Shown one piece after another: positions 1 through 64,000 of a DNA stretch of 64,000 nucleotides. Under the pieces are notes generated by a model. That model was not told the DNA's origin, did no database searches, and saw only the letters and a program-made list of their open reading frames with translations. Every line of letters starts with the position of its first letter. The stretch's first letter is position 1. The stretch spans positions 367,579-431,578 of the forward strand of contig NW_003314386.1 in NCBI RefSeq assembly GCF_000143415.4, given 5' to 3'. This DNA comes from Selaginella moellendorffii (taxonomy: Eukaryota > Plantae > Lycopodiophyta). The position numbers and the translations under genes were made by a program.

Positions 1-1004
1 TTTTAACGTTTTTTTGATAAAAGAACATTGTGAACTAAATAATGTAGTTTTTGTACTGATTCATAATATAAATCTCTAATGTGAATATTAATGTTTGCAA
101 ATCTAAAATTATAATTCTAAACCAAGTCTTTCTTTTAACTTTATATTCAATTGAATAACCAGTCTTACTTTAAAGTCATCTGAACAAAATTCTTCTGTAT
201 CACTATTGGCATTTCCAAGAATTCTTTGTGATGCTCTTAAAATGGTATTACCAAAGACAGTATCAATCATGTTTAAATATGTAGAAAATATTTCTTCTAC
301 TTTATTAGGGTGAATATAAAAAGTAAATAAAACTCTTTTGTTATCTCCTAATGGAAATATTGCACTATAAGGTAAACCTACCTTGCAGTACTTATAAAAA
401 TTTCTCTAACAAGCTCTGTAATCCTTACAATAATATACCTGATTGACATTAATGAAACTGCAAATCGATTCCCATATAGAAAAAAAGAGGAAAATTAGTT
501 TCTCATAAAAACATTTTTGTAATAAATAATTCCTACGATTTTCTTATATTAACATTTTTTAACATTATTTAAGTCAAAATTATGATTTAAAATATAATTT
601 TTTTTAAGAGAATACTATTAAGTTTTACTTTTTTATAGTGTTTTTAATTGTTTTTTATAAAACTATTATATTTATATGAATTTATATATATAAATGTAGA
701 ATGAATGTTTGAAATAAATATGCTTTCTAAAGTTTAAATATCCTTTCTGTTTCAAGATTACCTAGTGGAACACGTGCATCATTATGAAAGTTTTTGGTTT
801 GCTCAAGTAAACATCTATTGGATGGTAATGCTATGGACATATCTAGAATATTCTTGGATACTTAGCATATTTTATATATATAACTTCTCTACAGCAATCT
901 ACAGAAGTTAAAATGGTTGTTCCCATTGAGGACAGATATGGGGAGGTAATTATTTATTCTTCCTCTTTTCTTGCCTTAACGTTGTTATTTATTTCAAACA
1001 TACA

Positions 1005-1246
1005 TACATACATATATATATATAGATATATATAGATATATATACTATATACATACTATACCTATATACATTTACATATATATACATTTACCCTATACAT
1101 ATTTACTTATACATATATATACATATACATATTTTTATATANNNNNNNNNNNNNNNNNNNNNNNNNNNNNNNNNNNNNNNNNNNNNNNNNNNNNNNNNNN
1201 NNNNNNNNNNNNNNNNNNNNNNNNNNNNNNNNNNNNNNNNNAAAGG

Positions 1247-1277
<31 letters not shown>

Positions 1278-1284
1278 AAAAAAA
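1005..1284. repeat. TA-rich microsatellite, assembly gap (1142-1241) and poly-A run
   Basis: Directly visible (TA/TACA)n, N run and A-tract. Confidence 0.9.
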
Positions 1285-1379
1285 GCAGGAGCGCCGGGTT
1301 TTTTTTGATAACTAGCTGGAACCAGCAGATACTAAAGTTGTGCTTGATCGAAGATAGTACTTGAAATATTGACTTAATA

Positions 1380-1765
1380 TTGGGCCTGAGAAGTATATGT
1401 AAGCTTTGATAGATCCCAGTGAATCATCCTTCTCAGCAGACCTTGCCAAGGACAATCTAGAGAAGTCAACTGATTGTTCCCATTGAGGACAGATCTGGGG
1501 AGGTAATTATTTATTCTTCCTCTTTACTTGCCTGAACACGGTTAACTTTATATGACTGAACAGATAACCGTGAAACTAGTTCTAAAAGGATGGTGTTTCC
1601 AGACAATCCTCTTACAATTAGACGCAACCGGTACCTCACGGACAGAAAGATCAAAGTCACAGTAGTTGAAGGAAGGAATCTAGCACCAAAAGATAGGAGT
1701 GGAAAAAGTGACCCTCACTTGAAACTGCAATCGAGACTGGAAACGGAAAGCTTCACATAGAAACA
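1380..1765 (+). pseudogene. Fragment of an SMP/C2-domain synaptotagmin-like gene (NTMC2 type)
   Basis: Exon-like pieces translate to IVPIEDRSGE|gt, ITVKLVLKGWCF and TDRKIKVTVVEGRNLAPKDRSGKSDPHLKLQ (C2 domain start); frameshifts/stops, no complete ORF. Confidence 0.65.
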
Positions 1766-2240
1766 GGTAAGAGGTTTTGTATTTGGATGGTGTAGCCACC
1801 CTTCTTAATGATATTATTTTAAGTGAGGAAACTTTAGGTGGGCCTTTCACAGATGGTGCAAATGGAATGCAAGCTGATGGATATCTTGATGACGGAGCAA
1901 AGTTACCTTTTTAAACATGTTTTGTATTAGTGATAAGCAAACATTAAATAAACAAATTAGAGAACAGTTTAAGAGTAGTAAATCACAGCCGTTGGATTGA
2001 AGATTAAAGTATTACGATATTCTAGGCATATTCTTCCACATGAATCATTAGAATATTCTCACTGTCCAACAGTTAACATTGACTAGTTTCGACTAATTTT
2101 TGACCCTTGGACGAACACTAGTTTTTTGATTACTTTCCCAAAAACTCGCCAATGCCTGCCTTGCTCTTGACCTTAGTAACTGGAAAAATACTGGAAGAAT
2201 GACACAGACCTGCATACCTCTCCACCTCCATTGAATCAAC

Positions 2241-3680
2241 TCACTCCTTCATCACGTTCAGGATCACTCCAGCACCCACGGTCTTGCCACCCTCGCGAAT
2301 CGCAAATCTCATCTTCTTCTCGCACGCGATCGGGGTGATGAGATCCACCTTCATGTTGACGCGATCGCCCGGCATCACCATCTTGGATTCCTCCCCTTTC
2401 TCGCCGGTCACCTCGATCACCTTGCCCGTCACGTCCGTCGTTCTCATGTAGAACTGGGGCCTGTAGCCGCAGAAGAATGGCGAGTGGCGTCCACCTTCTT
2501 CCTTCTTGAGCACGTAGACTTGCGCCTCGAACTTGCTAAACGGCTGGATCGATCCGGGCTTGGCGAGCACCATTCCCCTCTGGATGTCCGTCTTTTGGAT
2601 GCCTCTCAAGAGCAATCCACAGTTATCGCCAGCCAGTGCCTCGTCCAGCTCCTTCTTGAACATCTCGCACCCGGTCACCGTCGTGTTCCTTGTATCGCCC
2701 AGGCCAACGATCTCGACCACCTCGCCAACCTTGACGGTGCCCCTCTCGACCCGTCCCGTGGCCACAGTTCCACGCCCGGTGATCGAAAACACGTCCTCGA
2801 TCGCCATGAGGAACGGGAGGTCCGTCTGCCGTGGAGGAATCGGGATGTACTTGTCCACCGCGTCCCGGAGCTCGTAGATCTTGTCCACCCACTTATCGTC
2901 CCCTCGCTTGATCTCCTTGTTGCTCGTCAGCGCCGTGAGAGCGTTGAGAGCTGATCCAGATACCACGGGGACGTCGTCTCCCGGGAACTCGTACGAGTTG
3001 AGAAGCTCGCGGACCTCGAGCTCCACGAGCTGGAGGAGCTCCTCGTCGTCCACCATGTCCTGCTTGTTGAGGAACACGACCATGCTCGGCACCCCGACTT
3101 GCTTGGCCAGGAGGACGTGTTCTTTCGTCTGTGGCATCGGCCCATCGGCTCCAGACACGACCAGGATGGCCCCGTCCATCTGCGCTGCTCCAGTGATCAT
3201 GTTCTTGACGTAGTCGGCATGGCCGGGGCAATCGACGTGAGCGTAGTGCCGCTCCTCGCTCTCATACTCCACGCACGCCGTGTTGATGGTGATCCCGCGA
3301 GCTTTCTCCTCCGGAGCAGCGTCGATCTCGTCATACTTCTTGGGCTTTCCACCACCGATTCCAATGAAAGTTAGCGCCGCTGTCAAGGTGGTCTTGCCGT
3401 GATCCACATGCCCGATTGTGCCGATGTTGACGTGCGGCTTCTTCCTCTCGAATTTCCCCTTTGCCGCGCGGACCACCAGCGAGGAAGAGGACCTCCGCCC
3501 GGGGACACGCTCTCTGAAAATCTCGGCTTGCAATGCCTGGTGGAAGCTCTGTTGCGAGTGTGAGAAGCCGAATCCTAGAGCCACTGGCGACCGGGAGGGG
3601 GTAATCGAAGGCTTGGCGGCCTGGAAAGTGGTGCCGCTCGCTGCCGCTGCCGAGGACGTGACTGCCGTGCAGCACGCCAT
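2241..3680 (-). CDS. tufA: Nuclear-encoded plastid elongation factor Tu, intronless, with transit peptide
   Basis: 479 aa ORF: Ser/Ala-rich N-terminus ending [28 protein letters not shown]-terminal [14 protein letters not shown]. Confidence 0.97.
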
Positions 3681-4028
3681 GCCCGATAAACCCTAAAACC
3701 CTGGCGGGATGGAATCACTGCTCTCGATCTCTTGCCGCGCCTGCAAAGAGCCTCGCATCAAACATCCATCGATCCAATGCCGGCGCTAGAATGCGAGAAA
3801 TCTGAGCTAGAATGTACCTGGGCGCTGGTCGAAGATCGCGCGCCTCGCCTCTCCTCCTCCACGCCCGCCACAATAATCCCTCAAATGGATAGAGCGTAGC
3901 AACGGCCACGATGGATCCAAGCCTAGCACCATTCGGATGCCGCCACGTAGCGCTAACGACAGCCTTCCATTTGAGCTTATATTGACCGTCAGATATTTAC
4001 GCGATTATAATACAAAAATTTCTGTTTA

Positions 4029-4722
4029 CTAGTAATCATCTCCTTCGTCCTCGTCTCTCCTGTTGCGAAGAACCCTAGAGATCCATCCCACGGCCAGTAA
4101 TCCCAGCAGCAATGGAACGAAATCGAATCCACCGACGCCTACAGCCACTGCCGGAGCGGGCGGAGCGAAGAACGAGAATGGGGACAATCCCCATCCGCCA
4201 CCGAAGAATGGATTCCCATAGCCGCCATAGCCATAGCCAGGATTCACGTAGATGTTTGTCCTGCGCACCATCACTGGCTTTTGAAAGTCAAGATCGAAAG
4301 TGGGTCTACCTGGAATTGTTGATTCTGGGGCCGGATCGAGGAGGAGGAGCTGATCTTGGCGGTGGAGCCACTCTTGGCGCCATTCTTGGAGCGGAACGGA
4401 AGGACTGACCTCCAATTCTACCGCCAGAGGGAGCTGCGATGGCGACGGTGTCGGCAGGATCAGATGGAGATGGAGCTGCGAGAAGAATTCCAGCTGCGAT
4501 TGCTGAGAAGATCACTCTCCCCAATTTGCTCCTCCCACTGGTAAACTGATCGATCACAAACAGATCACACAGACAATGAAATCGATACCTTGTGCTGGGC
4601 GACGACGATTCTTCGTCACTGCTCGAGCTGGAGCATCGAATCCGAAGGCGCTGCTCAGAATGAAGCCCATGAGCGAGCAAACTCTTCCCGGAAGCTGTTG
4701 CCATCACCATCACTTGCGCCAT
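4029..4722 (-). CDS. Small membrane protein with probable plastid transit peptide, At5g57345/OXR-like (3 exons)
   Basis: ATG 4722; introns ~4539-4589 and ~4261-4309; spliced product has SGGRIGGQSFRSAP...RINNSRTNIYVNP, Gly/Tyr-rich stretch, TM helix and acidic tail. Confidence 0.75.
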
Positions 4723-5109
4723 TCTCTTCCAAAACTCTCTTTCTCCTTTGTCGTGGATGATCAAGCATGAAAAGAAATACCCTCCCTCTACCGACATAAA
4801 CTTAATCCTTTTTCTCATGTGAGTAATCAATCATATCCTTAGGATGTGGTTCTCCTAACTCTAGATCCAAAACCCAGTGATCGAAGGTAGTAAAACTTTC
4901 TAGTCCTACCATCTCGCATGGTAGTCCATTCTAACACATAGGCATTTATGCTAAACATGGTTCACATACTTACTATAATTAATCTTTTCAGGTTAAGTAG
5001 GGTTTATATTGTTATTTAAATGTATATTAGATGATGGAATAGGCCAGGATATTAGAACATCCTAGGTATCCACTACTATATATCAAAAACTATGCAAAAC
5101 ATTTTGTTG

Positions 5110-5144
<35 letters not shown>

Positions 5145-5419
5145 GCAAATAAGTGTTTTTTACTTTTAAATTATAATTTTGACTTTAACTAAAGGATTCT
5201 TTAAAAGATATTAATATTTTTTAATTGCCTGAGCTGATTTACAATTTCATTATCTACTAGGTGTGTTAATAAGGATCATTTGAAAAATATTTGTAAATTA
5301 CTGCAAGGCATTTAATGTTGATGATAATCCTTCTGGGCCAGGTCAGCTAACTTTCTCTATCAAGTTATTTTCCATATTCAATATACAATGTTGTCAAAAT
5401 CTAAGTATTTCTTTTTTCT

Positions 5420-8400
5420 CTAAGCCGATGAATCTGAAGGTTCGTAACGATCTAGACTCCTTTGTGAGGATCCCAAATCGTCTGCTGTTAGCCTTCGCTT
5501 GCTCAAGCTCGCTCGTTGCATCAAACGCACCAAAGCTTGGACAACTTCCGACATTGGAGGCCGGAACTCCGGCTCGGGCTGCGCGAGAGAATCAAACCCA
5601 ACGAGCTTGGATCATTGGTACAAAACGCAAACTTTTACCTGGACACACGATGAGATGATATCGGCAAAGCGGGAGAGAGACTTGGCCGGATAGATTCCTT
5701 TGAGTGCTGGATCAACCATCCTCGACAAGGCATCGATGTCGTGGAGCTGCGGCACTGCCCATCGCACCAGCGATTGTTCGGCTCGGCTCCTCGAGCTGGA
5801 AGTTTCAAGTTTGGAGCTTACTTACATAAAACTCTTGGATGGAAGAACTTCAAGATTTTACCTGTCTAGCGATTTTCTTCCGGTTAGAAGCTCCAGCATC
5901 ACCACTCCAAAGCTGTAAACATCGCTCTTGACAGTGTACACGCCAGACATGGCAAACTCCGGCGCGCTGTAGCCAAAAGAGACCAGCATTTGCGAAGAAA
6001 CCTGCAATAAGGACGATCGAGAAAGAAGAAAAGAGATTAAAGACGAGACTGAAAAGAAAAGTGAGATGGATACCTGACGCTCGGCACCGTAGGGAGCGAG
6101 TGCTGCTAGTCCACAGTCCGAGACTCGAGGATTAAGTTCCTCGTCCAAAAGAATGTTGACCGACTTGAAGTTCCTGTGAACTATAGCTGGGTGATAAACT
6201 TCGTGCAAATACCTGTGGAAAGCATCTAATGATCAAAAGAAGGATAGTGACGAAATAGTTCTTACTCGAGTGCTCGAGCAGCTCCCAGGGCGATCTTCAC
6301 TCTTTGGTTCCATGAAAGTCTCCTGCTCGACTCATCCGAGCAATGGAGGACTTCAAACAGCGTTCCATACTCGACAAAGTCGTAAACTAGCAGCCTTTGC
6401 GAGTGCTCTGTGCAATATCCAACCAGCTCGGTGATGTTACTGTGCCGCAAGCGCGCTAGATTCGAGACCACTTTGATGAACTCGTCCTCGTTTTGTACCA
6501 TAGGTGCTGAAGTGTCGAGCTTCTTCACAGCTACAATCTGGAAGAACACAACCGATGCTTATAACGAACGAGGAATAAAAAATGCCAAGAACTTTTACCT
6601 TGTCATCTATCTCGGCTCTATAGACTCTCCCGAGAGCTCCCTCTCCGACCAGATTTTCCTGAGAAAAGCTGTTCGTCGCAGCTTGGAGCTCGGCGATGGA
6701 GATGGCAGGGACGGCAATCTGGAGCTTGGAAGCTTTGCCTGGCGTGGGTGTAATACTTTTCATGGCTGGGCTCTTTTCGATCGAAAGCTTGCTCTTTTCT
6801 GCGGGTGGTGGAGTCAAAGGCCTGTCAGCTTTTGGCTGCGCAAACATCTCTCGAGACACTGATCCACCGAACAAAGAAAGAATCGATGAGAAGTTTCATA
6901 CTCAAAACATTCTTACCTCTGTCCAGGGCAACGAGAGGATGACTCTTGGAGCTTCGCTTCTCTTCGTCTTTGGTCGAGTTGGTTCCTTCTTCGTCCTTGT
7001 TTGTTCTTCCGCAAAAGAAGAGAATTACCAGCAAGCCTGCGAGTAAAGCCAGTGCCGAGGCCACCACCACGCCTGCTATCTTTCCAGCGCTCCAGTACCG
7101 GCGACTCCCTCTGCTCATCACACCTGATATAACCGGGCCTTTGAGCGGAGACTTCTGGTCGGGATTCTGTTTCACCGTGCTTGGCTGCTGCAAGACTTGC
7201 ATTGATGGAGCGGAGGCTGGAGCGAAAAGGAATGGAGCTGGCGCAGGAGCCATGACAATCGCTGATCCAAACTGATTGCCAGTTATCCTGACGGAAAGTA
7301 AAACATGATTTTTTTCGAAACAGAACAAGAAAAGCTATGGCTTACTTGAGAGATGGAATCGTGAGAAGTGATGGTGGAATTTGTCCCGAGAAACCATTGT
7401 TTGTGATATCGCTGCAACAAGGAGCAACATTTCGTGTTTGAGATTTTCGAGAGCAAGAACGTAACTTACAGGTCTTGGAGCTGCTGGAGTTGGCCTAGAA
7501 CGCCGATATCTCCACTGAGCGAGTTGTTCTCCATATGCCTGACACGATCAAACAGTGTAAGAAACTGTGATCCAAGATCCAAGCGATCATGATTGAACTT
7601 ACAAAGTTATCAAGCTCGTCAAAGCTCCCATGGAGGGTGGAAGGGGACCACTAAACTGGTTGCCAGACAGATCCCTGGATCAAAGAAATAAAAAACGTGG
7701 AGAATAGAACCAAGAACTACTTACAGGCTCGTAAGACTTGTCAGGGATTGGAACATGTCCGGAACGGGACCGACAATCTGATTGTTGCTCATGTTGCTAC
7801 AACAAAAAAAAAAAAAAAACCGAAACTTAAGCTCTCGATGGATCAAAACTCCTGAAAACTTACAAGCTTATCAGCGAGATAAGATCCTTCATTGAGTAGG
7901 GAAGTGTCTCGGTGAACTCGTTGTTCGCAAAGTTTCTAGATACGAAAGAGATATCAAGAGCAACACGGAAGAATGAATGAAAACTACGTACATTTCTTGA
8001 ATGCGAGGTGGAAGTTGATATGGAACCATCTGTCCGATGCTGTTATTGTTGAGATCCCTGGAGAAGAACGAGAAAAAGAGATAGGAGAGTTTAGCATGGA
8101 TCGANNNNNNNNNNNNNNNNNNNNNNNNNNNNNNNNNNNNNNNNNNNNNNNNNNNNNNNNNNNNNNNNNNNNNNNNNNNNNNNNNNNNNNNNNNNNNNNN
8201 NNNNAGGAGACCTGTGAAGTTATAGAGCGCGTAGCCGAGCCATCCTGTTATTCCCAGTCCAGAGAGACGACTTTTGGATGGAAACGATTCAATGAATGAT
8301 TGTTTCGAAGAGAAAAGAAAGTTCCAAAAGCAAAAGCTTGAGTGGAAGAACTTTCAAAGAGAAAAGCGACTTACATTCCAGTTATGTTCGGGCCAGCACA

Positions 8401-8688
8401 CTGAATTCCTTGCCACAATTCTCCACACGGGTCTACGGGATTCATGCTCCACCCAGTCAGTGGTGGCGAATTCAGGCTAGCGTAGAGAACCGAGAGAGCA
8501 AATACTGGAAGAGAAAGCAACAACGATCATCAACCTTGTCAAAATGCTTGAAACAAAGAGTGGAAGATCATACCATCTTGGGGATCTGTCCAGCTTTGAG
8601 CTTGCAAGAAGAGCCCCGCGAGAATGAAAACCACAGCCACCATCCTCCAATTCCACCTCGTCGCTCTTCTCGCTGGAGAAACTTCCAT
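5420..8688 (-). CDS. SRF: STRUBBELIG-receptor-family (LRR-V) receptor-like kinase, multi-exon
   Basis: Signal peptide (ATG 8688), serial one-LRR exons, Pro-rich linker, TM helix, kinase with [12 protein letters not shown] (non-RD), [37 protein letters not shown]; stop 5420; gap at 8105-8204 inside the gene. Confidence 0.9.
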
Positions 8689-9116
8689 GACGAATGGATC
8701 ACTCTTTAGATTAGACTCGCATTCTTTTCCTAAAGAACCAAGCGACTGTCCAAAGATACTCTACTCTTTCTTCGCACCAGGAAAAAGAAGAGAGGAAAGC
8801 TTTTGCTCAATGAATGAACGCTGGAAGCGAGCGAGGTAAAAGCTGCGAGGAACAAGAACACAACAACGCTCCAACTACCAAAGGCCGCGGGGATTTTTTG
8901 GCAGGAGCAGCGACCCACTAGCGCAAAAACACGAATTCATGACGCAGATCCACAACCCATCATCGCCCTCGTCTCACATTTTTCTCTTTTCTCCCTCGAG
9001 ACAACATAAGAACAAACAAACAAACAAACAATGCCACGAAATGATGAAAAGGGCGAAGCTAAAACAAAGCAAGGACTTGGCTATGGCTGCTTCTTCCTCG
9101 CTCGCTCGCTCAGACC

Positions 9117-9155
9117 CTCTCTCTCTCTCTCTCTTTCTCTCTCTCACTCTCTCTT
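9117..9155. repeat. (CT)n microsatellite in SRF upstream/5'UTR region
   Basis: Directly visible. Confidence 0.85.
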
Positions 9156-9660
9156 TCTTTTCACAAGAAAACAAATCAAGCAGACAAAAACAAAGGATCA
9201 AGAGCACAAAATCCTGGGCAGTCGACACGAATTTAATCTCGTGACTGTGACGATTTTAACACGGAGTCGCAAATTCAGGCTGATCGTCGCCAGATTACTG
9301 CCAGTTTGTGTGAACTTTACTCTCTTTTCTTCGATCTTTTCTTTTCTAGTCTTCTTTTGTCTGCGCAGGTGGAAAGCTGCTGTTTTTCTATAGCGACCAT
9401 GTTCTTCATTGCTGGCTGGCATGAATATAGGGAATATGCTGCCACCATAGCCAGAAAGTTTCCCAAAGCTCTCTCTTTTTTCTTCTTTTCTCTGGTGAAG
9501 GAAGGACACGATCAAACGAAACCAAAGTTCTTTCTTTTGCTCCAAGTTTTCTTTCCAATCTTAAAGTTTGTTGCAGCACAAGGATCGCACCATCTTAACA
9601 CCATCTTAGCGGAGAACTTACGATCTCGCAAAAAGGTTGCCGAGAGTTCTCGGCTCAAGA

Positions 9661-11211
9661 TCAAGCTGAGATCACTTCCATTTTCTCACACTCGTCTCTA
9701 ATCTCTGCAAACAAAGGTGTGGAAAGATAGCGCTCACCGGCACTGGGAAGTATCACAACGATCATCTTTCCAGCGTTCTCAGGACTTTTCGCGATCTAAA
9801 CAACAAGAAACAATCAACCAGGATTGAAAACATGCTGCACCAAAGCATTGCTTACCTTGATAGCTCCAGCAAACGCAGCTCCGGACGAGATTCCAACCAA
9901 AAGGCCCTCCTCGCTCGCCAATCTTCTCGTCCAATCAAGAGCTTCCTCCGTAGTGACGGTCACCACTCTATCGATGATGCTCGTGTCTGTGACGTCTGGA
10001 ATAAATCCTGGTCCTATTCCTTGGATCCCGTGCGGCCCCTTGACACCACCCGATAGAACTGGACTCTCAGCCGGCTCCACTGCCATGACTTGGATTTCCG
10101 GGTTTCGAGACTTGAGATACTTCCCAGCTCCACTGAGTGTTCCTCCTGTTCCACAGCCCGACATGAAGATGTCCACCTTGCCTGCCGTGTCTTTCCAGAT
10201 CTCAGGACCTTGGAAGTTCATAAAAGACACACTTTGATGAAGTTAGGCAACGAAGAACGCTTTCAAATCTTACCCGTGCTATCGAAGTGAGCTTGAGGGT
10301 TGCATGGGTTCTGGGCTTGATCCAGCATGCACGCGTTTGGAAGTGTTTTTGCTAGCTCTCGAGCTTTGTCAAACAAGAAGGCAAATCCTAGAGCAGGATC
10401 TGGCATCACAAAACAAGTTAACGCTCAGACTAAGAAAACAATGTGTGGAAAGAACCTGTGAGGATGACTTGAGCCCCAAAGGCTTTGAGAATCATCCGGC
10501 GCTCGATCGAGTAGCTGGAAGGCATGACGGCCACGACTTTATATCCTCGGACTGCAGCTACAAGAGCTAGAGCGATTCCAGTGTTCCCGCTCGTTGGCTC
10601 CACAATGGTTGACACTCCAGGAATAAGGAGTCCTTTGTTCTCGGCATCAATGATCATCCTGGGAAAAACAACCGATAGAACTGGGTGAAAGAGCTAACTT
10701 TGATGAAAGAAATAAAGAACTTTTATGGATCTAAAGTTACTTGGGAGAGAGCAATGCGATCCTTGACTAAAGAACTTTGATGAAAGAACTGAAGAACTTT
10801 GATGGATCTAAAGTTCTTACGGACGCGACCCTTGACTAAAGAACTTTGGTGGATCAGCAATGCGATCCTTGATTAAAGAACTCTGATGAAAGATGGAATC
10901 ACTTACGAGAGAGCCATGCGATCCTTGACGGAGCATCCAGGCTGATATCCTTCCAACTTGACGACGATCCTCGCGAGAGCTCCTTCCTTGGCAGAGATTC
11001 TCTTGGTTTCCACCAGGGGCGTCCATCCGATAAGCTAAGCCATTCCAAGTAAACTCCCTTGAAACGAAGGATAAGATCACTTTCTCACCTCTGCGGCGCT
11101 TCCAAGGATCCTTTCTCCTCCATCGCATTTGCGATCGATCGAGAAGAATGGACTGGCAGCCTCGCCTCCAGATCCAATGCGAGCGATGGAGGGGATTTCC
11201 AGGAGATCCAT
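9661..11211 (-). CDS. Cysteine synthase / beta-substituted alanine synthase family (OAS-TL-like), divergent
   Basis: Spliced product LIGWTPLV...QPGCSVKDR (PLP Lys), [43 protein letters not shown]; ATG 11211, stop 9661. Confidence 0.9.
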
Positions 11212-11298
11212 CGAAACAAAGCGCCCTAGTCAACCTCGTCTCTCTCATCTCTTTGTCGCTTATATAGCTAGGAGGAAGAACGCGGAGAGACGCCGGCC

Positions 11299-11880
11299 AT
11301 GGCGTCGTCATCGTGCCTCCTCCTCTCGATTCCGTCCTGTTCTTACACTGGCGCCACTGCTGCGAGCATCGATCGGCCGAAATCTCGAGGTAGGAGGAGC
11401 TATAGCTCGTCGATTCGCTGTGGCGCCCTCAAATCCGCGCCCAAGGGTTTTGGAGAGCTCCCCAGCTCCAGCAAGAAGAGGGACGAATCATCCTCTTCTC
11501 CTTCTTCCTCCATCGCCACGACCTCGAATTTGGGGCAAGTATCGTCCGCCAAGGGAGAGGAGGAGGACGATACCGTGCCAGAGGTTGTGACGAATCGGAT
11601 GCTCAAGCGCATGATCGTGACGGTGGGAGCGCCGCTGGGGACCGGATTCCTCGCATTCCCGGCCTACTACTTCGCGAAATCGGCGCTCAAGATGGAATTC
11701 CCCCAAGTCTTGCCGATGATCACCTCCTTCCTCTTGTTCGGGCTCTCCGGATTTGGGATCTTGTACGCGGTGGTGTCGACGAGCTGGGATCCGCTGCGCG
11801 AGGGATCGGTGCTGGGATGGGACGAAGCGCGCGTGAATTGGAATCTCGTGTGGCAGAAGCGCGACGAGGACGACGACTAG
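11299..11880 (+). CDS. PAM68: PAM68-like thylakoid assembly factor, intronless
   Basis: Transit peptide, acidic stretch, VPEVVTNRMLKRM, two TM helices, STSWDPLREGSVLGWDEARVNW. Confidence 0.85.
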   Translation: MASSSCLLLSIPSCSYTGATAASIDRPKSRGRRSYSSSIRCGALKSAPKGFGELPSSSKKRDESSSSPSSSIATTSNLGQVSSAKGEEEDDTVPEVVTNRMLKRMIVTVGAPLGTGFLAFPAYYFAKSALKMEFPQVLPMITSFLLFGLSGFGILYAVVSTSWDPLREGSVLGWDEARVNWNLVWQKRDEDDD

Positions 11881-11956
11881 CTCTAAAGGGAAATGTATAT
11901 AGGAGCTCGAAAATTTAGGGTTCTTCGCAAATGTGAGAGCTAGGGTTTAACCAAGA

Positions 11957-14170
11957 ATGGCGAAAGTGACGCTAGATTCGCTGCCGCTGAAGCGAGTGCT
12001 CGCGCTCGAGGAGTCGGGAATCGAGCTCTATCCGCCGTAAGTCCGCTGTTGGAAGGGCTTTGCTTGATCGTTTGATTGTAGTGAATCTTCGCAAGACGAG
12101 AAGCCGTTGTCGCTACTCCAGAGCTTGGATTTCGAGCGGCCCGACGAGAAGGAAGCGAAGAAGAGCAAGAGCGGCAAGGATGGAGCGTCGCAGTGGCCGT
12201 GGCAGGGTCTCATCGAGCATTTCCATCAAGCAAGGGAAGAGCTTATGACGCTACTGGATTTCATAGCTCATGTAAGTTCGCTCCCATGGAATTTTTTTCT
12301 TTCTAATCTCTTCGATCCTCTAGGTGGAGAGCAATGAGGCGCTCACAGTGACCCATATGATGAAACCCAAGCCACTCCCAAACGAAGCTGGTGCTGATTT
12401 AGCGTTGCGAACGGCTTCAAAGTCTCGGAGTTACAAGGTGAGCTTTGTGAGTTTCTTTCGTTCTAGATCTTATGATAGTTTGTTCCAGGAAATTGCGAGT
12501 TATCTCAAGCGCAATGCCAAGTCTCTGGAGCGCCAAGTCGAAAGAGAATCGGTCTTTTATGGAGCTCTTATGCGGTACGCTGTGACTTGAAGATCATTCT
12601 CTCTGCGGTTTTGTTCTTTTAACATGCTTTTTTCTTTCTCAGTTTGCAAAGAAACTGGAAGATAAAACGCCAGCGTGGTGTCTCTGCGGGTCCTGGAGGA
12701 AAAGCTGGTTTTCTCATCGACTTGTCGTTTCCTCTATCTGTGGACCCGAGCTTGATATCTTCTTCGCGTACTGCTGCGTGGACATTGATCAAAGTGAACC
12801 AGGATGCAAATGGGCTGCTCTCCGTGCAAATCCCCGCTGGAAAAACTATCACAACCTTACAGGTTTATCTCAGTCGCGAGTTAGAAGAATACACGAGCAA
12901 ACAGCAGTTAGAGCAACCACCTCGGAGACGAGACAATCGAGACCCTGACGAGGGAACAAGCTCAGCAAACCATCGACTCCGAAATATCCAGCTATCAATA
13001 TTTGACGAGCTGGTATGCCTCAAGTTCTTGTAACTTTCTTTTAAACTCACCAGCGATCTTCGCTTGCAGATATTTGAATGCCTGTGTCGGGATGTTCTCC
13101 AACCTTCGTCGGCCACGAGCCTGCATGAGATTGGCGAATCGTCTCTAGATATTGGCGCGGGTCCTTCGATAGCGTCATTCTTCAGGCTTGTAGAGGACGA
13201 CGCTGCAAAAGATGCCACCTTGAAAGAAGTCGACGTCAAGAGGCTGCCTTTGGCAGGCAGCCTCAGAATTTATTTGCAGCAGGGATTCTACTCAATGTTG
13301 CTAGCAAGCATCGTACAAAGAAGCGCACCTGGGCCTAGAGCTGGGACTGGAAAGGAGGAGCCAGCGAACCTGCTGAAGAACTTTTCCGTCCTTGCTCGTC
13401 ACAGAAGCGCCGGCGACAAGATTGTTTCGCTTCTGGACACGCTGGTAAGTCCTAGTACCGACATCTGTTTGAAGATGGATGCTAAAGTTTGGTGTTTCAG
13501 GTTCTGCAAGTTCCACAGCTGTGGTTTCGATCTCATCCAACATGGCGGCCTTTCGTCTCGGCCTGGGATGTTTACTTCGACATCCCGGAAGCCATCATGA
13601 ATGGAGGTCAAATGAAACATCTGGAATGGAACGTGTTGGTTCGTGAAACCAGCGCTACATTCCAGTGCACGCTAGTTCTTCGCCAGGAGATTCTTTCGAT
13701 AGAGGGGCTTGATGGCTGCATGCCGTTGGGCGCGTCCGGACAAGAGTCAACTGGGATGAAAAGCTGCGTGTGCAGCGTCTCAGAGCTTCCATTTTTCCTG
13801 CTCACACAGGTAAAGGAAACAGCTTCCTTCATCTTTCACTCCTTCCCAGCGTCATCGTCTCTGACTTTGTTACTATTAGATCGCGGGGAAAGTCATCGGG
13901 TGGCTTGAAGAGGAGGCCGTGCTGCTGGGGCCGAGAGTGAAAAGAGATTTCCTGAGCATCGTCTTCAACATACAAAACAACGGGCTGGTATCGCTTGTGG
14001 CCGCTCCATCTGGTTACTGCATCAACTGGTGGTTGAGATTCTACTCTTTCGGGTCAGACGATACGGCTGCTGCTTCCGGGGCCAGTGCTCCAGCTAGTGA
14101 GAGGTTCCTGGGACCTCTGCCTCTGGAGACTCTGCGAGCAGTGGTGATGGATTTGGCCATAAATCTCTAG
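11957..14170 (+). CDS. MED17: Mediator complex subunit 17, multi-exon
   Basis: MAKVTLDSLPLKRV...WPWQGLIEH...KPKPLPNE...LERQVERESVFYGALMRLQRNWKIKRQR, typical of plant MED17; GT-AG introns. Confidence 0.85.
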
Positions 14171-16027
14171 GCACTGGTCCTGGCCTTGTCTTCGGCGAGG
14201 GAGGATGCAAAACTTGTCAAGGGGAGAGGGAACTTAACTTCGACAGTGATCTCCTCCAGGTACTTACTCAGCGACTTTTTTTATTTTTCCTTTCCTTGTT
14301 AAGACGTGCAACAACAGGCACAGCTGTTGTTGTGTGGTGCAATTACCTACGCGTACTAATCTGGATTTGTGTTTTGACCGTGGCGTAGGTACACAGAGTT
14401 ATTTTTGTTTCTCCTGCAAAGCTCAAGATCCATTGCTCCACGCAGCTCGCAGTGAGCAGGATCCCCTCCCAGTTCTTTTAAGACGAAGGAGAAAGGAGTT
14501 GAGGTATGGAACAAAGCTGGTTTTCTGAGAAACAGTGACTGTCATTGTTGTTTAGGGGACACCGACATGGCGATTCTCCCTTGGAGCGTACGTTTCAGTA
14601 ACTTGGATAAATCGGACAGATGCCCGTTGGACTCCTGCGTACGAGCAAAATGCCGTTGGTGGGTCAGGAAAGGAATGACATTACCCGACACGGAGTCCCA
14701 GAGGGGGAGGAAAGGAGAACAAAAGTTGTGGGAGGGGAAGCAAAAATGCAAATGCCGCGACTGGGCATTTTGGGCCGAGGAGGAGAAGGAACAGGAAACA
14801 GGGGGACATCAACATCAGCAGCAGTAGCAAGCACAACGCAACTGATTTCAATTGAAGCTCCCAAAACAAACGAGAGAGAGAGGATGGAGGAGGTTAGCTT
14901 TCTGTCCCAGTTGGAACATTTAAAAGGTGGAGTCAGAAGTTTTGAGGTGACCGGTTTTGTTGGGTCCTCTCTCCCTCTCTTTCTCACTCTCTTTCTCTCT
15001 GTGGGGTGACCCCATCAATGAGGCAAGCAAGCACGCTCTGTCCACACACACACGCGAGAGAAAGATTAAAAAACAAAATATAATCTAATTATTGTAGTAT
15101 TATACTATTCTATATAAAAAGTAGATTCCTTCATTCTTCTTCCACTTGGTGTTTTTTTCTTCTTTCCCCCACTGGAAATTGTGTTGCTATGTGAGCTTGC
15201 ATTCAAGGAAGACACAAAGTGGGGGAGCGAGACCACAAGAAACCGAGTGGCAGTTTTAGCGGTGGCAGAAATTTTGATCCCTTGGAAACCGATACAAACT
15301 GTGAAAACATGGGCCTATCAATTTGGTCCTCTTTTCATTGTTATCGACCCCAAAGCAGGACGAAAACAAACAAAAGAGAGCCTGTTTTTGTGGGTGGTAT
15401 AGTATTATCTTGTGTGCTCCACGAATTATGTGTGTGTTGATGTTGTCATTTCATTCAGAAACGAGGCAAGGCAGGTCCATTGACGCCGAGAGCAAAACGA
15501 CATGAGAAAAATCCGAAGGCAGTGATGGCGAGAGACATTTTGCCGAATTCTCTTAAAACAATGCTCTCTCGGGTACCCACCGGGACGTTGAAACCACCAT
15601 ATCTGCAGAGTTCCTGCTGTTTTTCATTCTTTTTATTTCCATAGCATCCACAAGCACAAAACCAAACCAAGAACATAAGGAACACAAGACATAACTCGTA
15701 CTTGTTTTCAAGGAAACCAAGAAGATGGTGAGGATAAGCAACAGAAATAACAAAAAGCTTAGGATCCCTGAGCACCCAAGCTTGATGATCCTTGTTCTTC
15801 TTCCAGTGGAAAGCCATGCATTCACATCAATCTCTACAGCTCTCCCACTGGCAGCAAACTTGAGGAGATGCACAATCCTCATGTAGCATTGCTGCACTCC
15901 TCTAAGTCTTGTCTGGTTGACACAATTCTAAATCTAGACCCAGGATCTTATGCTTGATCATAAGCTTCCAGCAACTTCGATCTTGATTGGTGTGGAAGAT
16001 CTTGGTTCCCTGCCCTGGCTGCATGAT

Positions 16028-16154
16028 CTAGCACATAACATCAGACAGTAGCTTGTATCGCCTGCCAATGCTCCTGTTACTGCTCAAGTGCTGCAGCTTA
16101 TCTTTTCTCAGGCCGCCATGGTGACCTTTGATCAGATTCTTGAAGCCATGATGC

Positions 16155-16185
<31 letters not shown>

Positions 16186-17292
16186 TCTGCTGGTGGTGAT
16201 GATGATCATTGTCATGATAATGATGAGGGTGATGATGATCGCCTCTTATACCAGCTTGCCCAGGCGTAGTGGTGGCCATCTTTTGCCTCTTGGGCGAGGG
16301 AGAGCTCGAGCTCGTCGTTACTGCAACTTGGAGCCGCCCGGAGCTGGACGGGCGATCGATGGAGCACTGCCCCGCAAGTGGATTCTTGATGGCATCCCCA
16401 CCCATGATCGTCTGATCCATGGCTCCATTATCTGCCGCCACTGTCTGGGCCACCTCGAGCAGCAGCTCCAGCGCATCCTTGTGGCCATGCTTGATCGAGC
16501 TCCTGGGGCTGCCAGCGCCAGTGGAGTTTCTTATCATCGCATCCTCGTCGCGCTTCTTTCCAGTGTCATTGCTGCCTTGGAGCTTGGTTCTGGTATCACG
16601 ATCGCTTTCATCCTTCCTGGGCCAATTCGTAGCTCCTGTTGCTGGACTCAACGATTCACCTATAAGCTGGCCGGCAACCTTCCTTTTGCTAGCGCCGCCA
16701 CCACCACCGATAATGCTGCTGCCACCGAGTTTTAACACTCCTCTCAATTTGGTGCTCGAGGTACCAGCGCTGCTACTGCCAGTGGAGGGATTTGGATCCT
16801 GAGAGCACCAATCGCAGATATCTTGGCTGGGACTGCCTGGATAGAATCGGCTGCAGTACCTGGTAATCGGTAAAGAAGACCAACAAGAAGAACGCGTCAA
16901 TACACTAGTCACAAGAGGAAAAATTCACGCACAAGGAATCTATCACTCAAGAATGGAAGAAGAACCAAAAAACAATTGGAGGAAGAACAATTCTCACGCA
17001 AGAAGAATGAGAATGAATCAAACCCATACGTGTGCTGGAATCGGTAGACGCATTTCCTACAACGGAAGAGCTCGCTGGAGAAACCGACATCGCCACACAT
17101 GCAGCATTCTTGTTCTTGCTCTTCTAGATCGCGAGAATGGCGATCGTCGCTGGCGCCAAAGCTATCCTTCCTGCCATGACCACGACAGGGATCGCGCCTC
17201 TTTGCTTCTCCCTCGCCCAGGCTGCTTATACTCGCCGATTGATTCAACCTGTTCTTGGCATTTGGGGCGAGGCTCATCGCCCCAGCCACCAT
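16028..17292 (-). CDS. Plant PHD-like zinc-binding protein (2 exons) with His/Gln tract
   Basis: ECCMCGDVGF..LFRCRKC..RFQHT|YCS..ICDWC and C-terminal RRYKLLSDVMC motif; ATG 17292, intron ~16859-17029. Confidence 0.85.
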
Positions 17293-17732
17293 GGCGCGGA
17301 GCTCTTGCACGCTGCGATCTAGCCCTCGCCGCGGTGAATCTGCGCGAAATATCGATCTATCGATCAATCGATATTACCCTCCCTGTGACTGCAGTGACCT
17401 CCTCTCACTCGCGATTCTTCGCTCCTCGCCGGGAGAGGAGGAGCTGCTCTCCCAGCTATGGCCGATGGTTCCCGCGGCGACCGCGAGCCCGCTGCCAAAT
17501 TCCGCGGATCTGCAGAGAACCAAGCAGCCAATTCGAGGGATCGCTGGATGAATCGATGGAGTGGAGCGCGAGATCGTGGCAAGAAGGCGAGGATCTTGAC
17601 GACGCGGCCGCTGGCGTGCGCGCCCCGGCAAAGAAAGAAAGAAGATGGCAAAGGGCGAGGGCAAAAACACACACACCCACACAGTGGGAGTTAAAACCAA
17701 AGTAGTAAAAAGAGGGGCAAAGAAATGTCATT

Positions 17733-17850
17733 GACACGTGGATCCACAACGACACGCGTCATGCACCCATTCGCCACCCGGTACACGCCACGTGGTGGTC
17801 CGGTCCATGTGATGGTCTTGCCATCAACGGTCGCAACCCCGCTACGTGTA
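17733..17850 (-). promoter_or_regulatory. ABRE/G-box and CE3-like cluster upstream of the PHD-like gene
   Basis: CACGTG at 17735 and 17789 (ACGTGTC and ACGTGGC on minus strand), ACGCGTGTC at 17751-17759, ACGTGT near 17844. Confidence 0.55.
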
Positions 17851-19410
17851 TGACCGGGCAGTATATTCGGGGCCAAAGGACGAATCCTATCTCCAAAGCG
17901 TCGTTTTCTTCCACGGACGACCCCACTCGCGATTCGTCGATCAAACGCAGTGCAAAGATTAGACTGAGCTTAACATTGGTACACAAATCAAACCTCCGCG
18001 ATCAAAATTGATTTTTTCCTTCTCTCTCTCTCTCTCTCTCACTTTCCCTGCCACAACTTTGTTAGCTACTCTACACAGGTAAGACGTTGACAAGAATACC
18101 TCCCAGTAGAATCCAGCTCTTGTTTGTTTTCCCGGCTGGCTTTGAAAGCAAACGCTCGGGGGCTGTCAATGCAAACCGCATGCATGACAGGGAAGATCAC
18201 ACCACAAGCGTGTTGGTGGAGGACCAAGTGTATCTTGCGTTCCACTCGACAGCACCTAGTTACAAATTCAAGCAAACGAGGCAACGATCAGTACTGGAGA
18301 GGAGGAACTTCCACAGTAAAATCGGTTGCTACATACCTGAAGCCCAAGCCGGGGAAAGAAAGTCGACGGAACAAACTTCTCCTGGAGCCAGATGTGGAGG
18401 AATATTAGCCGGAATGGAAATGAATAGACTATGCTTTCCTGTCTCGCGATGATAAAATAAGGAGTTGGAACAGCCCACTTCCTAGTTCTCGCAGTCTGTC
18501 CAAGGCCCAGCTACATGCCCACAGGGAGAAAAAGATATTAAAACACACACAACAAGGATGATAAGAGAATAAAAAACTATAAAAACACGAACCAGGAGGA
18601 CGTCTTTGTGTCATCTCCAGCTACAGTATCGCGTTGGTCTCAGCGGCCACCGGAAAGCAAATCAGCAAAACTATATTTTTTTGGATTAGCAACGGAGAGG
18701 AGAGGAGCTCCAGAGCCATCTCAATATCACGCTGGTACTTACTTGGCTTTATTTCGAAAACTTAGCAGCGGCAGCAGTAGCAGCAGCAGTGGCTCAGTCG
18801 CAGCAGCGAACCCCAGTCGAAAGCCTGTTGTAAATGCCATCCTCTTTCTTTCCCCTGACACACATACCAGCCACAAACAATGGCTGCTCAGCAGAAAGAC
18901 ATTGATCACAGCATTTTCCAGCAATTCTACTACTACCCGATGCCACTGTCCAAATCTCTTGAATGTGCGTGCTCCTCGTCGCTGCATAGAAGAAAAAAAA
19001 AACCGAAAAGAAAAACACACCACAATTTTTTTAAAAAAAAGAAATGGAAAACGACTGCAAACCTCGAGACAGCTTTGCGTTTTTGCTTCTCCCTTTTTTC
19101 TTTTACCGTTCAGTGGCATTCTATGAAAACTACAGCTTTTGGCAAGAACCTGTCCCCACTCGGTGCTCAGCATCATCACCTGCATGATGAAGACGTCTGG
19201 TTCCTTGGGCATCCAACAACACAGCTTCTACTCCCTAGTGGAGTTTTCCACTGCTTTAGTGGTGCTGCTGTAAAGCTAGCATATTGCGTCAATCCTGCAG
19301 CGCCAGTTACGTACAAGCCTCAGTATGGATCATCTCACAAATCTAAGCAGATCGTACCTGTGACTGCTTACACTGCTTTAAACCCGGTCGTCTGCGTTTT
19401 GTTCCGCTTG

Positions 19411-21126
19411 TCACGGTCTCGAGGTGCCCTCCGGCAGCGGCGACTCCTTTTGCTCGTCAAGGTACTTCATCATGAACAGGTGGTCGCCGTCTGGTTTCCT
19501 CTGGAACATCCGATAGTGCTTCTTCGCCAAAGTCACGCAGGGCCGATATGGATTCACGTAGCGCGCCATAAACTCCTTGTTGTCCATGTACAGCATCTGC
19601 GAAAGCTGCGGCTCGCGCGAGAGCTCGCCTCTGTCGTGGAGCAGCTTGAGAACCTCGTAACGGAGTTTTATCCTCCGCTCAAAGTGGCTGTAGAGGAAAG
19701 TCGGGTTTCCCAGCAGCGCCTGCGGTGATAATCCCATTACCTCCGTAAGATACTTCACTTTGGTCTCCAGTCCATCCTTGCTTATCTTCAGGATCCGCGG
19801 GTCCCTGGATATCATCTTTACCAAATCCTCGCCACTAAATCCCAGGCTTTGCAGGTACTTGAGGCGCGATTTCATGTGCCTGATGCCTTCCGCGACACCC
19901 CAGCACAAAGCCAGCACCATTCCATCCGGCCCCAGGTACGCTATATTTTTCAACAGCCTCGGAAGCTTCTCCTTGTTGTCAATCGCGAAGATGGCCGGCC
20001 TTTTGACAATCAGCTTCGAGAGTTTCTCTCCCGTGATCCCGGCACCTTCCAGAAACGCCACCGTAGGCTTCATCTTGTTCTCAACGCTGTGCGCCAGAAT
20101 AGCCGGGAAAGCAACCAATATCTGCCTCACGTTCCACGGCCTCAGTCCCAGTCCTTGGAGATAGCCGATCTTCTCGGAGAGGCTGTCAACGCTGTAGCCG
20201 ACTATGCTCGGACACCGTGCAAAGATACGAGCTATATCCGCCGGGTGGACCTTGTGGCTTCTCAAAAACTTGACTTTGGACTTCATCGTTTTGTTGAAGT
20301 CGAGAAGTAAAGCCTCCGGGTGGCTCTTGAGAATTCTCGAGATCTCAGGCTTCTCCAGATTCAGATCCAGCTGGAGATAATCCAGCGTCGTGATGTAGTC
20401 GATCTTCGGAAGCTCCAGTAGCAAAAAACCAAAATGCTTGATGAGTCGTCTCATCGCGGGCTCCTGGATCTCAAAGTCACGTAAAACTTGCAAGAATGGC
20501 TCCCAGTGGTCCTTGATGGATGGAGTGAAAATCCCGGGATAGCGCGAGCACAGCACCTGGAGTCCCTCGGCCACCACACCGTTTGTATGCAAGTACTGGA
20601 AGAGATTGAAAACCTCGGACGTGTTTGCCTCGAACAAGAACTTGTTCTTCTCGAGAAGATTTCCCACGGTCTTCCTCTCCACCTTGAGCTCTTCCAAGAA
20701 CGCCGTCACAGCGACGACGTGCTGGTATCTAGTCCTCATCACGGCCATCTTCTCCGGATCACCATCTCCCGGCAACTCCATCCCAATGCTCTCGTAGAAG
20801 AGCAAGACTTTGTCGACTCTCATCTTCGCGAGGTGGCCCTGGATCTTCTCCGCTATAATCTCAGCGCTGGAATTCTGCCCATGCGCGCTCTCGAAGGAAT
20901 CCAACACCTGTCTCGCGAAAGTCGACGCATTGCCCGCGATCGCCTGCGCTACCTCCGCCGGCATTTTCCTCTCCGAGTGGAGAAAACTTCCGAGCCCGTC
21001 CACCACAGCTCGCAGCCGCTCCTCCATGCTGGCCAAGGAACACATCCCCGCCCTAGAGATCCACCCGGCATTGTGGATCCTCACCCTGGAGGCGCCGGAC
21101 AGAGTAGAGAGCAATCGCAGCGCCAT
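19411..21126 (-). CDS. mTERF family protein, organelle-targeted, intronless CDS
   Basis: 571 aa with serial mTERF repeats (e.g. ILVAFPAILAHSVENKMKPTVAFL, FLYSHFERRIKLRY). Confidence 0.92.
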   Translation of the reverse strand: MALRLLSTLSGASRVRIHNAGWISRAGMCSLASMEERLRAVVDGLGSFLHSERKMPAEVAQAIAGNASTFARQVLDSFESAHGQNSSAEIIAEKIQGHLAKMRVDKVLLFYESIGMELPGDGDPEKMAVMRTRYQHVVAVTAFLEELKVERKTVGNLLEKNKFLFEANTSEVFNLFQYLHTNGVVAEGLQVLCSRYPGIFTPSIKDHWEPFLQVLRDFEIQEPAMRRLIKHFGFLLLELPKIDYITTLDYLQLDLNLEKPEISRILKSHPEALLLDFNKTMKSKVKFLRSHKVHPADIARIFARCPSIVGYSVDSLSEKIGYLQGLGLRPWNVRQILVAFPAILAHSVENKMKPTVAFLEGAGITGEKLSKLIVKRPAIFAIDNKEKLPRLLKNIAYLGPDGMVLALCWGVAEGIRHMKSRLKYLQSLGFSGEDLVKMISRDPRILKISKDGLETKVKYLTEVMGLSPQALLGNPTFLYSHFERRIKLRYEVLKLLHDRGELSREPQLSQMLYMDNKEFMARYVNPYRPCVTLAKKHYRMFQRKPDGDHLFMMKYLDEQKESPLPEGTSRP

Positions 21127-22569
21127 CGCGGTCGCGCTTACCTCTCCATCTTGCTTAAACCCTAAAATTCGAGCTCCATGTGTGCCCTAACTAGGGTTTT
21201 AAAATCAACGGTCACGAGAGAGTCTTCTCTGGATTCGGCTACGTCGTCACCATCGATACCTTGACAATCGAGAGGAGAACGTACCTTCCATTTTTTTAAC
21301 CTTGTCGTGGAGCTACAGGCCAACCCTTCGTGCCTCCATGCCACCCAATGCCAATCTGTCATATACGTGATTGCATTGGCAGCTATGGTTGGTGATGTGG
21401 CTCCATGATTGAATTTTAAACCCCAAAACCACCGCGCCAACCAAAATGGCCCAAATCAAAAGGCATGGAATGATCTCAAATAATAGATTCCGCGAACTAC
21501 TGTTTGGCTTGGCCCTCTTCTAGAAAGTTGGCGAGCATAGCAAAGGCAAGTGTGTTTCTAGGTGTCTAGGGCACACCATACCAGCTGCTGAGTGTGAGAT
21601 CTCACCAAGAGCCCTAAACTTTTTTTTTGCCGGTGGTGGAGTTGGGAGAACTGGCCCATTTGGGGCGCACGTCACCAATGTGGACGTTCTGCCTGTCATG
21701 ACGTCCTGGGTAGCGTCGTTTGCCCGGTGGTTTAAGTGTCAGGCCACGTTTGGCCGTTTGTGTTACCCGGCGGTAAAAGTGGTAAAGGTCCGGCGGCGGA
21801 CATTCCGTCACACTGGGGTGTCAGCAGACGAACATTCCGTCCGGCGGGAAATGGGGGAAAACGAGAGGTTTTACGCGGAGACGCTGGACATTCCGGCGTG
21901 GAATGGCCAGCGAAATGGACATGGGCATGAGCAGAGAGAGAAGGGGAGGGAGGAGCCTAGAAGGGAGGATTAGAAAAACGCGATGAATTGGGAGGAGAGA
22001 TCCCTTCTGGAGGTTGGCCAATTGGGCCCAAGCGACGATCCACGCGATCGCGACGCCATCGCCCATCCACACCATCACAAGTTTGAAGATTTCTCGCTCG
22101 CGATTGCGCCTGTTGGTGGAGGCGGTAGTAGTAGTCGTCACTGGTACAGAGGAGTAGTAATTAGAAGGAAAGGAGGAAGAATTGCGATGGAAGGAAGGCG
22201 CTAGCTGACCTGAGAGGAATGATGGTGAGCGAGTAGAAGAGTGAGTGCCTTGGAAATCCAAGCTAGCTTCTCCTTCTCCTTCTCTTCTCCTTGTTCTTGG
22301 GGAATTCGCTGGAATTCGAGCTTCGATCCCGCATTCCAGATCGCCCACCAAAGGATCCAGCATTCAAAACTCGCCAGGGACGCGGAATTCGCGCCGTGTT
22401 TCCTCGAGCACTCTTTCGGCTGCTCTGCAAAGCTGTGGCTTTCCTTTTGACGCCCAAAAATCTGGAACAGGACGAAAAGAATGAGGAGCTTTTCAAAAGC
22501 TGGATGATCTGAAAAGGAGGAAAAGAGAGCAGGAAAATCGAAAGAAGAGAGGAATTTGTCTCGCTCACC

Positions 22570-24541
22570 ATGCCAAGTCTGATCTCAATCGCCGCTCCAC
22601 AGGTGGATGAATTCATCACCTCCCCGAAGAAGCTCAAAGCCGCGGCAATTCGGCACAGCAGGAACTCCCGGTTGTGGAGAAGGATTCAAAGCACCACGCT
22701 GTGGCTCTTCCTCATCGTCAGCTTCACGCTCTTGACCATGATCAAGTCGGTCGTCATCTGGCATCCGGGAAACCTCCTCAAAAATCCATGTCAAACGGTA
22801 AGAACCATCTATGGAATTCACCGGCGATTGATCACGGAGAACCTCAACCTCGATCTCGCGAGCCACCGGCGGCCTCAGCAGCAATTGCCGCTGATGATCC
22901 TCCCTCTCAAGCCGCACGAATTGCCCAAGAACTTGAGCGATTCGGAGAGGGAGTTTTGGAAGCAGCCCAACGATCTCGGGTACCGACCGTGCCTGGAGAT
23001 CAGCAAGGAATATGCTCAGGCATCTAGCGCGATCATCCGGCAGAGGAGGAAGTATCTCATGGTGGTCGTGAACGGAGGATTGAATCAACAGAGGAACCAG
23101 ATCGTCGACGCCGTGCTCATCGCCAGGATTCTCGAGGCCGCGCTTGTGATTCCAGTGCTGCAAGTCAACCAGATTTGGGGCGATGAGAGGTAGGCGCTAG
23201 CAAAAAATCTTTGACAAAATTTCCCACCAAAGAAGCTTTTCCATCGCAGCGAATTCTCGGAGATATTCGATGTGGAGCACTTCAAGAGGATCTTGAGAGA
23301 CGACATCAGGATCGTCTCGTCGCTCCCATCTACGCACGTCGTGGCGAGGCCAGCGGTGGAGAGCAATATGCCGCTACACGCAAGCCCTGACTGGATTAAA
23401 TCGCACTACACCCGAAAGGTAGGCCAAATTCAAGCCAAGAAATCGATGCTTGGATGTTTACCGATCGACATTTTCCAGCTCCGCCGCGACGGCGTGCTGC
23501 TGCTACGCGGAATGGACTCGCGCCTTTCCCATGATCTCCCGTCCGACCTCCAGAAGCTCAAATGCAAGGTAAGAGCCCTAACCCTAGAAACGAGAATTCT
23601 GGCGGGAGCTTTAAATTTGAAACCTTTTAGGCGGCATTCCATGCGCTGAGATTCGCGCCGTCGCTGCAAGCTCTCGGGGAGAAGCTCGCGAGGAGGATGT
23701 GGGAAGAAGGGCCTTTCGTGGCGCTCCATTTGAGGCTGGAGAAGGATGTGTGGGTGAGAACTGGATGCCTGCCGGGATTGAGCGCTGAATTGGACGAAGA
23801 AATCCGGATCGCCAGGATCAAAAGCCCCCAATTGCTCACCTCGCGATCCAACATGACTTTCGAGGAGCGACGTAAGCAGGGACTCTGTCCCCTCACTGCG
23901 CATGAGATCGCAAGGTAATAGGAAAAGTACGATTTCAATTGATCGATCAATTGCGATGGCAGGACATTGAGAGCACTGGGGGCGAATTCAAGGACTCGGG
24001 TATTCTGGGCTGGAGGAGAGGCATTTGGAGGATCTAAATCGCTGGAGCCACTGAGGGCAGAGTTCCCGCTTCTCTACGACAAATTCTCCATTGCTGAGCC
24101 ATGGGAGATGGAGCCATTCAGGGAAAAAGCTTCGAGCTTGGCCGCGATTGATTATATCATCACCCTCAACAGTGATGTCTTCATCCCCTCCCATGGTGGA
24201 AACATGGGCCACGCTCTCCGGGTAAGCAAAAACAAGGTTTTAGTTCTCTCCAAAGTTCTTCAAAAACATGATCTCACAAAATTTCTCTTGACTGCCAGGG
24301 TCATCGAGCATACGTTGGTCATCGCAAGTACATCACGCCACAAAAGAGAGATTTGATCCAGCTGTTTCTCAATTCAAGCTCCATGCGCGAGGAAGAGATA
24401 AATGATGAGATCAAGAGGCTCCACTCTGAGGCCAATGGAAGACCCCAGCTTAGAATGGAGAAACCAACTAGGGATGTGCTCGGTTACCCTGTACCTGAGT
24501 GTATGTGCCGCTCATCAAGAACTTGGCATGCTGTTGTTTAG
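22570..24541 (+). CDS. O-fucosyltransferase-family (DUF246/GT106) Golgi glycosyltransferase, multi-exon
   Basis: Type II TM anchor, VNGGLNQQRNQIVDAV, PFVALHLRLEKD, CPLT, AAIDY, GGNMGHAL, PVPECMC. Confidence 0.92.
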
Positions 24542-27344
24542 AAGTTTTTCTAAGAATTTCTTCCAAAAAAGTCATTTTTGTGAATTTAAGTTGGTCATCG
24601 GGTTGGGTGACTTCGTAGGAAGTACAGTTTTTTAAATGAATTTTATCAGAGAAAAGCAATATAACTTTTTGTGACATTGGTTTGGCATATATCCAGTTTG
24701 TTTTTATCCATGATTGTTCTCAACACCCACCCGAAGAGCCAGAGACATAAGAAATGTCGATGTCTGGAGATACAAAAAAAACCAAGCAAATAAAGTTAGT
24801 AACTATAAATAGGACAAATATGCCAAATTGATTGTTAGTATTTGCTTTGAACCTCTTCACGAAGTCATTCTCAAAGGTTGGGAGCACTTTTCTTCACACC
24901 ACAAAGCCTCTTCCACAGCGTATAAATTTTACTACTGCTGCTACAAAGCTTGATGTAAAACCTAATCAACCATCAGCCTTTCTTCAGATCATCTTGGAAA
25001 GGAGATTCTTTGCTACAAAGAAGAAAAGACCAATCAAGGATGCCCCATATCACACAAGATTAACTAGCATCTTATAAAAAATCGCCTGGACTAGCACAGA
25101 TTCTATACATTAGGGCATGTTGCAATTGAAATATGCATTCAAGCCATAATAATTGAGAGATGCATGCAGAGGAGAGAGATTCTCACAATTAAAAAATAAA
25201 AAATTACACTTAGTATGATGAAAAAAAAACTAGAGTTATACTCATGGATATATAGCATATCCCATAACAAAAATATTATGCACACAAACACGCATAATAT
25301 TTTTGCATACAACTTTAAACAAATATATATATTCGTACATGTGTAAATATATAATACTCTCATACATAATCATTGCCATATTTATTTGATTTCAAAATAT
25401 TTATAGTGGATATAAATACTATTAAGTGATTGATAATTGTAACTCTGTTATTTCCAGCCCGTTCTGGCCAGATCCAGTTCCTAAACTAAAAAAGAATCCA
25501 CCATCACCAACAGCATGAAAACCATGCTCCATATGATTAGAAAAATGGGATTGATGGCGCTCTTTCAACACTAATTAGACCATACTTTTTCTAATCAGGC
25601 AGTTTTATTCACGCGCTTAAAGATCAATTTACTCCTGGAACATGAAGCGCAGCCCTTTGCGACGGCAAGTGCATCGCTCACGTCCTTGAAAGCCACTGCC
25701 GGGACGACAAACACAAGAACACAGACGAAAGCTAAAAGCCGATTATATAGAAACAAAAATTCCTTTCTCGGCGCTTACCTGGACAATCCGCAGACCTCTG
25801 GTGGTAGCGAAGCCCATCTAAAGAACAGAGAAAGAATGAAGAAGGCACATTTTTTATCTGGCCAGATGCCAAAGTTGCCGTGAGCCTGACAAGAGAGAGA
25901 ATGCGTCGCTTGAGGTAAGCTTGCCACCTCTGGGAGCCCCCTGACGCTCTTGATCGCTATAAGAGGAATTGGTGATTGGTTTCTTTATCTTTGCACGATG
26001 CACCTTCCAGTCCCCTTGCAAACTTCAGCATTGTCCCCTTGCATCCAGGCAGCAACACCATGTGGTGGTGAGGATGCGCATTTCCGATGGATTGATCGGC
26101 AGCGCGATTGAAGTAAACGCATTTCTTTCCGCCCAGGATAGTAGCCTGGAGCGAGGATCACGCTCGAGAAGAACAGCGGGAACACGGGAAGATAAGTTAT
26201 CGGGCCAGCAATCCTTATGTTCGTACTTCTCATCGGTGCCACAGCACACACAGGACCGTGACGTGAGCTCAAAGCAGTGTGATATGATGAACATTCCAGA
26301 CATGACAATCACAAGAGACAACTCGATTGTCTTTTTCTTTTTCCGAGTCCTCGAGTTCTTAACGTCTTTCCTTTTTTCGATCTAGTTTCCTTCAATCAAT
26401 TGCGTCTGCTTTGACTGATTTGAGTCCTTTTTGTGTTTGATCCAGATTGGGAACCCAAGTTTTGGAATCGATGCTGACTGATGCAGCAACTAATGCCCAG
26501 TTTAGTAGAGAATAAAGGAGAGGCATATTTGCGCGGAATATTCGTGCAGCCACAGTGTTTTCTGTTGCCTTTGGAAACGTGGACTTGGGCTACGCTGCGG
26601 TATAATAAAGGAATGGTGTGCTTCTTTAAAATCTAGTCCTTGTGCATACAATGTCCATAGCACCATAATTCACTTAGCAATTGATCAAACAAATTCGTTT
26701 CTTAAACCATATCAGCTAAAGGTAACTTCAATTTCCGTTCCCTAAAAGATATGCGCAAAAGCACGGGCATTGGAAGAGGTCCTTCTTCTTAGATCCCTTC
26801 CCTCTTGTCGCAATTAGATGGAAAGAAGCAGTAGATAAGACTATATGGTATCTGTGTGATCCAGTTAGCATCTCTTTGATGCAAATCCCACAAAGAACAT
26901 CTCCTGGCCCACGATGATCACAGGCTATGCAATGCATGCTCGAGAGAAAAAACGAGATTGCATAACAACTCCTGCCTGAAATCTCCCATTTGACTTGTTT
27001 GACGTTATACAGACCTTGACGATGGGACCAACGTGTACGAAGCAATGACCACTGGCCCAATCGCTACCTCGCCAACCCGCTCGTCCAGATGTACGGAAGG
27101 TGTGGCCCGGGCCGGTGAAGTGGCTCATCGATTGGATCTTAGTGTATGGGACCATCGCATGGAGTATGAGAGCGACGACTCTCACCGACTATGTCAAGAA
27201 CATGCTCACACTGGAATAGCCCTAAGAAAGAAAAAGAATAAACAAAAAATAACTGAAAAAAAACACTGATAAAGGTGTTTATTTCCTTAAATCGTCGTTC
27301 CCTTTTCTTATGTTGTATATAATTCTAGGGAAGGGAAGAGAAGG

Positions 27345-27869
27345 ATGGCAATGGGTAAACGGGCGGCAGCGAGGGCGGCGATAGTATTCTTGGTGCTTGT
27401 CGTGACGCAGGCATGCGGACGTGATTACTGCTCTCTCCGCCAGGCGCGCGGCTGCGGGAACGGCACTGTTGAGGTCGAGCATGCTATGAGCGCGCACAAG
27501 TGCTTCATAGCCGATACGGTTGTAGCTGCCACGCTCACAGATGTGCGCCGCCTCCCCAACTCGTATCTCATCCTTTTGGAGATGCCGGGCGTGACGAGCA
27601 GCAGCGATGTCAAGGTGGCGGTCTCGGGCTCTCAATTCCATCGAGTCGTGTCCATCGTTGGGATCTCTCACGAGGCGAAAGAGCGTCGCATCCTCAGGGA
27701 TCGTGGCGCCTTCACCAAGATGTTTGCGCGAGAGTTTGTGCTCCCCGATGCAGTGGACGCGGAGAGGATAAGCTACCAGCTTCGCAGTGGTCTCTTGCGG
27801 GTGACGCTGCCGCTTGTCCCAGGGCTGGAGCAGCAAGAGCAGCGAGAACAAGTTGTGGAGGAGGAGTAA
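27345..27869 (+). CDS. Signal-peptide HSP20/alpha-crystallin protein, truncated copy (one ACD) - copy 1
   Basis: Near-identical to the first 174 aa of 29182-30246; similarity breaks at ...GAGTA, creating a stop; TATATAA upstream. Confidence 0.8.
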   Translation: MAMGKRAAARAAIVFLVLVVTQACGRDYCSLRQARGCGNGTVEVEHAMSAHKCFIADTVVAATLTDVRRLPNSYLILLEMPGVTSSSDVKVAVSGSQFHRVVSIVGISHEAKERRILRDRGAFTKMFAREFVLPDAVDAERISYQLRSGLLRVTLPLVPGLEQQEQREQVVEEE

Positions 27870-28071
27870 CAGATGGGTGAGGTCGAGATATTATTTCACG
27901 GAAATTAAGTAGTTAACTGGGATAGGAAATGTTCATAGACATAAATGTACATTTTGGGGAGTGAAGTTTGCTCCACCGGCATATGTAACCTCTTAACCAG
28001 GGTATTTAAATGCCTAATGCCGCTGTTCTAAGCGCTGCCAAAGATCGAGGAGCGGGAAGCAACGTTCCCGT

Positions 28072-28600
28072 GCGCTCTCATGGCGCTGACGAGCAACAAG
28101 CGAGGGGACATGGACAAGATTTACGAGCTTCGGGACACGGGATATGTTTGATGAGATGCTCGTTTTGATGGAGTCTTACGCAGCTCCAATTCTCCAAGGT
28201 AAAATGATTCTTGAGCTTCAATCATTCGCAGGAGTTTTACGAGACTAAAGCAGCGGCGTGTTGTTCGTGTTGTCTTGGGAAAACATTGCTATGACAGTTT
28301 CGGAAGATCACGACCTTTGCTGGAGGAAATTGTAACAGCGCAGCTCTTGGTAAGCGTTGAGCTTTCCTTTTACGTAGCAGCTTTTCTATGATAATTGTCA
28401 ACGAGGTCTGCTTTAGTAGATTGGAGATGAGACTTTCATCTTATGGCGATGAGGCATTCAGAAGCTTCTGGAGCTCTGATCATGCAAGTGTTTTAAGCTT
28501 TCTTTGGTGTTTGCTCAGGTACTTAAAGTCTTTTTGCAAGTGTTTTCTCACCTTTCTTGGTTCCAAATTTTACCTCGCTTTGCCACTGGTATGTATGTCT
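28072..28600 (+). pseudogene. Chimeric EF-Tu fragment plus scrambled MATE exon/intron fragments
   Basis: 28072-28140 matches EF-Tu ~2860-2945 ([20 protein letters not shown]); 28155-28360 matches MATE ~57670-57742 then ~57172-57386. Confidence 0.8.
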
Positions 28601-28604
28601 CTTT

Positions 28605-28696
28605 GCGGCTACAAGCGCGTCCAGGAGAGATTTCTCGAGAAACACATGTCCGAGAGAATAGGAAGAGTCCTCAAGGAAGAGCTGCAGCAGCAGTGA
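28605..28696 (+). pseudogene. GT4 glycosyltransferase C-terminal fragment
   Basis: GYKRVQERFLEKHMSERIGRVLKE; related to 40890-40935. Confidence 0.6.
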
Positions 28697-28779
28697 CAGC
28701 CTCTTCCTTTTCGATTCGTGCCACAGATATTGGACAGCAGCACATCTCCGGACTTATGACTGATGCCTGGTTTGCAGCG

Positions 28780-29053
28780 TGCTTGGCGAGCTGGATATCA
28801 CTTTGCATGATCCGAGGAGTGTTTGCCACGCCAAGCTCAGCTGTCGGGCGTCTTGCTGCTGCCCGGCTCTTGCGAAGAATCGACCATGCAGTAGAAGAGG
28901 TTGGATCAGTCGGATCTCATCTGATAGACCTCTCTCCCTCGAGCTGCATCGACTGGAAGAGCGAGATAGCCGGGTTCCTGTTGGCCATGGCCTCGAAAGT
29001 TCTCTCATCATCGAGAAGAAATCCTGGAAGCATATTCGAAGAGCAAGCTGTAA
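28780..29053 (+). pseudogene. Degenerate C-terminal fragment ending in peroxisomal SKL (possibly GST-like)
   Basis: HAVEEVG..HLIDL..WKSEIA..WPRKFSHHREEILEAYSKSKL*; paralogous pieces at 41107-41283 (-) and 51262-51422 (+). Confidence 0.4.
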
Positions 29054-29181
29054 ACATTTATGAGGTCTGCAATAATAAACTTCAACAAATAACTTTTATA
29101 AAACTAAGAAGCAGCAATTTAAATGTGATTTTGATTCTTGATTATGATGAAGGTTTTACAGCGTATACTGTGTCTACATAT

Positions 29182-30246
29182 TTACCTGAAACAATACTTC
29201 GCCCTCATCCTCCCAAACTGAACACCTTGGCATATGAAATGCTCTAACGCTTTATTCCATAGGCCCGCTATCCTTTGCCCGAGGCTTGGAACATGTTTGG
29301 GTAGCGTCACCTTGAGAAGCCCATCACTGAGATGATATGTTGCCACATCCTGCACGACACCGCGGGGGAAGTAAAGCCTGCGAGCAAACACTTTGGTGCT
29401 CGCTCCGCCCCGCTCCACTCTCACCGCTTCTCCGCCATCATCTTCGTCTCGAGCAACGCCAGTGATCTCGAGCACAAAGCCCGACTTGTCCTCCACCCAA
29501 GCGATGTCCACGGTGGCCAACTGCGCGCCTGGCATCTCCGCGACGACCACATACGAGCCTGGACGATCCAAGATGTCCACCAATGGAGAGATGGTGACGA
29601 CGCTTGAGTCGTCACCACAATCATCTGCGTCGTTGGAGGCGAGAGCTTCAGGCCGAATGAGCCCGGCCGCGTCTGAAATGGTGCACGAGGCCGGAGGAAC
29701 ACGCGCGGCAGGCACCGCAAGGTACTCCTCCTCCTCCACAACTTGTTGTCGCTGCTCTCGCCCTGTTTGCTCCAGCCCTGGGACAAGCGGCAGCGTCACC
29801 CGCAAGAGACCACTGTGAAGCTGGTAGCTTATCCTTTCCGCGTCCACTGCATCGGGGAGCACAAACTCTCGCGCAAACATCTTGGTGAAGGCACCACGAT
29901 CCCTGAGGATGCGACGCTCTTTCGCCTCGTGAGAGATCCCAACGATAGACACGACTCGATGGAATTGAGAGCCCGAGACCGCCACCTTGACATCGCTGCT
30001 GCTCGTCACGCCCGGCATCTCCAAAAGGATGAGATACGAGTTGGGGAGGCGGCGCACATCTGTGAGCGTGGCAGCTACAACCGTGTCGGCTATGAAGCAC
30101 TTGTGCGCGCTCATAGCGTGCTCTACCTCAACCGTGCTGTTGCCGCAGCCGCGCGCCTGGCGGAGAGAGCAGTAATCACGGCCGCACGCCTGCGCCGCGA
30201 CAAGCACCAAGAATACCATCGCCACCCTCGCTGCTGCCATCGCCAT
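29182..30246 (-). CDS. Signal-peptide tandem double alpha-crystallin-domain (HSP20-like) protein - copy 2, intact
   Basis: 354 aa intronless; hydrophobic leader MVFLVLVAAQAC; ACD1 DV..SYLILLEMPGV..FAREFVLPDAVD..GLLRVTLP; ACD2 VDI..YVVVAEMPGA..VERG..FARRLYFP..DGLLKVTLPK. Confidence 0.9.
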   Translation of the reverse strand: MAMAAARVAMVFLVLVAAQACGRDYCSLRQARGCGNSTVEVEHAMSAHKCFIADTVVAATLTDVRRLPNSYLILLEMPGVTSSSDVKVAVSGSQFHRVVSIVGISHEAKERRILRDRGAFTKMFAREFVLPDAVDAERISYQLHSGLLRVTLPLVPGLEQTGREQRQQVVEEEEYLAVPAARVPPASCTISDAAGLIRPEALASNDADDCGDDSSVVTISPLVDILDRPGSYVVVAEMPGAQLATVDIAWVEDKSGFVLEITGVARDEDDGGEAVRVERGGASTKVFARRLYFPRGVVQDVATYHLSDGLLKVTLPKHVPSLGQRIAGLWNKALEHFICQGVQFGRMRAKYCFR

Positions 30247-30282
30247 TCTTCACCCTTCTCTGCCCTAGCAACTGGACTAGGA

Positions 30283-30321
30283 CTTATATACAAGAAAAGA
30301 AAAGGTATGAGCTCCCACGTG
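30283..30321 (-). promoter_or_regulatory. TATA box and G-box of double-ACD copy 2
   Basis: TATATAA ~30284-30290 and CACGTG 30316-30321; same arrangement at 42421-42458 and ~52569-52606. Confidence 0.6.
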
Positions 30322-31264
30322 GAAGGATTCGATAGCTCAAGAATTCTGAGAGTCGATCAAGGGTCAAAAACATCAAGTTAAACTAGAAACAGATCCTCAC
30401 CATCTTCGTCTCCTGTTTTTGTCGACTCTTTCTTCGCTAGCGGAGAAAAAATAAATTGAAGAACGTGGTTTTCTTAATGCTCTAATCAGGAGGTGTTTAG
30501 GAAAATTTATAAATTATTAAAAAAATTAATTTAAATGAATGCCACCCAAAAGATATACTAATGCTATTCCTTTTTGGTTTGCTTAAGCAAACACTGAGTG
30601 GATATACCTACAATATTCTTGAATATTCTAGGATATTCTACCAGCTAAAGGTTGTTATTCATTTCGATTAATTTTGTATTTATAATTTATAAGCATGTTT
30701 ATAATTTATAAACTTTCTGAAACCTTTTCTTATATATTATTTTTATTTATTAATCTTGTTTACAAACATACTTATAATTATAATCTTTATTTGATCAATT
30801 GAATTAATAAGTAATAATAACACTACTATTTAACAAACTAAATGTTGCTACATGCAACCTGTAGCAATTAAGCGCTGCCGGAATAAAGACTTGCCACCCT
30901 TTGTGAATTTGCCCCCAGCGCAATTGTCCGGATTTCTTCGTCCAAATGCACATCCTCATCAGCCAGGAGAGTGCCGCGATGCTGAAATTTGCAAGGGGAA
31001 TGGAAGGTGCTCGTCCAAAGATAAAGAAGCCGATCACACCGATCCTCTACCCAGCGATCAAGGGCTGGAGTGCGCACGATTAACTTTGACCCGGTCCTCG
31101 GTCTCGGTTTTGCTCGAGAGCGTCTTTTGACTGACTGACTGCTTGTGGAGCCATCAAGAACTCATAAATCTCTCCCTCCATACTTAGGATCGAAAGAGAA
31201 GAGTTACCATTCCCGGTTCGAGTTGATCAATCTCGCTTGCGACCCTGGAAACGACGACGCACTC

Positions 31265-31978
31265 GATGGAAAAGAATATTGCTTCTTTCCAGGAAGAACT
31301 GGGTCTCATTGGATCAGAGCAGATGAGCTCCATTTATGGAGCTCGTCCTCTTCGGTCCCTTCTCTGTTTTACACGACCACAGCCAGGAATATCCAACTGC
31401 GCTCACTTTTGTTCGCTCTTCTTCTTCTCTTTGCGATGACAAAGCCAAAACTTGCTCCTAGGCGGTGGGGAGGGGGACTTGGACATTAGTTGCTTCACCG
31501 TGCTGGTAAGTCAGCGTCGATTCCAAACACAAAAAAGAGAGCTTTCTTTTTGGTGCAAACATCTCTCGTTGATCAGCTGCTTTGCACACCGCTGCTTCTC
31601 AATCACACTCGTCCTCCATAACCACGTCCTGTCACCCCGATACAAGAAAGGTGAAGTTAGACGAAGAGAAACTAAAGACATGTCTTCCTGTCCTCGGGCA
31701 AACTTTCCATGCCTAGAAAAATTGTTGTTGTCCAAGCAATATCTCTCAGTCACTGAAGTTCTCAAAAGGAAATCTCTTCTCTAAAAGAAAAAACCACAGA
31801 CTTACCACTGGCAATGCGTCAATAGAGACTGTAGAGCGGCCGGGTGTTATAGTTTGCCGGCGTGCAAATTGCCGCTAGTCTGGCCATACACCGTGAAAAA
31901 TCTCTAGCTACATTCCAATGCAAATCCCATCTATGGCGACTTACCAGGTCGGCGTCCTCGAGCCGCGAATCGTGATCC
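31265..31978 (-). pseudogene. Deletion-condensed inverted copy of the AXS gene and its 3' flank
   Basis: Reverse complement matches blocks of 59985-60210 (with intron), ~60400-60630, 61505-61587 and 61680-62090, with many internal deletions. Confidence 0.85.
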
Positions 31979-32052
31979 TTTGGACAGGCAATCGAATATT
32001 CTTGCTACTTGAAACCAGAGTTTTAGGGTTTTACGCCTGGGAACTTAGAAGC

Positions 32053-32475
32053 ATGGCGCTATGGAAGATCGCGGGAGGTAGTTGGAAGTCTTTTGCTTTG
32101 CGAGTTGCTGGTGTTGCTGGTGTTGCTGGCGCTGGAGTTGCCATGTACTACGGGGCTCCTAAGCTCGCATCATGTGTGGGAGAGAGCGTGATCTTGGGAA
32201 GCCAGGTGATCGGCCAGACAATGAACAAGGCTGGAGAGAGCATGGAGCGGATCTTTCAAGCTGGAGCAAGCTCTGTGGAGAAAGTGGTGCGCGTCGGGGC
32301 CGAAGCGGTCAGTGATGGGGTCAAGGAAAGCTCCAAATCCGGCTCGGAAGCAGTGAAAGAGGCCGCGACCACTCTCGGATCGTCTTTGGAGAATGCTGCC
32401 TCCAACGTAGGCCTTGGACTCGCTGTGGCCGGACTCTTCATCGGAGCTGGGCTCGTCTTTGGGGGAAAGAAATGA
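32053..32475 (+). CDS. Unknown 140-aa protein with 11-residue amphipathic repeats and hydrophobic termini
   Basis: Clean intronless ORF from ATG 32053, TAGGGTTT telo-box upstream; hendecad periodicity; Gly-rich hydrophobic segments near both ends. Confidence 0.65.
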   Translation: MALWKIAGGSWKSFALRVAGVAGVAGAGVAMYYGAPKLASCVGESVILGSQVIGQTMNKAGESMERIFQAGASSVEKVVRVGAEAVSDGVKESSKSGSEAVKEAATTLGSSLENAASNVGLGLAVAGLFIGAGLVFGGKK

Positions 32476-32620
32476 TCGTGCCTTTCCCTTCCTCTTCTCT
32501 TTGTTTCTCTTCATCGGAGCTTTTGGGGAAAGGAATGATCGTGTCTTTCCCCTCCCTTTGTTTCCCTTCGTCGGATCTTTGGGGGATAGAAGTGCTCGTG
32601 CCTTTCCCCTCCTCCTCCTC
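32461..32620 (+). repeat. Three degenerate ~60-bp tandem repeats overlapping the stop of the 11-mer gene
   Basis: GGGGAAAGAAATGATCGTGCCTTTCCC-like unit at ~32461, 32525, 32581. Confidence 0.75.
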
Positions 32621-33049
32621 TTTCTCTAAAGCTCAAAGCTTGGAGCTTTCCTGCCTTCTCCTCTCAATGCCCTGAGAACGAGATTCCTCGAGCTCTTGTT
32701 CGTTCTCATGTAATTTTGCTAGAGCATCAAACGAATCGAAGTTTTTGGTATGAAATTGGTCTTGTCTTGTAAAGTTGTATGGAGACGATTACTTGTGTCT
32801 TAAGATTACTGGATCACACAGATAAACGACTGGCAGGTTTGAATTTGCTCAGCCAGAGAACGGAAGTCGTGAAAAGTTTTCGAATTCCCGATTTTCCATG
32901 CTAGTTTCTCTCAACCTGGGGGAACGAAGTTAGAAATGAACGACCAAAGCTTCGGTACCTCTCCGAGCTCGTTTTGTTTCTCTGTAACGCCCGACTTCCA
33001 CGCTATAGACAATAGCCCCAACCCAAAGAAAATATACAAAGGAAAAATG

Positions 33050-33553
33050 AAACATACATACCAGTGGCAAACCTGTTAGCAAAAGAATGGAAGTACCTGA
33101 GCAAACACCAAAGAAAGCTTAGAACACTTACCAAAGACTCGTCTCCAATCTACCAAAGCAGCAACCATTAGACCTCGCTGACAATTATCATAGAAAAACT
33201 TCTACGTAAAAGGAAAGCTCAAAGCTTACCAAGAGCTCCGCAGCTACAATTTCCTCCAGTCATGATGAGCCGAAACTGTCGTAGCAATGTTTTCCCCCAG
33301 ACAACACGAACAACGCTGGAAGAACCATCCGCCGCTGCTTTAGTCTCGTAAAACTCCTGCGAATGATTGAAGAATCATTTTACCTTGGAGAAGAGGCGGG
33401 TAAAACTCCATCAAAACGAGCATCCCTCAAAGATATCACGAGATAGAAACTTTGCTGCTTAGAAGCCGCGTCCCAAAGCTCGTAAAGCTTGTTCATGTCC
33501 CCTCGCTTGATCTCCTTGCTGCTCGTCAGCGCCATGAGAGCGATCCAGACACG
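33050..33553 (-). pseudogene. Second EF-Tu/MATE chimeric cassette (inverted relative to 28072-28600)
   Basis: 33465-33553 matches EF-Tu 2860-2963; 33225-33430 matches MATE exon 1 and exon 3 pieces. Confidence 0.8.
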
Positions 33554-33649
33554 CTGCCAGCACTCCTCGATCTTTCTGGAAGAGCAACGAACACCCCGGC
33601 ATTGGGCTTGCCCTCCATCGCTGCTGCGCTTTGACCGTACTGAGCAATA

Positions 33650-34870
33650 GCCGCGATAATCGAACATGTCCCGCGCGGGCATTCGATCGAAGAGCTTAAG
33701 CGCCACAGCAACATCCGCGATCTGGGCATATGCAGGATGATCACGCTCCAGGCAACAAGATCGCGCTCCTGCATGGAATTCTTCCACAACTACGATGGTG
33801 GCTTACGCATGAAATCTCAAGCTGTGAGTAGCCCGAGAGGTCTTCAATTCCATCCTGTTCGGGCATTCGATCGAAGACTTTCACTGCGTCATGCAAATGC
33901 CCTGCTTGGGTAAATGCTGCTAGCATCGCATTCCCCACCACGCTGTTTCTCTCGGGCATTATGCCAAACAGATGCTTCGCCTCCTCAATCCTGTTTTGGT
34001 CAGCACACCATCACAGACCATGCGACGATGTTCTTCGCGGGCCTTGAATCGAAGAGTTGCTTTGCCAGGAATAGATTCCCTGCTCGGGCATAGCACTGGT
34101 ACAGTTGCCAAGCACACGGCATTCCACTCTGGCATTCGATTTAATAGATTTCTCGCTTCGATCACTGCGACCACCTTTGTCTCTTTCAAGCCTCGAAAAG
34201 GACCGCACAACCTGATGCTCATGAAGAATTCTAAAAAAGGAAGTTTCGAGAGATTGAATGATCACACTCGAAGGAAATGGCAATTTGAGAAAAAGAGCAT
34301 ATTCCTTTTTTTTTCTTTCCTTGGGCGGAGAAAGAGAAGGCGTCAGACGAGGCGAATGATCGAATCAGTTTCACACTGGCTGCATCATCATTAGGTTGCT
34401 TGGCTAGAGCTGCAATCGATATGACAAACAATGGAGCAGTGAGTGATCATGACTAGGCTCCTCATGACAAGCTCTCTTGACGAGAATTCAGAAGGTGGCG
34501 AAAGTGGGAGCTCTAGGAGAAGGCACTCGATTGGTGCAATAGCTACTGAGTGAGAGTTCTCTTGGACGTTTTCAGGAGAGAACGCACTGGGAGATCTCGC
34601 TGAAGATTTTCTCTGCTCGAGAGAGATTTGTGAGAGCCCCACGATCATGGAGTTCCAGGAAATCGCAGTGTGGCACGGCATTGAATCTAACAGGTGCTGC
34701 GCTCGTTCCAGATCCCCCTGCTGCATGTAGATCACGAGGATCAATTTGCAGGACACCACGTCTCGCTCGGGCATTGAATCGAACAGCCGCTGGGCTTTGT
34801 TGTGATTGCCGCTCAGCAAGAACGCCGAGATCATCAAGTTCCGCAACACGAGATCCCGCTGCTTCATCTA
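33650..34870 (-). pseudogene. PLS-class PPR remnants
   Basis: FDRMPERDVVS/W, MPERNSVVGNAMLAAFTQAGHL motifs broken by frameshifts. Confidence 0.8.
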
Positions 34871-35399
34871 GCGACTGAAGATGGTCTTGGCCTTGTCTGG
34901 ATCATGTTTCAGAGTGCAGTGCTCACCAGAGGAGTGGAATCGATGATAGCTTGTGCTCGATCGACATTGCCAAGCTCGCTGTGAGCGGAAGATCAGAGAA
35001 CTCACAGACACGATATCGCCTCCTTGATCGATCCATTGTGAGAAAATCTCGCAATGAGAGTGTTCCACAACACTTAATTCTTCTCTATCATCGTGTCGAA
35101 GATCTGTCTTTCTGTTTCCAGATGCCTGGCTTAGGCATTCGCGTGAACCATAGCAGTCTAGGTAACTACATTCTATCTGAGAATGTTTCCGAAAACATTA
35201 TCGGCATCTATCAAACTATCGCTTTAAGAGTACGCCTATAACATTTTGGGCCAAGAGATCACATCTCTCTCGTCCATGGTATCAAAGAGAAGCTTCAATA
35301 CTTAAACATACCCGTTCTGGGTATATGGTGTAAGCATCGCGTTCTAGGGATTAGGAGCGATCGAAAACCAATAGTGATTTAAACTTTTATGAATGAATG

Positions 35400-35765
35400 A
35401 GACGAGACTCTCCACGAATTTCTTAAGGTTCGTATGAGAAGAACCTCCGGGAGAAGCAGCCTTCAATCTCCTGCCTTGCTCTCCCTCCATGATCGCCCTC
35501 ACTTCTCTTCCACCTCTTCTCTCGGCGCAAATCCATCCTTCCCTCCAGATCTCGAGAATTATATTCCCACGCCCTCGCCTTCCAGCACCAGCTTGGTTCG
35601 TGATTTGCTCGAACATAGAAGGCCACCCCAGCATTGGCACTCCACACGGCAACGGCTCTCGAGCATGGAGTTCCATCCCCCTGTTGATGCGTGCTGCATG
35701 ATCTCTAGCTGCGGCTCCAAGCTCACGAACAATCCTCTAGAAACCTTTGTAGAACTCCTAGAGCA
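35400..35765 (-). pseudogene. Family-1 UDP-glycosyltransferase C-terminal (PSPG box) fragment
   Basis: GWNSMLES, CGVPMLGWPSMFEQITN, SPGGSSHTNLKKFVESL. Confidence 0.8.
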
Positions 35766-35784
35766 GAGTTGTTGGTCATCCTGA

Positions 35785-37860
35785 TACGATGCTACGCAGC
35801 TGATGGGAAGTTGGATCAAGCCCAGAGAATGTTTCATCGAATGCCCGAGAAGACTGTAGTGGCATGGACTGTGATGGTTACCGCATTTACCCAGAAAGGA
35901 ATTTGGATAGAAAAAAAGCGTTGTTTGGAGAGAAATCCTGTTTCTTGGGGTGCTCTAATGCAGCGCACGACCGGCTGGAAGAAGCGAAGCGTTTTTTTGA
36001 TGCGATGGAGAACCCAAAAATTCACGTCTACACTGCGATGATCACTGCGTATGCCAAAGCTGGAGAAATTGAAAATGCCGAGAGGACTCTCATGCCTGAG
36101 AAGGACGTGGTCGCTCAAACTACAATGCTGCAAGCGTTTGCGCACAAGGTCTTGTCGAGAAGACAAGGAATATCTTTTATTTAATCCTTGATAAGGATGA
36201 AATGGCTTGGAACGCTATGATCACTGCATATGCCCAAAACGGGCAAGCATTTCGTGCAAAGCAAGTGTTTGATTCCATGCCCACAAAGAGACGAAACATC
36301 GTCACTGGGAACTCGATGCTCTCGGCGTTTAATCTCAATGGCCATCCTCACCAAGCTCTGGAGCTGCTAAAAACCATGCAGCTCGAGAGGATCAAACCAA
36401 ACGAGATAGCTTTCATGCAGCCCCATGGAGACGACGAAGAGATGCGCTGGTGGCAGATGATGGACAGTCCACAGCACCAAATCCATCATGAGAGTTCGAT
36501 CGGAGGCCAAACTGGAAGAGAAACAAAAATCACAATGATTGATCCATGAAAATCTAGCAAAGAGAAAAAATCAAGAGAATTTACACGATGGCAAATGGTG
36601 GAGAGAAATCCCAATGCAATCTTGTATGCTCTGAAAGGTTTGAGGATTCAAGCCAGAAGTCTTGGTCTACACCATAGAGCTCTTTGCAAAATTGGAGCGG
36701 GGATCTCAAAATCCCACCACACTGCCACTCTCACCCTGCATCCCACCCACTGCCATACAAGCTCCTGTGATCATCCTCCGCCCAGAGGAGTTCCACGTTC
36801 TTGCCCCAGACTCCTTTTCATGGAAAATCCTGCTCCAAGCTTACATTCACAATCGTCAGCTTCACACGTTTTTTATTCCGTGCCCGGGAAGAATGTAGTG
36901 ACATGGAATGCGATTCTTTTGGCAAATGCCCAAAACTGGCAAATGTACGTCGCAAGGCTTGGGACGTAGTTTGCATGACGCTGCCTTGTTTGCTTCTGTC
37001 ACTGGATTCGCGAAAGCTGGAATGATCAGCGAGGCTAGAAACCAATTTGACAACATGTCCAAGAGAGATTCTGTGTTGTGGAATGCGTTTGAGATTTTCT
37101 CGAAGCAAAGAAGCTGTTCGACAGGATGGAAAGAGATCATCAATCCAGTTTTATGGAACTCTATGATTGTTGCACGACCCCAGTTTGGAGATCTTAATGA
37201 AGCAAGAAAGTTCTTTGCGAGGATGACGCAGAGAGCTTCCGTGTCATGGGGAACACTTACCAACTCATTTGCGCAGCATGGCTGCAGTGATATAGCAAAA
37301 GAAACATTCGTGTTATAGCGTGGACTGCAATGCTCTGACCAGACGCCCAGTGAGGTGAAACCAATCAATTACACAATCTCTTTGATTTAATGCCTCAAAG
37401 AAACCTTGTCTCGTGGACAGTTTTCTTAGCATGGAATGCTATGATCACTGCATATGCCGAAACAGGTATGTACGCAAGGCAAAGTGCTTGTTTGGCACTA
37501 TAGAAGTTCTAAAAGAATTGCATGGTCGGAGCGTAGGGGCAAAATGGACACTTAGGACGACGCTTGGACATTGTTTAGATGCTGTTTACAGCAAACATCA
37601 TGACCAGGAACGTTCTTGTCATGTAGTTTGCCCAGAATCTGTATCCATTCAGCTCTTTAAAGTCTTGAATCTGGAAGGATTCAAGAGTTTCATGGGCCTT
37701 TTGATCGCTTGCTGCCACCTTGGGCTGGTAATCCCTGCTAGAGACTCCTTGGCTCCAATGGTTTCTGAATACAATCTAAGTCCCGAGCAAGATCACTTGC
37801 TTGATTGGTGTTGCAAGAGCTGGGCTCTTGGATGATGCGAAGGAGATTGGTCCATTCACA
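35785..37860 (+). pseudogene. PLS/E-class PPR remnants
   Basis: VAWTVMVTAF, AWNAMITAYAQNG, IKPNEIAF, LLIACCHLGLV..MVSEYNLSPEQDH; many stops. Confidence 0.8.
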
Positions 37861-38369
37861 CATCCTAACTTAAATTTATATATTGCCTTAAAGTTATGGT
37901 TATTTCGCATTTAATCCTTACTTTCGTACATATAACTTACCTTAAATCAAATTTATGTTAAAAACACGTCTATTTCACACATCTTAGACAAAACGTAGAA
38001 GAAAGAACAATGTCCAGTTCAGCCCATGAGTGCTGGTATCTCAAACGATCCATCAAAACCTCCTCTTTGAAAAGTTTCTTCTTTGTTTCTTGGTCTAATC
38101 ATCATCCATTTATGGCGAGCGATGACAGTTCATACACCATGCTTTTGAGCCTTACATTTTTCAACACAGCCGATATTCACCAATGTTAGAGATGGATACA
38201 CTTTAAGCTAAGAGTTTGATCTCCAGACAAGCAGCGAACTTAAAGAAGAACTGGATTGAAAAAAGGTTAGCCTGAGAACTCCCTTGTCTTCTCGAATTGC
38301 TGGCAGTCATGATGAAGATGCTTCCAAACGAGAGGGCCGAGCCACGATCACGCTCGCCTAGCCATGAGG

Positions 38370-38712
38370 CAGGCAAGGTTCCTTTCCTCTGGGTGATACG
38401 ATCAAACTTTGCTCTAGGAGTTCTACAAAAGTTTCTAGAGGATTGTTCGTGAGGTGGGAGCCGCAGCTAGAGATCACGCAGTACGCATCAACAGGGGGAT
38501 GGAACTCCATGCTCGAGAGCTTGGCGTGTGGAGTGCCAATGCTGGGGTGGCCATCTATGTTCGAGCAAAACCGAATGCCAAGCTGGTGCTGGAGGGAATA
38601 GCATTCTCGAGATCTGGAGGGAAGGATGGATTTGCGCCGAGAGAAGAGGTGGAAGAGAAAGTGAGGGCGATCATGGAGGGAGAGCAAGGCAGGAAATTGA
38701 AGGCTGCTTCTC
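38370..38712 (+). pseudogene. UGT C-terminal fragment (inverted duplicate of 35455-35765)
   Basis: GWNSMLESLACGVPMLGWP, REEVEEKVRAIMEGEQG. Confidence 0.8.
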
Positions 38713-38794
38713 CCCGCGATGCTTACAGCATATTCCCAGAACGGGTATGCTTAAGAATTGAAGCTTCTCTTTGATACCATGGACGAGAGAGATG

Positions 38795-39420
38795 TGATCT
38801 CTTCGCAATGTTAGAGGTGTATGCCAAAAACGATTGTTTGATAGACGCCGATAATGTTTTTGCAAGAATGCCCAGATAGATTGTAGTTACCTGGACTGCT
38901 ATGATTAACGCAAATGCCCAAGCGGGGGATTTGCAAAAAGCGAGAGAGATCTTCGCAGAGAAGAATCTAGTGTCGTGGAACACTCTCATTGTGGGATTTG
39001 CTCACAATGGATCGATCGAGGAGGAGATATTGTGTCTGTGAGTTCTCTGATCTTCCGCTCACAGCGAGCTTAGCAATGTCGATCGAGCGCAAGCTATCTT
39101 CAATTTCACTCCTCTGGTGAGCACCGCGCTCTGAAACACAATCCTGGTGGACAAGGCCAAGACCATCTTCGGTTGCTAGATGAAGCGGCGGGATCTCATG
39201 TCACGGAAGTCAGTGATCTCATTGTTCTCGCCGACTGGCAATCACGATGAAGCCCAGCAGCTGTTCGATTCAATGCCCGAGCGAGATGTGGTGTCCTGCA
39301 AATTGATTCTCGTGATCTACATGCAGCAGGGGGATCTTGAACAAGTGCAGCACCTGTTCAATTCAATACTGCACCACGATGTGATCTCCTGGAACGCCAT
39401 GAGCACAGGGCTCTCGCAAA
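38795..39420 (+). pseudogene. PPR remnants (partly inverted duplicate of 34620-35050)
   Basis: VTWTAMINANAQAG, NLVSWNTLIVGFAHNG, FDSMPERDVVS. Confidence 0.75.
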
Positions 39421-39439
39421 TCTCTCCCGGGTGGAGAAA

Positions 39440-40420
39440 CTCTTTGGCAAGATCCCCCAGCGTGTTCTCTCCTGAGAACGTCCAAGAGAGCTCTCACCCA
39501 GTAGTTGTTGCAATCAAGTGCCTTCTCCTCGAGCTCCCACTTTCGCCACCTTCTGAATTCTTGTCGGGAGAGTTTGTCACGAGGAGCCTGGTCACAATCA
39601 CTCACTGCTCCATTGTCATAGCTCTAGCCAAACCTAATGATGATGTGGCCAGTGTGAGACTAATTTGATCATCTGCCTCATCTGAAACACTGAAGTATTG
39701 CAAGATCATGAGTGAAAAATACTTATGTGTTGTTGTGACTATGCTGCCATATCCATATGCCATAGCCAATATTGGATTAGTGATTGATAAGTTCTGCTAT
39801 GGCTAAAACCCTAGAACAATAACAGAACAAGATTGCATTGTGAAATGATCGAGATAGAGATCGAGACAGACCCTAAAACTAGGAACAAAACGATTGTTTC
39901 CATCTCCACCTTTGGCTTTAGATCGTCATGCTCCTGAGGAGGAGGAGGAGACGGAGATGGAGCCATAGGCAAAGGTGGAGGTAGAGTGGAAGTCTATTGC
40001 CACAATTTGTGTGTGGCTATGCATCATTCTTTAAAATGTCTGAATCTTAATTGTTCTAATTTAGGCAATTGTTATGTTCCTAATTTTCAATTGTTTCACG
40101 ATGCAACTTGGTTTTGTTATTGTTCTAGGGTTTTGGCCATGGCAGAGCTTGATCAATCACTAATCTAACATCGGCCAAGGCTATCAATATAGCAGTGTAG
40201 TCACAACAACATGTAAGTCTTTCTCACTTGTGATCTCGCAATATTTCAGTGTTTCAAACGATGAATCAGTCTCACAGTAGCTGTATCAAGAATTCATAAG
40301 GTGGTGAAAGTGGGAGCTCAAGGAAAAGGCACTCAATCAGTGCAACAGCTACTGGGTGAGAGCTCTCTTGAACGTTCTCAGGAGAGAACATGCTAGGGGA
40401 TCTTGCCAAACCTCTCCTCA
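39440..40420. repeat. Fold-back (long inverted repeat) element, possible non-autonomous DNA transposon
   Basis: 39655-39845 is the reverse complement of ~40094-40280, and 39440-39560 of ~40290-40410; interior related to 54240-54455. Confidence 0.6.
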
Positions 40421-40429
40421 TGCCTGGAA

Positions 40430-40935
40430 GAACCAGTTTTGGATGAGAACATCTGATGCAGCAAGATATGGAACCATATTCATCATCTTGTTGACAAAAT
40501 CGAACTACGTGCTGCATGCTGTTGTTCTCGACAAGCTCTCGCAACTCTGCTTCAAACTTTGGCTGCCCGACCCAGTCACTTCCCACGATAACAGCAAAAA
40601 TTCCAGCACTAGTTTTTACGGCCTGAGCGAATGCCTTGAGGAAGAGGGCTTGGGAAGGATTTCAATCGAAGCAATGGCATTCAAGCTTCCCATTCTGGTA
40701 ATCTATCGGACCACTGTGCAAATGAATTGTCTGATCAACTTTGCCTTGACAGGGTACTGCTGCCAGTGGAACGACAGAGATCGTCGTAGACGAATCCACT
40801 GGCTCGCTTCACCAAGTTGGCAAGGAAGGTGTTCTCGACTTAGCCTCCAACACTACCAAGCTCTTTCGAGATCCAAATTTGACAGAAGCGCGTCCAGGAG
40901 AGAGCAACACATGTCCGAGAGAATAGCTGCAGCAG
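40430..40935. pseudogene. GT4 glycosyltransferase fragments in opposite orientations
   Basis: (-) VGSDWVGQPKFEAELRELVE; (+) EGLGRISIEAMAFKLPIL|GTAASGTTEIVVDESTGSLHQVGKEGV. Confidence 0.75.
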
Positions 40936-41316
40936 CAGTGACAGACTCTTCCTTTCGATTCGTGCCACAGATATTGGACAGCAGCCCTCCGGACTTATGA
41001 CTGATGCCTTGATCATAATCAAGATCACATTTAAAGTGCTGCTACTTAATTCTATAAAAGGTTATGAGAGAAACTACAACATTTGTCTGCTAGACCTAAG
41101 AAACATTTAAAGCTTGCTCTTCGAATATGCTTCCAGGATTTCTTCTCGATGACGAGAGAACTTTCGAGGCCATGACCAACAGGAACCAAGCTCGGCTATC
41201 TCGCTCTTCCAGTCGATGCAGCTCGAGGGAGAGAGGTCTATCAGATGAGAGCCGACTATCAGATCCAACCTCTTCTACTGCATGAAGGTTTTACAGCGTA
41301 TACTCTGTCTACATAT

Positions 41317-42381
41317 TTACCTGAAACAATACTTCGCCCTCATCCTCCCAAACTGAACACCTTGGCATATGACATGCTTTAACGCTTTATTCCATAGGCC
41401 CGCTATCCTTTGCCCGAGGCTTGGAACATGTTTGGGTAGCGTCACCTTGAGAAGCCCATCACTGAGGTGATATGTTGCCACATCCTGCACGACACCGCGG
41501 GGGAAGTAAAGCCTGCGAGCAAACACTTTGGTGCTCGCTCCGCCCCGCTCTACTCTCACCGCTTCTCCGCCATCATCTTCGTCTCGAGCCACGCCAGTGA
41601 GCTCGAGCACAAAGCCCGACTTGTCCTCCACCCAAGCGATGTCCACGGTGGCCGACTGCGCGCCTGGCATCTCCGCGACGACCACGTACGAGCCTGGACG
41701 ATCCAAGATGTCCACCAATGGGGAGATGGTGACGACGCTTGAGTCGTCACCACAATCATCTGCGTTGTTGGAGGCGAGAGCTTCAGGCCGAATGAGCCGG
41801 GCCGCGTCTGAAATGGTGCACGAGGCCGGAGGAACACGCGCGGCAGGCACCGCAAGGTACTCCTCCTCCACAACTCCCTGTTCTCGCTGCTCTCGCCCTG
41901 TTTGCTCCAGCCCTGGGACAAGCGGCAGCGTCACCCGCAAGAGACCACTGTGAAGCTGGTAGCTTATCCTTTCCGCGTCCACTGCATCGGGGAGCACAAA
42001 CTCTCGCGCAAACATCTTGGTGAAGGCGCCCCGATCCTTGAGGATGCGACGCTCTTTTGCCTCGTGAGAGATCCCAACGATGGAGACGACTCGATGGAAC
42101 TGAGAGCCCGAGACCTCCACCTTGACATCGCTGCTGCTCGTCACGCCCGGCATCTCCAAAAGGATGAGATACGAGTGCGGGAGGCGGCGCACATCTGTGA
42201 GCGTGGCAGCTACAACCGTGTCGGCTATGAAGCACTTGTGCGCGCTCATAGCGTGCTCTACCTCAACCGTGCTGTTGCCGCAGCCGCGCGCCTGGCGGAG
42301 AGAGCAGTAATCACGGCCGCACGCCTGCGCCGCGACAAGCACCAAGAATACCATCGCCGCCCTCGCTGCCGCCAGCGCCAT
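41317..42381 (-). CDS. Signal-peptide tandem double alpha-crystallin-domain protein - copy 3, intact
   Basis: 354 aa, colinear and highly similar to copy 2; TATA and G-box upstream. Confidence 0.9.
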   Translation of the reverse strand: MALAAARAAMVFLVLVAAQACGRDYCSLRQARGCGNSTVEVEHAMSAHKCFIADTVVAATLTDVRRLPHSYLILLEMPGVTSSSDVKVEVSGSQFHRVVSIVGISHEAKERRILKDRGAFTKMFAREFVLPDAVDAERISYQLHSGLLRVTLPLVPGLEQTGREQREQGVVEEEYLAVPAARVPPASCTISDAARLIRPEALASNNADDCGDDSSVVTISPLVDILDRPGSYVVVAEMPGAQSATVDIAWVEDKSGFVLELTGVARDEDDGGEAVRVERGGASTKVFARRLYFPRGVVQDVATYHLSDGLLKVTLPKHVPSLGQRIAGLWNKALKHVICQGVQFGRMRAKYCFR

Positions 42382-42989
42382 TCTTCGCCCTTCTCTGCCC
42401 TAGCACCTGGACCAGGGGACTTATATACAAGAAAAGAAAAGGTATGAGCTCCCACGTGGAAGGATTCGATAGCTCAAGAATTCTGAGAAATGCTCTAATC
42501 AGGAGGTGTTTAGGAAACTTTATTAAAAACATAATTTAAATGAATGCCACCCAAAAGATATACTTAGTGCTATTCCTTTTTTGTAATTTAATTACTCTGG
42601 AATAAACTTGATGTTGCCCTAGAGCCTAGAGATGATCTGCGTGTCTGGAGAGATCCAAACTCTTGAAATTGGAGGCTTCGTAAACTTCTATTGACGTATT
42701 GTTGTCCCAAAGATGACGAGCTCTGAATCCTTGCAAGCTTGGAGCTGAAAATTGAAAATTCCTTGCCGATTTCCTGTGATTGAGCGTGAGAGAGGGAAAG
42801 ATTACACGGAGGAACGCAACCTTTTGCCGGCGATGAGCAGGACGAAGCTTCCAGAGGAAGATCTTCCCAGCACGAATGGCGGGCGTCCATTAGAACAAAT
42901 TGTTCTTCCAAGAAGGAATATGCAAAGATATTTGTCGGAATTTAGGGTTCTAGCGGGGGGTTTGGGCGGGAGGCTGTAGGCGCGAGACG

Positions 42990-43870
42990 ATGGCCGAGCT
43001 CAGCCCGACGGTCGCAGATCTAGATGGCCACAAGAATCTATTCCGGGCTCTCTCCTCAGTCGCCATGCTCGCTTCTCGCTTCGCTCTAGAAATTCTCACT
43101 GCCAAAATGCAGATCCAAGATGGACAAGATCAAGGAGCCTGGCCGGCAGAGCAAGGATCTGGAGGAGCTGCGCCAGTGCAAGAGGTCGGTCTCGCTGCCT
43201 CCTGGCTGTGCTAGCTAGAGACGCTAAAGGATGAATGCAGGCTCATGAAGGAGTTTGATAGACAGATCAAGGAGGAGTCGAAGAACCCAGCGAAGCAGCT
43301 GAATGAAAAGAAGCAGTCACTGGTAAGAGATTTTGCGAGCGATCGATCTCATCGCCTCTTGCAGATCAAGGATCTCGACTCGTATGTGGCCCTGCGCAAA
43401 ACGTGAGCATTCTTTCGCCATGCCGGTGTCGCACAAGTTCTTCCCTTTTTTCCTTGGTTCCACCCAGGTACACGAGCTCGCTGGGGAACAAAAAGGCGGA
43501 GTTGACGGAAGGTGGCAGTGCCGAAGGTGCTCGCACTGACCTCACGGATCCAAATGTCAAACCAGCAACCCATGGACGCTGGGAAGAAAACTATGGACGA
43601 GACGGATCAGAAGATTGAGCGCGTAAAAAAGGTCCGATCGACGCTCAAATGACAAGTTGGCATTCTTTTCTTCCGGGATACACTGGTGGAGGATCCTGTT
43701 TTGCAGCTTGCTACCGGTAGATGCATATTGTTCTTCTTGTTCCTGGGCGCCATTGCCGTGATCGTCGTCAAGGTAAAAGCCATTCTCTTGTTCTATCCAG
43801 GAGCTCTAAATTTTCAATGGCAGGTTGTTGATCCCAAGAAGAAGAACATCTGCGGCCTTCCCGGATTATC
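42990..43870 (+). pseudogene. NPSN: Novel plant SNARE (NPSN) pseudogene
   Basis: MDKIKEPGRQSKDLEEL, LMKEFDRQIKEE, DSYVALRKT, YTSSLGNKK, KKTMDETDQKIER, QLATGRCILFFLFL..VIVVKVVDP; deletions and frameshifts. Confidence 0.8.
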
Positions 43871-44179
43871 TCCCCTCGCGAACACCAGCCAGATTCTTTT
43901 CAACCGGCGGATATGGGAGTTTCTCTTCCTACTGTCCGAGTCCTTATGGCAAAGCAAAGGTCTGTATTATGTCTTATGATGATTGAATCTTATCAAAAAA
44001 TTTGCTGTTTACAGGTGCAGGAGTTATCGTGCTTCTTGTGCTTTTGTCACAAGCTGAAGGGCACTTTGTGTCGCTCGATAATTCCTTCAGTTGCAAGACA
44101 TGTACGAGCTCCGTGGTAATATTCAAGAGTATGGTAATGTGATTATTTGAGATTTTGTTGTAAGTGTTTGTTTTTTCAG

Positions 44180-44860
44180 GCCCACAAGTGACCCAAGCTT
44201 TGGCCGCTATACGAGATTTTGTTGCGGCTGCTAGCGCTGGCGAAAGATTGTTGTTTTACTTTTGTGGACACGGGACTCAATTCCCCGACAGAAACTTGGA
44301 CGAGCTGGATGGAAACGACGAGGCTTTATGCTTCAACGACGGGGTTTGTTGATTTCATCGCTGTTTACAATTTCATTTTCTGTCTTTGTTACAGTACTTG
44401 GTAGATGACATACTTCATAACGTCATGGTCCAGTATCTCCATGAAGGCGTCCACCTGACTGCCATATTCGATTCCTGTCACAGCGGGACTGTGCTTGATC
44501 TTCCATATGGAAACACTGGATCTGGATGGTTTAACGCATCGTCCCAGACGCCGCCAGAGATATTACAAGCCGGAGTGTTTTTCAGAACGAGCGTGGTCTC
44601 AATTTCTGCATGCTTAGACTCTGAGTTATCATATTTTGTAAGTGCAGAGAAAGTTCCACATTTACTAATCTTGTGAAGTTTTCTTTTAGGACGAAGTCAA
44701 TCAGAGGGGCTGGTTCACGAGCAATATGACGCACTACATACAAGAAGGTGCTACAACCTACGGGGCCATTCTAAGTGATATGCAGAATTATCATCCCAAT
44801 TCTACCATGATGATCAGCTCTAGTTTCAAGTTTGACTTGACTAGAACACTTGATCTCTAG
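44180..44860 (+). pseudogene. Metacaspase (type I-like), 5'-truncated; three exons remain open
   Basis: LLFYFCGHGTQ (catalytic His), [26 protein letters not shown] (catalytic Cys), ISACLD, last exon to TAG 44860; N-terminal strand not found. Confidence 0.85.
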
Positions 44861-45427
44861 TTTCAGTGTAAGTATTTCCTTTGACGTGTTTCTCCATCTT
44901 GAGTTCTTTTGATTAGGAACAAGATCTTTTTGGGAATGCAAGCAATGCTGCTTGCAAAGAGCATGTGATTGACGGCGATAAAATACGAGACAAGAAAATT
45001 TTGACTTCAAGAAGGTTCTGGTTTTTCTCATTGATTTGCTTGCAGAAGAGCGAGGAAGCTGCTTGTCTCACCAGACAGTGCCCGGACTCAAGAAAGCACA
45101 GTAGCTACGATCGTTGCCGACTGATTTACCCGAGACGAAAGTATGAAGGGGCTGGACAATGTGCTGGACCAGTGCTTTTCTTCTGGCGAGGTCACTTATT
45201 CCACTCACCGATAAATTGCGATAAGTTTTTTCGAGCAGTGCAAATATTACAACGTAACTTTGTTTTTCTCGCAGGAGGTTGATTTGCTACCTTCTTGATT
45301 AGCGAAGAAAGAATGGAGAGTGGAAAAAGCCGGAGACGAAGTCCACGCTTCCTTCTGAGGATCAGCTCTAAAAGGTGAGAATCTGTTTCTACTTTAACTA
45401 CTAGTTTTTTATGCGTTCTTTTGCAGT

Positions 45428-45525
45428 TCGTACCAGTTGCCAGCCTGAGAGATCCGGAGGATTGTGGACGGTCCTCCCAATCCAGCGCTCTCCTCACCCA
45501 AGCGCGACAGGGTCCTCTTCATCGA
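45428..45525 (+). pseudogene. Fragment of chloroplast glutamyl endopeptidase (S9D)-like gene
   Basis: [29 protein letters not shown] resembles the conserved N-terminal motif of this family. Confidence 0.55.
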
Positions 45526-45584
45526 AAATTCCTGGTACTAAAGTATTTCACACAACTTATATCTGGTACTTGGCTTCCAAAGAT

Positions 45585-46055
45585 TGCTCACATGTCGCAT
45601 GAAATTCGTACTCCAATGAATGCCGTGATTGGCATGGACGCTGAAACGGACATAACGGATGAGCAACGCGAGTATGCTTCTACTACTCGCAGCAGTGGAG
45701 AGGTATTGCTGGGGATTATCAATGTTATCCTTGATTACAGGTAAGAAGCGGATCTAAATTCACGTCATGCTGAGCTTGGTTGCTCTCGTTCTATTGCAGC
45801 AAAATTGAAGCGGGTAACATGGAGCTTGACTTGCAACCTACAGAGATCCTGCAACGTGTTGAAGAATCATTTGATCTTGTCGCGAAGGGTCTTGAGTTGA
45901 CTTAGGATTCTGTTCCTAGCCCTTTGCTCGGGGAGTCGGCTCGAATCCGCCAAATCCTGGTCAGTTACTTCTTGCAGCTTATTCGCATCTGACTCTAATT
46001 CTGCAGGTAAGTCTTCTTAGCAACGCTGTAAAATTCAACGAGAAAGGATACGTCA
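45585..46055 (+). pseudogene. Histidine kinase HisKA/HATPase fragment with introns
   Basis: [39 protein letters not shown]|SKIEAGNMELD..GESARIRQIL|VSLLSNAVKF; in-frame stop and deletions. Confidence 0.85.
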
Positions 46056-46076
46056 CTGCAACCATGATTTTTACAG

Positions 46077-46670
46077 ATCGAAGAACTGATGGAATATCTG
46101 CCTGCCCCAGATTTTCCGACCGGAGGACAAATTTTGGGGCCTCTTTCCTTCGGCCTTACAAGCTATAGTAACTCGCAGGATAGAGGACGCATTAGAACAG
46201 GCCGCGGAAAGATTACAGGTAGAGGCAAAGCAGATCTCGCATCATAAAAAAAAAGTAGAAGTGAGTGAGACCCGTGTCCTCGTTCTCTCAAATAAGTGGG
46301 AACTTACCAACTATGAAATTACTGAGGTTCGACTTGTAATATATTATTAAGATGATGATTTTAGATTTGGCCTTGGTTTTGCAGATTCCAAATAAGTCTA
46401 CTTTGGTTGCGAAGATTGCCGAACTTGTAGCAGCAAGGTGCGCCTCAGGCGTTTCAGATAATATAATATATTATTTTTCTGTGCGTGATTGAGCAGGAAT
46501 GAGGATTGTCATCGAGGTAATTGTGATCAAATGGCTCGGCGTCCTTTGAGTTGGCTGGTTTCTATATGTGCATGCAGCTCAAAAGAGGCCCTGTGGCAGT
46601 TATTGTTCTGAATTATATTGTGTTAGTATTCTTAACAAGGAGCCTGAATTGTTTAGTATCAAGAAATCAA
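46077..46670 (+). pseudogene. gyrA: DNA gyrase subunit A exon fragments
   Basis: IEELMEYLPAPDFPTGGQILG, RTGRGKIT, NKSTLVAKIAELV, GMRIVIE|LKRG, each flanked by splice-site-like AG/GT. Confidence 0.75.
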
Positions 46671-47060
46671 GAACTCCCGGGGGCATCTCCCGGTGCCAAA
46701 CCCCCTCCATGACGAGCACCGGGTACTCCAAGGGAAATCTTCCAGGAACCCCTGCAGCTCGGAAAACACCCGAGCACTCGAGAAGCTCAATCCCAGTGTT
46801 GATCCATCGCCGCCTCCCGTTGATCGATCCTGGCTAACCCGCTCCATATACTCCTCCAGCAAGCGGGGGGGATCGAAGCTGATCACATCTCCAAGGCCAG
46901 TTCGCCAGTGACGAGAATCCCAGGGGGATCGTTGTAGATATATTCATGTACAAAACGTAGTAGCTAACCAGAAAATAAAGGAGGCGATGGTAGAAAGCCA
47001 GAAACTAAAAGGAAAAAAGCTGGCATCGATCGATTCGATCCATCGATGGGAAGAGGAAGC

Positions 47061-48295
47061 TTATCCCGGCACCCGACGACCGGTCTCGAGCTCGTCAATC
47101 CTTTTGCACAGGGCTCCAACGGTGATCTTGTGCTCCTTCTCCTGAGTGCTCATCATGTCCCGCAGCTCCTTCATCTCCTTGAGGAACAGGGTGCTCATCT
47201 CCTCGTTCTTCTGCACGAGCGTGGAGTTCTGGAGCTCCAGGCTCGCCACCCTGCTGCTGAGCTTCCCATTCTCCTGCTCCAGGCTCGCCACCCTGCTGCT
47301 GAGCTTCCCATTCTCCTGCTCCAGGGTCGCCACCCTGCTCCTGAGCTTCCCATTCTCCTGGTCCAGGCTCACCACCCTGCTGCTAAGCTCCCCTATCTGC
47401 TTCTCCAGGCCCACGATCGTCATCTCATCAGTCACTTTCTCCACCTTCTTTCTCTCCAGGTCCTTCTGGAGGGATTTCTTCTGCTTTGTGTCATTGTCCC
47501 GGTAGCGCCTCTCCGCATTGTAGAGCTCTAGCTTCTCCATGACCTTCTCCTGGAGGAGAAGCTTTTCGGCTTCGTGCTCGGCTTGCTGGAGGAGAAGCTG
47601 CTTGTCAACCTCCTGCTGGACAAGCTCGCTCTGCTTGTCCAGCAGATCTCGCTGCTCCCGGAGGAGCTTCTTGTGCGTGTCCAGCTCCTCCCGCTTCTCT
47701 CGCAGCTGGCGCTGGAGGCTGTCGATGTGGCTCACCAGCTGGTCATGCCTCTTCTTCGCCACCTTCGCAGCCTCCTCCTCCTGCTTCCTCGCCTCCTTCT
47801 GAGCCGCCTCCCTGATCTTCATCTGCTGCTGCTCGGCCTCCCTGATCATCACCTGCTGCTTCTCGGACTCCGCCTTCCCCTTTAGCTCCTCCTGCGCGGC
47901 AAGCAGCTGGTACTTCAGCTGATTCTTCTCGCTCTGCAGCCGCCCCAGCTGCTCCTGCTGCGGATTCAGCATCACAGCTCTGGCCATCGCCACACCCTTC
48001 TGCCTCGCCGTTTCCTCCTGGGACCAGAACCACATACCTTCCGGATGGCTCACAAAGTCCTCCTTGGACAGCCCCGTCGCTTCCAGGAACTGAGAGATCC
48101 CCTTCTCAACGCTCTCATCGAAGGCTGCCTGCGCCAGCACTCCACCGCTGTAGTGGATAGTGTAGACCAGATCCGGCTCAGCGAAGTGGATCGTCACTGT
48201 GACCTAGCGGGAAACCCTTCTCCTCTAGCTGAGCCTGAGAGAGAGATCATTACCTGATCATCGCCGCCGCTTGAATCCTTGTTCGGATCCTCCAT
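47061..48295 (-). CDS. Unknown coiled-coil protein (~394 aa, 2 exons) with 14-aa tandem repeats
   Basis: ATG 48295, exon 1 MEDPNKDSSGGDDQ, 50-nt GT-AG intron 48204-48253 splices in frame onto the 378-aa ORF; E/Q/K/L-rich; strongly GC3-rich codons. Confidence 0.75.
47232..47410 (-). repeat. 42-bp coding tandem repeat (~4 units, LEQENGKLSSRVAS)
   Basis: Directly visible in DNA and protein. Confidence 0.9.
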
Positions 48296-48576
48296 CTCCT
48301 TCTCGTTCTTCTGCTGCTTCCGGAGAAAAACCCTGAATTTTTACTCTTTTATTGAGCCCAGATCGCAGACACGTAGGCTGTCCAGTTGTCGGCGGCCACA
48401 TGGAGATGCGGGCGAATATTCCTTTCTCTGGAAGAATTAGGGTTCCTGGAGCTTGAGTGTCGCGGGGAGGGGGGAGATGAGCATAGTCCACAACTCATGG
48501 CGCCAGCAGCATCCCAGGATCATCATCGCATGAGCCGGAGCTTCTCCTACGATGTGCTGCTCCGCGATGTTTCCGG

Positions 48577-48597
48577 TTTAGGGTTTAGGGTTTAGGG
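48577..48597 (+). repeat. (TTTAGGG)3 interstitial telomere-type repeat / telo-box
   Basis: Directly visible. Confidence 0.85.
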
Positions 48598-49069
48598 TCT
48601 CCCACCCGCTCCAGCTCCGAGCTGAGCCCGCCGGAGATCGAGGAGGCCACTGTTCACTCCAATGGCGGCCTCCATCACCGCCCGAGGCTTGATCTCCCAC
48701 CGGCAGAAAGCAAGAGCTCTTCAGAGCCCGCCAATGGATCTCTTCTTCTGGTGGACGAAGACACATGCAGCTCCCGGGTTGAAGACCCGGCTACCTCAGT
48801 CGTTCATCACACCTCTGGCGGAGAAGCCCGCTTCTCCGCCAACATACCTCGGTTATCAACTTTGAACCCGATGGTGAAACCGAACCGGGTTCACAGAAGA
48901 AGCTCGAGAACGAGGCTGACAAACCTTTCCCGGGTCTTCCACCAGCTTTTGATCCCACCAGTGGAGCTCACTGGAGACAACTTATGAATGCCGGCAATGA
49001 GTGTAAGTATGTTGCGACATTTTTTGTTTTCTTCAGGATATAATTCTTTTTATTTTTTGAAATATTTCA

Positions 49070-49815
49070 GACATGGAACTGGATTTTTCTCCGGTTCAAC
49101 ATGTGATGGACGAGCTCACTGATGGAGCTGCTCTGCAAATTACGACAAGAACCGGAAGCGAACAAAGCCGGGAGCGCGGGTACAATGTCTTGTGCAATGT
49201 TCCCTGGCGCTGCGAGCTGGTCAGTTTTATGGGTTTTTTTTCCAGTTTTATTTTGTTTGGTTGCATTCGGTTTGAATTTATTCACTTTGTTCTTGTTTTT
49301 TCTTACTCAGCTTGTTTCTTTGTCTGCCTAGACTCTTTCTTGTCACTCTTAACTGTGACTCCATTGCGGCTCCTGATGGTTTTACCGAACCGTGTAAGGT
49401 GATTTTACATCTTTTATACATTCATTTTTATTGATATATTTCTGATTAGGAACTTCCGGACAGTCGGACCCAGTGACTGGTGCGACTTATGTTGTTTGAT
49501 CATATTAATCGCCGGAGGGAAGGCTCTTCAGCAAGCTGGTGAGCTCCTCAATCATTTTTCGCTGCTCAAATTCATTTATTCAAATTTTTTTATGTGTGTG
49601 TATGAGTTCCAGAGATCAGGTACATCTATCACTCTATCAGATTCGCAAACATCAAGCTCTATGTGATCTACAACATGCTCGAGGTCTGGCTTTTTAATCA
49701 TTTATTTTTTTCAATACGTTTATTCTTCTAGTTTTCACAATCATTCGCTGAATGTTTTCTGTATACTGCAGGTGTTTGACAAGCTTTTCCAATCATTTGG
49801 AGTCGAGGTTCTCTT
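49070..49815 (+). pseudogene. POD1/TAPT1 (DUF747)-like gene remnant
   Basis: NVPWRCEL|, CFFVCLDSFLSLLTVTPLR, YIYHSIR..IKLYVIYNMLE|VFDKLFQSFG. Confidence 0.75.
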
Positions 49816-50099
49816 CAGATCAGCAGTGAGCTGCACAGAAGGCTTCGGATTTTTTTAAGGCTTTTCTTCGATCAGAGCATCGCCATCGGATGCTTCATTA
49901 TCCTTTTTCTTTTATTTTTTATCTTTATTTTATTTATTAATTAGTTTTTTATCCTTAACTTCTACACACTTGTGCACTCGTTCATCATCATGTTTGAAGG
50001 AATAACTCTGGCCGCGGCCCTCCACCATGCGGCTACAAATTGTTCATGCTCTTAATGTCGACTACGACTACATTTCAGGATACTACGACTAAATCACCT

Positions 50100-50753
50100 T
50101 CCTTGGAGTTGATCGTTGGAAGCAGCTCGAAACAGCAGGTGATCACCAGCTTATGGAGTGAGGAGACTTCTGGCAAACTCCGGAGCTGAAACATCGTTGC
50201 ATCGAGATGATCAATGAAACGAGTACCGTTATTCCTCAGCGTGATCTACTTCCACCAGCATCTCTTCAACAACTCCCAGACAGGTTAAAAGAGTTCGAGC
50301 TTCTTTGGAGCATCCAGTGAATGAAAGCCTCTGAATCAAAATCTCAAGCACCTGAGTTTGGCTGTACTTGTTAGACTCTCCCTTGGAAGTTTGAAAGGTC
50401 CAACGTACACAGCGACCTGCTATGTTGGCTAGAAGCACAGCTTCATTTTTTCAAGACTCAAAGCTTCAAGTACTCTAGATTTGCCGACAGAGGACGATCA
50501 ATTGAAGATCTTTGTTGTTCATAACCTCGAGGCTCTTCAGGGAATGCGACCGGATGCTGAGCTTATCAGTATCAATCCAGAGCTCGGTGAGGTTGGGGGT
50601 ATCCAAAGTCACCTTGCCAGTTGTGGTTGATGGAGTTGAACTTTTAGCAACCAGTTGATGTAATAAGAAGTAAGACGCTGTTTCAGTTTCAGTAGCACCT
50701 GTGTTCTGGGCAAGCCAGGATGGGAAAGGGCCCTCTGTATCAACGGCCCTCAT
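50100..50753 (-). pseudogene. Leucine-rich (F-box/RNI-like) remnant
   Basis: LDTPNLTELWIDTDKLSIRSHSLKSLEV and LRSLPEVSSLHKLVITCC; multiple stops. Confidence 0.4.
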
Positions 50754-50821
50754 TGTCGAAGGTATAGATTAATTAACCACGATGTAAATCTTTGTAAACT
50801 CTCATTCCATGTACTAAAATT

Positions 50822-51123
50822 AAATGCCTGAAATATCCAATTCTCTCTAAAAAAAACTCACACCTTGATAACTTTGAGTAGAGTTTGTTGTCCCTCAAAA
50901 GTTGTAAAACACTTCATACTATGTTCCTCCACTGAAGAGTTGAATACTAGAATATCATCAAAATAATATTGAAATCAAATGCTTGAAATATCCAATTTTC
51001 TCTAAAAAAAACTCACACTTTGATAATTTTGAGTAGAGTTTGTTATCCCTCAAAAGTTGTAAAACATTTCATACCATGTTCCTCCACTGAAAAGTTAAAT
51101 ACTAGAATATCATCAAAATAATT
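50822..51123 (+). repeat. ~155-bp AT-rich tandem duplication
   Basis: 50822-50970 repeated at ~50977-51123. Confidence 0.9.
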
Positions 51124-51515
51124 AATTGTAAATTTTCCTAAATAAGGGTATAAAACTTAATTCATCAATCTTTGAAAAGTTATAGAAGCATTTGTCAAAC
51201 TAAACAACATCCATAATGACTTATCCTTGTCTAAAATGTAATTTTCAAACCATCCTTTGGCTTGAGGTTGGATCTGATAGTTCCCTCAAGCTGCATTAAC
51301 TAGAAGAGCGAGATGGCCGAGCTTTGATGCCCTGCAAGCACATGGTTCTTGGCCATGGCCTCAAAAGTTCTCTCATCATCAAGAGGAAATCCTGGAAGCA
51401 TATTCAAAGAGCAAGCTTTTAATGTTTCTTAGGTCTGCAATAACGCAATAAATATTGTAGTTTCTCTCATAACCTTTTATAGAATTAAAAAGCAGCATTT
51501 TAAATGTGATATTGA

Positions 51516-52542
51516 TTATGATGAATACACTCTGACATGCTTTAACGCTTTATTCCATAGGCCCGCTATACTTTGCCCAAGGCTTGGAACATGTTTGGGT
51601 AGCGTCACCTTGAGAAGCCCATCACTAAGGTGATATGTTGCCACATCCTGCACAACACCGCGGGGGAAGTAAAGCCTGCGAGCAAACACTTTGGTGCTCG
51701 CTTCTCCCCGCTCTACTCTCACCGCTTCTCCGCCATCATCTTCGTCTCGGGCAACGCCAGTGATCTCGAGCACAAAGCCCGACTTGTCCTCCACCCAAGC
51801 GATGTCCACGGTGGCCGACTGCGCGCCTGGCATCTCCGCGACGACCACGTACGAGCCTGGACGATCCAAGATGTCCACCAATGGGGAGATGGTGACGACG
51901 CTTGAGTCGCCACCACAATCATCTGCGTCGTTGGAGGCGAGAGCTTCAGGCCGAATGATCCCGGCCGCGTCTGAAATGGTGCACGAGGCCGGAGGAACAC
52001 GCGCGGCAGGCACCGCAAGGTACTCCTCCTCCACAACTCGCTGTTCTCGCTGCTCTCGCCCTGTTTGCTCCAGCCCTGGGACAAGCGGCAGCGTCACCCG
52101 CAAGAGACCACTGTGAAGCTGGTAGCTTATCCTTTCCGTGTCCACTGCATCGGAGCACAAACTCTCGCGCAAACATCTTGGTGAAGGCACCACGATCCCT
52201 GAGGACGCGACGCTCTGTCGCCTCGTGAGAGATCCCAACGATGGACACGACTCGATGGAAATGAGAGCGCGAGACCTCCACCTTGACATCGCTGCTGCTC
52301 GTCACGCCCGGCATCTCCAAAAGGATGAGATACGAGTTGGGGAGGCGGCGCACATCTGTGAGCGTGGCAGCTGCAACCGTGTCGGCTATGAAGCACTTGT
52401 GCGCGCTCATAGCGTGCTCTACCTCAACCGTGCTGTTGCCGCAGCCGCGCGCCTGGCGGAGAGAGCAGTAATCACGGTCGCACGCCTGCGCCGCGACAAG
52501 CACCAAGAATACCATCGCCGCCCTCGCTGCCGCCATCGCCAT
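51516..52542 (-). pseudogene. Double-ACD protein copy 4 with 2-nt frameshift
   Basis: ATG 52542; GCATCGGAGCAC versus GCATCGGGGAGCAC in copies 2 and 3 at ~52152; different tail (KHVRVYSS*). Confidence 0.85.
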
Positions 52543-52611
52543 TCTTCGCCCTTCTCTGCACCAGGGACTTATATACAAGAAAAGAAAAGGTATGAGTTCC
52601 CACGTGGAATT

Positions 52612-53240
52612 CTTACATGCCATGCGTGGGCTGATGGCGTACATAAGCGAAGTGAGGAAGTAGTAAGCCACGGCGATGTGTTGAACGAGGAAGCGATCAA
52701 ACCATCGGATGGAGCTCATTCCAGCTCTCAGCGAAATGTACTTTGAGATAGTCTGCTCGTCTCCACCACCCGAAACTCTCGTACATGTGAAGAACAAAGA
52801 GAACCACGAAAAAAATATATACCAAAGGAACATTTCGAGAAGGTCGTAGTCACGATCAGCAGTCGATCCAAAATTGGTATCACAAAATCCTGAAGAAAAG
52901 GAACGATCGATCGATCGATCGATCGATCGATCGATCACAGGAAACAAGTAGAAGAAAAAGGACCGTGGGAGGAGTATGTACCGTTTAAACCCTTGCTCCG
53001 CTCGGGCTTGCTTGAGCTCGATGAGCTCGAGCTGCTTGCCAATCGGCTCCTGCGACGCTGGCGCTGGCGGATTTGGCTTCTCGGTCAGCAATGTCGCCGA
53101 AATCCTTCTGTGATTGAGCGTGAGAGAGGGAAAGATTACACGGAGGAACGCAACCTTTTGCCAAGGTAGAACTTGCTCGACCTGGACGAAGCTGCCAGAG
53201 GAAGATCTTCCCAGCGCGAATGGCGGGCGTTCTTCCAAGA
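52612..53240 (-). pseudogene. PTOX: Plastid terminal oxidase (PTOX/IMMUTANS) remnant
   Basis: VLHMYESFGWWRRADYLKVHFAESWNELH and WFDRFLVQHIAVAYYFLTSLMYAISPRMA; 5' piece also at ~42770-42910. Confidence 0.85.
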
Positions 53241-53306
53241 AGGAATATTTGTTGGAATTTAGGGTTTTAGCGGGGGTTTGGGCGGGAGGGCTGTAGGCGC
53301 GAGACG

Positions 53307-54120
53307 ATGGCCGAGCTCAGCCCGACGATCGCAGATCTAGATGGCCACAAGGATCTCTTCCGGGCTCTCTCGTCAGTCGCCATGCTCGCTTCGCTATAGA
53401 AATTCTCTAGAAATTCTCACTGCCAAAATGCAGATCCAAGATGGACAAGATCAAGGAGCCTGGCCGGCAGAGCAAGGATCTGGAGGGGCTGCGCGAGTGC
53501 AAGAGGTCGGTCTCGCTGCCTCCTGGCTGTGCTAGCTAGAGACGCTAAAGGGTCAATGTAGGCTCATGAAGGAGTTTAGGGAGATCAAGGAGGAGGAGTC
53601 GATGAATCCACCGGATTTGACGAAGCAGCTGAATGAAAAGGAGCAGTCACTGGTAAGTTCCAGGCCAGGAGATTTTGCGAGCGCTAGGATGGTGTCTCTT
53701 GCAGGTGGCCCTGCGCAAAACGTGAGTTCTTGTGTATGCATTCCTTCGCCATGCCGGTGTCTCACAAGTTCTTCTCTTTTTCCTTGGTTTCGCCCAGGTA
53801 CACGAGCTCGCTGGGGAACAAAAGGTCGCAGTTGAGGGAAGGTGGCGAATGTGCTCGCACTGACCTCACGGATCCAAACTTAAAGATGGTGTCCTGTAAG
53901 TCGCGACTTGTCTCGCTTGATTCTCTAAGCTCTTTGCTCTTCGTTTTTGTAGCAATGTCAAACCAGCAACTCATGGACGCTGGGAAGAAAACTATGGACG
54001 AGACGGATCAGAAGATTGAGCGCGTGAAAAAAGGTCCGATCGACGCTCAAATGACAAGTTGGCATTCTTTTCTTCCGGGATACACTGGTGGAGGATCCTG
54101 TTTTGCAGCTTGCTACCAGT
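53307..54120 (+). pseudogene. NPSN: NPSN pseudogene, second copy
   Basis: Colinear with 42990-43720; MSNQQLMDAGKKTMDETDQKIERVKK. Confidence 0.8.
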
Positions 54121-54521
54121 AGATCCATATTCAAGCTCTATGTTGAGATCTCAATTTCGAAGGAGCCATAGAGATTTGCACCGCTTGAATTCTTTCAATT
54201 GCAAGCTCCGCCATGGCCAAAACTCTAGAAAAATAGTTGCATCGTGAAACGATCCAGATCGAGACAGACCCTAGAACCAAGAACAGAAAGATTGATTAAT
54301 TTAGAACGATTGAGATCCAGACGAGGATCCAGACATTTATAGGATGATACATGGCCACACATACATTGTGGCAATGGGATTCTCCGCCTCTGGCTCTGGC
54401 TCCATCTCCGTCTCTGCCTCTGGCTCTGGCGCTGGATCGTCGTGCTCCTGAGGAGATTTGTTCTGTCCAAGGAAAGAATCATTCAAAGCAAAGAAAGAGA
54501 TTCTTGCACCTCAGTCTAGCG

Positions 54522-56592
54522 GTTGAGGTTGTGATCAAGCCGCTTTTCCTTGACGAACGTGAGGCGGCGTGGATCCTGCTTTGGCATTCTCCTTTAACCC
54601 GCTTTGTTGTTCATCGCCTTCTCTTTCTCCGCCATCGCGCTCCGTTGCTTCCCCGCCCAAGGGGTAAAAAAAAGGAATATGCTCTTTTTTTCAAATTGCC
54701 ATTTCCTTTTAACGCATTGAGTGTAATCATTCAATCTCTCGAAACTTCCTTTTTTTAGTATTTTTCATGATCACCAAGTTGTCCGGTCTTTTTCGAGAGG
54801 CAACTTTGTGAGAGATCAAATGCCGAAGTGAGCCAGTGTTATGCCCAACCGAGCAGGGAATCTATCCCTGGCAAAGCATCTTGGTTTATATAGTGAATAT
54901 TCATAAGTAACAAAATTAACTACCTAAATATAAATTTTAGTTTTAGTTGGTAGTTTTATTTTAGATAATTTATTTTTATAGAATATATTTAAATGAAAAA
55001 AATTCATTTCAAAGTCACGGTAAGAAAAATATACTATAAAATATTAACTTGTTAGAAAAATTAAGAATTTTATTCTCATAAAAAATGAAATATATTTATT
55101 TAATAATCACTATGTTTAATCCATCATTTCGTTTATATTTATGTATGCACTTGATCTACTTAATATTAAATGTCCCTTTTTTTATAGTCTATGAATAATA
55201 GAAATATTTTTATATATCATTTTTCTATTTATGTAATTACAAAAATATAATATTTCAAAAAAGTTACTTATTTAAAATTTTTTAAATAATGATACTTTTT
55301 AAGTTTGAGCTAATGAAAAACTTGATAAAATTATGTTTGTTAAGTTTTAGTGATAAGTAAAGGTGAAAATTATATAAAGCAACTTTTTTTTGTAAGATTC
55401 TGCATTTGTATCAAATTGAATTCAGTAGTATTTCAACCGTGAAATTTCACTCCAATCAATCCATCAATGATCAAAATAGTCATTCAACAACCAAAAAAGC
55501 AAACAAAACCAATAGCTGTTTTTTATTTTCTTTTTACTCAGTCCAGCATTTGAGGTTGTGATCAAGCCACTTCTCTTTGAAGAACGTGAGGCGGCGTGGA
55601 TCCTGCTTTGGCGTTCTCCTCTTGCTTGCCTTATTATTCATCGCCTTCTCTTTCTCCACCATTGCGCTCCGCTGCTTTCCCGCCCAAGGGCTAAAAAAAA
55701 AGGAATATGCTCTTTTTTTTAAATTGCCATTTCCTTTTAACGCATCGAGTGTAATCATTCAATTTCTCGAAACTTCCTTTTTTTAGTATTTTTCATGATC
55801 ACCAGGCTGTTCGGTCTTTTTCGAGAGGCAACTTTGCGAGAGATCGAATGCCAAAGTGGGACACCATGTACTTGGCAACTGTAATCCAGTGTTATGCCTG
55901 ACCGAGCAGGGAATCTATCCCTAGCAAAGCATCTTGGTTTATATAGTGAATATTCATAAGTAACAAAATTAACTACCTAAATATAAATTTTAGTTTTAGT
56001 TGGTAGTTTTATTTTAGATAATTTATTTTTATGGAATATATTTAAATGAAAAAAAATTCATTTCAAAGTCACGGTAAGAAAAATATACTATAAAATATTA
56101 ACTTGTTAGAAAAATTAAGAATTTTATTCTCATAAAAAAATTATATTTATTTAATAATCACTATGTTTAATCCATCATTTAGTTTATATTTATGTATGCA
56201 CTTGATCTACTTAATATCAAATGTCCATTTTTTTTATAGTCTATGAATAATAGAAATATTTTTATATATCATTTTTCTATTTATGTAATTACAAAAATAT
56301 AATATTTCAAAAAATTTACTTATTTAAAATTTTTAAATAATGATACTTTTTAAGTTTAGAGCTAATGAAAAACTTGATAAAATTATGTTTGTTAAGTTTT
56401 AGTGATAAGTAAGGGTGAAAATTATATAAAGCAACTTTTTTTTGTAGGATTCTGCATTTGTATCAAATTGAATTCAATAGTATTTCAACCGTGAAATTTC
56501 ACTCCAATCAATCCATCAATGATCAAAATACTCATTCAACAACCAAAAAAACAAGTAAAACCAATAGTTGTTTTTTATTTTCTTTTTACTCT
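54522..56592 (+). repeat. ~1.03-kb near-identical tandem duplication
   Basis: 54522-55538 repeated at ~55549-56592; each unit has a gene-fragment head related to 34060-34330 and a long AT-rich tail. Confidence 0.92.
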
Positions 56593-56946
56593 CTCAAGCA
56601 AAGAAAGCTAGCCTAAACTTATGGCTTGTACTAACTCCTGGAAATTCGAATACTTGGATACACTTTCAGCTAAAAGGTTGATTTCCAGACAAGCAGCGAA
56701 CTGAAGAAGATTGCCAACGAGAATGGCGTGGTGGGATTATCTGTGAATGGAAGGAACGGGCAAGGGCAATCTTTGGAGCCGAAGAACGTGAGGCTCAAAT
56801 GCATGGTGTCATCGCTCGCCATCGCCATTGCTCGCAAGTGGAAAGGACCAGAACGAAATCGATGAATTGATGGATGGTGGAATTTGTGGATAGTTTGCAA
56901 AATTTAGCACTAGCGCACGACTCGCCCAACCCTAAACGTCATCCCA

Positions 56947-59502
56947 ATGCCAATAGGCTATGTCGGCGCCGCTGTTGGGGGTTTTCCATCGTGGACAGGC
57001 ACAGATTCCACTTGGGGACTGGTGAGAATCAGGAGTTTTGCTGCTCCAGCTCCGTCGCTCGAGGCTTCGATTCGCGAATGTAGGCCCAGAAGGGATTGGA
57101 GGAGCCAGGCGAGCCAGCGCGGTGGCTATAGATTTCGAAACAGCGATGGGAAGTTTGAGTATATTTCCAAGGAGGAGTTCTACGAGTCCAGTGCAGCGGC
57201 GGATGGTTCTTCCGGCGTTGTTCTTCGTCTTGTCTGGGGGAAAAAATTGCTACGACAGTTTTGGAAGATCATGACCTTTGCCGGACCCGCGCTTGGGATT
57301 TGGCTTTTCAGTCCTTTGATGAGCCTCATTGACACTGCGGTGATTGGAAATTGTAGCACCCTCGAGCTAGCAGCGCTTGGTAAGCTTTGAGCCTTTTCCT
57401 TTTCACTTCTTTTCTTCTTTGCCTTACGTAGAATTTTCTAGACAGGGCCAGCAACAGTTCTTTGCGACCATGTCTCGTATTTGTTCATGTTTTTATCGGT
57501 GGCCACCTCCAATCTTGTTGCAACTTCACTGGCTCGCAATGTGAGTGTAGAGATTTTTTCATCTTTCCAGACTTTGTAGTCACTCGCTCGTTTTCATATC
57601 AGGATCTAGAAGAAGCAGCGCAGCATTTGTCTCGGCTGCTTTTGATATCGTTGAGCCTTGGCATCGGCATGCTCGTTTTGATGGAGCTGTACGCGACTCC
57701 ACTTCTCCAAGGTAAGACGATTCTTTAGCTTCGATCATTCGCTTTTGAAATCAATCAGGTTTCCTAAAGTCACAGAATTCTTTCCTGGTATCTCCTGCTG
57801 CGACATACGTAAAGGTAAAGGTATTTCTACGACCTTTTACGTATGTTTCTCAGTTTGCCCTCTTATTTTTTCAGATTAGAGCTTTGTCATGGCCAGCAAT
57901 GCTTGTTGGAATGGTTGCACAAAGTGCTATGTATGTGTTTCTTTCTTTTGGATTCTGTGAATAGCAGATAACTTGCACCGGAGTTTTTCCAGCCTTGGAA
58001 TGAAGGATTCTTGGAGCCCTTTGAAGGTGTTAGCCATTGCCGGTGCTATTAATGCCGTCGGAGACATTCTTCTGTGCTCGTATCTAGGATGTGGAATCGC
58101 CGGCGCGGCTTGGGCAACATCCTTTGCTCAGGTAAGTCGTGCTGCCTACAAGTTCTTCACGCTCATATGAAATGTTTCCTCGGCAGTATGTTGCAGTGGT
58201 TTTGATGCTCAAGTCTTTAGTTCAAAAAGGATACAACATATTTCTTGTCTGCCTCCCGTCAAGAAAAGATTTGAAGCAGCTCCTGAAAATAGTCGTTCCT
58301 GTTTTGACAACGACCGTTTTTGAGGTTGCCTCCTCGTTCCTGTCTTGACTTGGTTGCTGAAGAAACATTCTGCAGGTGGTGTTTTATACTCTGTGTACAT
58401 ATCTTGCATCGACGTTGGGGCCCCTAAATCTTGCTGCGCACCAGGTAATTGTTTTTATAATTCCAGGCCCGGCCAAACAGTACTAAGACGGAAGTAAAAC
58501 CATGAAACTTGCAGGTGATGATAGGAATCCAGAACTTGTGCTACGTATGGGGAGAACCTTTAGCTCAAACAGCGCAGACATTCATGCCTGCGTTACTTGA
58601 TGGATCCTCTCGCGACTTGAATCAGGTACTCGCGTTTCCTAGTTTCTCGAACAGAAAACGTCACGGTTTAATCTCATGCTCAGGCCCGTGTTCTTCTCCA
58701 AATCCTTCTCATTATTGGTGCAACAGTGGGGCTTGTTGCTGGGTTCTCCGCGATCTCAATCCCGTGGCTTGTTCCGCAAGTCTTCACAAAGGACGTGGTG
58801 ATAATTGAGAAAGTGAGTGTCACTGTTGATACTGATGAGAGTTCTTACACCTCGGGAAATCTTTTCAGATGCGTAGAATAAGTCTGCCGGTGCTGTGCAC
58901 GCTGGTCGTGACTCCACCCATGCTTGCACTGGAAGGCACTTTACTGGTATGTTGTAGCTTTTTCGTTTTTGTCTACGGGATGCTGACCATCTCTAAACAA
59001 TTCTTTTCGTTGTCCTGGCAGGCAGGACGAGATCTCAAATTCCTAGGCCTCGCAATGGTCTGCTGCTACTCTGGCGGAATAATGGTCACCCTGGTGAGCT
59101 TTCCAAATCACTCCGTTTGGAGCACACGACTCTCACGTCTCCATCAATCGTGCAGGCATTCTACCGAGCTGGGTTTGGGCTCCCCGGCTTCTGGTGGACG
59201 TTGTTCTTGATCGAACTGGTATGTCTAAACTGCTGCTTTAAACAAATCTTTGGTTTTCATGAATTCTTCCGATAGAACTTCCAGTCGAGTTTTTTATCTA
59301 ACGCTTTGCTTCCAGAGCCGGACATCGGTGGCACTGATTCGATTGACTTCGTCGCAGAGCTTTCTCGCTGACAAGCGACGTCCAAGCGGCCGAGAAGTAT
59401 GTTTTCTTTGCTTTTCTAGAGGTTTTCTACGAAAGGTTTTGGTCGCTATCATAGTTTCTTTGGAGCTAATGTTTGATTTTCCAGAAGCTCGAGAGGGGCT
59501 GA
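56947..59502 (+). CDS. MATE transporter, EDS5/DTX46-47-like, multi-exon
   Basis: [89 protein letters not shown]; last exon uncertain. Confidence 0.9.
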
Positions 59503-59760
59503 GTGTGTTGCCTGGAGGATGGGCTACGTATAAAGCGTGTCATGGGATATTCCGTGAATATTATTGTCCGACGGAATGTACCTCGAGCGGGCAGAATATC
59601 CTGCCGCATTTTCCGTCCGTTAAGAGGTCCCTTAAAGAACACCCGTGAAGGGTGAAAAAGAAATTTTCGGTGCTTCATTTTTTCAGTGTGGGAAGAACGC
59701 GAGGGCGCGGGCGCGCGGGGGCGCGGCATTGCCCGGATCTGTGGCAGCAGGCTGGCATCC

Positions 59761-61587
59761 ATGGCGGCGAGGCTAGATCTGGATGGACAGGTGATAGAGC
59801 CGCTCAAGATTTGTATGATAGGAGCTGGGGGATTCATCGGCTCGCATCTGTGCGAGAAGCTCATGTGGGAGACGCAGCATTCGGTGCTGGCGATTGATGT
59901 CTACAGCGACAAAATCCAGCATTTGCTGGAGCCAGGGCAATCTTGGAGCAGCCGGATTGAGTTCCACAGGATCAATATCAAGCACGATTCGCGGCTCGAG
60001 GGGCTTATCAAGCTCGCCGACCTGGTAAGTCGCCATAGATGGGATTTCCATTGGAATGTAGCTAGAGATTTCCAGTTTTTTCTCACGGGAGATCCTTGTG
60101 TGTGTGGCCAGACTATCAATCTAGCGGCAATTTGCACACCGGCAGACTATAACACGCGGCCGCTCGACACGATCTACAGTAATTTTATTGACGCATTGCC
60201 AGTGGTAAGTCGGTATTTTTTCTTAGCGTTTCCAGAGTGTTTTTAGTTCTTTTTTAGAGCTTGATAGTTGTTTTTAGAGCTTATTTTTTGCTTTTTGGAA
60301 CTTAAGTGACTGAGAACGAACAGGTTAGATATTGCTCGGACAACAACAAGCGCTTGATCCATTTTTCTACGTGCGAAGTGTATGGAAAAACGATTGGAAG
60401 CTTTTTGCCCGAGGACAGTTCCTTGAGGAAGGCATGTATTTTGTTTTTCCTGGTGATCTCTATCCAGTTTCTCTTCGTCTGACTTTACCTTTTCTTCTAT
60501 CGTGTTTTTTTATTCTGTTCGTGGCGACAGGACCCGAGTTACTACGTCCTTAAGGAGGACGAGTCTCCTTGCATTTTTGGCCCGATTGAGAAGCAGCGAT
60601 GGTCGTATGCTTGTGCAAAGCAGCTGATCGAGCGTGTCATCTATGGTAAGCAAAGTTTCTGTTTGAAAGAAACTAAGTTATGTGGTTGTGGTGTTTTATA
60701 ATCTTTCCAGCCGAGGGAGCAGAGAACGGCCTTGAATTCACAATCGTACGTCCCTTCAACTGGATTGGGCCACGGATGGATTTTATTCCCGGGATCGATG
60801 GGCCAAGCGAAGGCGTACCAAGAGTTTTGGCTTGCTTCAGTACGGTATGCAAGCCACCACATTTCTGTGGATTCTAGCTATTGGTGTTATGTGACGAGCT
60901 ACTTTATTACTTCCGTGCAGAACTTGCTCAAGAGCGAGCCTCTGAAGCTCGTCGATGGTGGACAATCACAACGGACGTTCGTCTACATCAAGGATGCCAT
61001 TGACGCGGTGATGCGTATGGTGGTAAGTCTCTGTGATGTTGGAATAAATCCAGATGTAGTCTAATCACTTGGAACCATGACAGGAAAATCCACAACGAGC
61101 AAATGGTTACGTGTTCAACGTCGGCAACCCAGACAATGAAGTCACAGTTAGAGAACTTGCTTTGATGATGACCGAGGCAAGTGTTGTTTTTAAAACGTTC
61201 TTTCAGTTTCCCAGGCTTATCTTCATACTTCTCATTGGTGCCACACAGGTGTACACAAAAGTTAGCGGCAGGCCGCAGCTGGACGAGCCCACAATCGACG
61301 TGAGCTCGAAGGAGTTTTACGGGGAGGGATACGATGACAGCGACAAGCGCATTCCAGACATGACGATCATCAAGAAGCAACTGGGTAAGAGCTACGATCG
61401 TGTTCTAGCTTTTGTTCTATCAACCAATCGTGTCTAAACATCTCTCTCTCTCTTTTTGGTGTTTGATCCAGAGTGGGAACCCAAGACATCTCTGTTCGAT
61501 CTCTTGGAATCGACGCTGACTTACCAGCACAAGACTTATGCCCGAGCGATGCAGCAACTATTGTCCAAGTCCCTCCCCACCGCCTAG
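59761..61587 (+). CDS. AXS: UDP-D-apiose/UDP-D-xylose synthase
   Basis: MAARLDLDG..ICMIGAGGFIGSHLCE, NLAAICTPADYNTRP, FSTCEVYG, RWSYACAKQL, GEGYDDSDKRIPD. Confidence 0.96.
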
Positions 61588-62635
61588 TAAGATCTCCAAG
61601 AGCTTTCACTCTCATTCTTAGCTACATACATAAGGATACGTAACTTCGATGCTTAGATGATTTCATTCGAAGAGAGCAGGCTATGGCTTTGTCGTCGCGA
61701 AGAGGAAGAAAGAAAGAAGCAATAAAGCGTTTTTACAAAGAATAAAAACAGAGCCTGGAAGGAGGGGGTATATTCTCGCATTTGAAATGGTGCGCGGTGG
61801 ATATTCCTGGCGGTGGTCGGAATCGAGCGCTTGACTTTTTGTCTCGTGCAAGAGGATCGCGATTGTGGGCTTGTACGGAACAGTGTACTTGTATTTAATT
61901 TTTCTAAACGCTCCCTCTTCGAGAGAAGGGGAAATTTCTTGCGCGCTCGATCGCGACGAGGGCGAGAAATTGGAGGTCCCCCCACCGAAATAAAAGGAGC
62001 TCCGATCGCTCCTCTCTCGATCCATCCAAGAAATTGATGACTGTGCATCTCTTCTGATCCGATGAGACCCAGTCCTTCCAGGAGAAGCTAGGGATTGATT
62101 CGTAGATCGATCGATTGAGCAAGCCACTGGAGAATCCAAGCACAACCCATTCGAGAACAGAGAACTTCCCAGCGACCCAAAAAAGAGGAAGCCAAAGAAA
62201 AAAAAAACCTTTTTTCCTCTCTTCCTCTTTTTGCCCTCCCTCCATTTGCGTTGTCTGTTTTGGCAGACTCGGTCACTGTGTATCACAGGGATGATGATGA
62301 ACAGTGGAGTAGAACGATCGATCGACCGCAAGGCTGGAAAGAATCGCTAAGTGACGAGCACCCAAATGCCCGCGCTCACATTTTAGGTGTTTATTTTCCC
62401 ATTTGGAGGAGGGATGAGGAAGAGGAGCCGGAGGAGGAGTGGCGATTTTGGGCGTGGCATGGGATCTCGCCAGTGGCGGCGGCGAGCTTAGATCTAGGCA
62501 GGGTCGCGGCAGGACGGAGCTAGATTGCTGCTTGTCATGGGTGTGAAGATGCATCGTTGCCATCGACAGCGCCGTCGCTATCATCATCATCGGCGTCTTG
62601 TTCTTCGCCGGAGCTAGAGGAATTTGGTTCCGGCG

Positions 62636-64000
62636 ATGGCAGATCTTGCGAGAAATGGGGCCGTGGAGCGCGACATTGAACAGGTTCTTCCTCAAAACCT
62701 TTTTTTTCTCCTCGCTTCTTCCAAGTTCCATCCATCGTCGTGTTTTTTTTCTTTTCTTCTTCTCCTTCTTCCTTCCTCTCTTTTCTTTGGCNNNNNNNNN
62801 NNNNNNNNNNNNNNNNNNNNNNNNNNNNNNNNNNNNNNNNNNNNNNNNNNNNNNNNNNNNNNNNNNNNNNNNNNNNNNNNNNNNNNNNNNNTCTCTTCTC
62901 TCGTGTGTAAAAGGCTATCACTGCGCTGAAGAAGGGAGCCCAGCTCCTCAAGTATGGGAGACGAGGAAAGCCAAAGTTTTGCCCATTCCGGCTCTCCAAT
63001 GTGAGTGAAAAGCTAAAGCTCGATCGATCGAAAGATCTTTCCTCCACTTTTTTTTAGAGCGAGTAGAGTCGTGACAAACTTTTTCCAGGATGAAACACAC
63101 TTGATATGGTACTCTGGAAAGGAGGAGAAGAGTTTGCGGTTGAGCTCCATCACAAGGATTGTCCCCGGCCAGCGAACTGTAAGTTCTTTCCTCGATCAAT
63201 CGGCGATCGAATTCATCCATCATCGGTTCCCGGAAAAGTTTGCTGAGAGCTTTTGGTTTTGCAGGCCAACTTTCAGAGATATCCGAGGTTAGAGAAGGAG
63301 TATCAATCGTTCTCGCTCATTTATGGCAACGATCGCTCGCTCGACCTGGTACGGCGTGATGTTCTTGGGAAAGTTTGTTGAGAGTAAAAGTGTTCTTCGC
63401 AGATTTGCAAAGACAAGGACGAGGCCGAGGTGTGGTTCGTGGGACTCAAAGCTCTTGTCTCCGGGGGCCAGTTATCACGCCTGCGATTTGACTCGAGGAG
63501 CGAATGCGGTCCTCCCTCGGACTCAAACAGCCCCGCGACGTGGTCCAGAATCTCTCCAGCGAGCTCCCCGTTCGGAAACGTTGATAATCTTCCTCGCCAG
63601 GTACTCCTGCAAGATCAAACGATACAAAAAAGCTTTTTTTTCTCATGAGTTCTCGTTCTTCGTTCTTCCAGGATGGCCGAGAAGCTTTCCGCTTCCAAAG
63701 TCCATACGGAAGTCCCCCACGCTACGCTCTCCAGCAACGCAGCTTCTCTCCGGGAGCACCATCGCTCGACTCCTCCTCCAAACTCTTCCTAGAAAACGCC
63801 TCCACGGCGGGATCTCTCCACTCGGACATGAGCTCGGAGCCCGCCGCCAGCGTCCTCCACCTCCGCGGAGGCGCCGCCGCCGCCACCTCCGCCGCCGCCG
63901 CCATCCCTCTCGACGCCAACTTTCGCGTGAGCATGTCCAGCGCCGTGAGCTCGTCCAGCCAGGGGTCCGGCCAGGAAGAAGGCGACGCTCTCGGCGACGT
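62636..64000 (+). CDS. PRAF/RLD (PH-RCC1-FYVE-BRX) protein, 5' part; runs off the window
   Basis: ERDIEQ|AITALKKGAQLLKYGRRGKPKFCPFRLSN|DE..LIWYSGKEEK..PGQRT|..YQSFSLIY..RSLDL|ICKDKDEAEVWF..FRVSMSSAVSSSSQGSG..DALGDV. Confidence 0.92.

What the first reader, a model, noticed from the sequence alone, without database searches (positions are those of the whole stretch)
27345..52542. Four-copy family of secretory-pathway, tandem double alpha-crystallin-domain proteins
Seen: copies at 27345-27869 (+), 29182-30246 (-), 41317-42381 (-) and 51516-52542 (-). They encode a signal-peptide-like leader, a Cys-rich segment, ACD1, an acidic linker with two more Cys, and ACD2. No KDEL/HDEL-type tail. An N-X-T sequon is kept even where X differs (GNSTV versus GNGTV in copy 1). 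Established: plant ER sHSPs have one ACD and usually a retention signal, and the Arabidopsis two-ACD protein ACD31.2/32.1 is peroxisomal. Inference: a secreted or endomembrane, disulfide-stabilised, covalently pre-dimerised holdase chaperone. I do not recognise this architecture from described plant sHSP classes. Two copies remain fully open while most surrounding fragments have decayed.
Basis: partly seen in the sequence, partly recalled or inferred. Interest (0 to 1): 0.82.

Follow-up and report, generated by a model that had tools for sequence, protein, structure and literature searches.

The report
Signal-peptide double alpha-crystallin gene family
A spikemoss (Selaginella moellendorffii) carries a small, transcribed gene family for proteins with an export-type leader, conserved cysteines and two small-heat-shock-protein domains in one chain; this layout is not described for plants, and its function is untested.

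Summary
The window is Selaginella moellendorffii DNA with four copies of one intronless gene.

- **State of the copies:** two are intact (354 aa). One is a truncated 5' half (174 aa). One is broken by a 2-bp deletion and has lost its tail.
- **Architecture:** the intact proteins have an n/h/c signal-peptide-like leader (AQA|C), four N-terminal Cys, HSP20 domain 1, an acidic linker with two Cys, HSP20 domain 2, and a conserved helical tail without K/HDEL.
- **Wider family:** two further lineages elsewhere in the genome are about 50% identical and keep the same layout. Nothing similar turned up outside this species.
- **Origin:** domain trees show one internal duplication before the three lineages split. 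It is independent of the two-domain proteins of bacteria and animals. The nearest plant class is cytosolic class II, but the family lies outside that clade.
- **Activity:** the intact copies are under purifying selection (dN/dS 0.28, p=0.0007). Contigs of four probable RNA runs cover exactly the gene and not its flanks.

Entry into the secretory pathway is well supported by sequence rules but was not run through a predictor. Holdase activity, disulfides and an intramolecular "pre-dimer" remain inference; the AlphaFold model does not show a strand-swapped pseudo-dimer. First readers of this scan noted the same family on other pieces of this genome. I rate it a new variant of a known kind, of moderate interest.

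The parts
27345..27869 (+). Copy 1: truncated, inverted duplicate (174-aa ORF) with leader, 4 Cys, NGT sequon, ACD1 and the start of the acidic linker. It has no ACD2. The TATA box is kept upstream but the G-box is not.
   Evidence: (one HSP20 stretch, E 2.6e-10); dN/dS to copy 2 = 0.19; no contig that can be assigned to it
29182..30246 (-). Copy 2: intact intronless gene of 354 aa, identical to residues 1-354 of SELMODRAFT_430190.
30187..30246 (-). Copy 2, residues 1-20: signal-peptide-like leader. The n-region is MAMAAAR, the h-region is VAMVFLVLVAA, and the c-region is AQA with Cys at +1.
   Evidence: the tripartite pattern is kept in P0006 and P0154; it is the only hydrophobic 19-aa window in the protein
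30085..30186 (-). Copy 2, residues 21-54: Cys-rich N-terminal region (C21, C26, C34, C50) with sequon N36-S-T. ARGCG and C50 are invariant across the family.
   Evidence: low pLDDT
29767..30084 (-). Copy 2, residues 55-160: ACD1 (HSP20 fold). The best solved relative is pea class II HSP17.7 (5DS1).
   Evidence: (pLDDT 90-97)
29611..29766 (-). Copy 2, residues 161-212: acidic linker with C188 and C210. C210 is invariant and aligns with C50 of the first unit.
   Evidence: pLDDT < 50
29281..29610 (-). Copy 2, residues 213-322: ACD2 (HSP20 fold), 35% identical to ACD1.
   Evidence: (pLDDT 87-92)
29185..29280 (-). Copy 2, residues 323-354: C-terminal tail. The conserved VPSL motif is followed by a predicted helix and two Cys (C339, C352). 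There is no K/HDEL.
   Evidence: (helix 322-343, pLDDT ~83)
30247..30351 (-). Core promoter duplicated together with the gene: TATA box at 30284-30290 and palindromic G-box CCACGTGG at 30315-30322.
   Evidence: the TATA box is in all four copies and the G-box in copies 2-4; these are motif matches only
29147..30270 (-). Transcript-like footprint. Contigs of four probable RNA runs from four studies cover this span, collinear with the DNA (no intron), and are absent from the flanks.
   Evidence: tables 2 and 8
41317..42381 (-). Copy 3: intact gene of 354 aa. Its allele on the other haplotype is SELMODRAFT_419652 (P0002).
42382..42488 (-). Copy 3 core promoter (TATA box and G-box), homologous to that of copy 2.
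51516..52542 (-). Copy 4: broken copy. A 2-bp deletion at about 52153 (codon ~130, ACD1 beta7 region) shifts the frame, and the tail is replaced from about 51533. The public model SELMODRAFT_430197 skips the break.

Best explanation

Shown:
- The repeat unit (a Cys, a beta2-like stretch, the ACD and a VPxL motif) was duplicated once inside the gene, before the family split into three lineages: A (this tandem array), B (P0006) and C (P0154).
- Array A then grew by local duplication of a ~1.2-kb unit made of the gene plus ~105 bp of promoter. It shows birth and death: two copies are intact, one is truncated and one is frameshifted.

Inferred:
- The leader takes the protein into the ER, where it is cut after A-x-A.
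- The eight Cys of the mature protein form disulfides, and N36 may be glycosylated.
- With no K/HDEL, membrane segment or GPI-type tail, the protein moves on by default to the apoplast or a post-ER compartment.
- There the two ACDs act as an ATP-independent binder of unfolding proteins (holdase), with the Cys-rich N-terminal arm and the C-terminal helix taking the roles of the usual N-terminal arm and IXI tail.
- It is probably not a classical heat-shock-factor target, because no conserved heat-shock element is present.
For: Architecture:
- Two HSP20 stretches, E 5e-19.
- AlphaFold gives two beta-sandwiches with pLDDT 87-97. They match plant, bacterial and yeast sHSP cores at TM 0.7-0.82.
- The hallmark motifs EMPG, FAR.F.LP and GLL.VTLP are kept in both domains.

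Leader and cysteines:
- Basic n-region, 11-15-residue hydrophobic core and A-x-A|C are kept in lineages A, B and C despite ~50% identity.
- There is no other hydrophobic window.
- C34, C50 and C210 are invariant.

Functional genes:
- dN/dS for copy 2 versus copy 3 is 0.28 (16 synonymous, 14 non-synonymous changes; binomial p = 0.0007). Between lineages it is ~0.46.
- All three lineages are intronless open genes.

Expression:
- Contigs of four runs from four studies (contig sets of 20-31 Mb) lie on 29147-30270 at depth 11-75, with none on the flanks apart from three short pieces in the 3' flank that seem to be a paralogue's 3' end. They run unspliced through the stop codon.

Origin:
- The six family ACDs form one clade (96/87 and 92/85). 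ACD1s (99-100) and ACD2s (100/99) are reciprocally monophyletic.
- ACD1 scores 35.5 bits against pea class II versus 22.3 against class I; the family profile gives E 7e-13 against 5DS1.

Restriction:
- An exhaustive HMMER search of 1.8 billion representatives found full-length relatives only in S. moellendorffii. The next hits have E > 1e-14.
Against: - No signal-peptide predictor, localisation, glycosylation or disulfide data were available. Targeting rests on von Heijne-type rules applied by hand.
- Chaperone activity is inferred from the fold only. Many plant ACD proteins are not chaperones.
- The runs are labelled RNA only by guess. Most contigs carry differences from copy 2, so they come from alleles or paralogues (for example a P0002-like +CGC form). 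Expression of copies 2 and 3 themselves is not proven.
- The sequon is missing at that position in lineage B.
- dN/dS of ~0.46 between lineages shows only moderate constraint.
- Other lycophyte genomes could not be searched, so 'restricted to this species' may reflect the databases.
- pTM of 0.48 leaves the arrangement of the two domains open.
Confidence: 0.6

Rival explanations
1. The protein is exported, but the ACD fold serves a non-chaperone role. It could be a secreted or cell-wall, vacuolar or defence-related binding protein, in a tandem family that evolves quickly by birth and death.
For: - The family is a tandem array with intact, truncated and frameshifted members.
- dN/dS between lineages is moderate, ~0.46.
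- Large lineage-specific insertions sit in the ACD2 beta4-beta5 loop.
- There is no conserved heat-shock element.
- The Cys-rich ends are typical of secreted binding proteins.
- From general knowledge, many plant ACD proteins are not holdases.
Against: Both ACDs keep the sHSP hallmark motifs and the beta5-beta7 loop with the RxER-like stretch. The closest relatives of each domain are bona fide sHSPs.
Confidence: 0.22
2. The N-terminal hydrophobic stretch is not a cleaved signal peptide. It would instead be an uncleaved signal anchor that tethers the protein to a membrane, or part of an organellar presequence.
For: No predictor was run. The hydrophobic stretch counted from residue 1 to 21 is long if Ala residues are included.
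Against: - The core without charged residues is only 11-15 residues, which is short for a membrane span.
- Small residues at -3/-1 (AQA, AVA/VAA) are conserved in all three lineages.
- The leader lacks the Ser/Thr-rich or amphipathic, basic character of plastid or mitochondrial presequences.
Confidence: 0.08
3. Origin rival: the family entered the Selaginella lineage by horizontal transfer of a bacterial sHSP gene, rather than deriving from the plant cytosolic class II line.
For: - The genes are intronless and were found in one species only.
- In both trees the nearest single outside sequence is a Lentisphaerota sHSP, although with weak support (88/82 and 87/64).
- ACD2 scores best against bacterial sHSPs.
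- A Cys directly follows the A-x-A site in all lineages, and V-A-A-C in lineage C looks like a bacterial lipobox.
- Bacterial two-ACD proteins with a hydrophobic N terminus exist (P0013).
Against: - Plant class I and II sHSP genes are also mostly intronless (general knowledge).
- ACD1 is clearly nearest to plant class II among solved structures. Class II proteins are the only plant sHSPs found among the named proteins checked in the best 150 hits.
- The bacterial two-ACD proteins arose by their own internal duplications.
- The deep nodes are unresolved.
Confidence: 0.1
4. The array is decaying or non-functional DNA, and the open frames are there by chance or because the duplications are recent.
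For: Two of the four copies are damaged. The surrounding PPR genes are in pieces. The public gene models disagree at the 3' end.
Against: - There is a significant excess of synonymous changes (p = 0.0007).
- The architecture is kept over dS of about 0.9-1.2 in three lineages.
- A transcript-like footprint is present.
Confidence: 0.04

Closest known systems
Plant cytosolic class II small heat-shock proteins (e.g. pea HSP17.7, PDB 5DS1; wheat 17.5 kDa class II)
   Same: Nearest plant relatives of ACD1: 35.5 bits, E 9e-8 for the single sequence and E 7e-13 for the family profile. Both share the (D/E)MPG(V/L) and FxRxFxLP...GxLxVT motifs and are intronless.
   Different: Class II proteins have one ACD, no leader and no Cys-rich ends, and they end in an IXI-type tail. 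In the tree the fern-plus-angiosperm class II clade (100/100) excludes the Selaginella family.
Plant ER-localised sHSP class (e.g. pea HSP22.7, Arabidopsis HSP22.0; from general knowledge)
   Same: An sHSP domain behind an N-terminal signal peptide, so both would act in the endomembrane system.
   Different: The ER class has a single ACD and a C-terminal retention-type tetrapeptide, and it is heat-induced through heat-shock elements. Here there are two ACDs, no K/HDEL-like end and no conserved heat-shock element. No ER-class protein appeared among the named proteins checked in the best 150 hits.
Two-ACD sHSPs of animals (Taenia Tsp36, PDB 2BOL; Schistosoma p40; earthworm double-ACD sHSPs, PMC13226371; multi-ACD crustacean proteins)
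   Same: Two or more ACDs in one polypeptide.
   Different: These arose by independent duplications. No signal peptide is reported in PMC13226371. The whole-chain superposition on Tsp36 is poor (TM 0.21-0.25, rmsd 19.6 Å).
Bacterial two-ACD HSP20 proteins from metagenomes (P0013, P0143, P0063, P0016, P0042)
   Same: Tandem ACDs. P0013 also has an N-terminal hydrophobic segment.
   Different: Identity is 21-25%. Each has its own internal duplication (its d1 and d2 are sisters, 99-100 support). They lack the conserved Cys pattern and the VPSL-helix tail.

Membership tests
HSP20/alpha-crystallin superfamily (PF00011) | An ACD beta-sandwich detectable by the family profile above the curated cut-off | tested here: met
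   68.7 bits against a cut-off of 20.8, with two stretches. The AlphaFold model shows two beta-sandwiches that match sHSP cores at TM 0.7-0.82.
HSP20/alpha-crystallin superfamily (PF00011) | ATP-independent holdase activity and oligomer formation | not testable with these tools
   This needs purified protein, aggregation assays and SEC-MALS.
Plant cytosolic class II sHSP | Branches inside the class II clade | tested here: not met
   The class II clade (Adiantum, Kingdonia, wheat, Vigna and others) has 100/99-100/100 support and excludes the family.
Plant cytosolic class II sHSP | A single ACD with no targeting leader | tested here: not met
   There are two ACDs and a hydrophobic leader.
Plant ER sHSP class | N-terminal signal peptide | tested here: inconclusive
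   The n/h/c pattern with A-x-A is conserved in three lineages, but no trained predictor was available.
Plant ER sHSP class | C-terminal ER-retention-type tetrapeptide | tested here: not met
   The C termini are KYCFR, SCILY and RTILR.
Plant ER sHSP class | Single ACD | tested here: not met
   Two ACDs.
Plant ER sHSP class | Heat-shock elements in the promoter / heat induction | tested here: inconclusive
   A perfect three-unit element occurs only at -382 of copy 2, in AT-rich copy-specific DNA. None is found in copies 3 and 4, the allele, or lineages B and C. Induction was not measured.
Plant ER sHSP class | Branches with ER-class sequences | not tested
   No ER-class reference sequence was on hand. 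None was among the named proteins checked in the best 150 hits.
Metazoan two-ACD sHSPs (Tsp36 type) | Common origin of the two-domain arrangement / similar domain packing | tested here: not met
   The internal duplication is specific to the Selaginella clade. TM to 2BOL_A is 0.21-0.25.

The most novel reading that the evidence does not exclude
A land-plant sHSP class of its own: a disulfide-bonded, possibly glycosylated, tandem-ACD chaperone that leaves the ER and works in the apoplast or a post-ER compartment. That would make it an extracellular ATP-independent holdase in a plant. It would have arisen in the Selaginella line by internal duplication of a class II-like ACD plus gain of a signal peptide, and it stays linked to metacaspase genes at its paralogous loci.
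Probability: 0.3. Interest if true: 0.7.

Novelty: new variant of a known kind. Interest (0 to 1): 0.5.

Why it matters
Plant sHSPs are sorted into well-known cytosolic, organellar and ER classes, each with one ACD. A transcribed, selectively maintained family that joins an export leader, conserved cysteines and two ACDs would add a new architecture. It might also add a new workplace for these chaperones: the oxidising secretory pathway or the apoplast. It gives a natural test of whether a covalent ACD pair can replace the usual non-covalent dimer. The family is small and intronless, so it is easy to express and test. It also shows that tandem-ACD proteins arose independently in plants, animals and bacteria.

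Tried and rejected
- **Word search, ACD1 alone and family profile:** only S. moellendorffii proteins came back, so these gave no class assignment.
- **Literature:** searches by locus tags and by topic found no paper on this family in the held library. Waters/Vierling-type reviews were not retrievable.
- **Mobile 1.2-kb unit (transposon capture) as the way copies spread to 'other loci':** rejected for P0002. Its locus (L003) is the other haplotype of window 31.7-51.3 kb at 95-98% identity.
- **Common origin with bacterial two-ACD proteins:** rejected. Each has its own internal duplication.
- **Tsp36-like packing:** not supported.
- **ER-stress elements:** no ERSE (CCAAT-N9/10-CACG) or UPRE was found in any promoter. 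The G-box is in copies 2-4 but not in the allele of copy 3, so it carries little weight.
- **Public gene models of 473, 505 and 362 aa that splice past the stop codon:** not supported, because contigs run unspliced through the stop.
- **ORFs on the opposite strand and in other frames inside the genes:** by-products of GC-rich coding DNA (GC3 0.66-0.68).
- **Second structure job:** not used, because without coordinates or PAE it could not settle the domain packing.
Full report
**What is there**

The window is Selaginella moellendorffii DNA. The 354-aa ORF at 29182-30246 (-) is 100% identical to residues 1-354 of SELMODRAFT_430190.

- Copies 2 (29182-30246) and 3 (41317-42381) are intact. They are 97% identical in DNA and differ at 14 residues.
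- Copy 1 (27345-27869, +) is an inverted duplicate of the 5' half only.
- Copy 4 (51516-52542) has a 2-bp deletion at codon ~130 (about 52153). It also loses homology from codon ~338 (about 51533). The public model for it simply skips the break.

The duplicated unit is short. It consists of the gene, ~105 bp of upstream DNA and ~35 bp of downstream DNA. The conserved upstream part carries a TATA box in all copies and a CCACGTGG G-box in copies 2-4.

**Architecture**

Pfam HSP20 hits each intact protein twice, at 68.7 bits and E 5e-19.

An AlphaFold2 model built on a 121-row alignment gives two beta-sandwiches:
- residues ~55-157, pLDDT 90-97
- residues ~215-320, pLDDT 87-92

Residues 18-53 and the linker 171-212 have low confidence. 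A helix at 322-343 has pLDDT ~83. The whole model has pTM 0.48.

Foldseek matches each domain to the sHSP cores of wheat, pea, Xanthomonas, yeast and others, at TM 0.7-0.82.

The leader is MAMAAAR + VAMVFLVLVAA + AQA|C. It is the only hydrophobic 19-residue window in the protein.

After the predicted cut the protein has eight Cys: 21, 26, 34, 50, 188, 210, 339 and 352. It has one sequon, N36-S-T. It has no K/HDEL, second hydrophobic segment or GPI-like end.

**A wider family**

An exhaustive HMMER search of 1.84 billion cluster representatives found full-length relatives only in S. moellendorffii:
- P0006 (SELMODRAFT_427722, 375 aa, 52% identical)
- the cluster of P0007, whose full-length member is P0154 (XP_024521633, 391 aa)

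Both are intronless single-exon genes at other loci.

An alignment of the three lineages keeps these features:
- the tripartite leader with A-x-A followed by Cys
- ARGCG
- the Cys before ACD1 (C50) and the Cys before ACD2 (C210)
- the EMPG, FAR.F.LP and GLL.VTLP motifs in both domains
- a PK.VPSL motif followed by a Cys-containing tail

The sequon is present in lineages A and C but not at that place in B.

The next-best hits have E > 1e-14. They are crustacean multi-ACD giants, followed by ordinary single-ACD sHSPs. A profile word search again returned only S. moellendorffii proteins.

L003, which holds P0002, is the second haplotype of window 31.7-51.3 kb, so P0002 is the allele of copy 3. 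L004, which holds P0005, is a decayed ~78%-identical copy elsewhere.

**Origin**

ACD1 and ACD2 are 35% identical (E 7e-16). The alignment includes the Cys before each domain and the VP(G/S)L after it, so the repeated unit is larger than the ACD itself.

I built two maximum-likelihood trees of domain sequences:
- The six family domains form one clade (96/87 and 92/85).
- The ACD1s (99-100) and the ACD2s (100/99) are each monophyletic.

It follows that one internal duplication preceded the split into lineages A, B and C.

Bacterial two-ACD proteins (P0013/P0143, P0063, P0016) each pair their own two domains, so they arose independently.

Among solved structures ACD1 is clearly nearest to pea class II HSP17.7: 35.5 bits against 22.3 for class I, and E 7e-13 for the family profile. 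ACD2 has no class preference.

The only plant sHSPs found among the named proteins checked in the best 150 hits are class II, from wheat, Vigna, Acer, Escallonia, Kingdonia and Adiantum.

That class II clade (100/100) nevertheless excludes the family. The family's nearest single neighbour is a Lentisphaerota protein, with weak support.

The family is therefore not orthologous to any described class. A class II-like ancestor is the better guess, and a bacterial origin is not excluded.

**Are the genes alive?**

Copy 2 versus copy 3 shows 16 synonymous and 14 non-synonymous changes. That gives dN/dS 0.28 and binomial p = 0.0007 against neutrality. Between lineages dS is ~0.9-1.2 and dN/dS is ~0.46.

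Contigs from four runs of four studies were laid on 27000-31000. The runs' contig sets total only 20-31 Mb, and their RNA label is a guess.
- The contigs cover 29147-30270 at depth 11-75.
- There are none upstream of the gene. The 3' flank has only three short pieces (28486-28598, 28908-28958 and one near 28972-29004), which appear to belong to a paralogue's 3' end. One contig in one run lies on copy 1 and also fits the other copies.
- The contigs are collinear with the DNA through the whole ORF and the stop codon.

This is a transcript footprint of an intronless mRNA with a short 5' UTR below the TATA box.

Most contigs differ from copy 2 at a few sites or carry small in-frame indels. Two examples are +CGC, as in the P0002 allele, and a 6-nt insertion. 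Expression is therefore shown for the family, not for each copy. One run is filed under a second organism label.

**Mechanism: what is shown and what is inferred**

Shown:
- the domain content
- the conservation pattern
- selection
- probable transcription

Inferred from established rules (the von Heijne n/h/c and -3/-1 rules; default secretion of soluble plant proteins that lack retention or vacuolar signals):
- co-translational entry into the ER
- cleavage before C21
- disulfide formation
- onward transport

Inferred from family membership only: holdase activity.

The 'pre-dimerised' idea is not supported by the model. The beta5-beta7 loops, which in plant and bacterial sHSPs carry the swapped beta6 strand, are coil with pLDDT 44-55. 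The chain does not superpose on the two-ACD protein Tsp36 (TM 0.21-0.25). Coordinates and PAE were not available, so the packing stays open.

No conserved heat-shock element, ERSE or UPRE was found.

**Comparison with known classes and novelty**

The family differs from the plant ER class in having two ACDs, no retention signal and no conserved heat-shock element. It differs from class II in having a leader and two ACDs, and in its tree position. It differs from animal and bacterial tandem-ACD proteins because its duplication was independent.

The proteins are in public databases only as hypothetical 'SHSP domain-containing' proteins. I found no paper on them in the held library.

ACD31.2 is peroxisomal (PTS2) according to PMC9375579. 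The claim that it has two ACDs was not checked.

First readers of this scan had flagged the same family on this stretch and on two other pieces of the genome, none followed up.

**Limits**

- No signal-peptide predictor was available.
- No other lycophyte genome could be searched.
- No copy-specific or condition-specific expression data were obtained.
- The trees contain only the best database hits over ~108 columns.

Noticed in passing
window 44386-44676 (+); L001 7256-9188; L002 13356-13597 (-): A metacaspase-like (Peptidase_C14, DSCHSG) sequence lies within ~1-2 kb of a double-ACD gene or fragment at all three paralogous loci (lineages A, C and B). This could be a block duplication or a kept linkage.
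   Followed up: partly
L002 14734-15089: A partial second family member (~66% identical to part of ACD1 and the linker) lies 3.6 kb downstream of P0006, inside the span annotated as a P-type ATPase gene.
   Followed up: no
window 33380-40600: An inverted pair of broken pentatricopeptide-repeat gene pieces (arms 34343-35770 and 38405-39685, 83-91% identical). Many short PPR ORFs are present and none is intact.
   Followed up: partly
window 47061-48197 (-): A 378-aa coiled-coil ORF with four tandem SSRVA(S/T)LEQENGKL-type repeats. Its only matches are sub-threshold hits to bZIP_1 and Cnn_1N.
   Followed up: no
window 45421-45744 (+): An isolated HisKA (histidine kinase phospho-acceptor) fragment, E 1.2e-9. 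It is likely one exon of a larger gene.
   Followed up: no
window ~30616-30628 (-382 of copy 2): A perfect three-unit heat-shock element, GAATATTCAAGAA, sits within an AGAATAT-rich stretch. It is found in copy 2 only, not in copies 3 or 4, the allele, or lineages B and C.
   Followed up: partly
P0013, P0143 (metagenome proteins): Bacterial proteins with an N-terminal hydrophobic segment followed by two ACDs. This is a convergent parallel to the Selaginella architecture, produced by an independent internal duplication.
   Followed up: partly
window 54501-56600 and 50812-51121: Local tandem repeats: a ~1.03-1.05-kb unit in two copies (86-97% identical) and a 155-bp unit in two copies.
   Followed up: no
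window 28885-29153 vs 41007-41284: The DNA just downstream of copy 2 is an inverted version of the DNA downstream of copy 3. Contigs of two runs follow the copy-3 arrangement, which suggests a 3' UTR of at least ~65 nt (possibly up to ~300 nt) for that copy or its allele.
   Followed up: partly
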